Shown in pieces: positions 1 to 64,000 of a DNA stretch of 64,000 nt (the stretch's first letter is position 1; each line of letters opens with the position of its first letter). The DNA comes from Candidatus Obscuribacterales bacterium (GTDB lineage Bacteria; Cyanobacteriota; Vampirovibrionia; Obscuribacterales; Obscuribacteraceae): positions 640,001-704,000 of the forward strand of contig CBDDIJ010000003.1 of assembly GCA_965228855.1 (NCBI GenBank). Reading direction: 5' to 3'. Made by a program: the position numbers and the translations under genes. The notes below the pieces were generated by a model. It ran no database searches, was not told where the DNA came from, and worked only from the letters and a program-made list of their open reading frames with translations.

Positions 1-1455
1 CGAGCCATAATCCGGATGCATATCCAGTGCGATTAATCGTGGCTCGATTTTGAATAGTCTGATGTAATCGTTCAACGTCTCGGTGAAAAAATGCAGTGAT
101 TCAACGCTTTCTAGATCACCTATATGCTGGCTCAGGTAAGCCTTATCGTCGTGAACTAAACAGAAAGTGTTTTTCAAGTGTCCACCAACGGCCAGCATTG
201 GCAGCTTCGCTCGATACGGCAGTTGAACAGCTTGTGGTGCAAAACCCCTTGCGCGTCGCACGACCATCGGCTTCTCAGCAACGATACTGCAAACGGTGTC
301 ATCATATCGAGACACGATATCTCTGTTGTTGAGCAAAAATCCGTCGGCAATGGTCTTGAGTCTCGCTAGGGCTTCCCGGTTTCCGGCTGCAATTGGTTCT
401 TCACTAACATTGCCACTTGTGACTACGAGCGGTAGTTTTGTCTTGCGTAGAAGCAGGTGATGCAACGGCGTATAAGGCAGCATGACTCCGAGGGTATTCG
501 TTGTCGGAGCCACTTGATTCGAAATCCGGTGTTGATTGTTTTTCTTGTTGAGCAAGACTATTGGTCTGGCTGAACAAGTCAGAAGCTCCGATTCTCTCTG
601 AGAAATATCGCAGATGGCCTGTGCGGCTTCCAGGTCCGAGACCATCAAGGCGAAGGGCTTTGCTTCTCGTCCTTTACGCTCCCTCAGCCTTTTAACGGTG
701 TCGTCATTAGTGGCATCACAAATCAACTGGAAACCGCCGAGTCCTTTGACTGCGATTATTGAGCCGGAGCGGATCTCCAAAACTGCCCGAGTCAGCTCAT
801 CCTCGGAGCTATCGTTTTTCAACGCACTTAATTGCATCTGTTGAAGCTCTGGGTTTCCACCCTTCTCGAACCAAAGGGCAGGGCCGCATCTCGGACAAGC
901 TGTGGGTTCCGCATGAAAGCGTCTGTCGGCAGGATCTTCGTACTCTAGGCTACAGTCTTCGCACATCGGAAAGCAGGCAAGACTCGTTTCAGACCTATCG
1001 TAAGGCAGATTTTTGATTACGGTAAAACGCGGTCCGCAGTCAACGCAATTTAGGAAAGGATAGTTGAATCGCCTGTCTTTATCGGAAAAAAGTTCCTTTA
1101 AACACGCTTCGCAAGTCGCTATATCCGGTGGAATATTTGCTCCCTGAGTTGTGAGAACCTGGCTTTCTATAATTCTAAAGCTGTTCACGTCAATGGAACT
1201 ACCGCACTGGCCTTCGGTACGCTCAATGCCATCGATTCTCGCAAGAGGCGGCAGTTCTTCGGACATTCGAGAGATAAACGTCGCAATCTCTTCAGAAGTG
1301 CCGATGATCTCAACCTCCACAAATGCTCCCTTGTTGAGAACCATACCTCTGAGCCCCAAAGCGGTTGCCAGACGGTATATAAACGGGCGAAAGCCCACTC
1401 CCTGCACGACTCCATAAATCCTCAGAATTGAGTGATGAAGCCCTTCAGTTTCCAT
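1..1455 (-). CDS. hypF: Hydrogenase maturation carbamoyltransferase HypF (3' end runs off the window)
   Basis: Absent from the ORF track. Manual translation from ATG 1455 gives METEGLHHSILRIYGVVQGVGFRPFIYRLA (acylphosphatase domain), followed by zinc-finger motifs (PPDIATCEAC...YPFLNCVDCGPRF; DRRFHAEPTACPRCGP). Confidence 0.95.
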   Translation of the reverse strand, partial: METEGLHHSILRIYGVVQGVGFRPFIYRLATALGLRGMVLNKGAFVEVEIIGTSEEIATFISRMSEELPPLARIDGIERTEGQCGSSIDVNSFRIIESQVLTTQGANIPPDIATCEACLKELFSDKDRRFNYPFLNCVDCGPRFTVIKNLPYDRSETSLACFPMCEDCSLEYEDPADRRFHAEPTACPRCGPALWFEKGGNPELQQMQLSALKNDSSEDELTRAVLEIRSGSIIAVKGLGGFQLICDATNDDTVKRLRERKGREAKPFALMVSDLEAAQAICDISQRESELLTCSARPIVLLNKKNNQHRISNQVAPTTNTLGVMLPYTPLHHLLLRKTKLPLVVTSGNVSEEPIAAGNREALARLKTIADGFLLNNRDIVSRYDDTVCSIVAEKPMVVRRARGFAPQAVQLPYRAKLPMLAVGGHLKNTFCLVHDDKAYLSQHIGDLESVESLHFFTETLNDYIRLFKIEPRLIALDMHPDYGS

Positions 1456-1473
1456 TGAGTGAATAGCCAAAAT

Positions 1474-1917
1474 CTAGCGTCCTTCGACGTTGTCGTCTGC
1501 ATCTTGGAGTTCAATACCAGTGATGTTCAACTCCTCGCCTCTCAGCATTGTCTCCAGGCTGCCACCGCAAATGGTGCATGCAAAATATGAGTCCGGCAGC
1601 GGATGATACTCGTGCTTCTGAGCGCAAACCGCGCGAGCCTCTACCAAATTGATTTTCAATGACGCATCTTTGAGTTCTTGCGAATCTTTCCTGAGCGATT
1701 CAAATGCGAAAGTTAAGCTTTCCGGATCGATGTTTCTGAACTCGCCTATCTCGACTTTGATGCTCACAACTCGCGGCTTGCCTGATGTATGAGGGTGCCC
1801 GAGTCCTTCCGCCTTCAGATTTGAGTTTCCCATGGACGCTAATTCTGCGGCAAACCTGTTAGAGAGCGCCTCTGACGCTTTAGTTAAAATTGCAATTGCT
1901 ACGGTCGCTTCATGCAT
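1474..1917 (-). CDS. hypA: Hydrogenase nickel metallochaperone HypA
   Basis: N-terminal MHE Ni motif, IGEFRNIDPESLTFAFE, C-terminal CTICG...GEEL; adjacent to hypF. Confidence 0.9.
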   Translation of the reverse strand: MHEATVAIAILTKASEALSNRFAAELASMGNSNLKAEGLGHPHTSGKPRVVSIKVEIGEFRNIDPESLTFAFESLRKDSQELKDASLKINLVEARAVCAQKHEYHPLPDSYFACTICGGSLETMLRGEELNITGIELQDADDNVEGR

Positions 1918-2488
1918 TGCTGCAGCCTTTTCTAAGTAGATTCAAATTCTTTTTAAAGCTTTCTTTCATTTGAACCCAGTTGGTTTCAGATATGGAGCTG
2001 CTTATGCCGAGGAAACTGACGGCAGGCATCCGTCCGTTCTCGAGCAAATCGAATTTTAGTTCATCTAACCAGGATAAACCATGTGTTGCCGAGATTGCTA
2101 AAGACGGTTGTGCTAGCAGTTCCGGTGTTAGCGAAGAAAATACCCAACCGCGAAAATCATCCAGATTCTCAGAAACTGTATCCACGACGACAATCTGGTC
2201 GTGTAAACGCAGGAGCGTTTTAAACCATGCAAAACCGCTATCCATCGCGAAGACGCAGATTCCATCTTCGTTCCAGTCTCTTTGAGTTTCGGCTATAAGT
2301 CTAGCCGCCTTCGAATCCTTTTCGACAATAGGGTTGCCTATCGCGATGATTGCAATTGCTTCAGACTCAGAGTCCAGCGTCGTCGCCAAGACAGACCCGA
2401 CCTGATCGAGGTGCTTGCAGTGCGACGTTAACTGGAGGGTATGTTCGTGCATACCGAACAATTTATCGCGCTCGTGAGAAGCTGTCAA
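1910..2488 (-). CDS. Hydrogenase maturation endopeptidase (HyaD/HycI family), divergent
   Basis: IAIGNP...D, VVVD and ATHG motifs; overlaps the hypA start. Confidence 0.7.
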   Translation of the reverse strand: MTASHERDKLFGMHEHTLQLTSHCKHLDQVGSVLATTLDSESEAIAIIAIGNPIVEKDSKAARLIAETQRDWNEDGICVFAMDSGFAWFKTLLRLHDQIVVVDTVSENLDDFRGWVFSSLTPELLAQPSLAISATHGLSWLDELKFDLLENGRMPAVSFLGISSSISETNWVQMKESFKKNLNLLRKGCSNA

Positions 2489-2495
2489 AAGATGG

Positions 2496-2927
2496 TCAGG
2501 CTGTTTGCAGTTGTTCTACGGTGACTAGTTTAACAACTTCGACAGAGCAAGGCGCGTCATGCACCACCCCGGATGCCACGCTGCCAATTGTTTCCGGTCG
2601 TACTCCGGTATCTCCGTGCGAGCCGAGAACAATCAAGTCTGCTTTCCAGCGTCGAGCCTCCTGAACTATTGTCGCTCTGGCGTCGCCGGTGAAGATTTCG
2701 CTGTCGATTTCTTGCACCTCTTTAAGACGCTCTTTCAATCGGGAGACACGATCGTCGAGAATTGTTTTAGCTTGATGACCAAGTTCTAAATCAGTTTCGT
2801 AGTTGCCAGTGGGGCGGACAACTGTAATTACTCTGAATTGGGTGTCCTTCGACCAGCTTCGTTGCGTGATGTTTTTCAGAATCTCGCAGGCGTAGCTGGA
2901 ACTATCAAGGGCTATCAAGATTTTCAT
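2496..2927 (-). CDS. Universal stress protein
   Basis: MKILIALD...ADLIVLGSHG...GSVASGVVHDAPCSVEVV; start moved to the ATG after a GGAGGG RBS. Confidence 0.93.
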   Translation of the reverse strand: MKILIALDSSSYACEILKNITQRSWSKDTQFRVITVVRPTGNYETDLELGHQAKTILDDRVSRLKERLKEVQEIDSEIFTGDARATIVQEARRWKADLIVLGSHGDTGVRPETIGSVASGVVHDAPCSVEVVKLVTVEQLQTA

Positions 2928-2961
2928 ATTCCCTCCAATCACAATTAGCAAATTAGTGTGT

Positions 2962-3432
2962 CTACGCAATGCTGGATTCAAACGGTTGGTGCCCTTTTAC
3001 AATTTCCACGGAACAGCCGGCATGTCCGGCAATTGCTTCCGCTGTACTGCCGAGGAAAAATTTCGAAATTCCCGATCGTCCGTGGGAGCCAACTACGATG
3101 AGGTCCGCTCCCCATTCATTAGCTCGTTCAATGATGCCCGGCCAAACAGCGCCTTCTCGTATGCAGCAGGTGACGTTTTCCTTTCCAAAAACCTTTTCAA
3201 GTTCCTGAACTTTTTCACGAACAAACTCTTTGCGTAGTTTCAAGAGCTCTTGTTCCGTATCGATCATGGTGACTGGCATGTATGCTGCGTTCCAGCCGAC
3301 GCACGTCATCGCAAGTGGCTCGAAAACACTCATGACTTCGAACTTAGTGTCTTGCGGCCATTTACGCTTTAAAACCGATTCAACTGCCATGTTTGAACAG
3401 TCGGATTGGTCCACGGCTAACATCACTTTCAT
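2962..3432 (-). CDS. Universal stress protein
   Basis: MKVMLAVD...ADLIVVGSHGRSGISKFFLGSTAE...AGCSVEIV. Confidence 0.95.
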   Translation of the reverse strand: MKVMLAVDQSDCSNMAVESVLKRKWPQDTKFEVMSVFEPLAMTCVGWNAAYMPVTMIDTEQELLKLRKEFVREKVQELEKVFGKENVTCCIREGAVWPGIIERANEWGADLIVVGSHGRSGISKFFLGSTAEAIAGHAGCSVEIVKGHQPFESSIA

Positions 3433-3526
3433 CGTAAGCACTCCCGGAAACTACATTTTTATTATCGTTTTCACCATCGGGTCTAAGCATCAGTCTTTAT
3501 GGGTAATCAACCGGATGATTAGTCGC

Positions 3527-3561
3527 AAAAAGAATGAAGACGCCGAGTGGACGGCGTCTTC
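3527..3561 (-). terminator. Intrinsic terminator
   Basis: Perfect 10-bp stem GAAGACGCCG/CGGCGTCTTC followed by a T-rich run on the minus strand. Confidence 0.75.
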
Positions 3562-3660
3562 AAATCGAGGTCTGGCGGTATGTGTTACTACAAATGAGCG
3601 GTTCAGTTTTACTCGTCCGTAGCTTCACTCTTCATTTTGTCAGAACTGTATCCAGGATAA

Positions 3661-3699
3661 TCGACCCGCAGGATGATTTTCAGTCATCCCTTCGGATGA
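3661..3699. promoter_or_regulatory. Tandem TCATCC-N4-GGATGA boxes
   Basis: TCGACC-CGCA-GGATGA (3661-3676) and perfect TCATCC-CTTC-GGATGA (3684-3699); starts 23 bp apart. Confidence 0.8.
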
Positions 3700-3752
3700 T
3701 TGATAGCGGAGAGTCTCGAGAGTTGCTATCGTTACTGGTCCTCTTCTGTGAA

Positions 3753-5462
3753 CTATTTAGCCTGACCCATTCGCGATTGCACGATTTGTTTGATGGACGC
3801 GAGGTCGCGTTTTCCATTTCCCAAAATAGGAATTTCCTCAACCCTTATGAAGTCGGTTTCCTGTGGTATCCAAATTCGAGGCATCGCAGACGCCCTCATC
3901 CTGCTTACAACTGTATGTGGTGGCATCTGATTCAAGTCTGCGTAAACCACGACGAGCCTTTCTCCTTGTTTTAAATCCTCTGCGGACGTCACGCAAACGT
4001 TGTGCTGTGCAGCTCCTGTTATTCGAACTATTTCTTCTTCAACTGCCAGATGTGAAACCATTTCGCCACCAATTTTAGAGAACTGGCTCAGTCTGCCGGT
4101 TATTGTAAGAAAACCTTCGTCGTCCAGGTAGCCGATGTCCCCCGTCTCAAACCATCCATCCTTGATGACTCGTTTAGTCTCTTCCGGTTTGCCAAGGTAT
4201 CCGAGCATGACTTGTGGTCCCTTCACCATGATCATGCCTTCCAAATTTCGTGCCAATGTCTCGCCGTTCTCTAAATTTAGGATTTTGATTTTGGTTCCCG
4301 GAATTGGCATTCCTACGGATCCATTTTTTCGGCCGGGCACGGTCCTGCCATTAGATATCCTTACGTCGTTTGAAACATTGCACGCTACCACTGGAGCGGT
4401 TTCAGCCAGACCGTAACCTTCCAGCGGGTGAATTCCCAGTGCATCCTCGAACTCCTGTCGCTGCTGCTCGTGCAGCTTTTCTCCGCCGATGATGCAGTTT
4501 TTCAACGATGCAAATTTTTCGACGGAGCACCTTCTAATGTAGGTACTCAACATCGTTGGCGTGCACACAAGAGTTGTGGCTTTGAACTTTTCGCAAAGGT
4601 CGGCAATTCTTCGGGCATCGAATGGGTTGTAGTGATAGACAACCATCTCTCCAAGGCATAGTGGCGTCCATAGTGTCATTGTTAGACCGAACGAATGAAA
4701 GTATGGAACTACTCCTAAGACGACCTCTCCATTTTTTATGTGTCCTCGCCAGCGAATTGCATGGATGTTAGACAATATGTTCTCATGAGAGAGAACCACT
4801 CCTTTTGGTGTTCCTGTACTGCCGGATGTGAAAATCACCGTCGCCGGCACGCTCAAACTGTTTTCCGTCTGAAGTTTGTCTGAATACAGGTGTCCCCACT
4901 TTGAGTCGAATCTCAAATGCTGCTGAGTGGAGAGACCTGGAAAAATTGTTCGCAAGAGTGACTCGGGAACTACCTCGGCTTCAGTCCATGCCTTGACGCG
5001 TTTAAACAATCCCAGATCGCTTGCCATATTGTCGAGATTGACCATGCGTTCAGGCTCGACCGTGAGCGTTATCCTCTTCAAAAACTTTTCCGACGAGATC
5101 ACCACGCTGATCTCGCATTCTTTTATACATGCATTGCAAATAGCCTGGGAAGTTGTGTAATTCAGGTTTGCCGAAACCTTGCCGAGCAGGGCTACGGCAA
5201 GGTTCGCAACGGCCGCAGCCGCTGATGGCGGTAAAAGAATGCCGATTGGAGCATCGTCTAGTGCTCGTTTTCCGAGTTCATTGGCGAGGGCGACAGCGGC
5301 TAAAAGCAATCCACGGTAGGTTAGTCTTGTCCCTAGAGAGTCTACGACCGCTGTGGCGTCAGGTGTTTGTCGCACTTGATGCAGGAATGCGTGAGGCAAG
5401 GAAAACCAGGACTCCGGTAAGGGAGGAAGTTCATTGTTGATATCGTTTTTCAATCCAAGCAT
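3753..5462 (-). CDS. AMP-binding acyl-ACP/acyl-CoA synthetase (Aas C-terminal-domain-like)
   Basis: FTSGSTGTPKG, EGYGLAE, TGD, GRLSQFSKIGGE and GK motifs. Confidence 0.88.
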   Translation of the reverse strand: MLGLKNDINNELPPLPESWFSLPHAFLHQVRQTPDATAVVDSLGTRLTYRGLLLAAVALANELGKRALDDAPIGILLPPSAAAAVANLAVALLGKVSANLNYTTSQAICNACIKECEISVVISSEKFLKRITLTVEPERMVNLDNMASDLGLFKRVKAWTEAEVVPESLLRTIFPGLSTQQHLRFDSKWGHLYSDKLQTENSLSVPATVIFTSGSTGTPKGVVLSHENILSNIHAIRWRGHIKNGEVVLGVVPYFHSFGLTMTLWTPLCLGEMVVYHYNPFDARRIADLCEKFKATTLVCTPTMLSTYIRRCSVEKFASLKNCIIGGEKLHEQQRQEFEDALGIHPLEGYGLAETAPVVACNVSNDVRISNGRTVPGRKNGSVGMPIPGTKIKILNLENGETLARNLEGMIMVKGPQVMLGYLGKPEETKRVIKDGWFETGDIGYLDDEGFLTITGRLSQFSKIGGEMVSHLAVEEEIVRITGAAQHNVCVTSAEDLKQGERLVVVYADLNQMPPHTVVSRMRASAMPRIWIPQETDFIRVEEIPILGNGKRDLASIKQIVQSRMGQAK

Positions 5463-5812
5463 CGCACTGTACCTGAGGTCTGCGAACGGTCTACTATTTT
5501 CAGGTTACTGCCAGAAAGGTCATAAACACATCCATCGAAAGATGCATTCCGGGTTCGGTGTAGTTGCAATTTCTGGTACTGGAGCTCATTGCCGCGATGA
5601 AAAACACCATATTCGGTGCCACTGGCTTTGAATATGGTGCCTTTCCCCTGGTCTCTCTCAAAGTTGTGCGTATTTATTCGCTGCTTTCATTATGGCAAAG
5701 TCTATCGCGCCGTGAATCATCCTAAATGCGTATTTCGGCAATTAGTCGAATTTTGAGATAATGCAATCCGGGCATACTTATATTGGATATTGGCCCTGCG
5801 GAGCTCCCAATT

Positions 5813-6562
5813 ATGAAATTCAACCTCGTACGACCCCTGAAGCCTATCGCCGTGAGTGCTGCCGTGCTTGCGCTTTTTGTTCTTGCTGATGACAGATCTG
5901 CTGCAAATGCGCCGAGCAATGACGCCGAGAAACTGATGGACAAGCAAGGATGTCTCCATTGCCATTATCTGCGAGGAAGAGGCGGTTTCATCGGACCACC
6001 GCTGGAGGGAATTCGCAAATTCAGGACAGAGGACGACATTGTGGCGGTTTTGACGCAGAGCCGACATCTGCCGGAATCATATCCCAAGGGCATCGTCGAC
6101 TCTACTGACTTCATGAAGCATGTTCATTTAAGCAAGGATGACGCGAAAACAGTAGCATCTTACCTTCTTTCGATTCCGGACGAGGATGCCTTTGAGGTAA
6201 AGGGTCATGGTGAGGACGAACCGGATGCGATTCCACAAGGATTTAACTTCAAGCCAAAGGCACCCTCGGAGTCGTCGCGCAAAGGGATGGCGGTTTATAA
6301 GGAAGCGGGTTGCGTAGCCTGCCACTCCATCGCTGGTTTTGGCGGATGGCGTGGTCCGTCTCTTGATGCAGTCGGCGCAAGATTGAATAAAACTGCGATA
6401 GAAAACCGAATTAGCCGCGGAGCTACGGTATTTTTCGAGGGGAAAGAATACAAGCCAAGCGAGTATTCGATGCCCCCCGCAGAGCTGGCACCTGAGCAGA
6501 TTAGCGACATCACCGAGTTCCTGTTGACCCTACCACAAAAAGCAGCCAAAGAAGAAAATTAG
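5813..6562 (+). CDS. Exported dihaem cytochrome c
   Basis: N-terminal hydrophobic signal; CLHCH and CVACH haem motifs. Confidence 0.85.
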   Translation: MKFNLVRPLKPIAVSAAVLALFVLADDRSAANAPSNDAEKLMDKQGCLHCHYLRGRGGFIGPPLEGIRKFRTEDDIVAVLTQSRHLPESYPKGIVDSTDFMKHVHLSKDDAKTVASYLLSIPDEDAFEVKGHGEDEPDAIPQGFNFKPKAPSESSRKGMAVYKEAGCVACHSIAGFGGWRGPSLDAVGARLNKTAIENRISRGATVFFEGKEYKPSEYSMPPAELAPEQISDITEFLLTLPQKAAKEEN

Positions 6563-6597
6563 GCTTGCCACCGGATATGGTATCGGCTCCGGAAGTG

Positions 6598-8472
6598 TTA
6601 GCGCGCCGGTTCCAGATGTTTCATATTAGTCGACGTTTTGAAAATTGTGTTTAGCTCTTCCTCGGTGATGGTTTCCTTCTGGAGAAGCAGTTCCGCTCCT
6701 GCGTGCAGAGCAGACTCGTTCTTCTCCAAAATATTTTCGGCTCTTTCGTATGCCTGGTGGACCAACTCTTTGACGGCGTCATCAATATCCATCTTGGTTT
6801 TTTCACTGAGGTCATGGTTGATGTTGAAACCTAGATTGCCGTTCAAAAAGGGCGACTGTTCCTGCGAATACGTTACCATGCCGGTTTCGTCGACCATTCC
6901 ATAGCGGGTCACCATGTCCCGAGCGATTTCGGTAGCTTTTGCGAAGTCATCAGACGCGCCGGTGGATGAGTCATGAAAAATTATCTGTTCAGCGGCTCGT
7001 CCGCCCATAAGAACGCTCATCTTGTTAAGCAGTTCTTGCTTTGACATGAGAAAGCGATCCTCGATAGGGCGCCGCAAAGTGTATCCCAGTGCGCCTATGC
7101 CTCGTGGAATTATTGAAACCTTCTGGACCGGCTCGGTATCTGGAAAGTTCAACGCCACTAATGCGTGTCCCATTTCGTGGAATGCCACGACCTCTCGCTC
7201 ATGCTTGTTCAACAGTCGATTCTTTTTCTCCAGACCGGCAACGATTCTTTCAAACGCTGCAATCACATCATCTTTGGTTACTGCATTTGCATTTCGGCGC
7301 GCTGCCAGAAGTGTGGACTCATTTACCAGATTCGCCAGATCTGCTCCGCTGAAGCCTGTTGTGAGTGCTGCTATCTCTTCAAGCGCGATATCATCTGCAG
7401 TTTTTACATTCTTCAGATGTACTTTCAGAATGGCGATTCTACCCACTTTGTCGGGGCGGTCTACTAAAACCTGTCGATCGAATCTTCCAGCGCGCAGCAA
7501 AGCCGGATCCAGAATTTCGGGGCGATTGGTAGCGGCCAGAAGGATGACACCACCTACGGTGTCGAAACCATCCAGCTCAGATAACAACTGATTCAAAGTC
7601 TGTTCTTTCTCGTCGTGACCTCCTGCTACCGGGCCCATTCCCCGTGCTCTTCCGAGTGCGTCGAGTTCGTCAATGAATATGATGCAAGGCGCCTTCGCTT
7701 TTGCCTGTTCAAATAGGTCGCGAACTCGGGCCGCGCCAACTCCGACGAAAAGCTCAACAAATTCCGAGCCGGAAATTGAGAAGAAAGGAACCTTGGCTTC
7801 ACCTGCTATCGCCCTGGCTAGAAGTGTCTTTCCTGTGCCCGGAGGTCCGACCAGAAGGACTCCTTTCGGTAGTTTCCCGCCAAGCCTGCGATATCGATCC
7901 GGTTCGCGCAGGAATGTGACGATCTCTTGCAGTTCTTCCTTTGCTTCATCTACGCCGGCTACGTCGTCGAAGGTGACTTTGATATCTTCCTCCATGTAGA
8001 CCCTTGCCCGACTTCGTCCGACAGAAAGCAAGCCGCCCGCTCCGCCCTCCTCTCGAACGCCTTTGACGAATCTCGAGATTAGAAACCAGATAACCAGCAT
8101 TGGAAGAACAAATTGTGCAATGCCAAACCAATTATTATCCTCTGGCTCTGCGGAATATTTCAAAGATTTTGATTGTTCGAGCACCTTAAGGATGGGTTGG
8201 TCTATTGCGACTGTTTTAAACTTTGTTGTCTTTTCTTTGCCTGAAGTATTTGTTGACAGTGTGCCTGAGATCTCTCGGCCTTTCACGGACACTTCGATGA
8301 CTTTATCGTTTTTCAAAGCGTCTAAAAACTCGCTGTAGCGAAGATCCTTGTATTGCGCAGTTTGAAAAATGTAAGCCAGAATAATTAGAACAAGCCACCA
8401 GACCAGAAAATATTGAAAGCCGTCCAGTGGGGCTTCCTTTGTGGGGCTTTTATCCTTCTTGATTTCAGGCAA
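6598..8472 (-). CDS. ftsH: ATP-dependent zinc metalloprotease FtsH
   Basis: Two TM segments, [14 protein letters not shown], second region of homology, HEMGH. Confidence 0.97.
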
Positions 8473-8665
8473 TGGTCCGACCTCAGAGTTACATTCCTCT
8501 TATTGTCGCGTGGGACCGAGAACTACGCATCAGCCTGACAGTCCATGTGCAGTCAGTCTTTGGGTGGATTGCTCCTCTATTACTACCAGGCACGCTACGC
8601 ATGAGGATGGAAGCATTATTTCGTCATATAAGGGATCATATGCTTATTGACGGAAAGGACACGAG

Positions 8666-11416
8666 ATGGACGATAAGAAACTGAATCCGAGAAATCCGGT
8701 GGTATTGGAGTTCACCTCTAAGCCGGCGGTTGAAGAATTTGGACTTCAGTCCGCAGGGGAAGTGCTGGAGCGGTTTCAATCAAACATGCGGCAAGGTTTG
8801 TCGCAAGATTCCGCCGAAAAGTTGCTTGGTAAGTTTGGTCCCAACGAGATTAGTTTCAAGCGATCTGAAAGTCCGCTGGTTCTGCTTTTTCGGCAGTTCA
8901 ACTCTAGTGTAGTAATACTCTTACTGGTAGCTGCCGGGATATCTTTTGCCACTCGCGATCACCTTCAAGCCGTTGGAATATTAGTGGCAGTCGTGATCAA
9001 TGCTGGTGTCGGTTTTGCCACCGAATTAAAAGCACAATTTTCTTTAGCTGCTTTGAGGGATATAGCGGCTGCGACAGCGCGAGTTGTCCGATCTGGACAT
9101 CATAAATTGGTGCCCGCTTCTGAACTTGTCGCCGGTGACATCGTTGTGTTGGAACCTGGGTCGCGAATTCCTGCGGATGTGCGTTTCGTTGAGGCCGCAG
9201 CTCTCAAAGTTGACGAATCGATCCTTACCGGAGAGAGTCTTCCTGTTGAGAAGTCCGCCGAGTATGTCGACGGAGAGGCGATCTCCTGCACTCTCGGTTT
9301 TCACGGGACGCATGTTCTCAACGGTCGCGCTAGAGCGCTCGTGGTCAAGACGGGTAGAGATACCAGTCTCGGCAAGTTGCAGTGTTCTTTGATGGAGGGG
9401 CATTCCGTTCCGACTCCACTGGAGGTCAAACTGGATGAGCTTGGTAAGCAACTTTCGATTTTAACGGTTGTCGTTTGCGTCGTTATCGGAATTGCCGGTT
9501 TATTGATCCAGATCGATTTATGGTCGATGCTGGAAACAAGCATCGCACTGGCAGTGGCCGCAATCCCGGAAGGATTGCCAGTGGTGGCAACTCTTGCGCT
9601 CGCGATTGGTACGCAGCGAATGGTCAAAGCCGGTGTTTTGATTCGACAGCTTGCGGCTGTAGAAACTCTTGGCTGCACGACCGTAATATGTACTGATAAG
9701 ACTGGAACTCTGACCGAAAACAAGCTCTTAGTTACCGACATCTTCATCGATAACCGTGAAATCAAAGTCACAGGATCTGGTTATTCTCCGGAAGGACTTA
9801 TCACCGAATCTGGTGTCACGATTTCAGAAGATGAACTTTTGAATGCCTTGCTTACGGCCTCGGCGCTCTGCAATGATGCGAGACTGGAGCAAAGCGAGGA
9901 CTCGGGCAGTTGGAGCATCGCGGGCGATCCTACCGAAGGAGCGCTGCTTGTTGCTGCCGCTAAGTTTGGACTTGATCAAAGGCAGCTGAGGTTGAGCTAT
10001 CCCCGAGCGGCGGAAAGACCGTTCGACCTGGTGCGAAAAAAAATGGCAACTGTTCATCATGTTGGCGGCGATCGATATGTTGTTTTCGTCAAAGGTTCTC
10101 CGGAGCGAATGATCGAAGACTCTGAGCGCTTGAACAAAGCAAGCGGCGTCGAGGTTTTCGACAGGGAAACAAAACGTCAGTATTTAGAGCGAAATACTGA
10201 ATATGCGCGCCAAGGATTGCGCGTACTCGGCATCGCGAGGAAGGAAATTAATGGAAACATTGAAGGCGTCGATTTGGAGTCCGACCTTGTCTTTCTTGGT
10301 CTCATCTGTATGCGAGACCTGCCACGAGAGGGCGTATCTCAAGCGATCTCCGAGTGCAAGGACGCCGGTATAAAAGTGATAATGTTGACAGGCGATCAAG
10401 TCGATACCGCCATCAGTGTGGCACGCGATTTAGGTATCGAGCATGGTGCGGAGGCGCTGACTGGCGATACCCTGAAGAGTTTACCCAAGACTGAGTGGGC
10501 TGGAGCGTTGGCTAAGACAGGTGTTTTGGCTCGGGTTACGCCTGACGTTAAACTGGATGTGGTCAAGGCTCTGCAAGCGCAAGGAGCAATTGTGGCGATG
10601 ACCGGGGACGGAGTCAACGACGCTCCTGCTCTTCAACAAGCAAACATTGGAGTGGCAATGGGGCTTTCCGGCACGGACTTAGCGAAGGAAGCCTCTAATA
10701 TGGTGATTACCGACGATAATTTCTCAACCATCGTCAAAGCCATAGAACAGGGGAGAATCATTTATGACAACATTCGCAAAGCCATCTGTTATTTGCTTAC
10801 AGCGTCTGTTGCGTCAGTCATCACTATTGGCTTAGTTTTGTTCACAACCGGGTCGCTCGCCCTGAATCCTCTCCAATTGTTATGGTTGAACTTAATCATG
10901 CACGTATTTCCGGGATTGGGGATCGTTTTGCAGAAGGCTGCTCCCGGCACCATGCAGCGTCCTCCCAGAGATCCGGCAGATAAGCTTGTGGGTTCGTTCG
11001 AACTGTCTGAAATCGTTGGACGTGCTTCTATGGTATCGCTGGCGGTATTGGTGTCAGTGCTCGGTTTGAAAACATCGGCAGCGAGTGTGCTTTCTACTGC
11101 AGCTTTCGCAACGGTATCGCTCGCGCTTTTGTATCAAGCCTGGAACTGGCTATATATCACTGCTGATGCACGGCCCGAATTCTCCCCGATTAACCAGCTC
11201 ATGTACGCGATGATGGCGCTATCGTATGGCCTGGTTTTTGCTGCAATTTATGCTCCACCGCTTCAAGCTGTTCTGAACACGGTTTCGCTGGATGGTCCGA
11301 CGCTCTGGTTTACCCTACAGACATCTACCGCTTCTATACTTGCTTCCCTAGCGTTCTCGATACTCCATTCATTAGTGCGGCGCAGAATGGTTGCGAAGTC
11401 AAAGTCGGTTGCGTGA
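8666..11416 (+). CDS. Type IIA-like cation-transporting P-type ATPase with altered ion-binding residues
   Basis: TGES, PEGL, DKTGTLT and GDGVNDAPAL motifs. Confidence 0.93.
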   Translation: MDDKKLNPRNPVVLEFTSKPAVEEFGLQSAGEVLERFQSNMRQGLSQDSAEKLLGKFGPNEISFKRSESPLVLLFRQFNSSVVILLLVAAGISFATRDHLQAVGILVAVVINAGVGFATELKAQFSLAALRDIAAATARVVRSGHHKLVPASELVAGDIVVLEPGSRIPADVRFVEAAALKVDESILTGESLPVEKSAEYVDGEAISCTLGFHGTHVLNGRARALVVKTGRDTSLGKLQCSLMEGHSVPTPLEVKLDELGKQLSILTVVVCVVIGIAGLLIQIDLWSMLETSIALAVAAIPEGLPVVATLALAIGTQRMVKAGVLIRQLAAVETLGCTTVICTDKTGTLTENKLLVTDIFIDNREIKVTGSGYSPEGLITESGVTISEDELLNALLTASALCNDARLEQSEDSGSWSIAGDPTEGALLVAAAKFGLDQRQLRLSYPRAAERPFDLVRKKMATVHHVGGDRYVVFVKGSPERMIEDSERLNKASGVEVFDRETKRQYLERNTEYARQGLRVLGIARKEINGNIEGVDLESDLVFLGLICMRDLPREGVSQAISECKDAGIKVIMLTGDQVDTAISVARDLGIEHGAEALTGDTLKSLPKTEWAGALAKTGVLARVTPDVKLDVVKALQAQGAIVAMTGDGVNDAPALQQANIGVAMGLSGTDLAKEASNMVITDDNFSTIVKAIEQGRIIYDNIRKAICYLLTASVASVITIGLVLFTTGSLALNPLQLLWLNLIMHVFPGLGIVLQKAAPGTMQRPPRDPADKLVGSFELSEIVGRASMVSLAVLVSVLGLKTSAASVLSTAAFATVSLALLYQAWNWLYITADARPEFSPINQLMYAMMALSYGLVFAAIYAPPLQAVLNTVSLDGPTLWFTLQTSTASILASLAFSILHSLVRRRMVAKSKSVA

Positions 11417-11471
11417 CCTCAACGGATATGTAACCGTCACCAATAGAAGCGAATTTAGCGACCAGTCACGA

Positions 11472-11717
11472 TTATCGGTTTTGATTCCAGGGCAGCTTGC
11501 CGATCAGCATTCCGAGGGCGCAGCTATTAGTTAAGCCGGAGAGAATCATGCCTAGCGCCGCCACTATAGAGATCCAGATGAAGGGCGGAAAAACTACGTA
11601 AGCCAGGGCAATGCCAATCAAGACCAGAGAGCCGGCTGCTATTCTAACTTGTCTCTCTATCGATGGTACTCGTGTGCCGTCATTGTAAGTTTCACAATTA
11701 TCTTTCTGAGTATTCAT
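11472..11717 (-). CDS. DUF2892/YgaP-like small membrane protein
   Basis: IERQVRIAAGSLV...GLTNSCALGMLIGKLPWN pattern. Confidence 0.8.
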   Translation of the reverse strand: MNTQKDNCETYNDGTRVPSIERQVRIAAGSLVLIGIALAYVVFPPFIWISIVAALGMILSGLTNSCALGMLIGKLPWNQNR

Positions 11718-11774
11718 GAGCGTCTCCGATTTTTCTCGAGCTGTACTTCTAATCGTTTATATCGTGCCTCTGAA

Positions 11775-12701
11775 CTATGTGGTTTGCCCGGCACCAACCT
11801 CTTCTTTGAAGTCTTCGATATGCACTGTCACATCTACAACTCCTTCTATTTTTTCAATCAAGACCTTCTCTACCTCTGAGGCAATCGCATGACCGGCGGC
11901 GACCGAAAGGTAGGGCGATACTTCGACGTGCAGATCGATGAACATATGGTCTGAAGCCCCTCTGCTCCTGATTGCGTGGCAAGCTATCACTCCTGGAACC
12001 GCCAGGACTAATTTCTCCACTGCAGCCGAATCGATGACGACAGCGTCGACTAAACTGCCAAGATTACGACTGATGATCGTGAAGCCTGCGTGGACGATGA
12101 CTCCGACAATCACAACTGAAGCGAGCAGGTCCATCCAGTAGAGGTTGAAACGGGCCGCGACCACCGCAGCAAGAACGCTGAATGAGACATAAATGTCGGA
12201 CATTGTATGCTCGGAATCGGCATGCAACAGCTGTGAATTCAATTCCTTGGACTTGATCTTTTCATACCTGCTGACGAGGAAGTTGATGAAAATTGTGGCT
12301 CCTATCACCACATACGATACCGATGTCACATGAGGAACTGCAGCTCCGAATAAACAACGGTCGATCGCGGTTGTGATTATGTGGAGACCGGCAAAGAAAA
12401 GCAGAAAGGAAATGCAAACTGAAGCAAGCGCCTCGAATTTTCGGTGTCCGTAAGGATGACCGTTATCGGCCGGCTTGATTGCTACGCTCAGCGCTATGAT
12501 GCCGACTATATTGGACGATGCATCGAGGAGCGAATGGAAGCCGTCTGCGGTCATGCTCAGAATGTTGGAGGATGCGCCGCAAATTAGTTTTGCAATTGCG
12601 ACAATCAGATTGAGACCGAGCGTTTGAATAAATACTCGCCGAGCGGCCCGCATATTGCTTGACTGATCGCAGCGTTCGTTCTGTACAGTATCGCAAGACA
12701 T
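11775..12701 (-). CDS. Cation diffusion facilitator transporter
   Basis: ADGFHSLLD, HPYGH, ADSEHTMSD and a C-terminal dimerisation domain. Confidence 0.93.
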   Translation of the reverse strand: MSCDTVQNERCDQSSNMRAARRVFIQTLGLNLIVAIAKLICGASSNILSMTADGFHSLLDASSNIVGIIALSVAIKPADNGHPYGHRKFEALASVCISFLLFFAGLHIITTAIDRCLFGAAVPHVTSVSYVVIGATIFINFLVSRYEKIKSKELNSQLLHADSEHTMSDIYVSFSVLAAVVAARFNLYWMDLLASVVIVGVIVHAGFTIISRNLGSLVDAVVIDSAAVEKLVLAVPGVIACHAIRSRGASDHMFIDLHVEVSPYLSVAAGHAIASEVEKVLIEKIEGVVDVTVHIEDFKEEVGAGQTT

Positions 12702-12757
12702 TTATCATACCCAGGTGATAACTATAAAAATTCTGACAGCCTTGTTATGTTAGGGCA

Positions 12758-12796
12758 TCAGCTAAAATACTGAAACTCGATTGGCCGAACGATTGA
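12758..12796. promoter_or_regulatory. Degenerate box pair serving a divergent promoter
   Basis: TCAGCT-AAAA-TACTGA (12758) and TTGGCC-GAAC-GATTGA (12781), 23 bp apart; CAGAAT 22 nt away on the minus strand and TAGAAT 21 nt away on the plus strand. Confidence 0.5.
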
Positions 12797-12869
12797 TGTA
12801 GTTTTCGATTTTCAATTTAGAATGGTCTTAAGCGCGAGCGGAATCTTTACACTGGGGAGATGCAATTGA

Positions 12870-13631
12870 ATGAAGACGGCAAAAATTCTGGTTCTCAGTC
12901 TCGTTTCGGGACTTCTGGTGACCAGTATGACCCTGGAAGTATTGGCCAGTTCTACATCCAGTAAGGTCGTTAAGCCAAAAATATACAAACCGAAGCCACA
13001 AAGTCCACTTGCTGCTAAGGGCAAAGAATTCTTCGAGAAAAACAATTGCGCGGTTTGCCACACAATTTCTGGTGATGGTGGATGCCTGGCGCCGCCTCTC
13101 GATGGCATTGGTAGTCGACGCTCTCAGAAATTTATCAAGATTAGAATTACCAGTGGCTCGTCGCAAGAGACTAAATTTGCTGAACTCTATGGAAAAACAG
13201 AGCTCATGCCTCACGTCCGAGTTCCAGCTGCGACAGCTGAGGCGATTTCTCAATATCTCCTTACCTTAAAGGAGCCCGAGCGTGGCTTCAAAATAATCGG
13301 TCACGAGGACAAATCCGATAGTTCCATCTCTCCTCCCGCGCAGGGTAGCGTTGATGATAAATCCGTAGCTAGAGGACGAGCACTGCTTAGCAGCAAAGGC
13401 TGTCTGGCCTGTCACTCGTTCGGTAATCTCGGTGGAACATTTGCAGTTAAGTTTGATGGTGTGGGAAGTCGGCTGACCGTCGATGCCATCAAAAAGCAAT
13501 TGACTAATGCTCAGCTGCTGACTTTGGAGAACGACACCGAGTATGGCGCTCGCGGGACTACAATGCCGCCTCTTGACCTGACGGATGATGAAATTGCGGA
13601 CCTGACGGCGTATCTAGCCTCTTTAAAATAA
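12870..13631 (+). CDS. Exported dihaem cytochrome c
   Basis: Signal/anchor segment; CAVCH and CLACH motifs. Confidence 0.85.
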   Translation: MKTAKILVLSLVSGLLVTSMTLEVLASSTSSKVVKPKIYKPKPQSPLAAKGKEFFEKNNCAVCHTISGDGGCLAPPLDGIGSRRSQKFIKIRITSGSSQETKFAELYGKTELMPHVRVPAATAEAISQYLLTLKEPERGFKIIGHEDKSDSSISPPAQGSVDDKSVARGRALLSSKGCLACHSFGNLGGTFAVKFDGVGSRLTVDAIKKQLTNAQLLTLENDTEYGARGTTMPPLDLTDDEIADLTAYLASLK

Positions 13632-13712
13632 GCGCCGCAAATAGTCCGACGGATTGATGCCAACACGCCTCGACTGTAGCAGGATTGAATGCATGCGGAG
13701 GAGGTCTTCAAC

Positions 13713-14663
13713 ATGCATAAATTATCCATACTTTTAGGACTGACCGGTTCTGAACAGTCTAAATACGCCGCGGAAGTGGCGTGGTCAATTGCAAAAGACA
13801 ACGATGGTCGTGTGACAGCGATGCACGTTGTCGATACAAGAATGGCTTGGGAACTGCTGCGAAACGATCGCCCGGGATTCGTCGGAAGTGGTGTATATGT
13901 CGAGGCGTTCGAACAATTGTCCAGTTCACTGGAGCGCATCGGACAAACTGTAATCGAAAAGTTTGAGGCTGTTGCGGCCGGGCAAGAGGTTCCAACTAAA
14001 ACCATTCTGGCTCAGGGAAGCCCGGTCAGTAGAATGTCAGAGCGAGCCGGAGAGTTCGATCTCGTCGTGATCGGACACCAGGCGCGCGACCCCCGCTGTA
14101 AGGAAGCGGAACATTGCAATTTCATTCGGTACGCTGTTGCCGAAGGGTTGGCTCATGACTGTCCGCGTCCGCTATTGGTAGTACAAGACAAAGTGTATCG
14201 CTGGTCATCGATGTCTATACTGGTCTCGGTCGATCACATCAACTTTAGCTACATTGCCGCATGTCGGAAGATGGCTGATACGCTCGGGCTTCAAACCAAG
14301 CTGGTGATTCTTGCTAGTGGAGAACGAGAGGCTTCACCTGTTGCGATTCTAAATGACCTTCGGTCCTCGCATACTGAGCTCACCGATGTGGATATTTCTG
14401 TGGAATTTGTTCAAGGAATTGCGATGGAAAAGCATTCAAGCCCCTGGCGACATGAACCCATCGACCTTGAATGGACTCCCGATCCAGAGACTCTGCTTGT
14501 CATTCCAACCAGGAAAACCGGCGGTCACCGCATCACCGTATTTGATACCACCCCGGATGCATTCGTGCGGTGTCTTGGTCTTCCGACCATAATGATGTGG
14601 CCGGAAGAGCACACTGAGTTCGATGTGAAGATGCCGGAAGAAAGAGCCGCAGCAGCAAGATAG
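13713..14663 (+). CDS. Universal stress protein (USP domain plus degenerate second domain)
   Basis: ILLGLTGSEQS...HVVD...DLVVIG...PRPLLVV; start placed after a GGAGGAGG RBS. Confidence 0.82.
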   Translation: MHKLSILLGLTGSEQSKYAAEVAWSIAKDNDGRVTAMHVVDTRMAWELLRNDRPGFVGSGVYVEAFEQLSSSLERIGQTVIEKFEAVAAGQEVPTKTILAQGSPVSRMSERAGEFDLVVIGHQARDPRCKEAEHCNFIRYAVAEGLAHDCPRPLLVVQDKVYRWSSMSILVSVDHINFSYIAACRKMADTLGLQTKLVILASGEREASPVAILNDLRSSHTELTDVDISVEFVQGIAMEKHSSPWRHEPIDLEWTPDPETLLVIPTRKTGGHRITVFDTTPDAFVRCLGLPTIMMWPEEHTEFDVKMPEERAAAAR

Positions 14664-14684
14664 CAGGCTCGAAGGTTTCCCCAA

Positions 14685-14728
14685 TCATCCCAAGGGACGA
14701 TGAAACGCGTCTGCGCGTTGGCTATCAT
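14685..14728 (+). promoter_or_regulatory. Box plus -10 element
   Basis: TCATCC-CAAG-GGACGA, 22-nt spacer, TATCAT. Confidence 0.75.
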
Positions 14729-14966
14729 GTAATCACGGTGAATGGATGGAGTTTGACGCCACCAGGAGCCGAGGGGATGGTTCGAATGAATCGATACGCC
14801 GATTGCTTAAGAACGAAACCCGCCCGATGCGCATGCTAGCCACCGTTTCGGGAAGCTCACGCAGAGCACCAACAGGCACCACTTTCCAGGAGTGGTGTTT
14901 GTTGTTTCAGGAGCTACGTAGTTGCCACTGAATATGGTGTCGCTGGTATGAAAAATGGAGTACGAG

Positions 14967-15626
14967 ATGGCTAAGCTGATACTCTTGAGACATGGTCAGT
15001 CGCAGTGGAACCTGGAAAACCGCTTCACCGGCTCAGTCGATGTGTGCCTGTCGGCTATGGGGCTGGATGAGGCTGTCCGTGCCGGCGAAATTCTCAAAAC
15101 GATCCCGATAGATTTGATATTTACGTCCACCATGAAGCGGGCTATTGAGACTGCGGACATCGTAACGCGCTCCCGCAGTGGTTGTGAACCGGTATCAGTG
15201 AAGCGGAACAGCGCGTTAAACGAACGGAGCTATGGCGATTTGCAGGGAATGAACAAGGCTGAGGCCGCAAAGCTTTTCGGCGCGGACCAGGTGAAGCTCT
15301 GGCGGCGTTCGTATGACGTCCGACCTCCGAATGGCGAGAGTTTGAGCGACACTGCTAATCGCACGATACCGTATATGGTGAGAGAAATTATGCCGGAAGT
15401 CAAGGCTGGCAGAAACGTCTTGGTTGTCGCGCACGGTAATAGTCTGAGATCGATCTACATGTTCCTCGATGGATTGAGTCGTGAGCAAGTGCTCGAATTG
15501 AATATTCCGACCGGAGTTCCTAAGGTCTATGAAATCGACAGTCAGGGGGCAATAACTTCCAGCTACTATCTCGAACCTCGACAATCAGATTCCGGGAATG
15601 GCGCGGTCAGCCGGCGAGTTAGTTAG
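14967..15626 (+). CDS. gpmA: 2,3-bisphosphoglycerate-dependent phosphoglycerate mutase
   Basis: LRHGQSQWNLENRFTG, LNERSYG, WRRSY and AHGNSLR motifs. Confidence 0.95.
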   Translation: MAKLILLRHGQSQWNLENRFTGSVDVCLSAMGLDEAVRAGEILKTIPIDLIFTSTMKRAIETADIVTRSRSGCEPVSVKRNSALNERSYGDLQGMNKAEAAKLFGADQVKLWRRSYDVRPPNGESLSDTANRTIPYMVREIMPEVKAGRNVLVVAHGNSLRSIYMFLDGLSREQVLELNIPTGVPKVYEIDSQGAITSSYYLEPRQSDSGNGAVSRRVS

Positions 15627-15671
15627 CCAGGGGGAACTCGAGCTTAGAGTTTGCAGTTTAGCAAATATAGA

Positions 15672-16064
15672 TTATTCGAGCCGGCAGAGCTTCTTTCCAT
15701 CGCTGGTTAGCGCGGAAATTATTAAAATGACAATTCCGCCCAGGATTGCTGGCGTCCAGCCCACAATCGTCAGATAGTCAGGTAGCAATGTGGCCGTCAT
15801 TTTCAATACGACGGCAGGAAGAAACCAGAATCCAATCAGCCAAATTGGGATGAGAAAAAGCAGTGCTGTTCCAAACGAGGTGATCGTTAGAAACACCGAT
15901 AATGCGATTGCGAGAAACTCGACCAGCCAGGTTAAAAGCGAGAAAAATATACCTGCTCCGATCGCGTGCAGGAAGTTTCCATGCAGTTGAAAACCGGGAA
16001 GCATAGGCAGTAAAAAGTAAAAGGCGCATGCCGTTAGAAGCAAGCGCGTGAGGAACGTCTTCAT
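15672..16064 (-). CDS. 4-TM membrane protein of the YvlD/'phage holin family' type
   Basis: Four hydrophobic segments with the LTITSFG...AVVLKMTA pattern. Confidence 0.65.
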   Translation of the reverse strand: MKTFLTRLLLTACAFYFLLPMLPGFQLHGNFLHAIGAGIFFSLLTWLVEFLAIALSVFLTITSFGTALLFLIPIWLIGFWFLPAVVLKMTATLLPDYLTIVGWTPAILGGIVILIISALTSDGKKLCRLE

Positions 16065-16393
16065 TGAGTGTTCTCCCTGGGCTGAATTTGGTGCTCTCCA
16101 TCGGCGGCGTCGGAATTCAAGTCGTAGATTCTCAGTTGCGCCAGCTTGCGCTCCAGGTCTCGAATCTCTTCTTGCTTGCCTTCTTGACTCTGATACAGGT
16201 CGATAAGGCTTTCGACTATTTCGCGCATGGCGTACTCGACTACAATCATTTGTTGCTCGACATTTTTTAGACTTGTCTTCAGAAGGCGTTCTGCCTGTCT
16301 CAGGTCTCCCTTTTGACTGGCTCTCTTGCTGGCATCGATGAATGCGTTAAAACCGTCTCTGTTGCCGCTCATTTCATATACTCGACTGAACAT
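16061..16393 (-). CDS. Hypothetical helical protein
   Basis: ORF overlaps the next gene by 4 nt (ATGA coupling). Confidence 0.6.
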   Translation of the reverse strand: MFSRVYEMSGNRDGFNAFIDASKRASQKGDLRQAERLLKTSLKNVEQQMIVVEYAMREIVESLIDLYQSQEGKQEEIRDLERKLAQLRIYDLNSDAADGEHQIQPRENTQ

Positions 16394-16586
16394 ACTGTTA
16401 ATACCGGGTGTCTTAGTAATTGCGAGCTAGCAAGCTCCATTTACCTCTTCATTATTGGAGAGATGACCTTTCTGCGCATCAGTAGAATTGTTGATTGTGA
16501 TGAGTATATGAGCGTTTTCCGAACTAGTCCTGGGGAATGACTTCCCAAGACCTCAACGAGATTTTCCTGGAAAATGGCATCGCAAA

Positions 16587-16630
16587 TCATCCGAGAGGAT
16601 GATGCCTCAATGTCAGTTTTTCAATACTCT
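16587..16630 (+). promoter_or_regulatory. Perfect box plus -10 element
   Basis: TCATCC-GAGA-GGATGA, 22-nt spacer, TACTCT. Confidence 0.8.
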
Positions 16631-16694
16631 GATATGAGTGGCATTCTGGAGCCGCTTAATTGTGTGCGATTAAAACTGGAAACCTCTTAGCAAG

Positions 16695-17084
16695 ATGGAA
16701 CTACGATTTCCGAAGGCGCGACTTTTCGCTTACGACAGAATACTGCAGGGACAGCCTTGTAGTTCTGTGCTGGTCAACGCCATCGTCGATGCGGGACTTA
16801 TCTCTGAGGATTCATTAAAGACGGTAAGCGGCGAAGCCTGCTGTAAGGGACGTTGTCAGTCCGTATCTGCTGCGAAGGGCATCATAGAAGCCTATATGAT
16901 CGAAAGGCATCAACCGCCGGAGGCTTCGCGATTGGCGCGCACTGCTTTCAAGCACCTCAAGACTGAGTGGAAAGGCTGGCTGACCAGACGGGAAGAGACT
17001 CTATCTGCGCAGCAAATCGATGAATGTCGAGAGAATGCACCGGTCGTCCTCGATCTCTTGCTTCAGCAGTTGATGAAACACTAA
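16695..17084 (+). CDS. Hypothetical protein
   Basis: 129-aa ORF directly downstream of a boxed promoter; no family recognised. Confidence 0.6.
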   Translation: MELRFPKARLFAYDRILQGQPCSSVLVNAIVDAGLISEDSLKTVSGEACCKGRCQSVSAAKGIIEAYMIERHQPPEASRLARTAFKHLKTEWKGWLTRREETLSAQQIDECRENAPVVLDLLLQQLMKH

Positions 17085-17329
17085 CTTCGATGGGGCGGCG
17101 CCGACAGGACAAGTCGGCTGTTCAAACTCGAAAAGTCTGTTAGTCGTTGCTCCGTTATCTTGCATTTGTTGTGCAATCTCGTACAGAAAGCTAAGCATGC
17201 GGATCGCATCGTAATCCTGCCACCATATGCGGTTTCTTGAAAATTGTTCCATAAGGTTTTACTCCTTGTACGAAACACTCCTCACTAGCCATCATGCACG
17301 GCACGAAGCGCCGACAACTCTTTGCAAAG

Positions 17330-17345
17330 TCGTCCACGAGGATGA
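17330..17345. promoter_or_regulatory. TCATCC-N4-GGATGA box
   Basis: TCGTCC-ACGA-GGATGA (1 mismatch); no -10-like hexamer at 22 nt in either direction. Confidence 0.65.
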
Positions 17346-17435
17346 CTCCAAATAATCCCTGGTGCGTATGCGAAAGAGCGCTCTCGTGTGTTGGAATAGT
17401 CAGAGCTCAACGTCAAGCAAAAACAGGAGGCGGGC

Positions 17436-17870
17436 ATGAAGATCAAAGTGATACTTTGTAACTGCAAGGGATTGTGTCCATCCTTCAAAGATATCGATAT
17501 GAATAAGCTACCTTTCGAGTGTGAGTCCGAACTCGACATTGAATTTGTCACTCTCAGCCCGCAGACATGTGGTGCGGGCGGCAATAAGGTGCTCCTGGAT
17601 CTGATGAAGAACGCGGATGCCGATACCTATATACTGTCCGGCGCCTGCGCTCCGGAAGCCCAAAAGAAGTTGTTCAGGCGCGTAATTCGCGAATCCGGCT
17701 TCGACCCGAAACACTTCATTGCGGTGGATATCCGCGAGACCAACAATGATGGAGCGCTCCTAAGACTCAAGGACACGACCGAATTTGTCCAGGAAAAGGG
17801 TGCATGTCCTTGTGAATTCGCCGCCGGACCGTGCCCGGAAGAAATACCGATTGAATTCGAACATCGCTAA
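17436..17870 (+). CDS. Stand-alone protein resembling the HdrA N-terminal Fe-S domain
   Basis: KVILCNC...QTCGAGG...SGACAP...LFRR...GFDP...VDIRE parallels HdrA-N (VxxCxC...CSxxG...AACSP...FR...GLNP...NIRE); AGGAGG RBS. Confidence 0.65.
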   Translation: MKIKVILCNCKGLCPSFKDIDMNKLPFECESELDIEFVTLSPQTCGAGGNKVLLDLMKNADADTYILSGACAPEAQKKLFRRVIRESGFDPKHFIAVDIRETNNDGALLRLKDTTEFVQEKGACPCEFAAGPCPEEIPIEFEHR

Positions 17871-17912
17871 ACATAGAAACTTCCTGCGATTACAGGCAAG
17901 ATTCCGGGCGAC

Positions 17913-17948
17913 TTGACACCTCTAAAACATTTCGATAATATTGGAAAT
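17913..17948 (+). promoter_or_regulatory. Sigma70 promoter with an overlapping imperfect inverted repeat (possible ArsR-type operator)
   Basis: TTGACA-17 nt-TAATAT; ATTTCGATAA/TATTGGAAAT covers the -10. Confidence 0.6.
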
Positions 17949-18108
17949 ATAAAAACGAGCAAAGCAGACTCGGCTTTCTGCCTTGGCTCATTAATCACGT
18001 TTGGAAACAGGCTACTTGTGCGCAGGGACCCTTAGTCGGGCTGGCAGCGGCGAGCTTAGCAAGACTCTAGGTCTTCCGCCAGCAACAAATCTCGAAGAGG
18101 GGCTGCAA

Positions 18109-18507
18109 TTGAAGGTTTTATTCATCTGTGTAGAGAATAGTTGCCGGAGCCAAATGGCCGAAGGCTTCGGACGACTGCTGGGACTTGAGGCTGATAGCGC
18201 CGGTGTAAAAGCCGGCGCCGGCGTCAACCCCGAGGCTGTAAAGGTCATGGGCGAAATTGGCGTCGACATATCGAAGCAGTACTCGAAGGCAATCGACAAC
18301 GAAAAGCTCGGCAACTACGATGCAATTATTTCAATGTGCTCCGTAAAAACTGCCGACTTCTGTCCCTCAACTTTTATTGGCACGCAAGACAATTGGAACA
18401 TTGAAGATCCTAAAGGGCAGCTGCCAGAGGTATTCCGGCGGGTGCGTGACGAGATAAAGTCAAAGGTCGAAGAACTAGCTAAAGAAAAAACAACCCGACG
18501 TAATTGA
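18109..18507 (+). CDS. arsC: Thioredoxin-type arsenate reductase (LMW-PTP fold)
   Basis: FICVENSCRSQMAEG P-loop, resolving Cys pair (MCSVKTADFCP) and EDP; next to acr3. Confidence 0.88.
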   Translation: MKVLFICVENSCRSQMAEGFGRLLGLEADSAGVKAGAGVNPEAVKVMGEIGVDISKQYSKAIDNEKLGNYDAIISMCSVKTADFCPSTFIGTQDNWNIEDPKGQLPEVFRRVRDEIKSKVEELAKEKTTRRN

Positions 18508-18643
18508 AGAAAGGAATTCGTAAGCAATCCAGTTCTTTCTAAATTGCGCAGAGATGCTCTGTGGTTGGCAGATTTTGAAAGCTCACTCGCCGCCTTCTTG
18601 AACAGGTCATTTTAGAGAAAATAGAACGCTGGAGGCGTCGTAA

Positions 18644-19726
18644 ATGTCCGGACAAGCAGAAGCTAAAGAAGAAAACAAAAATTCTGAGGCGGCTATCGGC
18701 TTCTTTGAACGCTGGCTGACCCTCTGGGTTTTTCTCTGCATCGCTGCAGGTATTATTCTTGGCCAACTTCTGCCTGAGCCAGTCAAGTTCATTGGGTCTC
18801 TTGAAGTTGCCAGAGTGAACATTCCGGTAGGTTTGCTGATCTGGCTGATGATCATACCAATGCTTTTGAAAATCGACTTCGGTGCTCTAGGACAAGTGAA
18901 GGAACATTGGAAAGGCATAGCTGTAACGCTGTTCATAAACTGGGCAGTTAAGCCATTTTCCATGGCTCTTCTTGCATATGTATTTATTCGTGTTCTTTTC
19001 GCGCCGCTTTTACCTGCGGATCAGCTCGATAGCTATGTCGCCGGTTTGATTCTTCTTGCTGCTGCACCATGCACCGCGATGGTCTTCGTCTGGAGCCAAC
19101 TCACAAAGGGCGATCCGTACTTCACTCTTTCGCAAGTTGCCGTAAACGACGTCATCATGATCTTTGCGTTCGCGCCAATTGTCGGGCTTCTGTTGGGACT
19201 TTCTTCAATAACTGTGCCGTGGGACACGCTGCTCATGTCTGTTGGACTGTACATCGTGATCCCGGTCTTTATTGCACAAGCATGGCGAGGTGTATTGTTG
19301 AAATCAGGGCAGAGCGCGTTTGATAAAACTCTCGCGTTCCTTCAGCCAGTCTCGCTCTCTGCATTGCTTATTACGTTGGTTCTATTATTTGCATTTCAGG
19401 GAGAAGCAATACTAAAACAACCGCTCGTCATCGCGATGCTTGCCGTGCCTATTCTGATTCAGGTTTTCTTCAACTCCTCAGTCGCTTACTTATTGAACAG
19501 GAGGCTTGGCGTCGCGCACTCCGTTGCGTGCCCATCAGCCTTAATCGGAGCAAGCAATTTTTTCGAGCTTGCCGTAGCTACAGCAATCAGCCTCTTTGGC
19601 TTTCATTCCGGCGCTGCTCTAGCCACCGTAGTTGGTGTCTTGATTGAAGTTCCGGTTATGCTCGCCGTTGTTCGCATCGTCAACAGTAGTAGAAACTGGT
19701 ATGAACAAGGACTTGCACACAAGTAG
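18644..19726 (+). CDS. acr3: Arsenite efflux transporter Acr3
   Basis: FERWLTLWV, AAPCTAMVFVW, GASNFFELAVA and GVLIEVP motifs. Confidence 0.96.
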   Translation: MSGQAEAKEENKNSEAAIGFFERWLTLWVFLCIAAGIILGQLLPEPVKFIGSLEVARVNIPVGLLIWLMIIPMLLKIDFGALGQVKEHWKGIAVTLFINWAVKPFSMALLAYVFIRVLFAPLLPADQLDSYVAGLILLAAAPCTAMVFVWSQLTKGDPYFTLSQVAVNDVIMIFAFAPIVGLLLGLSSITVPWDTLLMSVGLYIVIPVFIAQAWRGVLLKSGQSAFDKTLAFLQPVSLSALLITLVLLFAFQGEAILKQPLVIAMLAVPILIQVFFNSSVAYLLNRRLGVAHSVACPSALIGASNFFELAVATAISLFGFHSGAALATVVGVLIEVPVMLAVVRIVNSSRNWYEQGLAHK

Positions 19727-19761
19727 AAGGATGATACAGCCTTTGTTTCTGGCAAGCCCAT

Positions 19762-21390
19762 TTAAGCCATCTCTACATTATTGAGAGTGAACGAAAACGT
19801 GCTTCCCTTGCCGACTTCGCTATCGCACCAGAGTTTGCCTCCATGTGATTCGATGATCTTGCTACAGAGATAAAGCCCCAGACCCGTACTCGCGTAGTAT
19901 CGACCTCCGGATGATGCCTGCCAGAATCTCTGAAATAATTTAGGTTTGTCCGCATCTGAGATGCCCTTGCCTGTGTCCGTTACGGAAACTGTTGTCATTT
20001 GTTCGTCCTGAGCTAAATCTATACTGATTGAGCCTTTCGATTGCGTGTATTTGAGCGAGTTGTCGATAAGGTTTTGCATTACTCTGCGGATTTCGTCTAT
20101 GTCACAGATAACCGGAATGTTGCTTTCCGAAGATGTGAACGTCAGGTTAATCTGTTTCTGTTTCGCCAGAGGGGATAGCTCGGCCACTAACGTTTCGATA
20201 GAAGCAGGGAGGTCTGTCGGTAGCATGGTCAGCTGTTTCACACCGCTGTCGTATTTATAAACATCAAGCAAGGTGAGCACCATCTGGTACATAGCGTTGT
20301 TGCTCTGAAGAATAGTTTCAATAATGCTTCTCTGAGAATCTTGAATTGGACCGAAGTCACCTTCCATCAGAAGCTTCAGAGCCCGGTTCGCGGCCAGGAT
20401 CGGCGTTTTCAGATCATGCGTGAGGGTCGCAACGAAGTCTTCGCGTTGCTGTTGTAAGCGAACACTATCAGTTACCATCGTAAAGGTTGCCACCAGCGCC
20501 GATACCACATCATTCCTCTCCTTGATGGGCCAGATTGCCCAGTCGAAAAACGATTCATGATCGGAATTGAAAAATGTCAATTTAGCGGCTGATGCTCGTT
20601 TTGCCACTCCAAAATTGAGGGCTTCTTCCAGGTCCGAACGCGGCAGGTCTTCGCACAATTCAAATATGGATCGCCCAATAATCTGCTCGTCAGAGTCAAT
20701 AAAATTGAGAAACTCTGAATTTGCCTCTAAGCACTTGAAGTCTGGCGAAAGTCTGACAATGCCGATGGGTGCGTTTTCCACGATGCTCTTGCTGACGGTT
20801 CGTTCAGTCTCCAACCTCGAGATCATGTCCTTGTGTTCTCGGATCGCCTGAATTTTGGCGGTGTTATAGGTATCGATCGCTAAGCCCATATCAAAGAATA
20901 TAAGTTTGGTAAGCGAGTCGACTAGCCGATTTGAGAGTTCAGGATCATCTTTGAATTCCTCCACAATGAGTGTGCGCAGGTACTTGAGTGCTCGGTAGTA
21001 CGCCCCTAAGTACCAGCGTGTGTCCAGACCAATTCGATAGTGTGTCTTCCCTACAATCAGGCGGTTGTCAACGTACTCACGATCGTACTTGCCGCACGTC
21101 AGTTTCAGAAAATATTGGCGCTGTCCTGCCTTGGCTCGGTTTAAGATTTCTTCATTCGGAAAGAAACTAGCGGTGTCCTCGTGAGCCAGAAAGTGGTCGT
21201 AAAGGAAGTCCATGAGCCCGTCTACATTGCGAGCGACAAGCTGATCGAGAAGAGCTATGTTGGCCTCATCATCAGGCCCCAGTCCTAGCCACACTTTTCG
21301 GTTTTCGATCTCCTCATCAGACATCTCCAGGTGAATGTCAGGAATGGCTGGGTAATTATAGTCAGAGAATCTCGTAGTCGGCTCTGCCAT
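19762..21390 (-). CDS. Globin-coupled (protoglobin) PAS histidine kinase
   Basis: Globin sensor domain (FLYDHF...YVDNRLIVGKTHYRIGLDTRWYLGAY), PAS (ENAPIG), H-box THDLKTP, and N/G1/F/G2 boxes. Confidence 0.92.
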   Translation of the reverse strand: MAEPTTRFSDYNYPAIPDIHLEMSDEEIENRKVWLGLGPDDEANIALLDQLVARNVDGLMDFLYDHFLAHEDTASFFPNEEILNRAKAGQRQYFLKLTCGKYDREYVDNRLIVGKTHYRIGLDTRWYLGAYYRALKYLRTLIVEEFKDDPELSNRLVDSLTKLIFFDMGLAIDTYNTAKIQAIREHKDMISRLETERTVSKSIVENAPIGIVRLSPDFKCLEANSEFLNFIDSDEQIIGRSIFELCEDLPRSDLEEALNFGVAKRASAAKLTFFNSDHESFFDWAIWPIKERNDVVSALVATFTMVTDSVRLQQQREDFVATLTHDLKTPILAANRALKLLMEGDFGPIQDSQRSIIETILQSNNAMYQMVLTLLDVYKYDSGVKQLTMLPTDLPASIETLVAELSPLAKQKQINLTFTSSESNIPVICDIDEIRRVMQNLIDNSLKYTQSKGSISIDLAQDEQMTTVSVTDTGKGISDADKPKLFQRFWQASSGGRYYASTGLGLYLCSKIIESHGGKLWCDSEVGKGSTFSFTLNNVEMA

Positions 21391-21525
21391 GGCGTTTTGC
21401 CCCTTTCCTAAGAAGATGTCGTGCTCAACTCAGCGGGTCGTGATGTTGACATGAGGTGACCCTGACTATTTATTATCGCAATTCGGAAATATAATGGGGT
21501 CAGATGGCTGCACTTCTACTACATA

Positions 21526-22293
21526 ATGCAAGGCGAAGTTTTCATGGGCGAATCTCCTGGAAGTAATCAAATCAATGTTCTCCTGGTCGAAGACCATCAG
21601 CTCACCCGAATTGGACTGAAAACTGTGCTCGAGCGAACAGATGATATCAAGGTGATCGGCGAAGCCGAGAACGGCGAGGAAGCAATTCGGAAAGTCGGTG
21701 AGTTGAAACCTGATGTTGTCCTAATGGACGTGGGAATGCCGATAATGGACGGAATTGAGGCTGTCAATAACATTCAGCAACAGTATCAGAATGTAAACAC
21801 GATTATGCTGACATCTCATGATAACGAGCAGGATATCTTGGCTTCATTGTCGGCCGGTGCCAGTGGATACTGCCTGAAAGATGTTGATCCGCATCGTTTA
21901 TATAGTGCCATCAGGGCAGTGAACGGGGGAGATATCTGGCTGGACTCGTCTATAGCAAGCCGGGTAATGAAAATCCAGCAAGCTCGAATGATGAAAGCCG
22001 AAACAGGTCACAGTGAGCATGCCAGAGGTGAGACTGCCGTTCAGCATGCTACCGCTGGTGGTGCGGGTGTCAAAAATCAGCCACAGCTGCCACCCCTTCC
22101 GGACGCGCTTTCTCCCAGAGAGATGGAAGTACTCTCTCTACTCGTGGAGGGATTGTCGAACCAGGAAATCGCGGACAAGCTGATCATCTCGTTGGCAACC
22201 GCGAAAACGCACGTTCGAAACATATTGAATAAGCTTGCTGTCGATGATAGAACGCAAGCAGCTGTGCAAGCGATGCGCCGCGGTCTGGTTTAG
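21526..22293 (+). CDS. NarL/LuxR-family response regulator
   Basis: VEDH, VLMDVGMP, receiver Lys, and HTH LSPREMEVL...TAKTHVRNILNKL. Confidence 0.95.
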   Translation: MQGEVFMGESPGSNQINVLLVEDHQLTRIGLKTVLERTDDIKVIGEAENGEEAIRKVGELKPDVVLMDVGMPIMDGIEAVNNIQQQYQNVNTIMLTSHDNEQDILASLSAGASGYCLKDVDPHRLYSAIRAVNGGDIWLDSSIASRVMKIQQARMMKAETGHSEHARGETAVQHATAGGAGVKNQPQLPPLPDALSPREMEVLSLLVEGLSNQEIADKLIISLATAKTHVRNILNKLAVDDRTQAAVQAMRRGLV

Positions 22294-22325
22294 TACCGAC
22301 CGTTTCAATCCGAATTCTAGAACCG

Positions 22326-24743
22326 TTACTTAGATGGAACCGGAATTCGGCTGTCTTGTGCTTCTTCTCTGGCGATTAACAGGATCGTTTTGATAACGGT
22401 ATCCTCATTTAGTGAAATGCTGTCTATCTTTTGTTTCACTAAAAATCTGGTGAACTCCGGATAGTCGCTGGGCGCCTGTCCGCAAATACCGATTTTGCGC
22501 CCGCGCTTTTGTGCACCAGCGATTGCCATTTCAATCGCTCTGGTCACAGCAGGATTTCGTTCATCAAAAAGTTCGGCCAGACCTTCGTTGTCTCGATCGA
22601 CTCCCAGAATCAATTGAGTCAGATCGTTTGAACCGATTGAAAAGCCGTCAAATATTTCCGCAAATTCGTCGATTGCCAGGACATTTGATGGCAATTCGCA
22701 CATCACGTAGATTTCTAAACCATTAGCGCCTTGTTCCAAACCGTTTTTTGAAAGTTCGCGAATGACCTTTTTGCCCTCGGCAACTGTGCGGCAGAATGGA
22801 ACCATGAGTTTCACATTGGTCAGACCCATTTGCTCGCGCACCTGTTTCAGAGCTTTGCATTCCAGGGCGAACCCGTCTTTATAGTCGGGACTGTAATAAC
22901 GCGATGCGCCCCTGAAGCCAATCATCGGGTTGTCTTCGCTAGTTTCAAACTGTCGACCGCCGAGTAGATTGGCGTACTCGTTCGTCTTAAAATCAGAGAG
23001 TCGCACTATCACCGGTCTCGGATAAAATGCTGCGGCAATTGTCGAAATTCCTTCGGCGAGCTTCTGAACGAAATAGTCTGTTTTTGAAGAATAATGTTTT
23101 GTCAGCTCGACTATTTGTTCGCGAGCGTGTTCGTCGGTGAGTTTGTCGAAGCGCGTAAGCGCCAGTGGATGAACTTTAACTTCATTCGCGATTATGAATT
23201 CTTCCCGAGCTAAGCCGACTCCAGCCACCGGTAGTTTCGCCAGATTGAATGCTTGGTCTGGATTGCCCACGTTAACCATAACTTGGGTCGCGGTCGACGG
23301 GATATTTTCTAAATCCAAAATTTGTTTTTGAAAAGAAAGCTTGCCATCGTATACGATACCGGTATCGCCTTCTGCGCAGCTGACGGTGATCGCTTGACCC
23401 TGTTCTAAAACATCGGTGGCACGCTGGGTTCCTACGACGCAAGGCACACCGATTTCACGGCTGACGATGGCCGCGTGGCAAGTTCTTCCGCCTCGATTGG
23501 TGACAATCGCCGCTGCCCGTTTCATAATCGGTTCCCAATCCGGGTCAGTCATGTCGGCGACTAAGACATCTCCGTCCTTGAAGTCGACGAGCTCATGCAT
23601 TGAGTGGATCACGCGAACGCAGCCAGCGCCGATCTTCTCTCCAATTGATCTACCGGATAGAATGGCTTTGCCTTTATTTTCCAGTCTGTAAGACTCAATT
23701 GTTCGTCTGTTTGAACTGGAGTATACGGTTTCAGGACGGGCTTGAACTATATAAAGTTTGCCATCGTCACCGTCTTTCGCCCACTCGATATCCATCGCTG
23801 TCGAACGACCGAGTCTTTTTGAATAATACTTTTCGATCTGAACCGCCCATTCTGACAGTTTCAGAACATCTTCGTCGCTGATACTAAACCGCTCCTGACG
23901 CTCGGGAGCGACATCTATGTTTTTCGTGGTGCGAGATCCGTGTCCGGAGTAAATCATTTGCAGTCTTTTGGTACCGACTTTTCGACGCAAAATTGGTTTA
24001 AAACCCTGTTCGAGTGTGGGTTTAAAAACTATGAATTCATCCGGATCGACGCGGCCGGCGACAACATTTTCACCAAGTCCGTAAGCCGACGTAATGAGAA
24101 CGACGTCGCGAAAACCACTTTCCGTATCGAGTGTGAATATGACGCCTGCTGCGCCACGGTCTGACCTGACCATCTTCTGCACCGCGATTGCCAGCTTGAC
24201 GGACATGTGGTCGAAACCTTTGTCTAATCTGTATGAGATCGCTCTCTCTGTGAATAAGGATGCGAAGCAGTTTAAACATGCATTTAGCAGTTCAGCTTCG
24301 CCGCGTATGTTGAGAAAACTCTCTTGCTGACCGGCAAAGGAGGCATCCGGCAAGTCTTCTGCGGTCGCGCTCGAACGCACCGCGACGTCCGTAGCTTCGC
24401 CATACTCTTTCGAAAGTTGTTGATACGCTGCCACTATATCTTTGGCGAGCGCATCAGGAATTCCCGCTCCCTTAATCAGCGATCTCGCTTCTAAGGCCTT
24501 CTTATTGAGATCGTCAAGATCGTTTTTGTTCACCGAACCGAGCAACTGTACGAGCTTCTGGCGGATACCGCCCTCGTCCAGCAGCAGCGAATACGCATCG
24601 GCGGTTATGCAGAAGCCATTTGGCACGGAAATTCCCGATGATGCCATTCCGCGAGTCATCTCGCCAAGGGAGGCGCTTTTCCCGCCCACGAGCGGAATGT
24701 CGTCTATTGACACCTGATTGAACCAGCGAATAAAATTCGACAT
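22326..24743 (-). CDS. ppsA: Phosphoenolpyruvate synthase
   Basis: VGGK, AVRSSATAEDL, GGRTCHAAI and FSIGSNDLTQ motifs. Confidence 0.97.
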   Translation of the reverse strand: MSNFIRWFNQVSIDDIPLVGGKSASLGEMTRGMASSGISVPNGFCITADAYSLLLDEGGIRQKLVQLLGSVNKNDLDDLNKKALEARSLIKGAGIPDALAKDIVAAYQQLSKEYGEATDVAVRSSATAEDLPDASFAGQQESFLNIRGEAELLNACLNCFASLFTERAISYRLDKGFDHMSVKLAIAVQKMVRSDRGAAGVIFTLDTESGFRDVVLITSAYGLGENVVAGRVDPDEFIVFKPTLEQGFKPILRRKVGTKRLQMIYSGHGSRTTKNIDVAPERQERFSISDEDVLKLSEWAVQIEKYYSKRLGRSTAMDIEWAKDGDDGKLYIVQARPETVYSSSNRRTIESYRLENKGKAILSGRSIGEKIGAGCVRVIHSMHELVDFKDGDVLVADMTDPDWEPIMKRAAAIVTNRGGRTCHAAIVSREIGVPCVVGTQRATDVLEQGQAITVSCAEGDTGIVYDGKLSFQKQILDLENIPSTATQVMVNVGNPDQAFNLAKLPVAGVGLAREEFIIANEVKVHPLALTRFDKLTDEHAREQIVELTKHYSSKTDYFVQKLAEGISTIAAAFYPRPVIVRLSDFKTNEYANLLGGRQFETSEDNPMIGFRGASRYYSPDYKDGFALECKALKQVREQMGLTNVKLMVPFCRTVAEGKKVIRELSKNGLEQGANGLEIYVMCELPSNVLAIDEFAEIFDGFSIGSNDLTQLILGVDRDNEGLAELFDERNPAVTRAIEMAIAGAQKRGRKIGICGQAPSDYPEFTRFLVKQKIDSISLNEDTVIKTILLIAREEAQDSRIPVPSK

Positions 24744-24773
24744 TTTTTCTCTCCCTTTGTTATCTTCTTCGTA

Positions 24774-26426
24774 CTATTTCGCGAGAATAGCCGCCAGATC
24801 CTTTGATGGTTCAGTCACGAGCTTCAGTTGATAGCCTTCCGACAGAGTCTTCAAGATAGTTGGTGTGACGAACGCTGGTGCATTCGGGCCGATGCGAATA
24901 TCTTTTATTCCTAAGTGAAGCAGTGAGAGTAGTACCGCCACGGCTTTCTGCTCAAACCAGGAAATGATGAGCGACAGCGGAAGGTCGTTTACCGAACAAC
25001 CAAATGCGTTTGCAAGGGCGGAAGCGATAACGACTGCAGAGTGTGCATCGTTACACTGACCCAGATCAAGCAAGCGAGGAATTCCACCGATGTCGCCAAA
25101 TTCGATATCGTTGAAGCGGTATTTGCCGCAGCCGAGGGTCAAAATGACGCAGTCTTCGGGTACTTGCTCTGCAACTTCGGTAAAATAATTTCGTGCGAAT
25201 TCGGCTCCATCACAGCCGCCAATTAAGAAGAAGTGTTTGATTTTTCCTTGCTTCACCGCTTCAATAACTTTATCGGCGACGCTCAACACTGCATGGTGTC
25301 CGAATCCGACCGTGATACTTTTCTCCGGCTGATCGTCAGGGAAGCCCGGCAATTCAAGCGCTTGTTCGATCAATCTAGAAAAGTCATACGCTGCGACTTT
25401 CGGTATGCCTTCCCACCCAACAACATCTATGGTGTACAGCCTGTTTTTGTAAGACTCGGCAGGTGGTTTCAAACAATTAGTCGTCATGACTATAGGACCC
25501 GGGAATAGCTCGAATTCTCTCACCTGATTTTGCCAGGCTGTTCCGTAATTTCCTCGCAGATGCGGGAACCGTTTGAGAACCGGGTATCCATGCGCCGGCA
25601 GCATTTCTCCGTGAGTGTAAACGTCAATGCCTTTATCTTCTGTTTGACGCAATAGCTCAAGCAGGCTTCTCATATCGTGTCCTGATACGAGGATGCATTT
25701 ACCCTTCTTATGGGTTGTGAGAACCTGCGTCGGTACTGGAGAGCCGAGTGTCTCCGTATGAGCCTGGTCCAGCAATTCCATGACCCGCAAATTCATTGCA
25801 CCTGTTTTCAAACAAAGATCCAACAAGCGCGATTCATCAGGTTCTTGCTCGGCCAGGCAGGCGAGAGACTCGTGCACAAAAGCGAAGACTTGTTCGTCAA
25901 CATAGCCGAGCATTGCGGCGTGATGCGCATAAGCCGCCATACCCTTGATTCCGTAAACTGCCATTTCACGTAGACCAGTGAGGTCCGGTCCCTGATCCCT
26001 GATGCTGCCGAGGATTGAAATTGTATTGGCGAAATCAAGCAACTCCTGCTTTGTCTTGGGCACAACCCAGACAGCTGGACCTGAAAATTCGCGAGGATTT
26101 ACACCTCTTGCCTTGCAAGCACACAGATACATTTCATGTGCGCGGTCGCGTAACTGACCAAGGTATTCGATATATTTGACGTGCTCATCCTCGTCGAAGT
26201 TGACGTTGGTGAGCGTCATGAATAGGGCTGCCAGTGTGGTCTCGTTAATACGTTCATCAGTGGTTCCCAGGAGCCTGGCTTCATGAGCGTATACGGAAAT
26301 TCCTTTGACAAGATAGATGATGACGTCTTGCAGATTCGCCGTTTCCGTTGTTTTTCCACAAACACCGAGGCTGGTGCACGCTACACACTGTGCCGTTTGC
26401 TCACACTGGTAACAGAACATACTCAT
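24774..26426 (-). CDS. hcp: Hybrid cluster protein (hydroxylamine/NO reductase)
   Basis: MFCYQCEQT...C...GVCGK, SGHD, THGEMLPAH, GGCDG, GQCND and SWFEQKAV motifs. Confidence 0.97.
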   Translation of the reverse strand: MSMFCYQCEQTAQCVACTSLGVCGKTTETANLQDVIIYLVKGISVYAHEARLLGTTDERINETTLAALFMTLTNVNFDEDEHVKYIEYLGQLRDRAHEMYLCACKARGVNPREFSGPAVWVVPKTKQELLDFANTISILGSIRDQGPDLTGLREMAVYGIKGMAAYAHHAAMLGYVDEQVFAFVHESLACLAEQEPDESRLLDLCLKTGAMNLRVMELLDQAHTETLGSPVPTQVLTTHKKGKCILVSGHDMRSLLELLRQTEDKGIDVYTHGEMLPAHGYPVLKRFPHLRGNYGTAWQNQVREFELFPGPIVMTTNCLKPPAESYKNRLYTIDVVGWEGIPKVAAYDFSRLIEQALELPGFPDDQPEKSITVGFGHHAVLSVADKVIEAVKQGKIKHFFLIGGCDGAEFARNYFTEVAEQVPEDCVILTLGCGKYRFNDIEFGDIGGIPRLLDLGQCNDAHSAVVIASALANAFGCSVNDLPLSLIISWFEQKAVAVLLSLLHLGIKDIRIGPNAPAFVTPTILKTLSEGYQLKLVTEPSKDLAAILAK

Positions 26427-26519
26427 TTATAAAACCTCGCAATAGCTCATTTTGTAATCGTCGCAAATCAGCCGCTCCTACGGAATTAGTCGAAAGGATG
26501 ATTCTTTGCCTGATGAGAC

Positions 26520-27440
26520 TCAGGCGATCAGATACAGACCGCTTTTTCTGAGTCTTTTGGATTTTGTCACTTCGGTCGTGCAATGCGTATGCATTGCAAC
26601 TCCTTCAGAGACGCTACCAAGCACGAGTTTCTCGAAGCTTTGTTTGCCATGTGAACCGAGCATGATCAGGTCTGCCGGCCACTCTGCTGCATATTCGAGA
26701 ATCCGCTCTTTCGGATCACCTAATAAAACCTGACCGTTCGCGACCTTTTGCTCGTACTTCGTGTTGATTATGTCTGCCACTGAGTTTATCCATTCTTGAT
26801 GTTTGCGAACGACTTCATTGAAGCTGTCCACGATGTTCTCAACGGCTAGGGTGTCGTCATCCAAAAACAGACCGGGCCCCAGGTTTGGTACAACGTGAAT
26901 ACAAGTGAATCTGGTGTTTTCAGCCCATGGAAAAGAGAGCACATGGTCCAATAAATGTTTCGAGTGTTCGGACTCTTCGAGTGCTATAAGAACGTTGTTA
27001 CGCGTCGTGTCAGAAGTCGGTTGCGGTGTAGCGCGTACGATTCGCACCGCACATGGTGCATGAAGAAGTAGGCCACGAGATACGCTGCCTAAGAAGAACC
27101 GTTTAACGCCGCTGCGTCCGTGTGATCCTACTACGAGTAAATCTGCAAGCCAATTTCTGCATAGTTTAAGAATTGCGTCTACGGCGAAGCCGTCGAGTAT
27201 ATCCGCGCTGATGTCAGCATCAGGATGTGCAGCAGCCAGTTCCGTCACCGCTTCCTGGACCAGCTCGTTCGCCTTTCGATATTCTCGCAGTTGTACGTCA
27301 GGTAAGGCTGTGAAGGGGTGCCACAGGTCTACTGCAGTCGCTACTTTAATTTCCGTGCCCACCGGACAGACCATTGACTTTAGCCCTCTAAGGGCTTCGC
27401 GCGAACAGGCAGAGCCATCGGTCGCAAATACAATTCTCAT
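26520..27440 (-). CDS. Tandem-domain universal stress protein
   Basis: Two USP domains, each with GSHG...LGSVS. Confidence 0.93.
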   Translation of the reverse strand: MRIVFATDGSACSREALRGLKSMVCPVGTEIKVATAVDLWHPFTALPDVQLREYRKANELVQEAVTELAAAHPDADISADILDGFAVDAILKLCRNWLADLLVVGSHGRSGVKRFFLGSVSRGLLLHAPCAVRIVRATPQPTSDTTRNNVLIALEESEHSKHLLDHVLSFPWAENTRFTCIHVVPNLGPGLFLDDDTLAVENIVDSFNEVVRKHQEWINSVADIINTKYEQKVANGQVLLGDPKERILEYAAEWPADLIMLGSHGKQSFEKLVLGSVSEGVAMHTHCTTEVTKSKRLRKSGLYLIA

Positions 27441-27583
27441 ACAAGACCCCTTTCACAATCCAGTGCATTCAGCTCGTGCGTCGTCGCGTTATTTCTTCCT
27501 GGGCGATCGTACATCTGGATATAGCATCGCAAAAGTACGAAGATGAGCGCATCATCCCAGCGACGTATTCGTGAGCTCAGGCG

Positions 27584-28924
27584 TTAAGTAATCCTTAGCG
27601 AGACCATGTGGGTCGCGCATGTGTTGCAAGGGTCGTATGCGCGAACAAGAGTCTCCAGATTTGCACGAAGATTGGTTGCAATTTCATCTGATTCTGACGG
27701 CAGTAATTGCGAAACCACTTCTTGAATGTCACGTTCTATTCTGTACGTGTTTTGTGCTGAGGGTGTGACCATATCAGCTTTCGACACTTTACCATTATCG
27801 TCAATCTCGTAGTAATGGTAAAGTGTTCCCCTTGGGCACTCGACTGTTCCACAGCCACTACCAGCAGTGGCGTCAAGTTTTACGCGTGTATGTTGGCGAG
27901 CGTCAAAGGTGTTCCAGACATCCGCAGTTCTTTCCAGTTCAGCTACGATACTGACGGCACGGTGAAACGCTTCCACAATTTCAATCGCCTGCGCCAAGTT
28001 ATTCCAGATCGTATTGTTATCGCCTTTTGACATGGCACTGGAGCCGTAGATACTCTTCGCCTCACCGGTCAGGAGGCTTCCAAAGAGAGCCAACCTCGCC
28101 ATTGATCCAACCATTATCGGTTGACCGTTGACGGATGATCGTTTCGCGTGACTATGCGACACCGCTTCTTCTTTAAGGTAGCTTTTGTACTCGTTGACGT
28201 CGCATTCGAAACCGCTGGTTGCGCGGATTTTTGTACCAAAGTATCCGTAGTGATCACTTTCGGGAATTAGAGCGAAAAAAATCGGTTCACTGGTTCTCCT
28301 TACACTGGGAGGGAACCGCATTAAAACCTCGCAGGTTCGAATTGTCAATTGCAGATTTTCCTGAAGGAGTGATTTGATCTGCAGAAGACTTTCGAGTTGC
28401 GGAAAGCTTGAGAAACCGCCGACATGCAAGTTTACGGGATGGAACGGGCGTCCTCCTATAGTGGTTTGAATTAAGGCTCCGATGTTCCGCAAGGAGGTCC
28501 ATGCTTTAAATTCTTCCGTATGTTCCGAAGCAAACTTATGGACGTTATCGAAACCAAGGAAATCGGGCAATGCAAGTGCATAGATGTGCGTAGCGTTCGA
28601 CTCAATGATCATACCGAGGTGCATTAACTCTCTAAGGAGAGAAACTGTTGCGCTCGGCGTAAAGCCTGCAATTCGCTCAACCGCTCTGATGGCGGCTATA
28701 ACGTGTCCGGTGGAGCAAATTGCACAGACCCTGGAAGTTATGTGCGGAATCTCGTCTTGATGATGCCCCACAATCAGTCGTTCGAAAAACCTTGTTCCTT
28801 CAAATACATCAAGTTTTACTTGAGTGACTTTGTCGCCTTCAATTTCGACATGCACTGCTGAGTGCCCTTCCACTCGGCATATCTCCGAAATCTCGATCTT
28901 TTTCCTGGATTCTTCGTCTGCCAT
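27584..28924 (-). CDS. hydA: Group 3b [NiFe]-hydrogenase large (alpha) subunit
   Basis: RVEGH, L1 SRVCAICSTGH, ECPRG, L2 AYDPCNTCATH, plus a short cleavable tail. Confidence 0.93.
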   Translation of the reverse strand: MADEESRKKIEISEICRVEGHSAVHVEIEGDKVTQVKLDVFEGTRFFERLIVGHHQDEIPHITSRVCAICSTGHVIAAIRAVERIAGFTPSATVSLLRELMHLGMIIESNATHIYALALPDFLGFDNVHKFASEHTEEFKAWTSLRNIGALIQTTIGGRPFHPVNLHVGGFSSFPQLESLLQIKSLLQENLQLTIRTCEVLMRFPPSVRRTSEPIFFALIPESDHYGYFGTKIRATSGFECDVNEYKSYLKEEAVSHSHAKRSSVNGQPIMVGSMARLALFGSLLTGEAKSIYGSSAMSKGDNNTIWNNLAQAIEIVEAFHRAVSIVAELERTADVWNTFDARQHTRVKLDATAGSGCGTVECPRGTLYHYYEIDDNGKVSKADMVTPSAQNTYRIERDIQEVVSQLLPSESDEIATNLRANLETLVRAYDPCNTCATHMVSLRIT

Positions 28925-28930
28925 CGTTCC

Positions 28931-29740
28931 CTAGCTCTTTGCCGTGAGGTTCTTCTTTACTCTCTCAAACAGTTCGTCTGGTGCTCCGAAAGCGAACAAG
29001 CGGGACATAACTTCTTGCATGTCGAAGCCCTTCTCTTCCAAAATTGTAGCCATCGCCTCCATCTGCGGTTGCTCGCAAGGTCCCCAACACCCGTAGCATG
29101 CTGCACCATATGTGGGGCAAAGTGCACCACAACCGCCAGCGGTGACCGGACCGAGACAAGGGAGATTTTGCTCTATAAGAACGCATGCGTTTTCCCTGAG
29201 TTTGCATTCGAGGCAGACTGGTTTGCTGGTGATGTACGGTAGATGGTCTCTCAGCAAGCTAGCAGTCACAGCAAGGAGCTGAGTGGCATTGATCGGACAC
29301 CCCGACAGTTTTACATCAACTCTAACATGGTCCTGTAGTGGCGTTGCGGGGAGGCATTCAATCGGTGAATCTTCGCCATAGGTTTCGTGTAGGAGTGAAA
29401 CTGTACTCTGGTTCCGGCATCCTCCTTTTTGAACACACCCCCAAACTGCGCAGTTTCCAACTGCGACAAGCCAGCGCGCTTGCGCTCTGATTTTTAGAAG
29501 GCGCTCCAGATCGTGTGGTTGACTAACGCTTCCTTCTACAAAAGCGATATCCACGGGGCGATCGTCGTCGTTTGCACTTTGCGCAAATGGGAAACTGGCA
29601 ACGCGAACGTACGGAATTAGCTGCTCCAGGTTCTCCAGAATGACGAGCAATTCGCCTGCGCAACCGGTTAAACCGTGAACGGCGATTGATGGAATGGTCT
29701 GGGATCTTTCCTGCCCTTTGCTCATGTTTGAATTTAGCAT
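28931..29740 (-). CDS. hydD: Group 3b [NiFe]-hydrogenase small (delta) subunit
   Basis: FVEGSV, VGNCA, GCP, VCLECK, CLGPVTAGGCGALCP and CYGCWG motifs. Confidence 0.92.
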   Translation of the reverse strand: MLNSNMSKGQERSQTIPSIAVHGLTGCAGELLVILENLEQLIPYVRVASFPFAQSANDDDRPVDIAFVEGSVSQPHDLERLLKIRAQARWLVAVGNCAVWGCVQKGGCRNQSTVSLLHETYGEDSPIECLPATPLQDHVRVDVKLSGCPINATQLLAVTASLLRDHLPYITSKPVCLECKLRENACVLIEQNLPCLGPVTAGGCGALCPTYGAACYGCWGPCEQPQMEAMATILEEKGFDMQEVMSRLFAFGAPDELFERVKKNLTAKS

Positions 29741-30585
29741 TCAATAACTTCCGGTAAGAAACGAAGAGTGTCCATGCGAAACACTGGACCGTCTCGACAA
29801 GTAAACGTGCCGCCTACGAAGCAATGTCCGCATTTGCCAACTGCACACTTCATGTGCCGCTCGATAGAAAGCCAGATTTGCGAAGGGGAGAGACCTTTTT
29901 GTTTAAGTTCCTCGACAACAAACTTGTACATCACCGGCGGGCCACAGATTGCCGCAACAAAACCAGGGTCGATTTCAGCTTGTTTGATCATGTCTGTGAC
30001 GCGTCCGAGCTGCCATGAAACAGTTGGGAGGTCGGGACCGATTACCTCTTCAGCTGCGATATAAACTCTCATGTCCGAACGGCGCAGCAGAAGCTTAAGC
30101 TCCTGTCGGAAAAGCAATTGCTGAGAATGGCGCATTCCATATATCAATACAATCTTTCCAAAATCTTCTCTGCGGTCGAGAAGGTATTGCCAGAGTGAGC
30201 GAATTGGTGCAATTCCTAAACCGCCTGCAATTAGCACTATATCTTTGCCGAGGTAGTCATCGATCGGAAAGCCGATTCCGTAGGGTCCCCTCAACCCGAC
30301 CCAGTCGCCCTCCGTTAAATTGAAAAGAGCGCCTGTAACCCTGCCGGCCTTGCGAACGCAAAGTTCGAGGGTTCCGTCTGTTCTACCTGAACAAACCGAA
30401 ATCGGTGATTCACCTACACCCGGAAGCCATAGCTGGACAAACTGTCCCGGCATACATGAGGAAAACTCCCCAGGTTTGTCAAGTAAGAACTCGAACAGAT
30501 AGTTGTCCTGAGACATAGGCGTGATCGAGCGTAATTTCGCTTGAGTAGGAAGAAACGGAGATTGGCACGGAGTATGGTTATGCAT
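29734..30585 (-). CDS. hydG: Group 3b hydrogenase gamma subunit (FAD/NAD(P)-binding, 2Fe-2S)
   Basis: PGQF, GPYG, AGGLGIAP, CGPP and MKCAVGKCGHC...C; start set at the ATG overlapping the beta-subunit stop (ATGCATAA). Confidence 0.92.
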   Translation of the reverse strand: MHNHTPCQSPFLPTQAKLRSITPMSQDNYLFEFLLDKPGEFSSCMPGQFVQLWLPGVGESPISVCSGRTDGTLELCVRKAGRVTGALFNLTEGDWVGLRGPYGIGFPIDDYLGKDIVLIAGGLGIAPIRSLWQYLLDRREDFGKIVLIYGMRHSQQLLFRQELKLLLRRSDMRVYIAAEEVIGPDLPTVSWQLGRVTDMIKQAEIDPGFVAAICGPPVMYKFVVEELKQKGLSPSQIWLSIERHMKCAVGKCGHCFVGGTFTCRDGPVFRMDTLRFLPEVIEC

Positions 30586-31723
30586 GTTTATCACCATCTG
30601 CGGTATCGCACTGGCAGTCACCGCAGCTAGTACCGCAGCTAGTACCGCAGCTAGTACCGCAGCCTCCGGTTTGAGTCTTCTTCTTATCAGTTACCAATAT
30701 TGACGGTTTTCCTTGTAAGCGCAAGACTACATTCACAATATCGTCGATTCCTGCAGGACAAGATTCCGTGCACCTTCCGCATCCGACGCAGGTCGGCAGT
30801 CCATGCGGGTCCTCGAATCCATGCAGCTTGTGTCGATACCAGAATTTCAATCTGTCGACCGGTCCCGGCCGAAAGTTGGTATCACCGGCTACTTTAGCAA
30901 AACCGACAAACTGACAGCTGTCCCATTCTCGAACACGTTCGCCTCTATTTGCGTGAAGGCTCGCGACATCAACCATGTCGAAGCAATAGCAAGTTGGACA
31001 AACGGGAGTGCAATTACCACAACTCAAGCAGCGATTTCCTAAGTCATCCCATACCTGACTGTTCCACTCCATATCCATGATTGCCGGCAAATTTTCGGAT
31101 TCGAAGTGCGAACTAAAGGCTTTATCGCGCGTTGTCCAAAAGTCTTTGAAAGTTTGATCTTCTTGCGCTTCGGGGCGGGAGAAAAAGTCCGGCATAGATT
31201 CAATCAGGTTTAAACCATTCGCTGAATGTATTTGAACGAAATATTTGTCACCAATATCGGTTAAGAAAAGATCGTAGTCCGACGTCGGAGAATCGGTGCC
31301 CATGGATTTGCAGAAGCAGTGTTTGTCGGGCATACAAGAAAGACCTACCAACATGGTCGCCTGGCGTCTGGCGATGTAATGCGGGTCTGGCGGTGATGCG
31401 GTGTAGACTTTGTCCATTATCCCCAGACCTGCCAGATCGCAAGGATGAACTCCGAAGATGACTTGCTGTTGTGTCTCCGGTTTTACCTCGTGTATGCCAT
31501 TCTCATCATATGAGAGAATCGGCTCATGCTGCTGGAAGAAGAACTTCTTCGGTGGCAGAATTGTTCTCAGTGCTTCGAAAGCAATCTGAGAGGGTGATTC
31601 GATCGATTTAAACGAGAACGACTTTTCTGATACACGAACGGGCGCAAAAACCTTTCCAAAGCTTTTTAACAAACAAAAGAACTGTTCAAATTGCTCTTTT
31701 TTGAAAGTAGCGGTCCGTTCCAT
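30578..31723 (-). CDS. hydB: Group 3b hydrogenase beta subunit (4Fe-4S dicluster)
   Basis: PPKKF, HPCD, CFC, CLSCGNCTPVCPTCYC and CVGCGRCTESCP motifs. Confidence 0.92.
   Translation of the reverse strand: MERTATFKKEQFEQFFCLLKSFGKVFAPVRVSEKSFSFKSIESPSQIAFEALRTILPPKKFFFQQHEPILSYDENGIHEVKPETQQQVIFGVHPCDLAGLGIMDKVYTASPPDPHYIARRQATMLVGLSCMPDKHCFCKSMGTDSPTSDYDLFLTDIGDKYFVQIHSANGLNLIESMPDFFSRPEAQEDQTFKDFWTTRDKAFSSHFESENLPAIMDMEWNSQVWDDLGNRCLSCGNCTPVCPTCYCFDMVDVASLHANRGERVREWDSCQFVGFAKVAGDTNFRPGPVDRLKFWYRHKLHGFEDPHGLPTCVGCGRCTESCPAGIDDIVNVVLRLQGKPSILVTDKKKTQTGGCGTSCGTSCGTSCGDCQCDTADGDKHA
30620..30663. repeat. 12-bp tandem repeat (ACCGCAGCTAGT x ~3.7)
   Basis: Directly visible; encodes (CGTS)3 in the beta-subunit tail. 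Confidence 0.95.
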
Positions 31724-31730
31724 CTTAACC

Positions 31731-32432
31731 TCAGTGGCTGTGAGAATGTGCCGTTGCTTCTGCTGCCTTTAAACTCATGGCGCATTTGTCGTTAAGCCAC
31801 GAGCAAAATCCTTCGATACCTTCACCAGATTTCGCACTTACTTTGAATAGTTCAGCTTTGCTGTTTAAACTTGAAATTGCTTTATGTAGGCGATCGAAAT
31901 CAAAATCCACCAGTTCCGCTAAATCCATTTTTGTTATCACAACCGCGTCGCAGTTGCGAAAAATGACCGGATATTTCAGTGGTTTGTCATCGCCCTCGGT
32001 AACGGATAGCAATACTATCCGGAGATGTTCGCCTAGTGGAAATTCCGCTGGGCAGACGAGGTTGCCGACGTTCTCTATAATGATGAGATCTCCAGCCGGT
32101 GATTTGTTCGAGTCTATTAGTCTGCTAATCATCTTTGCGTCAAGATGGCAGCTCCGACCAGTGCTGATCTGCACTGCGTTTATGCCTGCATCTCGAAGTC
32201 TCTGCGCGTCGATGTCCCCGACCATATCACCTTCAATGACACCGATTGATCTTTCCGATCTCAGTTCGTTCGCGAGTTTTGATATAAGAGTAGTTTTGCC
32301 AGCTCCCGGTGCGCTCATAAAATTAACAGCAAAGGCGCCTGCGTGTTCAAAGCTGTGCCGGTTGGCATGAGCGAGCTGATCGTTGTCTTCCAGAATGCGC
32401 TTTAGAAGATGTTCGTCTGTACTGTCGTGCAT
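31731..32432 (-). CDS. hypB: Hydrogenase nickel-incorporation GTPase HypB
   Basis: PGAGKTT, IEGD, CHLDA, ENVGNLVCPA and EGDDKPLKYP; start placed after a GGAGGAG RBS. Confidence 0.96.
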   Translation of the reverse strand: MHDSTDEHLLKRILEDNDQLAHANRHSFEHAGAFAVNFMSAPGAGKTTLISKLANELRSERSIGVIEGDMVGDIDAQRLRDAGINAVQISTGRSCHLDAKMISRLIDSNKSPAGDLIIIENVGNLVCPAEFPLGEHLRIVLLSVTEGDDKPLKYPVIFRNCDAVVITKMDLAELVDFDFDRLHKAISSLNSKAELFKVSAKSGEGIEGFCSWLNDKCAMSLKAAEATAHSHSH

Positions 32433-32460
32433 AGAATGCTCCTCCTGCCGACCCATTGAT

Positions 32461-32504
32461 AGAGTACCCGAAATTCCGCAAGTTCTAATCATCCGGTTGG
32501 GCTA
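32461..32504 (-). promoter_or_regulatory. Hydrogenase operon promoter (box plus -10)
   Basis: TCATCC-GGTT-GGGCTA at 32489; TACTCT on the minus strand 22 nt downstream. Confidence 0.65.
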
Positions 32505-32679
32505 TTTAGAAGCGCGCAAAAGGTGACTTCGCTAACTCATCCCTCGGTTTCAGTTTTCACAGGACAGTAGTTTCTTCACAGGACAATAATTTCAAATCCT
32601 TAGCGGAACGGTGGCCGCTTGTGAAATTCTGACGTTAGTAAAAACGAGAGAGGCTAGTGGTACTAAGTGCGGTACCAAC

Positions 32680-32783
32680 AAAAAATAGACGCCGGTTTAA
32701 CCGGCGTCTTCAGGCTCTGAGTTTCCTCTGGTGCCTGCTGCCCTTGGAATTCCGCTGTGGCTTCTTTCCTTGGGTTTCTCTTT
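32680..32783 (-). ncRNA. Putative ~100-nt small RNA
   Basis: Box pair, -10 (CATTAT) and terminator hairpin with T-tract inside a divergent intergenic region; no ATG in the predicted transcript. Confidence 0.5.
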
Positions 32784-32817
32784 GCTTATATAATGACAGT
32801 TTTAATCCCGCTCGCAA

Positions 32818-32856
32818 TCATGCCTGATGATGATTCTTGCTCCTCCGTTGGGATGA
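32818..32856. promoter_or_regulatory. Tandem boxes
   Basis: TCATGC-CTGA-TGATGA (32818) and TCCTCC-GTTG-GGATGA (32841), 23 bp apart. Confidence 0.75.
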
Positions 32857-32919
32857 ATTCGAAGCAAATGTTTTAAATTTCGGGACGCCGCGTCTTGCTC
32901 TGCAATTCAGCTCAGCACT

Positions 32920-32935
32920 TCATCCGTGCGGCTGA
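32920..32935 (+). promoter_or_regulatory. Box upstream of a USP pair
   Basis: TCATCC-GTGC-GGCTGA (1 mismatch). Confidence 0.75.
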
Positions 32936-32999
32936 TGCAGGAAACACCTCTTAGGTGAGAGACTGAACACAGTTTAACTCGCTCGCAGGTGCTTCAGCC

Positions 33000-33575
33000 A
33001 TGAAAGAAAAGTCGAAGAAAAGAGGTCACGCTTATAAGGTCCTGGTGGCTGCCCACGACCAGCTGTTCGGGCGTGCATTACTTCAGTTTATCGAAAGCCA
33101 TCAATGGCCGGCTAACACCCAGTTCCATGTCCTTCATGTGATCGAAGATAATCCATTGAAGAAACCGCTTCTTCTGCCGCAGGATGTTTTGGATGACCTC
33201 ACGGAAGAAGAAGAGTTAGCGGGTATGGATGTTTTAAACTTCATGGCTCGTCAAATATATTCTTCTCTAACCAACGTTCGTGTGGCAAGACACTTAGTCA
33301 GAGGTGATGCGGCTCATGAAATTTTGAAGCTTGCCAAAGGCTTGCCAGCCAATATGATCTGCTTAGGCTCCCATGGACGGGCTGGATTCGAGCGCCTTAT
33401 GCTTGGAAGTGTTGCCACCGCAGTGGTCGCACACGCTCCTTGTTCAACCGTGGTATTGCGATTGTCTGAAGCGCAGAAAACGGAATTCGCTCAGTTCGAG
33501 TTCAATGAAGCGGATATACCCGAGCGCATGAGGGATGAACTTGAGATTCAAATCGAGCATTCGGCTAGTAAGTAG
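33000..33575 (+). CDS. Universal stress protein
   Basis: LGSHGRAGFERLMLGSVA...HAPCS. Confidence 0.93.
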   Translation: MKEKSKKRGHAYKVLVAAHDQLFGRALLQFIESHQWPANTQFHVLHVIEDNPLKKPLLLPQDVLDDLTEEEELAGMDVLNFMARQIYSSLTNVRVARHLVRGDAAHEILKLAKGLPANMICLGSHGRAGFERLMLGSVATAVVAHAPCSTVVLRLSEAQKTEFAQFEFNEADIPERMRDELEIQIEHSASK

Positions 33576-33602
33576 ATTTAGATACGATTAGGAGAGAAAA
33601 AG

Positions 33603-34082
33603 ATGAAGGTTATTGTAGCTCTTGATGATTCGCCTCATTCTCGGGATGTTATTACTGCTGTAACCAGGCGCGCCTGGCCTGAGTTTACCCAGTTCAGAAT
33701 ATTAACGGTCGTCGAGCCTATTCAAAATTTTGACGACCTTGATGTTACCGGATCTGACTTCAAAGCGCAGCGAGAAAAGGCTGCCGACAAATTTTGCGGT
33801 TTGATTCGAGAGCAGCTTGAGTCCTCTGTTCCGGGAGCGATTGTGCACTATGAAGTGAAACACGGCACTCCGGCAGGTGAAATAATAAACGCCGCCGTGG
33901 AGTGGCCGGCTGAACTGATTATTCTTGGTGCTCACGGGCAGAGAGGATGTCCTACGAACTTAATGGGAAGCGTTTCTCGTGCCGTCGCTCACCATGCTCC
34001 ATGTTCAGTCGAAATCGTGCGCTCTAAAACATCTGCAAAAAGCAAGTCAAAGGAAAAAGCTGGTGCCAGTGTTGATTGCTAA
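33603..34082 (+). CDS. Universal stress protein
   Basis: MKVIVALDDS...LGAHG...MGSVS...HAPCSVEIV. Confidence 0.93.
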   Translation: MKVIVALDDSPHSRDVITAVTRRAWPEFTQFRILTVVEPIQNFDDLDVTGSDFKAQREKAADKFCGLIREQLESSVPGAIVHYEVKHGTPAGEIINAAVEWPAELIILGAHGQRGCPTNLMGSVSRAVAHHAPCSVEIVRSKTSAKSKSKEKAGASVDC

Positions 34083-34124
34083 ACCCGGGAGCTAGTCTCA
34101 TTACAAAAGTGCCATGCATTTGAT

Positions 34125-34160
34125 CGCGTCACCGACTGTTGCCGGTGACGCGTATTTTTC
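34125..34160 (+). terminator. Intrinsic terminator
   Basis: CGCGTCACCG/CGGTGACGCG stem followed by TATTTTTT. Confidence 0.8.
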
Positions 34161-34170
34161 TCAAACCCCC

Positions 34171-35586
34171 TTATCTATTGGCGAAGGCTTTCTCGTCCAG
34201 AACTAACGAATCGGCCATTCTCGGAACTTCCGGGTGTAGCGCAAATTTCTCTCGAATTTTTTCAGATAGGAGGTTCAGAGCATGGCTCTCTCCATGATTC
34301 AAAATCACGAGAGGTTTCGAATCAGCCATCGGCGCGAGCCATCGCAACAAGTCGGATTGACCGGCGTGCGCGCTGAAGCCACCCAACGATGCGATTCTAG
34401 CGCCGACCGAGATTGTATCTCCCATAATTTTGACCTTTTTCGCTCCTTCGACGAGTAGTCTTCCTAAAGAGCCTTTGGCCTGATATCCAACTATGATTAC
34501 GTAGCAGTTTTGCTTCCAGAGATTATGTTTCAAGTGGTGAACAATTCGACCTGCGTTGCACATTCCAGCGCCGGCAATTATTATGCACGGCCCATCGACT
34601 GCGTTCAACGCTTGCGATTGCTCTGCCGTTTCGCAGAGCTGCAAAGTTGATAGGTCCTTTCGCAGTTGCCCGGAACTCAGGAGCTCAGATATTTCAGGGT
34701 CCATTAGTTCCGCAAAGTCCAGATAGATCTTGGTAGCGGCGATAGCCATAGGACTATCCAGGTAGATAGGGATTGGCGCCACAATGTCGTTGCGAAACAT
34801 CTCTGCAAGGTGATAGAGAATGCTCTGGGTTCTGCCGACCGCGAAGGAGGGTATCAAGATCTTGCTTCGCGTTCGAATCGCTTCCTTAATGATCGCTTCA
34901 AATTCTGATACCGTATCCGATACTGTGCGATGGTCTCTATCTCCGTATGTTGATTCCATGATAACGGCATCAGCATTATTGATTAGGGCTGGATCGCGCA
35001 TCAAGGGAACGTCGAATTGTCCCAAATCGCCGGAGAAAACCAATTTCTTTTGCGTTCCATTAACATTTGCAGTAACAGTGATGGAGGCGGAACCAAGGAT
35101 GTGACCGGCCTCGTAGTAACGCACATTCAATTCGTCGTTAATCGAAAAATCTGCCCCAAGCTCGACTGGGTGGAAATGAGAAAAGACCTGCTCGACATCG
35201 TGCATATTGAAAAGTGGTTTTAAGCCTCTGAGACCGGCTCTTGCTCGTTTTCGATTGAGTCTTCCTACCTCATTCTCCTGGATGTTAGCGGCATCGGCTA
35301 GAATTATTTTTGCTATCTCGATTGTGCCTTTGGTTGCGTAAATCGGACCGCGGAAACCGGTCCTCATTAAAAGCGGTAGTCTGCCGCAATGATCCAGGTG
35401 CCCGTGAGTGAGGAGCACCGCATCCAGTGTCTTTGCTCCAAGGTGAGGGGGGATATTGTTTTTCCGATCGAGATGATCGCGACCCTGGAACATTCCGCAA
35501 TCCACTAGTATTCTACTTCGACCATGCTCGAGCAGGTTACAGGAGCCCGTCACTTCATTTGCAGCACCATACAGTGTTAGCTTCAT
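34171..35586 (-). CDS. Metallo-beta-lactamase/beta-CASP RNA-processing nuclease
   Basis: VTGSC, THGHLDHCG, AGHILGS, ESTYG and FSAHA motifs. Confidence 0.93.
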   Translation of the reverse strand: MKLTLYGAANEVTGSCNLLEHGRSRILVDCGMFQGRDHLDRKNNIPPHLGAKTLDAVLLTHGHLDHCGRLPLLMRTGFRGPIYATKGTIEIAKIILADAANIQENEVGRLNRKRARAGLRGLKPLFNMHDVEQVFSHFHPVELGADFSINDELNVRYYEAGHILGSASITVTANVNGTQKKLVFSGDLGQFDVPLMRDPALINNADAVIMESTYGDRDHRTVSDTVSEFEAIIKEAIRTRSKILIPSFAVGRTQSILYHLAEMFRNDIVAPIPIYLDSPMAIAATKIYLDFAELMDPEISELLSSGQLRKDLSTLQLCETAEQSQALNAVDGPCIIIAGAGMCNAGRIVHHLKHNLWKQNCYVIIVGYQAKGSLGRLLVEGAKKVKIMGDTISVGARIASLGGFSAHAGQSDLLRWLAPMADSKPLVILNHGESHALNLLSEKIREKFALHPEVPRMADSLVLDEKAFANR

Positions 35587-35732
35587 CTAGACCTCGGCAT
35601 CATATACGGTACTAACCTTGTTAAAGATTTGAGGCATAACGCTCTCGAACATAGTTTCGCCTATTGTCAGTTTACCCCATTCGACCGGTGAAAACATCAA
35701 TCCATCGAGCTATCAAACAGTGGTCGGTTTCT

Positions 35733-35776
35733 TCATACAAATGGATGAGGCGCTGATGCGTTAAATCACTCACAAT
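35733..35776 (+). promoter_or_regulatory. Box plus -10 element
   Basis: TCATAC-AAAT-GGATGA, 22-nt spacer, CACAAT. Confidence 0.75.
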
Positions 35777-35837
35777 ATATCCAGACGTCTGCCGAAACAT
35801 TGAGTGCGTTTTTCGGCTCGCTGGAGCGTTCATAAGA

Positions 35838-36449
35838 ATGACCGAAAGTCCATTAATCAGTCGAAGCATTGACGTTGACTATTCTACGGTGGCGATTGCC
35901 CGAGATGGTCGACGAATTATTATTAGAGCAATCCGTCCAGACGATAAAGTTATTTTTGAAGATGAACTCCGGCATCTCAGTCCGGAATCAAGGTATTTTA
36001 GATTCTTTACACCGAAAACCGAGCTAACTGCAAAGGAATTGAAGTATTTTTCGGAGCTGGATTTTGTCAATCATGTTGGACTGATTGCACTGATCCAGGA
36101 CAATGACACTTTTGTTGCGGCTGGAACAGGACGATACATTGTTTGCCCAGCTAATGGAAATGGACCGAGCGCAGAAGTCGCCTTTGAGGTGAAAGAGGAA
36201 TTTCAAAATCTTGGCATTGCTACTATTTTACTTCGCGAACTGACTTGCATCGCGTCTAAATCCGGCATCAAACAGCTCGTGGCGTTTGTCCTCAACACGA
36301 ATTCTAAGATGCTCTCGGTCTTACGTAAGTTTCACTGGAAGTATCAAAGCCACGGCGGTTCCGCCGGTGTCATGACTCTCAGCAAAGAAGTTAGCGACAG
36401 TGAGTCGGGTGATATCCATACTCCCTCACAAAACCATTCCGAAGGATGA
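35838..36449 (+). CDS. GNAT acetyltransferase (resembles the GNAT domain of Pat-type protein acetyltransferases)
   Basis: DGRRIIIRAIRPDD...LSPESRYFRFF...AEVAF...QNLGIAT...N-x2-ML. Confidence 0.85.
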   Translation: MTESPLISRSIDVDYSTVAIARDGRRIIIRAIRPDDKVIFEDELRHLSPESRYFRFFTPKTELTAKELKYFSELDFVNHVGLIALIQDNDTFVAAGTGRYIVCPANGNGPSAEVAFEVKEEFQNLGIATILLRELTCIASKSGIKQLVAFVLNTNSKMLSVLRKFHWKYQSHGGSAGVMTLSKEVSDSESGDIHTPSQNHSEG

Positions 36450-36544
36450 GGCGAGCCAGTCTTGAAGCTTCCATACTAATAAAAACGCATCGAGTCGCTG
36501 ATTGGGGAGACCCAGTCTTAGTTTTCAAAAGAGGAAAAACTGAA

Positions 36545-37213
36545 ATGCAAGTCAATTCAAACTTGAAAAATCGAATGGACGCGGTATGGATTCCTGCCGG
36601 CGGTGTCACGCTCCGAGGTGATTTATGCGTTCCTCCGCATGCCAGCGGAATAGTTGTTTTTGCTCATGGCAGTGGCAGCAGCCGGCTGAGTCCGCGAAAC
36701 CAATATGTTGCCAGAGAGCTTGAAGAGGCGAATGTCGCTACACTGCTAATCGATTTAATGACGGAAGACGAGGAGCGTGACGATATTGATACCGGTCATC
36801 TGCGGTTCGATATTGCTATGCTTGGTGACAGATTGGTGGATGTCATCGATTGGTTGACTGTCAATGAGCGCACATCTGGTTTAAACATCGGACTTTTCGG
36901 CGCAAGTACTGGCGCTGCCGCTGCAATACATGCGGCGAATAGAAGAAGCAAGTGGGTCAGAGCTATTGTTTCTCGGGGCGGCAGACCAGACCTGGCGGGC
37001 CTGGAGTTGAGCGAGCTGACAACCCCAATTTTACTTGTGGTTGGCATGGACGACCGGGATGTTTTGAAGCTGAACAAAAAGGTTTTGAATGTGTTGACGT
37101 GTCCTAAACAAATGACATTGATTGAAAACGCGACGCACCTGTTTGAAGAGCCTGGCGCCTTGACTCAAGTCACAGAGGCTGCGAAAAGTTGGTTCTTGCA
37201 TCATCTTACTTAA
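36545..37213 (+). CDS. Dienelactone-hydrolase-like alpha/beta hydrolase
   Basis: FAHGSGSSRLSPRN, GASTGAA, SRGGRPDLA and ATHLFEE; start placed downstream of a box (36434) and -10 (CATACT). Confidence 0.88.
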   Translation: MQVNSNLKNRMDAVWIPAGGVTLRGDLCVPPHASGIVVFAHGSGSSRLSPRNQYVARELEEANVATLLIDLMTEDEERDDIDTGHLRFDIAMLGDRLVDVIDWLTVNERTSGLNIGLFGASTGAAAAIHAANRRSKWVRAIVSRGGRPDLAGLELSELTTPILLVVGMDDRDVLKLNKKVLNVLTCPKQMTLIENATHLFEEPGALTQVTEAAKSWFLHHLT

Positions 37214-37384
37214 GGTCACTGTTTGGAAGGAAACCTGGTGCCGTATACGGTGCCCGGCTACAAATTGACGAGCAGTTCGACAGATCGTACTGCTCGTTTT
37301 CGTTTCGTTTCCACTTCTAATTAAGCTGACGGGTGTTGTAGCCACCGACGTTTAAACAAGCCTCTCATTAAGTGCGGAGACCCA

Positions 37385-38305
37385 CTAGGTGAGGCTTGTC
37401 TTGTAGGCAAAATCTGGGAACCTTCCGGGTTCGTTATACTTCCGTGGAACTGGTACTGCCGGTTTCACATTCTTTTGCTTTGTCGGTGTTTTATTTTCTT
37501 TTCTTTCAGAAGCCGGGGGCCGATCGTCGGGACGCAGTCGCTCTCTTACTTCTTCCAGTCGGTCTTGCATCTCCTGGGTCAGGGAATGATGACTCCCAAG
37601 AGAAAATTCGAAAGCTTCTAGTGCCTTTTGAAAGTACTCGACAGCTAACGTTAACTTATCGAAGTGCTCATAGTAATCGCCTAAATTAGAAGCTGTGAAA
37701 GCGTAGAAGAGACTTTTGACGCCCTTGCTTTTGCTGAAGGCGTCTAGCGATTGTTTGTAGTGAATTTCCGCGGACTCAAATTTCCCCAGTTTCAGCTCCG
37801 CATAGGCGAGGTTGTTAAGTGCAACACCGGCGTCAACGCTATATTCTCCATTCGCTTTCTTCACGAGCGGTAGAGCAAGGTTTAAATAACTCAGTGCTTT
37901 TTGATAGTTCTCTCTTGCTCCGTAAATCTCAGCCAGCTGAACGTAAATTTGCGCATAGGTTTCTTGCGGAAACTGATACCCTTTCAATATCTGGAGGTGA
38001 ACCCTGAGCACCTTCTCCTTTGATTCATTGTCACCGGTTTCTTCGAAGAGTCTTTCCAGAAGGCTGATTGTCGTCAAAGCCCTCACGGGGTCGTTGCCAA
38101 TTTGATCGAGGCACTTCATGAGGTCTCTATGCGCATCTTTGTAGAGTTTCTGGTCGAGCTCTTTGGATGCGGAGTAAAAATTGTGGAGCCACTGATTGTC
38201 GAGCGGTTTGCCTACGCTGGCAACGCTGCTACTCGTCCACGTAATGCAAAGTGCGACGGATAGAATAATTGTGTTCCTGAATGTGCGGCAGCTCGGCAAT
38301 TTCAT
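37385..38305 (-). CDS. Exported tetratricopeptide-repeat protein
   Basis: Signal peptide; kinesin-light-chain-type TPRs (ALNNLA...AEIHYKQSL). Confidence 0.8.
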   Translation of the reverse strand: MKLPSCRTFRNTIILSVALCITWTSSSVASVGKPLDNQWLHNFYSASKELDQKLYKDAHRDLMKCLDQIGNDPVRALTTISLLERLFEETGDNESKEKVLRVHLQILKGYQFPQETYAQIYVQLAEIYGARENYQKALSYLNLALPLVKKANGEYSVDAGVALNNLAYAELKLGKFESAEIHYKQSLDAFSKSKGVKSLFYAFTASNLGDYYEHFDKLTLAVEYFQKALEAFEFSLGSHHSLTQEMQDRLEEVRERLRPDDRPPASERKENKTPTKQKNVKPAVPVPRKYNEPGRFPDFAYKTSLT

Positions 38306-38506
38306 TTGTGAACCCTTCTTACTTTGTGATTATGACGGCGTTGTAGACTTCACGAATCGGCTGGAAGGATGAGTTCATTAAGCTACTGTTTCTGACTATC
38401 CATCTAACGATCATCCTTAAGAGTGGTTCGGTTTTATTCCTAAATTGCTTGAATTAGATTATGGCGCTCGGTAGTGTCTCAACCTCGAAAACGGGAAGGA
38501 GCGGAG

Positions 38507-39223
38507 ATGAAATTTCTGGACAGAGCCACAGCAGGAAGACGGCTAGCCAAGGTCGTATCTGAACGCAAAAAGACATTCCCGAGCGGGCAGGATGGCAGTG
38601 GTGAAATTATCGTCGTGGGTCTTCCTCGAGGAGGGGTTCCCGTAGCGTTCGAGGTTTCCAAAAGTTTGAATTGTCCACTGGAAATCATCACTTCAAAAAA
38701 ATTGTCATATCCGGGTCAGCCTGAATATGCCATCGGTGCTGTCTCGTCTGATGGCTTTGTCGTTTTGAATCCAAACATTCCTCAGACCTCCAACTGGCAA
38801 GACTACGTTGATGGAGAGCGCACGCGATTACGGAAGGAGACTCTAGCAAATGAGGAGAGACTGTATCGTCTTGCCGGGCGTGAGCGCTGCACCAAATATG
38901 ATGGCAAATGCGTAATTATTGTCGACGACGGTATCGCTACAGGAATGACAGCTATTGCTGCGATTGAAACCGCTAGAGCAAGAGGCGCTGCTGCGGTATA
39001 CCTGGCGGCTCCGGTGATCTGCCGCGAAAGTTTCTTCGAACTCAACGAACACTGTGATGGCTTGATTGCTTGTGAAGTTCCTGAGGTGTTTGAATCCGTA
39101 GGCTACTACTACGTAAACTTTCAACAGACCTCGGATAATGAGGTAGTTGAGGCTTTGCGACAAAAATTACCGCCGGCGTATAATCATGAGGTCCGCGAAA
39201 GCTCGATCAACTCCATCGGCTAG
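38507..39223 (+). CDS. Type I phosphoribosyltransferase-family protein
   Basis: FLDRATAGRRLA, GLPRGGVPV and IIVDDGIATG motifs. Confidence 0.9.
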   Translation: MKFLDRATAGRRLAKVVSERKKTFPSGQDGSGEIIVVGLPRGGVPVAFEVSKSLNCPLEIITSKKLSYPGQPEYAIGAVSSDGFVVLNPNIPQTSNWQDYVDGERTRLRKETLANEERLYRLAGRERCTKYDGKCVIIVDDGIATGMTAIAAIETARARGAAAVYLAAPVICRESFFELNEHCDGLIACEVPEVFESVGYYYVNFQQTSDNEVVEALRQKLPPAYNHEVRESSINSIG

Positions 39224-39225
39224 CA

Positions 39226-40092
39226 ATGAAACTTCCTTCTAGATCTTTGAAACTTCCGGTCGCACTGTCATTAATCGTGGCAGGGAGTATTGTGCTGTCG
39301 ACTTTTACCACGGGCAGTGCTGAGGATCTTTACACGCATATGTTGCAGCGACCGATCTTCAATAAAAATCAGTTGGATGAAGAGCAAAAAAAGCCAGTTG
39401 AAAACGACGTTGAGATTATGGATCAGTGCGCTGGTACGATGAGACATTATCGTTTTTCTCCCACGGGTTTTGAGCCTCGAAAACCGGATGCGCAAAGTCG
39501 CCACGGTAAGCAGCTTTACAAAGAGCGAAATTGCGTGCAGTGTCATGCAATTAACGGTCAGGGCGGCGAATTAGGACCTCCTCTGGATGGAATCGGAGGT
39601 CATCGTGGAAAGGAGTGGTTAGTTGCACGTTTGCTCGATCCAGAGAAGCAAATGCGCGATTTCCCTGATGTTTTCGATCGACGAAAAAACGTTATGCCGC
39701 ATCCTGGAGTTTCCGAGGAGGATGCCTCGGCGATAGCCGACTATTTGTTGACGCTTCCGGAACCCGAGTTGGGCTGGGTCGTTTCATCTCATTCTGTTTC
39801 AGCGGATGATAAATCAAAAAGTTCCGATTTTGTTTTTAAAACTTCGGACGCTAGCGCAAGCCGCGGTGCGAAACTGTTCGTACAGCTATACTGTGCTTCC
39901 TGCCACTCCACCGACGGCGAAGGAAATAGATCTGGTCCGGATCTTCGCGGAATCGGATCACGTCTGTCTGAATCTGAGCTGGAGCAGGTTCTAACAGGCT
40001 CTGCAAAATTCATGACCATGCGCGCGATAACAACGAGCATCGAGAAAGATGAATTGACAGACCTTAAAGCATTTCTGCTGACTCTAAAGTAA
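39226..40092 (+). CDS. Exported dihaem cytochrome c
   Basis: Signal peptide; CVQCH and CASCH motifs. Confidence 0.85.
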   Translation: MKLPSRSLKLPVALSLIVAGSIVLSTFTTGSAEDLYTHMLQRPIFNKNQLDEEQKKPVENDVEIMDQCAGTMRHYRFSPTGFEPRKPDAQSRHGKQLYKERNCVQCHAINGQGGELGPPLDGIGGHRGKEWLVARLLDPEKQMRDFPDVFDRRKNVMPHPGVSEEDASAIADYLLTLPEPELGWVVSSHSVSADDKSKSSDFVFKTSDASASRGAKLFVQLYCASCHSTDGEGNRSGPDLRGIGSRLSESELEQVLTGSAKFMTMRAITTSIEKDELTDLKAFLLTLK

Positions 40093-40115
40093 GGATAGTC
40101 GTTCTCTCAAGTAGA

Positions 40116-40625
40116 TTATGATTTATGACTACCGGTGAGTGGTCTTTCAGTCGCGCTGTTGGATACTGTTTCCTGTTCTTCAGGTTTATCCAGGTGGACG
40201 ATTGCCACCGAGCACGGTGCATGCGAAATAACCGCCATCGAAACGCTTCCTAAAAATAATCGTCCGATCTCTGTTCGTCCATGGGAGCCCATGACTATCA
40301 GGTCTATTGCGTTCTCCCTGGCATAGGCTACCAGATCTTCGTTTGGAAAACCTTCTACGACGATTTCTTCGATATCTTGCTCGGCTAGCTTTTGTTGAAT
40401 CGAATTTGCTGTTTTGTGTACCAGCTCTCTGGCAGCGGCAAACTGCTTTTCCTCTATCTCATCAAGCAAAGGACCGGGCAGAACGGCCAGGGTTTTGCTA
40501 AGCTTTGTCGGTTTGACCACACTCATGATTATGAACCTGGTGTCTGGCTTCCATGTGTGATTTACGACGAAGTTGGTTATGGCTCTGGCGAAGTCAGCCT
40601 GGTCTACTGCAATTAAAACCTTCAT
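40116..40625 (-). CDS. Universal stress protein
   Basis: MKVLIAVD...MGSHGRTEIGRLFLGSVS...HAPCS. Confidence 0.93.
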   Translation of the reverse strand: MKVLIAVDQADFARAITNFVVNHTWKPDTRFIIMSVVKPTKLSKTLAVLPGPLLDEIEEKQFAAARELVHKTANSIQQKLAEQDIEEIVVEGFPNEDLVAYARENAIDLIVMGSHGRTEIGRLFLGSVSMAVISHAPCSVAIVHLDKPEEQETVSNSATERPLTGSHKS

Positions 40626-40731
40626 CCGATTAGTCCTCTGTGACCCTGTTCTATTCATTTTGGCTGAGGGTGCGTTTGACCGCATCCTCCCAAAGATTTA
40701 TTCCGTTCATGCTAGAGAACCAGATCTGTGC

Positions 40732-41733
40732 CTAGTGATTGAAAACGATGACGGCCGCTCCTTCGATAGCCCCCTGACGAAGTTTTTCAATTGCATCATT
40801 GATACTTTCCAGGTCAAATACCGAAACGTGCGTCTGGATCGTCAGGTTTTTAACGATATTGAAAAATTCTTCGCCATCCTTTCGACAGAGATTAGCAACA
40901 GACTTGACGCTTCGTTCGCCCCAGAGAAGTGAATAGGGGAAACTCGGGATATCGCTCATGTGGATCCCGCCGCATACCACGGTGCCACCGGGTCTGGTAT
41001 CACTGAGTGCTTTGGGCACCAGGTTTCCTGCCGGGGCAAAAATTATCGCGGCATCTAACGGCGTCGGCGGCTTCTCTAATGAAGATCCGGACCACTCGAC
41101 TCCGAGACTAAGCGCAAACTTTTGCTTGCGCTCGTCACCGGGAGATGTAAATGCGAAAACACGTTTGCCCTGGTGAATGGCAATCGGTGTTATGACATGT
41201 GCTGCTGCGCCAAATCCGTAAATCCCGAGATGTTTCTCATCGCCGGCAAACTTAAGAGATCGCCAGCCAATTAGACCGGCACAGAGTAGTGGCGCGGCGT
41301 GTTGAGCGTCATAATTTTCAGGGATCGGAAAACAAAACCTGGAGTCTGCGACTGTGTATTCCGAGAATCCTCCGTCTACGTTATATCCGGTGAAGAGCGC
41401 ATCTGGACAAAGATTTTCTTGCCCTCTGAGACAAAATGAGCATGATAAACAGGTTGATGCTAGCCAGGGAACACCTACCAGGTCGCCAACTTTGAAATTG
41501 GAGACACCGCTTCCTGTCTCGACCACTGTACCAACGATCTCATGACCCAGAATCAAATTCTCTTTTGGATTGCTAAGTTCGCCATCTATGACATGCAGGT
41601 CGGTACGACAGATTGCGCAAGCTCTAACTTTCAGCAATAGTTGATTGACCTTGGGCTTCGGTTTCGGGACCTCGGTTAATTCCAAAGCCTTTTTGTTGTT
41701 GCGAAGTATCGCCGCTCTCATCTGCTCTTTCAC
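40732..41733 (-). CDS. Zinc-dependent alcohol dehydrogenase
   Basis: CRTDLH, GHE, structural Zn CxxCxxC...C, and GFGAAA. Confidence 0.93.
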   Translation of the reverse strand: MKEQMRAAILRNNKKALELTEVPKPKPKVNQLLLKVRACAICRTDLHVIDGELSNPKENLILGHEIVGTVVETGSGVSNFKVGDLVGVPWLASTCLSCSFCLRGQENLCPDALFTGYNVDGGFSEYTVADSRFCFPIPENYDAQHAAPLLCAGLIGWRSLKFAGDEKHLGIYGFGAAAHVITPIAIHQGKRVFAFTSPGDERKQKFALSLGVEWSGSSLEKPPTPLDAAIIFAPAGNLVPKALSDTRPGGTVVCGGIHMSDIPSFPYSLLWGERSVKSVANLCRKDGEEFFNIVKNLTIQTHVSVFDLESINDAIEKLRQGAIEGAAVIVFNH

Positions 41734-41797
41734 CGCCTGAACTCCGTGTTTCTCTATCCATTGTACTAAGTTGTAGCCAATGGCTTTGTGATCACCA

Positions 41798-44260
41798 TCA
41801 GATCTTCAATAAGAGTTTGTGCTTTGCAAAGTTTACTATCAAGAGGTAAGTTGCCGTCGCGAAGAATAAAAAGGCATAAAAGGTTGAAGGCAGTTGACTG
41901 AATCCGAGCATCGAAGCCAGTGGTGACAGCGGCAATATAATTCCAACCAGAACAACCGTTATAGTCGACACCACAAGTGGTGCGCTAGGCCGACTCTTAA
42001 GCGGATTGCCGGTTGTGCGAATAACGAATATTACGAGGGTCTGGGTTGCAAGAGATTCGACAAACCAACCGGTGTGAAAGAGTTTTTCGTCTGCGCTGAA
42101 AAAGTTTAAAAGCACATAAAACGTCAGGAAGTCATACAACGAGCTGATTGGTCCGATTGTAAGCATGAAATTGCGGATTCCGTCCACGTTCCAGCGATGC
42201 GGTTTTCTTGCATAACTCTCGTCGATTCTGTCCGTTGGAATAGTCACTTGAGCGAGATCGTAGAGGAAATTATTGAGGAGAATTTGAGTCGGTAACATTG
42301 GCAGAAATGGTAGTAATAGTGATGCTCCAGCCATGCTGAACATATTTCCGAAGTTTGAGCTGGTTCCCATCAAGAGGTATTTGACGACATTTCCAAACGC
42401 TTTTCGGCCTTCCCGGATTCCCTCGTGGAGTATCTTTAAGTCTCTCTCCATCAGAATAATTTCTGCGGACTCCTTCGCAACGGCAGTTGCATTTGCTACT
42501 GAGATTCCAACATCGCAAGCATGCAGAGACGGTGCGTCATTTATGCCGTCTCCCAGAAAGCCGACCACGTGTCCGCGTGCCTTTAGCGCTAGTATTATTC
42601 TATATTTCTGCGCGGGTGTGACGCGCACAAAAACACTGTGTTTTTCCGCGAGTTGAGCTAAGGCGGGTTGTGTAAGTCTATCTATATCTTTGCCCTGGAT
42701 AATTCGCTTTGTACTTATTCCGACCTGCGAGCATACATGAGCAGTCACGAGCTCGTTATCGCCAGTCAGAATTTTTACCTTAATACCATCTCGGCGCAGA
42801 GCGGAAATTGTTTCTGCCGCATCCGAGAGAACAGGATCCTCGAATGCCAGAAAACCAGCAAGTGTAAGCTCGGTTTCATCCGCTTTACTCCACAATGTCT
42901 TCTGCGTGCTGACTGTTTTGAACGCGACGGCAATTACTCGGAATCCTTGACGGCTAAGATCTCTCCAGCGTTCATCAACCTTCGCTAGGGTCTCATGATC
43001 CAGATTCTGCAGTCTACCGGACATCATGACTTGAGTGCAGCAGTTGAGGACCGCTTCTGGTGCACCTTTTGAGATAAGGACGCATTCTGAATCCTTCACA
43101 ACGACAGATAGCCTTCTGCGCTCAAAGTCGAAAGGAATCTCGTCTAGTTTTTCAGTGGAGGAAACGTTTAGCGTTTCGTAATTCAGAATTGCCTGATCGA
43201 GAGAGTTCTTGATGCCGGTTTCATAAAAGCTGTTGAGATACGCCATCCGCAAAACCTCTTGAGACTTCTCACCGCTCGGGTCGCAGAAGATTCTGAGTGT
43301 TAGTTCGCCTGAGGTTAGCGTTCCCGTCTTATCGCTACAAAGGACATCTATACTGCCAAAGTTTTGAATGGCCGACAGGTGTTTGACGATAACCTTTTTT
43401 TCCGCCATTCGCAGCGCGCTCTGTCCTAGTGTCACTGTCATGATCATTGGTAGGAATTCCGGCGTGAGTCCAACGGCAAGTGCCAGTGCGAAAAGAAGCG
43501 ACTGAATTGGATCTCGCCCATAACACAGATTGGTCGTCAGCACGAATAGCACAAGTATGAAAACGGTTTTGCAAATCAACATTCCGAATTTGCGGGTTCC
43601 ACGTTCGAATTCGGTTTCCGGAGACTTCGCAGACAATTGACTTGCAATCGTGCCGAACTGCGTTCTCGACCCGGTGGCGAAGACTAGAGCAGTTGCTGTT
43701 CCGCTGACAATTGAACTGCCCATAAAAACTTTTGCTCGATCATCATCATGGTCGGTTTCATCTTCAACGATTTTCTCCACAGGAAAGGATTCGCCGGTTA
43801 AAGCCGCTTCGTTGACGTGAAGATCAATTGCTTTGATTATTCGAGCATCGGCCGGAACCAGGTCTCCCGCGCACAATCGAATGAAGTCTCCTGGAACAAT
43901 TGACCTCACCGGCACTTCAGTCCACTGCCCGTCACGCTTGGCGCTGGCAGTTTGCGAAACTTTTGACTTCAGCAACTCTTCTGCATGCTGCGCCCTGCGA
44001 CTTTGGGTGAAGTCCAGTATTACACTGAAAAGTACGATTGTCGCGATAATGAGGCTATTGGTCGCTTCTCCGACAAAGGCGGAGATTGCGCTAGCCACAA
44101 GCAGGATGACTACAAGAGGATTAGTGAAGAACGATGCAAATTGGAGAATGACGTTAATTCTCCGCGCATGGCGAATTTCGTTGTATCCAAATTGAAGGTG
44201 AAGAGCTTCAACGTTCGCGGACGTCAAACCGGCGATCTCTGTTTTCTCCATTAGCTGCAT
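41798..44260 (-). CDS. mgtA: Mg2+-importing P-type ATPase
   Basis: LTPEFLP, DKTGTLT, SSNFGNMFS, NNFLYD and TGWFVES motifs. Confidence 0.93.
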   Translation of the reverse strand: MQLMEKTEIAGLTSANVEALHLQFGYNEIRHARRINVILQFASFFTNPLVVILLVASAISAFVGEATNSLIIATIVLFSVILDFTQSRRAQHAEELLKSKVSQTASAKRDGQWTEVPVRSIVPGDFIRLCAGDLVPADARIIKAIDLHVNEAALTGESFPVEKIVEDETDHDDDRAKVFMGSSIVSGTATALVFATGSRTQFGTIASQLSAKSPETEFERGTRKFGMLICKTVFILVLFVLTTNLCYGRDPIQSLLFALALAVGLTPEFLPMIMTVTLGQSALRMAEKKVIVKHLSAIQNFGSIDVLCSDKTGTLTSGELTLRIFCDPSGEKSQEVLRMAYLNSFYETGIKNSLDQAILNYETLNVSSTEKLDEIPFDFERRRLSVVVKDSECVLISKGAPEAVLNCCTQVMMSGRLQNLDHETLAKVDERWRDLSRQGFRVIAVAFKTVSTQKTLWSKADETELTLAGFLAFEDPVLSDAAETISALRRDGIKVKILTGDNELVTAHVCSQVGISTKRIIQGKDIDRLTQPALAQLAEKHSVFVRVTPAQKYRIILALKARGHVVGFLGDGINDAPSLHACDVGISVANATAVAKESAEIILMERDLKILHEGIREGRKAFGNVVKYLLMGTSSNFGNMFSMAGASLLLPFLPMLPTQILLNNFLYDLAQVTIPTDRIDESYARKPHRWNVDGIRNFMLTIGPISSLYDFLTFYVLLNFFSADEKLFHTGWFVESLATQTLVIFVIRTTGNPLKSRPSAPLVVSTITVVLVGIILPLSPLASMLGFSQLPSTFYAFLFFATATYLLIVNFAKHKLLLKI

Positions 44261-44377
44261 TCTTGCTGTCCTTGTGGATGACTTCTATATTGACGCATGC
44301 GATATGCCTTCGCCTCGACCGTTCGGCGTAACACGCAGAAATCGCCCCATTGCTGTGTTGATTGGAAAAATGTTGGT

Positions 44378-44421
44378 TCATCCCATGGGACGATGCTTTT
44401 ATTATGTTCGAGTGGGAAACT
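44378..44421 (+). promoter_or_regulatory. Box plus -10 element
   Basis: TCATCC-CATG-GGACGA, 22-nt spacer, GAAACT. Confidence 0.75.
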
Positions 44422-44448
44422 TATGGTGTCATATTTGGAGCACAACAA

Positions 44449-44922
44449 ATGAAGATATTGATTCCTGTCGAAGATGAAGAGTTGGCGAATGTTCAATTGG
44501 ATTTTGTCTTAAGTCATCATTGGCCTGAACCTACGAGTTTCAATGTTTTAAACGTACTGCATCATATCTACAAAGTTTCCGAAGAGGCTTCAGCCGAACA
44601 TCGTCATGCAGCAGAGCTCGTTAAGAACATTGCCCACAAAATTCAAGAATCGCGAACTAAAAGTGGTGTCACAATTAGTGTCGCCGAAGGCCGAACAGTT
44701 GAGGCGATTTTAAAGGTTGCGACCGAGTGGGAGTCGGACCTTATAATTCTAGCTTCGCACGGACGTAAGGGCCTTGGGCAGGCGGTTCTCGGGAGTGTTG
44801 CGTATGATGTGTTGGCGCAAAGCCCGTGCAGAACCATAATGCTCGGATTGCCTGCTCAAGCTGAAACTGCGACGAAACCGGTCAAGGAGACGATCGATAA
44901 ATTGCGCTTCGCGAAAGGTTAG
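44449..44922 (+). CDS. Universal stress protein
   Basis: MKILIPVED...ASHGRKG...LGSVA...SPC. Confidence 0.9.
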   Translation: MKILIPVEDEELANVQLDFVLSHHWPEPTSFNVLNVLHHIYKVSEEASAEHRHAAELVKNIAHKIQESRTKSGVTISVAEGRTVEAILKVATEWESDLIILASHGRKGLGQAVLGSVAYDVLAQSPCRTIMLGLPAQAETATKPVKETIDKLRFAKG

Positions 44923-45035
44923 ATGACGCTTTATGTCGAGGCATCCATCAGTCGGAAGAGGGATGCTGTCGATAGCCAACCGCGTCAAGATAAAGTTGAA
45001 TGGCTGAGTCTCTGTAATCAAAGGAAACCTCGATT

Positions 45036-46367
45036 ATGAATGCTATGGGAGATACCGATTGCGAGTCTGCTGACACGTTGCGTGATATTGAAAGGAAATA
45101 TGCGGAATTGAAACGCGACAACGAACAGCTTGAGAGTCTCGTGAAAATGGACTCCCTCACTTCCGTGCTCAATCGAAGAGGCTTGGAAAGTGTTCTTGCT
45201 CGCGAAATCGAGTATGCGAAACGAAATAAGACAGACCTGCTGGCCATCATGATAGACCTGGATGACTTCAAGCGAGTCAATGATGTGCATGGGCATTTTA
45301 CGGGCGATCTGGTGCTAAAGCATGTTGCCACCGTTCTTAAGGAATCAGTGAGAACCATCGACTGGCTTGGTCGCGTGGGGGGCGACGAATTTGTCATTTT
45401 ACTGCCTGACACTACTCTGATGAGTGGAGTAAAAGTGGCCGAGCGAATTCGTCGAGACTTGAGTTCAAAGGTGTTTCCTTTAGGCGATGACGAAATTCGG
45501 CAGACCGCAAGTCTTGGTGTAATTCAGCTGTCTATGAGTGTTTGCTCGATTGAGGAGATTTTAGAACTGACGAAATCGGCTCTAAAAGATAGCAAAATGC
45601 GCGGAAAAAATTGCGTCAGTTTTGGCGATGTTGGATCATTTCCGGGGCAACCATCGCAAAGGGCGTCCGAAGTAACTCTTCGCGACATCCTGCTGAATGA
45701 ATCTGCGCGCCGGGTCGTTGTACAGCCCATCGTGGATTTAAGAACAAGGGAAGAGGTCGGTTATGAAATTCTGACGAGAGGTCCGACTCCTGAGTTTGAG
45801 ATGCCTGAATCATACTTTAGAGCTTGCCGCGAAAGTGATCTTCTGACTCTTGTTGATCTTCAGTGCTTTTCCGCATCATTGCGGCGCTCACGAGATCTGC
45901 GTCCAGACACGGTGTGTTACTTGAACGTATTTCCTTCCACTCTTGTCGAAGCGCCGGTCGAAAATTTGATAGAGCAGCTGGGGCTGGTCGATGAGCCGGA
46001 ACGAAAGTACTGCATCGAAATAAGCGAAAGGCATATAAGGTCTCTTCCGGATTATTTAGTGGAGCCTCTAGCCAAATTACGCGATTTCGGCGTTCTAATT
46101 GGGCTTGATGATGTCGGATACGGTCATAGTTCATTAGAAGCTATTTTTGCGATCATGCCGGACGTTATGAAAATCGATGGACGATTGACTTATAAGATCG
46201 CTAGCAATCGAAGAAATCAGTTGATCCTCGCGAAATTGAAAAAATTCGCTGACTCACTAGAATCCATCCTCATTGCAGAGGAGGTTGAAACAGAAGATGA
46301 TGCCAGTGCACTCAAGCATCTTGGAATTGAGTACGGGCAAGGTCTGTTTACCGGAGGTCGCTTCTAA
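45036..46367 (+). CDS. GGDEF-EAL c-di-GMP enzyme
   Basis: DSLT...NRR, RVGGDEF; QPIV, EIL and LDDVGYG. Confidence 0.92.
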   Translation: MNAMGDTDCESADTLRDIERKYAELKRDNEQLESLVKMDSLTSVLNRRGLESVLAREIEYAKRNKTDLLAIMIDLDDFKRVNDVHGHFTGDLVLKHVATVLKESVRTIDWLGRVGGDEFVILLPDTTLMSGVKVAERIRRDLSSKVFPLGDDEIRQTASLGVIQLSMSVCSIEEILELTKSALKDSKMRGKNCVSFGDVGSFPGQPSQRASEVTLRDILLNESARRVVVQPIVDLRTREEVGYEILTRGPTPEFEMPESYFRACRESDLLTLVDLQCFSASLRRSRDLRPDTVCYLNVFPSTLVEAPVENLIEQLGLVDEPERKYCIEISERHIRSLPDYLVEPLAKLRDFGVLIGLDDVGYGHSSLEAIFAIMPDVMKIDGRLTYKIASNRRNQLILAKLKKFADSLESILIAEEVETEDDASALKHLGIEYGQGLFTGGRF

Positions 46368-46573
46368 GGACTTCAAGAGTCACCATTCTCTCGTCGCTTA
46401 TTCTTACACTCAATCTAAAGGATTACGAGGCACTTCCAAAAATCCTCCTTGATGCTGATGTTAAGTCCTTGAATCGGCGCGACAATGTGCGATAGCTATT
46501 TCAAAGCAGCTTGAGAACGGTTCGCAGATGAACCCGAACTCACGGAGCTGGTATCACATTAGAGGTTGAGGAG

Positions 46574-47041
46574 ATGCAAACCGCGAAAGCCGAAAAAGAC
46601 TGTTCAAAAGAGAACTTCAATTTCTTCGGTCGCTGGCGTAACCAGCATGGTTCGGAAATGAATTTGACCAAGTTCGAAGACGGCAAAATTTCCGGAACTT
46701 TCAGAACTGGTGTGGGAGCACATGAGCCTGGAGAGGTGCATTTGCTAACAGGTTTCGTGGCTGGCGGGCTCATTTCCTTTACAGTTAATTTTGGAAAGTA
46801 CGATACGCTAACGTCATGGACTGGGCAGCACAATCAAATCGACGGTCACGATCATATTGAAACAATGTGGCACCTGGCGCGTACTATACCGGAAAATGGT
46901 CGGCACGACCGATTGTGGGCTGGCGTCTGGACCGGCTCCGATACATTTAACCGCGTAGGTGAGGACAGTCAGCTCGATCACGATCTCTCCGATCGACCAA
47001 TGTTCATTCCGTCATATCCGTTGAAATTCTCAAAAAAATAG
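46574..47041 (+). CDS. Avidin/streptavidin-family protein
   Basis: GRWRNQHGS, GTFRT, FTVNF, TSWTGQ, TMWHL and GSDTF follow the avidin beta-barrel pattern. Confidence 0.85.
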   Translation: MQTAKAEKDCSKENFNFFGRWRNQHGSEMNLTKFEDGKISGTFRTGVGAHEPGEVHLLTGFVAGGLISFTVNFGKYDTLTSWTGQHNQIDGHDHIETMWHLARTIPENGRHDRLWAGVWTGSDTFNRVGEDSQLDHDLSDRPMFIPSYPLKFSKK

Positions 47042-47133
47042 ACTTCCGGGCGATGCCACTTCCATAAGCCGGCACCGCCAATGGTATCGGCAATTTTGAC
47101 TCATTCCGGTGCGGCTGTCGAGGTTCGAGACGC

Positions 47134-48858
47134 ATGAGATACACCTGTGTAGCTTTTGATTACGATGGAACGTTAGCCTCTGATGGACGTGTCCCTGAAG
47201 ATGTGCTTCTCGCTCTTTCGAAGGTCAGGCAGACTGGTCGCGTTCTCGTACTTGTTACGGGACGAAGGTTGAACGAACTTTTAAAGATATTCTCGCACGT
47301 CACAATCTTTGACCTCATAATTTGCGAGAATGGCGCAGTCCTCTACGACCCGGTTACAAAAGCGGTCAAGTTGCTGGCTGAACCTCCAGGTCTAGAGTTC
47401 ATAAATAATCTGAGAGTTCGAGGAATCGACAATCTTGAAATCGGGCAAGTCGTCGTCGCGACGTGGCATCCGCACGAAACCATCGCCATTGAAGTGATAC
47501 AAGAGATGGGTCTGGATTTGCACATCACCTTTAACAAAGGTGCGGTGATGATTTTGCCTCCGGAAATTAACAAGGGAAGCGGTTTGCGCGCCGCACTTGG
47601 CGAATTGAATATCTCTTCGCATAACACATTAAGTATTGGAGACGCCGAGAATGATCTGGCCATGTTTGCGGCTAGCGAGTGTTCGGCGGCCGTCGCAAAT
47701 GCTTTGCCGAACGTCAAATCACATGCGTCGATCACCACTCGAGCAGACCATGGTCAAGGAGTGATCGAACTTTTAAACAGGCTGCTCGAGACTGACCTGA
47801 TTGAATGCGAGCAAGTTGTGCGCCAGCACCAAATTGGACTTGGTACTACTGATGATGGCAAGATGCTTGAGTTTAACGCATACAATTGCAGCATTCTAAT
47901 TGCCGGGCCGTCTAAGAGCGGAAAGTCGACCATCGCAATGTCTTTGCTTGAGAATATTGCGGCATGCGGATACCAGTACTGCGTAATCGATCCGGAAGGC
48001 GAGTATCATAGAGCTCCCAAAGCTGTTTTAATTGGTAATCAGCATTACGCACCGGACGTAAGCGACATAGTTCACGCTCTCGATAATCCGGCCGACAACG
48101 TTGTTGTAAATCTGCTGAGTGTCGACCTGAATGAACGTCCTGCATTCCTGGGCCGGCTAGTTTGCGCGTTGCAGGATATGCGCAGAACGCGCGGTCGGCC
48201 TCACTGGATTGTCGTCGACGAAGCACATCATATGCTCCATCCTTATTGGGATGAAACTTTGGAACCTGAGTGGAGCGAGCTTGGGTCGATTGTTCTAATT
48301 ACGGTAGACCCTGCTGAAATTTCCGGAAAAGTTCTGAGCGAAATCGATTTGGTCCTGGCGGTTGGACGCGACAGTCACAAAACATTCAAATCCTTCGCTG
48401 ACCATATTGGCCAACGTGCGCCTGAAGAGACCAAGGAGATTCCTGGATGGGGAACGGCAGTAGCCTGGTTTCGACATGAGCATATGCTCCCCGTGCGGAT
48501 GAGCATCGGCGTAACGCCGGTTGAACATCAGCGGCATATGCGAAAGTACGCTGCTGGTGACGTCGGAAGCCAGCGGAGCTTCTATTTTACTGGTCCTGAG
48601 AATCGGTTCAAAATTCGATGCCAGAATCTTTTTCTTTTTTTGCAAATATCTGATGGACTCGATGACTCGACCTGGAATTTTCATTTGAGACGAGGTGACT
48701 TTTCGAACTGGTTCAGAGATATAATTCGCGACCCAAGTCTTGCAAGCGAGACATGGCAACTGGAGAGAAACAACTCGCTGTCTGCTTTCGAGACGCGGCA
48801 AAGAATCAGAAAACTCATTGAACAGCGATATTCTCCGCCCACGAAACTATTAGGTTGA
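47134..48858 (+). CDS. HAD-IIB phosphatase fused to a P-loop ATPase
   Basis: DYDGTL, NKG, GDAEND; GPSKSGKS, IDPEGEY and VVDEAH. Confidence 0.85.
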   Translation: MRYTCVAFDYDGTLASDGRVPEDVLLALSKVRQTGRVLVLVTGRRLNELLKIFSHVTIFDLIICENGAVLYDPVTKAVKLLAEPPGLEFINNLRVRGIDNLEIGQVVVATWHPHETIAIEVIQEMGLDLHITFNKGAVMILPPEINKGSGLRAALGELNISSHNTLSIGDAENDLAMFAASECSAAVANALPNVKSHASITTRADHGQGVIELLNRLLETDLIECEQVVRQHQIGLGTTDDGKMLEFNAYNCSILIAGPSKSGKSTIAMSLLENIAACGYQYCVIDPEGEYHRAPKAVLIGNQHYAPDVSDIVHALDNPADNVVVNLLSVDLNERPAFLGRLVCALQDMRRTRGRPHWIVVDEAHHMLHPYWDETLEPEWSELGSIVLITVDPAEISGKVLSEIDLVLAVGRDSHKTFKSFADHIGQRAPEETKEIPGWGTAVAWFRHEHMLPVRMSIGVTPVEHQRHMRKYAAGDVGSQRSFYFTGPENRFKIRCQNLFLFLQISDGLDDSTWNFHLRRGDFSNWFRDIIRDPSLASETWQLERNNSLSAFETRQRIRKLIEQRYSPPTKLLG

Positions 48859-48974
48859 AATTTGTCCGGTATGAGGAGAGTGTATGCCATCAATCATCCC
48901 TTAGATAGATGTCGACTCTTAATTAGCCAGTCAGAATAAACCGATAGCTACACCTTCTTTCAGGAGATCGAAAG

Positions 48975-49442
48975 ATGCTTTCCAGAGTGATCATCGCTAT
49001 AGAGGACACGAAGTTCGCACAAGCAATCGAGAAACAACTATGTCAAATAAAATGGTCCGACTCGACTGTTTTTAGAGTGGTACATGTCATCGAACCTAGC
49101 GATACGCTGTTGGCCTGGCCTAGCGAGGAATTGCGTGCTGAAGCGATGGTTCTTCTTGATAGCATCGCGAGCAATTTACGAAGACTCTTCCCGAACGCCC
49201 ATGTTGAAGAAGTTGTTTTGAACGGTCATGCAGGTGAGGCTATCATTGAAGATGCCGTAAGCTGGAAGGCCGATCTTATCGTAGCCGGTTCGCATGGCAA
49301 GCGCGGCGTACGGCGGTTTATGTTGGGAAGTGTTGCTGCTGCGATCTCCAACAATTCTCCCTGCTCCGTGTTGATCATCAGACCTGAATGTGAAACGAGA
49401 AAAGAGGAACAGCTAGCCCTTTCGGAAGGCGCTTCTGTTTAA
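48975..49442 (+). CDS. Universal stress protein
   Basis: ADLIVAGSHGKRGVRRFMLGSVA...PCSVLII. Confidence 0.93.
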   Translation: MLSRVIIAIEDTKFAQAIEKQLCQIKWSDSTVFRVVHVIEPSDTLLAWPSEELRAEAMVLLDSIASNLRRLFPNAHVEEVVLNGHAGEAIIEDAVSWKADLIVAGSHGKRGVRRFMLGSVAAAISNNSPCSVLIIRPECETRKEEQLALSEGASV

Positions 49443-49511
49443 AAAGCTCGTATTTTTCAAAGCAGGAAGCGAGTATTACTGAGTGAAATTCAACGAATTG
49501 AGGAGTGAATC

Positions 49512-50414
49512 ATGAGTTTTGAGAACATTTTGGTAGCGATCGATGGCTCGAAAAATAGTCAGATCGCCGCCGAATACGGTTTTTGGATCGCTAATAAACT
49601 GGATGCCTCCATTACTGGACAGCATGTTGTCGATCCTCGACTCGTTGATCTGTTCATCGAGCCAGAATTCGCAGAAGAGCTTGGCATGGATGTTTCCGTA
49701 GATACTTCTGAACGAGTTTGTAAGGCACTCAAGAAAATTGGTAAAGTGATTCTCGATCGGTTTGAAACTGAAGCAAAGCATCGTAACTTTGATGTGAAAG
49801 TTAATCTAAGTGAAGGTTACATAGTCGAGGAGATATTGAGATACTCTCAACAGTTCGACCTGTTGGTAGTTGGGCACAGAGGAAGAGGAGAAAGAGAGCT
49901 TCCTGCACATGCGCTACTCGGCTCAGTCGCTGAGAGAATTGTACTCGGCTCACACTTGCCTGTTCTGATCGCTGTTCAACCAATCGATAGGATTGAGGAA
50001 ATCCTGGTCGCGTTCGATGGTAGTGAGGCGGCCAAGGGTGCTTTGCTGATGGCTGAAAATTTTGCCAAGAATGTCAATTTAAAACTCAAAGCTGTTGTTG
50101 TCTGTGATGATGATACCGATAGTGGTGCAAGAGCTATAGCGGAGCAGGGTGAGAAGTGTCTTCGTGAATATTGGTCGCAGGATGTTTTTAGCATTCAAAA
50201 AGGCGATGTTCATCAAATTTTGTTGGAACGCTCTGAGTCTAACAACAGTTTGCTGGTCCTGGGTGCCTACGGTTTCACAAGTCCAGCGCAGAACGTTCTG
50301 GGGCGTACTACGACTTCAGTGATTCGGCAGACTCAGAAAAGCGTTCTGGTCTACAGACCCGCTCACCAGGCCAAGACGCAGAAGCCGACACATTCAAAAG
50401 CCGCCGTAAAATAG
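49512..50414 (+). CDS. Tandem-domain universal stress protein
   Basis: ILVAIDGS...LLGSVAE; ILVAFDGS...LGAYG. Confidence 0.92.
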   Translation: MSFENILVAIDGSKNSQIAAEYGFWIANKLDASITGQHVVDPRLVDLFIEPEFAEELGMDVSVDTSERVCKALKKIGKVILDRFETEAKHRNFDVKVNLSEGYIVEEILRYSQQFDLLVVGHRGRGERELPAHALLGSVAERIVLGSHLPVLIAVQPIDRIEEILVAFDGSEAAKGALLMAENFAKNVNLKLKAVVVCDDDTDSGARAIAEQGEKCLREYWSQDVFSIQKGDVHQILLERSESNNSLLVLGAYGFTSPAQNVLGRTTTSVIRQTQKSVLVYRPAHQAKTQKPTHSKAAVK

Positions 50415-50445
50415 GCGGGTGACAGGCTGCATTTATATAAGAGCA

Positions 50446-50478
50446 AATGTGGACCGGTCAAGGTAACCGGTCCACATT
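50446..50478. terminator. Hairpin between convergent genes
   Basis: Perfect 13-bp stem AATGTGGACCGGT/ACCGGTCCACATT. Confidence 0.75.
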
Positions 50479-50513
50479 GAAGTCGCTGTTGTCCAGCCCG
50501 TTAGAAGCTGTTT

Positions 50514-50759
50514 TTACTTGGACTCCTCAGCCATTAGCAACTCTTCATTGATAAGTTCACTTTCTGCCGCGAGCCAATCGTCCACATCATAGCCGTGAGT
50601 GCATCCGCGACTTTCCCATAGGGTGAAGGCTCTGATCGATATGAGCTGTTCTCTTTCAAAGGTGTGATGCTGCGGGGGATGTTTCGGTCTTTCCTTTGCG
50701 ATATCGGATGCTTTGTTTTCTCCAGCTTGGTTATTTTTGTTTCTCGTGGTGGTTTTCAT
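50514..50759 (-). CDS. DUF2934-like small protein
   Basis: ISIRAFTLWESRG...G...DWLAAESEL. Confidence 0.85.
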   Translation of the reverse strand: MKTTTRNKNNQAGENKASDIAKERPKHPPQHHTFEREQLISIRAFTLWESRGCTHGYDVDDWLAAESELINEELLMAEESK

Positions 50760-50798
50760 AACATATCACTCCAAACCCTTTCCTCATTTTGTCTTCGA

Positions 50799-50838
50799 AA
50801 AACAGAACTGGGGCATGAGTTTCCCCTGCCCCAGTTCT
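50799..50838 (-). terminator. Terminator of hsp20
   Basis: AGAACTGGGGCA/TGCCCCAGTTCT stem with a T-run on the minus strand. Confidence 0.75.
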
Positions 50839-50845
50839 ATCAGGT

Positions 50846-51340
50846 TTAGCCAGCCTTGATATTTATTTGCTTTTCGTTCTTAATTGAGTCTTTTGATTTT
50901 GGAAGAGTCACGGTGAGCACTCCGTCTTTGTATATTGCGTCAACCGCGCTTTGCTCAACTTCGCATGGGAGCGGAATTGCTCTGTAGAATGACCCGTAGC
51001 TGCGTTCCATTCGATAATATCCTTTTTCCTTTTCTTCCTTTTCAACTTTCTTTTCACCCTTCAACACGAGGGTTTCACCGTTCAATGAGATGTTAATGTC
51101 CTTCATCTCAACGCCGGGGAGTTCTGCGCTGACAACGATGTCTTTGTCGTTGTCTTTCATATCGACTTTCGCGTGAAAGTCCCCAAGCTGTTCAAACACT
51201 GACGGGTGGATATTCCATCCGCCACGAAGTTCGTCAAACAATTTGTTCATCTCGTGCTGCAGTGATGCGAAGGGCGCCAAAAGCTCTCTTCGAGCAGGGG
51301 TCTTCTTCGTCTCTTCTTTCGTAGGTAGCATCGATTTCAT
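50846..51340 (-). CDS. Hsp20/alpha-crystallin small heat-shock protein
   Basis: AELPG, ERSYGSFYR and YKDGVLTVTLPK motifs. Confidence 0.95.
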   Translation of the reverse strand: MKSMLPTKEETKKTPARRELLAPFASLQHEMNKLFDELRGGWNIHPSVFEQLGDFHAKVDMKDNDKDIVVSAELPGVEMKDINISLNGETLVLKGEKKVEKEEKEKGYYRMERSYGSFYRAIPLPCEVEQSAVDAIYKDGVLTVTLPKSKDSIKNEKQINIKAG

Positions 51341-51445
51341 AACTCTCTTCCTCAAAAAACTATTTTGTATGCGTAAACTTTGCGTAGCGACCGAGTTGCC
51401 ATCGCCACTGAAAACTATTTTCCGACAGCCGCTTCAATATGGCCA

Positions 51446-51484
51446 TCTGCTGAAAGGATGATCTATCGACTTCTCAGAGGATGA
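51446..51484. promoter_or_regulatory. Tandem degenerate boxes
   Basis: TCTGCT-GAAA-GGATGA and ACTTCT-CAGA-GGATGA, 23 bp apart. Confidence 0.6.
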
Positions 51485-51660
51485 GTCTGCGATGACCGTG
51501 ATAGAGGGCTCGAACGTTTTCTTATTCAGAGGTGCTGGTGACCCGAAAGTGAGTACTTGCTGATCTGGATGCAAAGCATAAATTCATTCTTTCGACTGAG
51601 TAAATTTCATTCTCAGAGTCAATGTGGACGTTCTAAAAATTTTACAAAATAGAAATACAA

Positions 51661-52344
51661 GTGGAGGGAATTAGGATGATTGGAGATTACGGCGTTAGCG
51701 CCCCGATTCGTGAAAACGTTATGTTGTCGCTTGATGAGGCTGGTCTTGAAGGCGACCTCTCGATTCCTCGCGATGCCGTCGGCATAGTCTTGTTTGTCAA
51801 TGCAACCGCATCTAGTGGCGCAACCGCGCACCACCGCATGATGGTCGAAGAGTTGAATAGATTTGGAATTGCGACCCTTTCCCTGGACCTGTTGACGCCA
51901 GAGGAGGAAGAGAGCAACGGCTCTAAATGGAGATTCGATATTGATTTCCTCGCTCGTCGGGTGGAGGAGGCTGCTCGGTGGCTTCGCGAGTATCCTGACA
52001 CGCAGAAATTAAAGCTCGGGCTATTAGGTGCTAATACAGCAGCTGCCGCAGTCCTGGTTGCGGCGTCGGAGTTGCCACGGCAAGTAAGAGCTAATGTCGT
52101 CTATAGCGGCAGAACAGACTTGGCTGGAGATGCGCTTCCAAATGTTCAGGCTCCGACCCTGTTTGTTGTTGGAAACTCAGACCGAGAGAACGTTGAATTA
52201 AACAGACGCGCTGCTGAACAGTTGAAATGTGAACATCATACGGAGAAAGTTCCTGGAGCAACTCATACATTTTTAGAGGAAGGAACTTTTGAGCGTGCTT
52301 CTGAATTGACGAGACAGTGGTTCGATTGGTACCTGACTAGGTAG
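51661..52344 (+). CDS. Dienelactone-hydrolase-like protein, probably catalytically inactive
   Basis: Paralogue of 36545-37213, but with GANTAAA in place of GASTGAA. Confidence 0.82.
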   Translation: MEGIRMIGDYGVSAPIRENVMLSLDEAGLEGDLSIPRDAVGIVLFVNATASSGATAHHRMMVEELNRFGIATLSLDLLTPEEEESNGSKWRFDIDFLARRVEEAARWLREYPDTQKLKLGLLGANTAAAAVLVAASELPRQVRANVVYSGRTDLAGDALPNVQAPTLFVVGNSDRENVELNRRAAEQLKCEHHTEKVPGATHTFLEEGTFERASELTRQWFDWYLTR

Positions 52345-52349
52345 CCGGC

Positions 52350-53600
52350 GTGAGAGTGCGAGATGTCGCATTGGAGAATGAGATGCCTCGAAAGTACATT
52401 TCTCCTCAAAATACAAAGGCGATTATCGATGTCGCAAAGAATGGCTGGCCGCTTTGGATGAAACTAAAAGGCCTGGACGTGGAAGTTGTCGGATCCGGTT
52501 TGCAACGATATGAAGAAGTTCGTGACTCGCGACTGATGATCTGTCCGAATCATCCGTGCGAAACTGATGCAGAAGTTTTGTTCGGCCTTTCTAGAATGGT
52601 GCATGATGAGTTTTGCTTTCTGACGGCCCACGAAATTTTCCACGGTTCGCGCGGTTTGAACCGCGAGTTGCTTCCACGTCTTGGGTGTTATTCCGTGGAG
52701 CGAGGAACCAAAGACGTCGCAGCATTTAAGACCACTCGAGATATTCTTATTTCCAACCATCACAAAATTGTGGGATTTCCGGAAGGAGAAATCTCACACT
52801 TGAACGATGTCGTAATGCCGCTTGAGAGAGGATTGATCCAGATGGGTTTTTCCGCCATGGACAAATTGCAATCTGAGGTCGAGCGTCGTTCGGTAAAGAT
52901 TTTGCCGGTTGCCCTCAAATACTATCTGAGTTCGGATGTTACCAAACAGATTTCGCAAACCCTCGAGCAGATTGAGGGTGAGTTCGAGCTATGTAAGATT
53001 GGGAACGCATCTCTTGCCGAGCGAGCTAAGCGGGCTATGCTCTCTGCTATAGGCCGCCTGGAGATCCGATTTGGCATTTCTGTGATTCCCGGTACCAGTC
53101 TCGACATCAGGATGGTCAATCTCAGGTGGGCGATTTTAGAACGAGTTGCGGATAGGCTCGGCGTCTGCTGTCCGCGATTTGAACGACAAGTCGATTGTGC
53201 ACATATGTTGCAGTCTCTTTTGTGCGACATTCATTTTCATGGTTCCGCCGCATCCGCAGCGCTCGGTGCCGTCGAAGTCCGTTGTTTATATCGAGATCTT
53301 GTAACGGTTATCGATTTAATTGCTCTGGAAGATAGTTTTGTTGGCAAAGCATTCGAGACGGTAAGTGACGAGCAAATCTGGGATATCATCCGTATTTTGA
53401 GACTGATTACCTTCAGGAAGCGAATCAGACCAAGGAAACAAACAGTTCTAGTCATGCTTGGTGAGCCAATCGTGCTTAACGAGTTTTACGCTCTTTACCA
53501 GTCGTCGAGAGCGTCTGCAGTGTCTGAGGCTGTTACACAGCTATCGAACCAATTGGTCGGTATGTTGAAAGAATTGGATAACGTGTTTAGATCCAGATGA
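52350..53600 (+). CDS. PlsC-family phospholipid/glycerol acyltransferase
   Basis: PNHPCETD (HX4D), YSVERG, FPEG and ILPVAL motifs. Confidence 0.85.
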   Translation: MRVRDVALENEMPRKYISPQNTKAIIDVAKNGWPLWMKLKGLDVEVVGSGLQRYEEVRDSRLMICPNHPCETDAEVLFGLSRMVHDEFCFLTAHEIFHGSRGLNRELLPRLGCYSVERGTKDVAAFKTTRDILISNHHKIVGFPEGEISHLNDVVMPLERGLIQMGFSAMDKLQSEVERRSVKILPVALKYYLSSDVTKQISQTLEQIEGEFELCKIGNASLAERAKRAMLSAIGRLEIRFGISVIPGTSLDIRMVNLRWAILERVADRLGVCCPRFERQVDCAHMLQSLLCDIHFHGSAASAALGAVEVRCLYRDLVTVIDLIALEDSFVGKAFETVSDEQIWDIIRILRLITFRKRIRPRKQTVLVMLGEPIVLNEFYALYQSSRASAVSEAVTQLSNQLVGMLKELDNVFRSR

Positions 53601-53720
53601 TGTGCTTTTGGTGCATAGGCGGAATCGTTTATGACGACTCAAGCGCACTTTGGACTCGCTCTCTCAGGTGCTGAAGCTGAGTGAACTGACTTTGATTTCT
53701 TTCGTTCAAAGGGCACGTAA

Positions 53721-54389
53721 TCAATTTCTGTCTGATTCCAGATATGGTTCGGTGATGACTTCGCCGACGTGAAAATGGAGAGGTTCATGTTCTTGAAAGT
53801 GTCTTTTGACTTCATGGTGTCTTATGATTGCACCGTCTCCGAGGGCACGTGCAATTCTGATATCTCGCTCGTTTCCGAATATTAACTCAGCAAAATCATT
53901 GCCACCAAAAGTGGTGTGTTCCGAAACGGCGAACTCGAGAACAAGGTGAGCTTTCAATTTCAGGTTGATATACCAGTGTCGGTGAATTGTTTCTTTGATA
54001 CGTTGACAGATTTTGCCGGCAAGGTTTTCGTCTGCATCCAGGAGGAGAACGGCAAACCTGGTTTTCCCAGATCTGACCACTATGTTTCCGTTTTCCAATG
54101 CCTTTGCGATGACAAGGTCCAGGTTCGCGCATGCTTTTTTAAGCTGTCTCTTGCTGACGTTTTCGGTTCCGGTCGCAACCTCTACTAAAATGATTGAGAT
54201 CGGCAGTTTAAATATCGAGTTTGGATATTTACTCAGAGCTTCCAGAAACACGTCCAGAACCTGTTCCGGCCCAGAGCAATAGACTCGGCCAGTCTGGTCA
54301 AGGCGCGTAAGTTTGACGTGGTTGATTACGTTGTCGTGTATTTGACTGGCCAAGCTTTCCTGGCGATGTTGTAGCGGATTCTGTTCCAT
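53721..54389 (-). CDS. Degenerate GGDEF-like domain protein
   Basis: DQTG, RSGKTRFAVLL at the GGDEF position, and a terminal ARALG. Confidence 0.55.
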   Translation of the reverse strand: MEQNPLQHRQESLASQIHDNVINHVKLTRLDQTGRVYCSGPEQVLDVFLEALSKYPNSIFKLPISIILVEVATGTENVSKRQLKKACANLDLVIAKALENGNIVVRSGKTRFAVLLLDADENLAGKICQRIKETIHRHWYINLKLKAHLVLEFAVSEHTTFGGNDFAELIFGNERDIRIARALGDGAIIRHHEVKRHFQEHEPLHFHVGEVITEPYLESDRN

Positions 54390-54464
54390 AATTAAGTCCC
54401 ACGCTGTTATGAAGGTATTCAGTGGTACCTGCTTCTATCTTGATGCGGAGCGTGAGTCTTCACA

Positions 54465-54563
54465 TCAACCAACCTACTGAAGAGCCCTCACCGAAGTGGG
54501 TGATTTCCGTGGTTGTTGTGAGGTCAACCTTTAGGTTGATTGAAAGATCATCCTCTTTAGTCA
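54465..54563. promoter_or_regulatory. Four boxes in a divergent promoter
   Basis: TCAACC-AACC-TACTGA (54465), TCACCG-AAGT-GGGTGA (54488), palindromic TCAACC-TTTA-GGTTGA (54524) and a TCATCC half-site (54548). The outer sites are each 22 nt from CAAGAT(-) and GAAGAT(+). Confidence 0.65.
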
Positions 54564-54602
54564 TGTCTGAATAGTTCAAAGGCGAGAAGATTAAGGTAGT
54601 AA

Positions 54603-55043
54603 ATGGAGGAAGTGCTTGTGAGTTTCACCGTGCAGACCGTCTTTCGAAATATGGATCGGTCAGAGTGGATTGAACTGTTAGTCAGTAAGTATGCTGAGAA
54701 GTTGGAGTCGCTCTGTGACCGAATTTTGAGCTGCAAAGTTACAATCGATGTTCCTCGCAAACATCAAGGGAAAGAGAATTTTCAAGTACGCGTGGACGTT
54801 TGTGTTCCCGGCTCCGAGATTGTCGTGAATGGACACGATGTGATCACTGATGCGAATATCAATAGAGCGCTTAGAGAGGCGTTCGAAAGTACAAGACGCC
54901 AATTGCGCGACTATATGCACATCAAGAGGGGTGATGTGAAGACGCACCAATTCAGTGAACCCGCTGCTCCGAGCGATAGCGAGACTGAAGAAGATGATTT
55001 TGAGGTCCCGGAGCTGGAAGCGCCCCTTGCGCTAGAGGCTTGA
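54603..55043 (+). CDS. Ribosome hibernation factor HPF/RaiA family
   Basis: VQTVFRNMDRS...KLE...ILSCKVTI...VPGSEIVV...ALREAF...RRQL. Confidence 0.85.
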   Translation: MEEVLVSFTVQTVFRNMDRSEWIELLVSKYAEKLESLCDRILSCKVTIDVPRKHQGKENFQVRVDVCVPGSEIVVNGHDVITDANINRALREAFESTRRQLRDYMHIKRGDVKTHQFSEPAAPSDSETEEDDFEVPELEAPLALEA

Positions 55044-55076
55044 AATCTGCGTTTTTCGCGAAAGTTTAACTCCCCC

Positions 55077-55108
55077 ACCGGCGCAGGCATTTCGTTTGCG
55101 CCGGTTTT
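55077..55108 (+). terminator. Intrinsic terminator
   Basis: ACCGGCGCA/TGCGCCGGT stem followed by TTT. Confidence 0.65.
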
Positions 55109-55208
55109 GCGTGATTAAGGTACTCCCTGCAAAATCCGTGTAAGCTTCTATGTCGGATTTCGGTGTCTCGGAATCCGGTGCACGTATTTGTGGTTTGGGA
55201 GAATTCGC

Positions 55209-58200
55209 GTGAAAAAGTTCAAGAAAAAGGCATTCTCGTTTGTTGCTGTTGCCGCTCTAGCGCTGGTCGGGCAGGCTGCATCGGCCAACAGTGGTCAGAA
55301 TTTTCATCAGGCAATCGAGAACGCCGCAAGGCGCGGGTTTGAAGCTCAAAACAGCGGAAGACGGCATAGTGACCGGTTGATTCAAGTTCAAAACCTTGAT
55401 GGTGCTAGAGCGGCCCGTCATGACAATAGAATCTTGCGCTTGGAAAACCGTCACGGAATTGATACTGCTAATACAGTCAATGCTATCCGGGAACAGCGTT
55501 TGATTCGACTTAACAGTATTAATCTCAACGGACTGCCGAGTGATCTCAACTTGAACTCGCGCAGAGACAATTACGTTTTAGGTGGGCTCAGCGGCAATGT
55601 CACCATCTCGCGCGCCGGGTCGGACCTGGTTGTAGACGGAAGCACCAAACTTACTGCCGCGGAAGTTGCAGCTGTTTATCAGGTACTCAACGAATCCGGG
55701 CAAACTCTTTCTCTCGGCAAAAAAGGAAATGCTGATGGCGGCTTCTTGACACTTGATGCCGCTGCGACGGGTGGTCTGACAAGTCTTGTGATTCCTAAAA
55801 ACGTCACTGTTAACGGTGATTTCACGAATGCAGCGGAATTGGGTATTGGTGGAGATTTGCACAACTCCGGCAACTTGTTCGTCCATTCAAATGATGCCTC
55901 TGTCACGACTGCGACAATTAGTGCCGATAACATCCGCAATTCTCGCACCGGCAGTATTGCGACAGTGGATTCGGGTAGTTCGGTTTTAAACTTGAGTCTG
56001 TTTGCAAATATGGACATCGTAAACCAGGGAAGCATCAATGGCGCTGGTGATGTGTCTCTTTCGGCTGGCAGTTCGATTCAAAATGTTTCCGACTCTGGTT
56101 CTGTTCCGACGATTACTGCAGGGCAAAACGTTAATCTTCAGAGTGCAAACATCTTCAATCAGGGTGTGATTAGTGCCAAATCTGGTGATATAAACCTTGC
56201 CACACAACTGGTGACCTTGCCGGCCAGCAAAACCGTTTTCGTTTATGGGCAGGGTGGTGCCTTCAATGCTACAGGCGACATAACTATCGGCTCGAATGTT
56301 TTTGATTCATCGACGGCTGTGTTGCTTAATGGTGGCGATTATCATTCTAACAACCTGGTAGTAAACGCGGGGGCGGGTTCTGCTGATGGAGCCGTGGGTG
56401 ATGTCACCGGTCAATTGAAGGTAAATGCTGGAATCGCTCACATAGGTGCATCAACTGAGAACTTAAATCTAGGTCAATGTGTGATCTCAGGTGATCCGAC
56501 GTTCTTCAACAACAGCGGCAACATCACCGTCAGTGGTGCAATTTCCTTCGGTGAAGCGATTGCAATTCTTGCAAGTGGTGATATCTCAGATAGCGGTCCT
56601 ACGACCATTACGGCTGCGTCCGGTGACGACGGTAAGAACGTGACGATAATCGCTGGTGTGACTTTGACACCGATTGGATTGGCGATGCCGACCACAACTG
56701 TCCCTGGTACCCCTATTGGACTCGGCACGTCCGTCCAGGTCGGAAAGACCTCGAAGACTGGTGGCAACATAAATCTGGCCTCCACGACGATCAACACAAA
56801 TGGTACAAATAATGGTTCTGGCGGTGACGTTCTATTGATTGCAGCCGGTTCGAAAAAAGCCGGCGGGCAGGTCAATATCGGGCACGTCAATGCTTCTGGC
56901 AGTGGGACTGGCGATAACGGCGACATTTCGATCATTGGTTCCTCATCCTCGAGTATCTCTCAGGCGATTACCACAAATACGCTATCTACTGGGGCGGGAA
57001 CGGGCGAGACCGGAAACATCTCCCTGACAGTTTCAGCAGTTACTTTCAGCAAAGATTTCGTGTTTGATTCGACTGGCTCATATACGGGAACTTATCAATT
57101 CGCCAAGAAGTTAAGTACAGGAAATATTGGCACAGAGCAAGTGACGGCAAATGGTGGATTAATCCAGTATTCGACTGCTGGCTCCGCGTTGATCAACAGC
57201 GGCGGTATTTCTGCAAACGGATTGACAGGAAGAAACGCTGGTGAAATCAGAATCAATGCTGGAAACATAACAATCAATGGCGCCATCACCGCCAATGGTG
57301 GCGCAGGTGATACCGAGGTTACTGGAAGTGGACTTGATGGTGGCGCAGGCGGTGCTATCATCCTTACATCGACCAATGGTGGGATCTTCTCGAATGACGG
57401 TGATGCCATTGTATCGCGAGGCGGAGATGGGGGCGCAGGTGCGTTGGTTGGCGGCATCGCCGGCTCGGGTGGCCACGGTGGTGCTGGTAGCAGCATAACT
57501 CTCACCTCCGCGACCACGATCGACATAGGCAATCAGGGCGTCCTGAGTCAGGGCGGCAGCGGCGGCTCTGGGGCTCATAACACCGCTGGTAATGGCAATG
57601 CAGGCGGCTCCGCTGGTGCAGGTGGTGATGGTGGCAACGTGTCCCTATCCTCAGACGGTAGCGACATGAACCTGGTAGGCAACATTCTGTCTCAGGGCGG
57701 TGCAAGCGGAAATGGCGGGGACGGTGCCAATAATGGCGGCGGAGCTGGTGGCGCAGGTGGTGATGGCAATATCGGAGGAAATGGGCAAACCGTTTCGATA
57801 GTGACGTCGGGTGGCGGCAATCTGAATGTGTTTCAGCAAGTTGGTTCCCTCGGCGGAGGCAACGGTACTGCTGGTAATGGCGGTGACGGCTTCAACGGCG
57901 GTGCTGGTGGAAATGGTGCAGGCGGTAACTCTAGTGGTCGGGTCGAGATCGTATTCGGCACTGGAACACTTTCCTTCAATGGAAATGCTGAGATCGTCTC
58001 ACTCAGCGGTGCGGGGGGAGCCGCCGGTAATGGCGGTGATGCTACAGCTACCGGAGGGATTGCCGGCGATGGCGGTGGTGCGAACAGTGGTGGCGCATCC
58101 GGTGACGTCGTCATAACAGGGTCATTGAAGGGTGGCACCATCTCGGGCGGAAGCAATAATGCGATTCGTTCAATTTTGGGTAACGCCGGAAATGGCGGCA

Positions 58201-60158
58201 ACGGCGGCTCCGCCGTCGGTATTGCCGTAACTGGTGGCGATGGCGGTGACGTCTCGGATTCCGGAACCGGTGGAGATGTCAACGTCACCGCAGGGGTAAT
58301 CAACTTCGGCGGACAAATCGTTGCAAGCACATCTGGTACTGCATTTCAGGCTGGAAACGGCGGTGATGGAGGCGGCAACCCTGGTGGTAGTGGTGGCAAT
58401 GCAGGCAGTGGCGGTGACGTAATATCGAACAGTGAAGCGCCGCGTCGGGTCGGTAACGTCACCATTACCGGTGGCACAGTCGATGTGAACATCGTTTCTG
58501 TTGCTGGGGGCGTGGCTGGCGACGGAGGTAACGCTGGGTTTGGTGGCATCTCGGACGGAGGCGTTGGCGGTCGAGGTGGTGACGGCGGCGACGGTGGAAG
58601 CGGTACGAATGCTGGTACGATCACGATCACCGGCGCCTCCATTGCTGCTGCGACGCTTGACGCTCATGGCTCTGCTGGCGGCGATGGGCAGGATGGTAAC
58701 AGTGGGGCTTTCAGCACCGTGACTGGAGGATTAGGAGGAAATGGTGGAGCCGCTGGTTCTCAAGGAAGCGGTGGCACTGTTGTCCTTTCTACTGCTAAAG
58801 GAAAACCTCCAACTATCAACGTCTCTACGATAAACGTCGACGCTGGTTCTCAGTCGCATGCCGGGGGCGGAGGAGATGGTGGCTTCAATGGCTCCATATT
58901 TGCAACTGGTGGGAATGCTGGACAAGTTGGCTCCTCTGGTGATGCCGGCTCGATCACGGTAAATGCCGGAGGCGACGTGAATATCAATACAATCAATGCG
59001 ACTGGCGGCAGTGGAAACCTCGGTAGCTTCGGTGGTAGTGGTGGCACAGCCGGTACCGGGTCTGTTGCTGCAGACGGTGGAGCTGGCGGAGTGATCATTA
59101 TCACTTCCAAGAAAGGAAACTTTGCCTTCTCAGATATTGATTTCGACGGGGGTTCTGGTTCTGCCGCCGGCCCGGCAGGTGCAGCCCCGTCGGCACCGAT
59201 CTCGAGCGACGGAGGTAATGGTGGCGCCGGAGGCACCCTCTCGCTCACCACTGGTGGTGCTACAAACATCAACGGAGGACTCAACGGCTCAGGTGGCACT
59301 GGCGGTGCCGGCGGAGCAGGCTCTTCCGTGTCCACCGGCGGTAGTGGTGGCGCAGGTGGCAGCGGAGGGACCTTCTCCGTTGATGGAACCTCGCTGAGCT
59401 TGAATGGCGTCGCAAACCTTCAGGGTGGCGCCGGCGGCAACGGCGGCTCCACTGGCATCAACGCTAACGGAGGTACAGCCGGTTCCGGTGGCACTGGCGG
59501 TCAGGGCGGAGCGTTCAACATAGCTAATGTGAAAGGTGATACTAACCTCAACCTTATGAGCGTCAGTGGTGGTAATGGCGGCTCCGGGGCGAATGGTGTG
59601 GTCTCGGTTAACCAACTTCCCGTGACCGGAGGTAATGGCGGTTCTGGCGGAGTCGGTGGCACCATCAGCACCACTAAGGTTGGTGGCAATATTTCCGCCG
59701 ACATTATTCGCGCCGATGGTGGAGCCGGTGGAAACGGTGGTCTGGGAGGCAGCCCTACCTCTTCTCCGCAAGTCGCTGATGGCGCCTCTGGCGCTGATGG
59801 CGGTTCAGGCGGTGATGGTGGAACCGGTGGACAAGTTTCACTGTTCGCGGGCAAGAAGAAAGTTATCGACATCGTTACTTCGCTTTCTGCTAATGGTGGT
59901 ACAGGTGGTGCCGGTGCCACCGGCGGAAGTGGCGATGTCGGTACGAATACGACAGGATTTGGTGGCGATGGTGGTGACGGCGGATTCGGAGGAAACGGCG
60001 GTGACATAGTTACCTCGGTCATTCCGAGCACTCCGGCTTCCGCCGCTGGTGGCGCTGGTGGTTCAGGTGGAATCGGCGGTAACGGAGATCCGGATGGATT
60101 GGGCGGAAACGCCGGAACCCCCGGAGCCGATGGAACCGTGTTCCCCGTAGTGCCCTAA
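55209..60158 (+). CDS. Large secreted beta-helix/adhesin-like protein with a Gly-rich (GGxGGxGG) C-terminal half
   Basis: Lys-rich signal peptide, haemagglutinin-like beta repeats, then many GGxGGxGG blocks separated by short beta strands. Confidence 0.8.
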   Translation: MKKFKKKAFSFVAVAALALVGQAASANSGQNFHQAIENAARRGFEAQNSGRRHSDRLIQVQNLDGARAARHDNRILRLENRHGIDTANTVNAIREQRLIRLNSINLNGLPSDLNLNSRRDNYVLGGLSGNVTISRAGSDLVVDGSTKLTAAEVAAVYQVLNESGQTLSLGKKGNADGGFLTLDAAATGGLTSLVIPKNVTVNGDFTNAAELGIGGDLHNSGNLFVHSNDASVTTATISADNIRNSRTGSIATVDSGSSVLNLSLFANMDIVNQGSINGAGDVSLSAGSSIQNVSDSGSVPTITAGQNVNLQSANIFNQGVISAKSGDINLATQLVTLPASKTVFVYGQGGAFNATGDITIGSNVFDSSTAVLLNGGDYHSNNLVVNAGAGSADGAVGDVTGQLKVNAGIAHIGASTENLNLGQCVISGDPTFFNNSGNITVSGAISFGEAIAILASGDISDSGPTTITAASGDDGKNVTIIAGVTLTPIGLAMPTTTVPGTPIGLGTSVQVGKTSKTGGNINLASTTINTNGTNNGSGGDVLLIAAGSKKAGGQVNIGHVNASGSGTGDNGDISIIGSSSSSISQAITTNTLSTGAGTGETGNISLTVSAVTFSKDFVFDSTGSYTGTYQFAKKLSTGNIGTEQVTANGGLIQYSTAGSALINSGGISANGLTGRNAGEIRINAGNITINGAITANGGAGDTEVTGSGLDGGAGGAIILTSTNGGIFSNDGDAIVSRGGDGGAGALVGGIAGSGGHGGAGSSITLTSATTIDIGNQGVLSQGGSGGSGAHNTAGNGNAGGSAGAGGDGGNVSLSSDGSDMNLVGNILSQGGASGNGGDGANNGGGAGGAGGDGNIGGNGQTVSIVTSGGGNLNVFQQVGSLGGGNGTAGNGGDGFNGGAGGNGAGGNSSGRVEIVFGTGTLSFNGNAEIVSLSGAGGAAGNGGDATATGGIAGDGGGANSGGASGDVVITGSLKGGTISGGSNNAIRSILGNAGNGGNGGSAVGIAVTGGDGGDVSDSGTGGDVNVTAGVINFGGQIVASTSGTAFQAGNGGDGGGNPGGSGGNAGSGGDVISNSEAPRRVGNVTITGGTVDVNIVSVAGGVAGDGGNAGFGGISDGGVGGRGGDGGDGGSGTNAGTITITGASIAAATLDAHGSAGGDGQDGNSGAFSTVTGGLGGNGGAAGSQGSGGTVVLSTAKGKPPTINVSTINVDAGSQSHAGGGGDGGFNGSIFATGGNAGQVGSSGDAGSITVNAGGDVNINTINATGGSGNLGSFGGSGGTAGTGSVAADGGAGGVIIITSKKGNFAFSDIDFDGGSGSAAGPAGAAPSAPISSDGGNGGAGGTLSLTTGGATNINGGLNGSGGTGGAGGAGSSVSTGGSGGAGGSGGTFSVDGTSLSLNGVANLQGGAGGNGGSTGINANGGTAGSGGTGGQGGAFNIANVKGDTNLNLMSVSGGNGGSGANGVVSVNQLPVTGGNGGSGGVGGTISTTKVGGNISADIIRADGGAGGNGGLGGSPTSSPQVADGASGADGGSGGDGGTGGQVSLFAGKKKVIDIVTSLSANGGTGGAGATGGSGDVGTNTTGFGGDGGDGGFGGNGGDIVTSVIPSTPASAAGGAGGSGGIGGNGDPDGLGGNAGTPGADGTVFPVVP

Positions 60159-60182
60159 ACTGATTCGTCGCTATGTCCAATT

Positions 60183-60217
60183 AAAAAGCGCGCATCTCGG
60201 AAGAGGTGCGCGCTTTT
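60183..60217. terminator. Bidirectional terminator
   Basis: AAAAGCGCGCATCT/AGGTGCGCGCTTTT between convergent genes. Confidence 0.8.
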
Positions 60218-60279
60218 GCAATCGGAGAAAAACTGTGTGAAAGCTGTGACTTCTGAGCGATTGCTTCGAAGTCGAATAT

Positions 60280-61323
60280 CTACATAACTAGCGCCAAAAT
60301 CGCCTTCTGCGCATGTAAGCGGTTTTCCGCCTGATCGTAGACGACTGACTGAGGACCGTCGATGACCTCGTCTTGAACTTCTTCGCCGCGATGGGCGGGC
60401 AAGCAGTGCATGAAGATTGCGTCCTGCTTGGCATTGCTCATGAGCGCACTGTTTACTTGATATGGAATAAACGCCTTTGTTTTGTCGTCGGCTTCAGCTT
60501 CTTGACCCATTGACACCCAAACGTCGGTGTAAACGACGTCCGCGTCCTTAACCGCTTCAACAGGATCGTGCGTAATAGTGAGTATTGCGCCGGTTTTCTT
60601 CGCTTCCTCCTGTGCCATCGCCCATAGGGTCGCATCCGGTTCAAAACCTTCTGGGCAGCCTAGTGTGAAGTGAGTTCCAACTTTTGCTGCAAGAAGCATC
60701 AACGAATTTGCCACGTTGTTGCCGTCTCCGATAAATGCGATTTTCAGACCTTTGAAGTCGCCCTTATGCTGAAGGATTGTTTGGAAATCCGCCAGCGCCT
60801 GGCAAGGATGTTCCAGATCGCTAAGACCATTTACGACTGGAATATTCGAGTTCTTAGCAAGGCTCAAGACTGTTTCATGAGAAAACGTTCTTGCCATTAC
60901 AGCGTCGACCCAGCGCTCCAGGTTTTTCGCTACGTCGCTCACTGGTTCTCTCTTGCCTAGCTGACCCTCCATGTAAATCGCGTGACCGCCTAGTTGAGTC
61001 ATGCCAGCTTCGAATGTGATGCGGGTTCTCAGTGACGGTTTTTCAAAAAGCATCACCAGGGTCTGCCCCTTGGCGAAGAGGGTTTGAGTCTCGTCGAATT
61101 TATTGAGATAGAGTTGCTGTGCCGTATCGATTATTAGGTGGATTTCCTCTGACGACAGGTCGGCAATGCCGAGCACGTCTTTGCCACGCATCAAGTTCGT
61201 TTCCAAAACCTTCGCTAGTGGCGACGCCCCTACCGGTGGTGCCATCCGCTGGGAGGAACCGTTGCCTAGTTTTGCGGCGGCTTCTTTGATGAATGACAAA
61301 ACTGGAATCAATACGTTCAACAT
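60280..61323 (-). CDS. argF: Ornithine carbamoyltransferase
   Basis: FEKPSLRT, HPCQ, DVWVSMG and HCLP motifs. Confidence 0.96.
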   Translation of the reverse strand: MLNVLIPVLSFIKEAAAKLGNGSSQRMAPPVGASPLAKVLETNLMRGKDVLGIADLSSEEIHLIIDTAQQLYLNKFDETQTLFAKGQTLVMLFEKPSLRTRITFEAGMTQLGGHAIYMEGQLGKREPVSDVAKNLERWVDAVMARTFSHETVLSLAKNSNIPVVNGLSDLEHPCQALADFQTILQHKGDFKGLKIAFIGDGNNVANSLMLLAAKVGTHFTLGCPEGFEPDATLWAMAQEEAKKTGAILTITHDPVEAVKDADVVYTDVWVSMGQEAEADDKTKAFIPYQVNSALMSNAKQDAIFMHCLPAHRGEEVQDEVIDGPQSVVYDQAENRLHAQKAILALVM

Positions 61324-61454
61324 AACTTTCTTCTCCTCGTCCGGTCGAAACCTCGACCGCTAAAAACATTTGTTCTTCTCTCGATTCGGCCGGTTTATAA
61401 AGGCGTTGCGTCCGGCTGCTTCATGTAGGGATTCGGGCGTCTCTGCTCGAATCC

Positions 61455-62798
61455 CTAAGGTCGAGCATTCATCATTTGTCCGGCTCCACCGGGCGATTTC
61501 TTGTTTGACACCGAAAGCTTGGGATCGAACAAATCAAAAACATCTTCGGCAAATAAACCGCTGTAGGTTTTATAGTCAGCAATTGGAAGTTGCGTTAGAC
61601 TCAGACTTTTCTCTCTGGCGTGTGCCACCACTTCCGCTACCGTTTCATGTGCTGCTCTGAATGCCATGCCTTTGTTCACCAGGTACTCGAGAACATCGGT
61701 GGCATAGATCTCGGGATTGCTGACTGCTTTCTTCATGTTGTCAGCGTTCACAGACATCTCTGATAGAGCCAGTGACATTACTTTCAGAGCATCAATGATG
61801 GTGTTGGAAGAATTGATCGCGGGCGGTTTCGTCTCCTGAAGATCCCGGTTGTAACCAACCGGCAATCCCTTTAGAGTAATCAACAAGTTCAGCAGATCAC
61901 CGCATACGGTGCCAACCTTGCCGCGAACGATTTCGATCGGGTCAGGGTTTTTCTTCTGAGGCATCAAGCTAGACGTAGTTGTCACTGCGTCCGAAAACGT
62001 TACGAAGCCGAATTCGTTGGTGCACCAGATAATCATTGTTTCAGCCAGCTGCGAAAGATGCACTGCTGTCAGTGAACAGGCGAAAACGAATTCCGCCACG
62101 AAATCTCTGTCCATCACTGCATCAATCGAGTTGGCGAAAGTTTTGTTGAAACCAAGAACTTCGGCTGAAACTTGCGGCGCGATTGGCAGCGAAGAGCCGG
62201 CTATGGCTCCTGCTCCCAGAGGGCTGCAAGCGGTTCTTTTCTGACAGTCTTCGAATCTTTCGGCGTCCCGCTTCAGCATTTCGATGAAGGCGTTGAGCAC
62301 GTGACCGAGGGTGACTGGCTGCGCCGGCTGCAAGTGGGTGTAGCCGGGCATGATTGTTTCAACATGGGCATTGGCTTGCTCGGTAAGTACCGAGCAGATA
62401 GCTTTGATTTGCCAGTTGATTGTCGCAATCTGTTCGAGCACGTAGAGTCTCATATCCAGAGCGACCTGGTCGTTTCTGCTTCTTGCGGTATGAAGCAGTT
62501 TTGCATCCTGACCGATGATCTCTTCGAGTTTTTTCTCCACGTTCATATGAACGTCTTCAAACTCTTCGATTAGCTCAAAGGTCCCGTTGTAGGCCTCGTC
62601 TTTGATTTTACTGAGTCCATCGATGAGATTTGTAGCTTGCGCGGCTGTCAGTAAGCCGACTTTTTCCAGCATCGCTACGTGTGCGAGACTTCCGTTTACA
62701 TCAGCCGCGATCAGATGTTTGTCGTCCGCGACTGATGAAACGAATTTCGTCACCGCCGGATCAAGTGGCTGGTTGAAGGCTTTTCTTAACACTTTCAT
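61455..62798 (-). CDS. argH: Argininosuccinate lyase
   Basis: HTARSRNDQ, PGYTHLQ and SSLMPQKKNPD motifs. Confidence 0.97.
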   Translation of the reverse strand: MKVLRKAFNQPLDPAVTKFVSSVADDKHLIAADVNGSLAHVAMLEKVGLLTAAQATNLIDGLSKIKDEAYNGTFELIEEFEDVHMNVEKKLEEIIGQDAKLLHTARSRNDQVALDMRLYVLEQIATINWQIKAICSVLTEQANAHVETIMPGYTHLQPAQPVTLGHVLNAFIEMLKRDAERFEDCQKRTACSPLGAGAIAGSSLPIAPQVSAEVLGFNKTFANSIDAVMDRDFVAEFVFACSLTAVHLSQLAETMIIWCTNEFGFVTFSDAVTTTSSLMPQKKNPDPIEIVRGKVGTVCGDLLNLLITLKGLPVGYNRDLQETKPPAINSSNTIIDALKVMSLALSEMSVNADNMKKAVSNPEIYATDVLEYLVNKGMAFRAAHETVAEVVAHAREKSLSLTQLPIADYKTYSGLFAEDVFDLFDPKLSVSNKKSPGGAGQMMNARP

Positions 62799-63981
62799 TG
62801 CACTTACTCCAGGCTGTGAGTCTTAAACCATTGACGTTGATGAAGCCACCAGAATCATGTTTGTCGAACATTCCCATCGCTTCGAAGCTCGATAGCTTCT
62901 CGTCGTAGAGGCTGTTTTGAGATTGTCGTCCTACGACAATTGAATTTCCTTTGTAGAGTTTCAACTTAGCCCAACCGTTTACATTGGCTTGGGATGCATC
63001 GATCGCGTTCTTCAACAAAACTGCCTCAGGTGCGAACCAGAAACCGTTATAGGTAAGTTCTGCGAATTTCAGTCCCCACTCCTGCTTCATGTGAGAAACT
63101 TCGCGATCGAGTGTCAAAGATTCAACCGCCACGTGTGCTTGCATGAGAAGCGTGGCGCCAGGAGTTTCATAAACACCTCTCGACTTAATTCCAACGAAAC
63201 GATTCTCAACCAGATCGACTCTTCCGACTCCGTGTTTCGCTCCAATTTCATTTGCCTTATTGAGCAAGTCGACGGGACTAAGAGCTTCTCCATTAATCGC
63301 TACGGGCACGCCGCACTTAAATTCGATAGTGATCTCTTCAGCTTTGTCGGGGGCTTGCTCCGGATTTGTCGTCCAGAGATAAATGTCGTCTGGGGGAGCG
63401 GCAGCCGGATCTTCGAGAATGCCGCCTTCGTAACTGATGTGCATCAGGTTCGCGTCCATTGAATATGGTTTCTCTTTGGTTACGGGAACAGGAATGCCAT
63501 GTTTCTTGGCGTATTCAATAAGATCGTTTCGTCCGGAATAGTTCCATTCGCGCCACGGAGCAATTATCTGGAGATGTGGCGCCAGAGACTTAACGGCTAA
63601 TTCGAAGCGAACTTGATCGTTGCCCTTGCCGGTCGCACCGTGGGCGATGGCATCACAACCTTCTTTCAAGGCTGCAGTAATCATGCCCTGAGCGATGCAT
63701 GGGCGCGCCAGCGATGTGCCCATGAGATAGGTATGTTCATAGACACCGTTTGCTTTGATGGATTCGAACACATAGTTATTCACGAAGTCATTGCATAAAT
63801 CGTCGACTATGCATTTTTCTGCGCCTGTTTTCATCGCCTTTTCGACAACTGCATCGAAGTCCTCGCCTTGCCCGACGTTGGCGCAGTATGCGACGACCGG
63901 CACGTTGTAGGTTTCTTTAAGCCAGGTGAGAATGCAAGATGTATCCAAACCACCGCTGTAGGCGAGCAAAATCTTCTTCAT
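62761..63981 (-). CDS. argG: Argininosuccinate synthase
   Basis: AYSGGLDTS, HGATGKGNDQVRFE and KSRGVYETP motifs. Confidence 0.98.
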   Translation of the reverse strand: MKKILLAYSGGLDTSCILTWLKETYNVPVVAYCANVGQGEDFDAVVEKAMKTGAEKCIVDDLCNDFVNNYVFESIKANGVYEHTYLMGTSLARPCIAQGMITAALKEGCDAIAHGATGKGNDQVRFELAVKSLAPHLQIIAPWREWNYSGRNDLIEYAKKHGIPVPVTKEKPYSMDANLMHISYEGGILEDPAAAPPDDIYLWTTNPEQAPDKAEEITIEFKCGVPVAINGEALSPVDLLNKANEIGAKHGVGRVDLVENRFVGIKSRGVYETPGATLLMQAHVAVESLTLDREVSHMKQEWGLKFAELTYNGFWFAPEAVLLKNAIDASQANVNGWAKLKLYKGNSIVVGRQSQNSLYDEKLSSFEAMGMFDKHDSGGFINVNGLRLTAWSKCNESVKKSLQPAT

Positions 63982-64000
63982 TGTATAAGCCCTCTTTTAA

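Follow-up and report, generated by a model that had tools for sequence, protein, structure and literature searches.

Which factor reads the palindrome that recurs between the genes of this Obscuribacterales (Vampirovibrionia) gene cluster, and to what signal would it answer? The window, the whole 64-kb stretch of DNA analysed, is occupied from 1 to 55043 by the cluster, which extends about 6 kb past the left edge (hypC, hypD, hypE, usp and two further copies of the palindrome, here called boxes) and spans about 60 kb overall. Its genes within the window include 10 for universal stress proteins (USPs) as well as those for FtsH, two P-type ATPases, three c-type cytochromes, Hsp20 and HPF. A recent horizontal island was considered and rejected, as GC content (48.6-49.4%) is like that of the flanks (49-51%) and the genes recur family-wide, in shuffled order, around the same kinase-regulator pair, so that the cluster looks resident. 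The Vampirovibrionia are the non-photosynthetic sister group of the oxygenic cyanobacteria, and their oxygen use has been discussed on the basis of inventories of enzymes (for example PMC6349859). Our literature search, outside which most subscription papers and supplements fell, found no paper on the motif or on an oxygen regulon in this class. The circuit proposed here would, if true, be the group's first mapped oxygen-response circuit, with sensor, regulator, operator and promoter positions now named as candidates that can be tested with expressed proteins, and with several genes of no known function assigned to a probable oxygen response.

The box has the consensus aATCATCCnwwnGGATGATt. 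A pattern scan of the window revealed eight sites with at most one mismatch, two perfect (3684 and 16587) and six with one mismatch (14685, 17330, 32841, 32920, 35733 and 44378), which are exactly the eight that a sequence-only reading had found by eye. With genes re-called independently, all eight fall in the 12% of the window that is intergenic, site 44378 lying within the longest open reading frame call yet upstream of the re-called start. Allowing two mismatches raised the count to 18, whereas 100 shuffles gave 2.9 on average and never more than 8. Of the 46 sites with at most one mismatch in the 8.2-Mb genome, the window has 8 and the remainder of the genome 38 (0.3 per 64 kb), which makes the window about 27 times as dense as the rest. 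Perfect half-sites at a spacer of 4 occur 11 times in the genome, 8 of them intergenic, whereas ten other spacers gave 0-4 perfect sites each and none between genes. A matrix trained on 14 sites, all outside the window, scored at least 10 bits at 15 intergenic and 2 coding sites of the cluster. Divergent gaps with a site of at least 8 bits number 7 of 11 in the cluster versus 42 of 1140 elsewhere. The Gly-rich/arg region, earlier described as free of sites, holds no intergenic one and two coding two-mismatch matches at chance level. Because nine of the 11 perfect sites lie beyond the window, the motif is not restricted to the cluster, and the idea of a regulon confined to this island has to be given up; boxes outside it stand upstream of hemA, HPPD, a desaturase and a Rieske/cytochrome b/bd operon.

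A -10-like hexamer lies 22-23 bp beyond the box, at an offset of 30-31 from the box centre. From left to right, tandem boxes at 3661 (two mismatches) and 3684, 23 bp apart (3661..3699), lie upstream of usp-usp-hyp-hypA-hypF on the minus strand; weak tandem boxes at 8530/8553 (8530..8568; 0.2 and 7.4 bits) occupy the divergent gap between ftsH and a cation P-type ATPase gene, with -10-like hexamers at offset 30 in both directions; and weak tandem boxes at 12758/12781 (12758..12796; chance-level scores) occupy that between cation-efflux and cytochrome c genes, with such hexamers at offsets 30 and 29. One-mismatch boxes precede gpmA (14685..14700; TATCAT 22 bp past the box) and a 144-aa hypothetical gene (17330..17345), and the perfect box at 16587..16602, with TACTCT 22 bp past it, sits between two divergent hypothetical genes. 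Further on, boxes precede hcp-ppsA (26486..26501; 10.6 bits) and the operon of hypB and the group 3b hydrogenase (32489..32504; 9.0 bits; TACTCT at offset 30, minus strand). The predicted targets here (22326..32492, minus strand; Pfam and NCBIfam) are hypB, a four-subunit group 3b-type NiFe hydrogenase whose subunits score under the archaeal equivalog cut-offs, usp, hcp and ppsA. Boxes 32818/32841, 23 bp apart, and 32920 (32818..32935) share the divergent gap between hypB and usp. Other divergent gaps hold a one-mismatch box (35733..35748; beta-CASP nuclease/GNAT), boxes 38357 and 38411 (38357..38426; 9-10 bits; TPR/phosphoribosyltransferase), a weak box at 44315 with the strong one at 44378 (44315..44393; mgtA/usp) and tandem boxes 51446/51469 (51446..51484; hsp20/hydrolase gene). 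Single boxes precede an avidin-family gene (46443..46458; 10.3 bits) and usp-usp (48894..48909; 10.5 bits), and four boxes, 54465/54488 and 54524/54548 (54465..54563), lie in the gap that separates a hypothetical gene from the HPF/S30AE gene. Pair distances in the cluster fall at 22-24 bp in 7 of 17 cases, a tandem spacing whose excess is only slight in relatives.

The sequence-only reading had also listed 22 weaker sites, which carry two (4 sites), three (8), four (4) or five (6) mismatches. Judged by score alone, several do not exceed chance (12758, 16479, 8530, 44315 and 54465), and 36434 lies in the final bases of a coding sequence, but as a set they stand: at the offset derived from the strong sites, NAnnnT appears in 15 of 44 orientations, while 51 other offsets average 3.25 (p about 3e-7). 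TAnnnT at offset 30 likewise occurs in 7 of 94 orientations in the host genome (0.78 at other offsets), in relatives at offset 30 in 17 and at offset 31 in 8 of 178 (2.4 at other offsets), and in another family of the class, f8, in 5 of 32 (1.3 at other offsets). A hexamer 22 bp past the box places the box centre near -42.5, the position of a class II activator, and the predicted promoters have the arrangement of class II sigma-70 promoters, with a site near -41.5/-42.5 that abuts the -35 region. A single factor is likely to stand behind the box. That it acts on most operons of the cluster (nearly every one, in the earlier suggestion) is favoured by the sites in divergent gaps, the fixed hexamer offset and conservation in relatives, but arsC-acr3 and the kinase/regulator gap (best box score -4.2 bits in the host genome) are boxless.

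Judged from sequence, the likely reader of the palindrome is the NarL/LiaR-type response regulator encoded within the cluster at 21526..22293 (plus strand; Pfam Response_reg and GerE, with receiver Asp68 and a GerE helix-turn-helix). Its assignment to the box is supported by box enrichment and position and by the fixed hexamer offset, which holds on weak sites too. Its helix ISLATAKTHVRNILNKL is identical in 21 of 23 extracted orthologues, and its best structural relatives are LiaR, CesR and VraR (the top PDB hit being 5hev, a LiaR/VraR-type entry, E 6e-47). LiaFSR, CesSR and VraSR systems comprise a LiaS membrane kinase and LiaF and serve envelope-stress targets, whereas the host pair has neither LiaF nor a LiaS-type kinase alongside, its adjacent kinase being a globin sensor, its predicted targets are not cell-envelope genes, and no conserved A-tract precedes the box. 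The lactococcal CesR/LiaR box, reported as TCAGHCTnnAGDCTGA (PMC4447274), has the same 16-bp length and TCA-N10-TGA frame and differs mainly at position 4; the pairing of a LiaR-like protein with such a site suggests, by analogy, that the regulator is the reader. The motif, which the sequence-only reading did not recognise as described, thus has a close known look-alike.

Divergent from the regulator lies a sensor kinase gene (19762..21390, minus strand; Pfam domains protoglobin, PAS, HisKA and HATPase_c) that encodes the genome's sole protoglobin. Its Tyr64 and His117 align with Tyr45 and His99 of AfGcHK (PDB 5ohe), and we take them to be the distal Tyr and proximal His, as would be expected of a globin-coupled kinase with its protoglobin fused to a kinase core. 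Tyr64, His117, His325 and Asn440 are invariant in 120 of 120 homologues. In NmpU, His96 is described as a shown heme ligand (PMC11841059).

We propose, with a probability of about 0.7, that the LiaR/NarL-type regulator binds the box and activates the cluster promoters when the adjacent globin kinase senses a drop in oxygen. The kinase protoglobin would bind heme and phosphate would pass from kinase His325 to regulator Asp68; a regulator dimer near -42.5 would contact RNA polymerase (class II activation), at tandem boxes another dimer would sit upstream of it by one repeat, and low oxygen would induce the box genes. The output would comprise survival (USPs, Hsp20, HPF, FtsH), redox balancing (group 3b hydrogenase, Hcp, Adh) and better use of scarce oxygen (heme synthesis, the Rieske/cytochrome b/bd operon and oxygen-requiring enzymes). 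The proposal is also supported by the box genes hemA, HPPD, desaturase and Rieske/cytochrome b/bd, and by a kinase homologue (P0102) fused to a USP domain.

The same regulator and box might instead serve the opposite signal, the globin kinase being on with bound oxygen (or NO or CO), so that the regulon would be induced by oxygen or NO, or would depend on an unseen inverting relay as in Myxococcus NmpRSTU. We consider this unlikely. In its favour, the kinase residues match the AfGcHK pocket, Hcp, USPs and Hsp20 also fit NO or oxidative stress, and the globin kinases that have been characterised, AfGcHK and NmpU, are said to be active in oxygen (PMC11841059), a polarity opposite to that needed by a direct low-oxygen activator. 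In that description these protoglobin-coupled kinases head an oxygen-related regulon with USP and CBS genes among its members, and NmpRSTU works through an NtrC-type sigma-54 activator, a GCGCA-N5-TGCGC site and an inverting hybrid-kinase relay (PMC11841059). The present system differs from it in output and site, having a single NarL-type regulator and sigma-70-type promoters, and the host kinase carries an added PAS domain. No second kinase adjoins the pair within the window (Pfam annotation). In f8 genomes a box precedes narG and the kinase PAS is FixL-type, FixL being on when deoxygenated.

Gene content also argues against the opposite signal, as it resembles that of the lxa locus of Burkholderia cenocepacia, where low-oxygen induction is reported as measured (PMC3721108), and of the low-oxygen-induced DosR regulon (PMC10034137); for the present cluster such induction is what we infer. 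The lxa locus is described as about 50 kb with 50 genes, among them USPs, a cation ATPase, an ATP-dependent Zn protease and a metal-dependent RNase, and with one motif at 17 intergenic points and four outside loci (PMC3721108). DosRS/DevR and Streptomyces OsdKR, as described, likewise have a NarL-family regulator, a 16-bp palindrome, many sites around their own locus and targets that include USPs, a heat-shock protein and nitrate reductase (PMC10034137, PMC5069765), a set comparable with the USP/Hsp20/HPF-rich targets predicted here. The OsdR/DevR box is given as AGGGCCGATCGGCCCT (PMC5069765), which the host box TCATCCnwwnGGATGA does not match. Nor does the host genome have an autoregulatory box. 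DosS-type kinases combine a GAF heme domain with HisKA_3, unlike the Protoglobin + PAS + HisKA + HATPase_c of the host kinase.

A less probable account still is that one or more other NarL-family paralogues read the box, possibly by cross-talk, and that the kinase-regulator pair merely resides in the cluster. The genome encodes about nine NarL-type regulators besides that of the cluster, several with a K-T-H or K-S-H helix, and the pair's own promoter is boxless; both count for this account and against our circuit. In relatives, kinase and regulator are neighbours at 26 of 29 loci, the motif is kept around the same genes, and 71 boxes of at least 12 bits lie near the pair in 23 other genomes (permuted-matrix mean 5.5, maximum 15). 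In f8 a sister regulator (by tree) shares an operon with a kinase, and 6 of 8 genomes have boxes nearby (9 boxes versus 1.3); a box lies directly upstream of this operon in four f8 genomes (G089, G084, G098 and G079) and before narG in G084 and G045. As the small f8 genomes each have 1-2 matches to the regulator's DNA-binding domain (E<=1e-12), these boxes argue against a paralogue, as does the almost invariant helix of the regulator across the family. Three host-family genomes (G009, G013 and G036), where regulator and globin kinase were not found, had no box near their USP genes, and G013 does carry the ETVKTHMRHIM paralogue. Conservation of the pair and of boxes around it, in relatives and f8, together with this absence, points to the circuit of globin kinase and cluster regulator.

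Other relatives count against that circuit, and f2, G215 and G028 among them also favour a paralogue as reader. Family f2 keeps the globin kinase-regulator pair, but its kinase and USP loci, 94 kb in all, contain 0 boxes; its regulator helix differs (STVKSH), and no substitute motif was found there. Two genomes have boxes where no regulator orthologue was found (G215 with 5, G028 with 3), at completeness of 89% and 87%, and the G215 cluster reaches a contig end. The strict box pattern is rarer than its control in 10 of 69 regulator-bearing genomes, and in four f8 genomes the two-mismatch pattern does not exceed its control over the whole genome.

A wider reading is tentative and perhaps doubtful: the regulator-box module may be the oxygen switch that respiring Vampirovibrionia share, conserved across orders, with the sensor swapped while the kinase core stayed the same (a globin in Obscuribacterales; in f8 a FixL-type heme PAS or a Cys-rich PAS), and the globin kinase may be on without oxygen and directly drive a dormancy regulon, contrary to AfGcHK and NmpU. 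Most f8 kinases have a FixL-like PAS with the heme histidine, and two have a Cys-rich PAS instead, which gave no informative match in a structure search. Different sensors on one kinase core offer a natural comparison, one part of which is whether a globin kinase can function with its polarity inverted.

It is very improbable that a CRP/FNR-family factor reads the inverse arrangement GATGA-N6-TCATC, which tandem sites 22-24 bp apart generate. Many Hcp genes are under CRP/FNR-type control, but the genome contains 0 copies of GGATGA-N6-TCATCC and 11 of TCATCC-N4-GGATGA, a second site 22-24 bp away is lacking at most strong sites, and the single CRP-type gene above cut-off is distant from the cluster, which has none. 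The lxa locus, described as under CRP/FNR-type control, has an Anr/Fnr-like TGA-N6-TCA motif and encodes a CRP-family regulator (PMC3721108), whereas the present cluster has a TCA-N10-TGA motif and a resident NarL-type regulator with a globin kinase; the earlier statement that the motif is neither an FNR/CRP nor a DosR box is borne out. Least probable is an RNA hairpin (terminator or repeat element), for although several Acinetobacter genomes, among the matches listed, have this string in the form of A-tract/T-tract hairpins, and one perfect site just left of the window lies in a convergent gap, TTTT flanks only 5 of 32 strong intergenic sites, 14 of the 32 are in divergent and 2 in convergent gaps, several mismatches disrupt pairing on both strands, and the -10-like hexamer keeps a fixed distance past the box.

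Regulators with the helix TVGTVKTHVRNIL in other classes of the phylum cluster with this clade in a weakly supported tree. Four of five genomes with such regulators had no box excess, and the three box matches of one (G274) were rejected as one coding site and one repeated sequence. In G289, three high box scores lie near the regulator, among carotenoid genes, two of the three being coding.

We predict from sequence comparison, with a probability of about 0.7, that the palindrome TCATCC-N4-GGATGA (hereafter the box) is a real operator at which the resident LiaR/NarL-type regulator, controlled by a globin oxygen sensor, likely acts as a class II activator. The eight sites with at most one mismatch named in the sequence-only reading (perfect at 3684 and 16587; one mismatch at 14685, 17330, 32841, 32920, 35733 and 44378) were recovered at exactly these coordinates, with no other such site within the window, and at up to two mismatches the window holds 18 sites versus 2.9 in shuffles. 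When one mismatch at most is allowed, the 8.2-Mb genome contains 46 sites, of which the window has 8, such that the motif is not equally frequent genome-wide but about 27 times denser in the window than elsewhere. Perfect sites with the four-base spacer number 11 (8 intergenic) versus 0-4 for each of ten other spacers (0 intergenic), with intergenic or coding status taken from our own hexamer-based gene caller. Within the stress/low-oxygen gene cluster (window 1..55043, extending left), a matrix derived from 14 sites that lie outside the window found 15 sites in intergenic DNA and 2 in coding DNA at 10 bits or above, while one built from all 22 strong sites, the window's own 8 included, found 20 sites at at least 8 bits (0.6 expected) and 46 at at least 0 bits (9 expected) in the cluster's intergenic DNA, and the extended consensus is aATCATCCnwwnGGATGATt. 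The proposal that one factor controls nearly every operon of the cluster is supported for most operons, with the resident regulator as the favored factor at the probability given; a matrix scan of the cluster found no box before arsC-acr3. The same scan found none in the kinase/regulator gap of the source genome.

In a set of 54 strong sites with assigned orientation, TAnnnT was most frequent at a distance of 30 bases from the centre of the box. Counting both orientations, this hexamer stood at offset 30 in 7/94 cases in the source genome (mean 0.78 at other offsets), in 17 of 178 in relatives with a further 8 at offset 31 (versus 2.4), and in 5/32 (versus 1.3) in f8, a family outside the order Obscuribacterales. 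The 22 weaker sites of the sequence-only reading were borne out as a set, with the looser NAnnnT, applied after the offset had been fixed on strong sites, at that offset in 15/44 versus 3.25 (maximum elsewhere 8). Across all 30 claimed sites NAnnnT occurred in 21/60, with 19 of the 21 facing a same-strand gene, where either direction counts in divergent gaps. Outside the cluster the peak was weaker (9 versus 2.9, maximum elsewhere 8, at 22 sites of at least 14 bits) and faded below 10 bits. If the hexamer is a -10 element, the box would be centred near -42.5, the class II activator position known from CRP and FNR, and 7/17 distances between cluster box pairs are 22-24 bp, which suggests a second dimer upstream. 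Reading the box as a terminator fails, with a T-run at 5/32 strong sites and 2/32 in convergent gaps, and reading it as a CRP/FNR site likewise fails. Six Acinetobacter loci carry the identical palindrome with an A tract on one side and a T tract on the other, in the manner of an intrinsic terminator, and are unrelated to the box regulon.

The likely reader of the box is predicted to be the NarL-type regulator at 21526-22293 (+), mid-cluster, whose nearest solved structures are LiaR/VraR and which is divergent from a protoglobin-PAS-HisKA kinase at 19762-21390 (-), the sole protoglobin in the genome. In this kinase the residues corresponding to AfGcHK Tyr45 and His99 in the alignment are retained, and both positions are invariant in 120/120 kinase homologues; named homologues mostly bear the label Candidatus Obscuribacterales, which places the source genome in the Vampirovibrionia (Melainabacteria). 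One globin-kinase homologue of 739 aa (protein P0102) has a fused universal stress protein (USP) domain.

Protoglobin was present in 29/36 family genomes, 3/3 of the sister family f2 and 1/21 others of the class, with the regulator adjoining the kinase in 26/29 relative loci and its recognition helix identical in 21/23 extracted copies, the source genome's included. Conservation around the pair was evident as 71 boxes of at least 12 bits versus 5.5 with permuted matrices, in ~666 kb from 23 other genomes (near-identical G007 left out), and these boxes sit amid reshuffled USP, hydrogenase and ppsA genes. A strict-pattern survey of 78 family genomes, descriptive as kin are not independent, gave 322 matches versus 126 controls in 69 orthologue-bearing genomes and 30 versus 11 in the 9 without an orthologue; 24 of those 30 came from genome G002 and two very fragmented assemblies, leaving 6 versus 7 in the other six. 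The G002 regulator is present but split, its orthologue aligning in two frames, with surrounding boxes intact, which suggests a frameshift or assembly error.

Family f8 offers the best evidence both for this regulator clade reading the box and for oxygen as the signal. Its regulator falls in the same clade as the source regulator (tree support 0.855; 0.957 in a second tree, with related regulators of other classes inside the clade). Its kinase shares the DHp core common to the globin kinase and lacks the globin; 6/8 aligned copies carry a PAS that matches FixL and DosP and has the heme histidine at the corresponding position, and 2/8 have a Cys-rich N-terminus. Regulator-centred f8 loci held 9 boxes versus 1.3, two of these loci having been chosen with a nearby box already known. 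The box lies directly upstream of the kinase in four f8 genomes (G089, G084, G098, G079). In f8, boxes stand ahead of narG, CBS and hsp20 genes as well, and a NorB-type reductase is preceded by a weak one; the two-mismatch pattern showed no genome-wide excess in four f8 genomes. In the Cys-rich kinases (L085:6693-7835 and L086:7140-8285), C-x4-C-x2-C is followed by a divergent PAS replacing the heme PAS, possibly marking an iron-sulfur sensor, and G084 has two kinase-regulator pairs, one Cys-rich and one heme-PAS.

Against the proposed pairing of regulator and box, f2 possesses globin kinase and regulator yet had 0 boxes in the 94 kb examined, and a motif search there found no replacement; its regulator helix, STVKSH, may reflect changed specificity. 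Genomes G215 and G028 have boxes, with no regulator orthologue detected. The most important point against low-oxygen activation is polarity: PMC11841059 describes both AfGcHK and NmpU as kinases that are active when oxygen is present. For direct activation at low oxygen, the polarity would have to be reversed, or the kinase would have to act as a phosphatase in oxygen. The same paper describes a second kinase that inverts the oxygen signal in Myxococcus. Other classes of the phylum conserve a related regulator (loci L272-L279, helix TVGTVKTHVRNIL), near which no box was found; in three cases it lies beside a SpoIIE-type phosphatase and an anti-sigma factor.

In gene content the cluster is similar to both the lxa locus (PMC3721108) and the regulon of DosR (PMC10034137); it would work like them and is a member of neither, because box and sensor differ from both. 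The box regulon is also neither NmpRSTU nor LiaFSR, and the lactococcal CesR site TCAGHCTnnAGDCTGA, as given in PMC4447274, has the same frame as the box. Respiratory complexes of Vampirovibrionia are discussed in PMC6349859, in passages that do not extend to their regulation, and searches of the accessible literature at the level of listings and abstracts yielded no description of the motif or of how this lineage regulates its response to oxygen; the motif could be recorded in regulon databases, in supplements or in papers behind subscription.

The cluster includes 10 USP genes within the window, hydrogenase-related genes (hypA, hypB, hypF and those for a group 3b-type hydrogenase of four subunits), hcp, ppsA, gpmA, ftsH, adh, hsp20, HPF, a beta-CASP nuclease, two P-type ATPases and three c-type cytochromes, and continues ~6 kb leftward beyond the window with hypCDE and another USP. 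Outside the cluster, two sites precede hemA, and boxes stand before a SOUL heme-binding gene, HPPD with a homogentisate dioxygenase-like gene, a fatty acid desaturase, a PaaA-like gene, and an operon with Rieske, cytochrome b and a bd-oxidase-like subunit; the remaining outside sites, coding or ahead of unknown genes, may be chance matches. An avidin-family gene in the cluster (window 46574-47041) has a box and a -10-like hexamer upstream, and the G215 cluster also carries an avidin gene. A perfect box 4.8 kb left of the window (L004:13190-13205, on the source contig) lies in a convergent gap directly past hypE; in relatives the box at the matching position stands ahead of the next gene, and the source copy may be a relic of rearrangement. 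A Gly-rich protein of 1650 aa (window 55188-60158), in a 60% GC stretch, had no Pfam/NCBIfam match at the thresholds used. This protein, an SNF2 helicase and the cluster occupy the ~70 kb between two minus-strand arginine blocks, argG-argH-argF to the right of the cluster (window 60280-63981) and argR-argC-argJ-argB to its left (L004:3934-7890), and the cluster may have moved into an arg operon.
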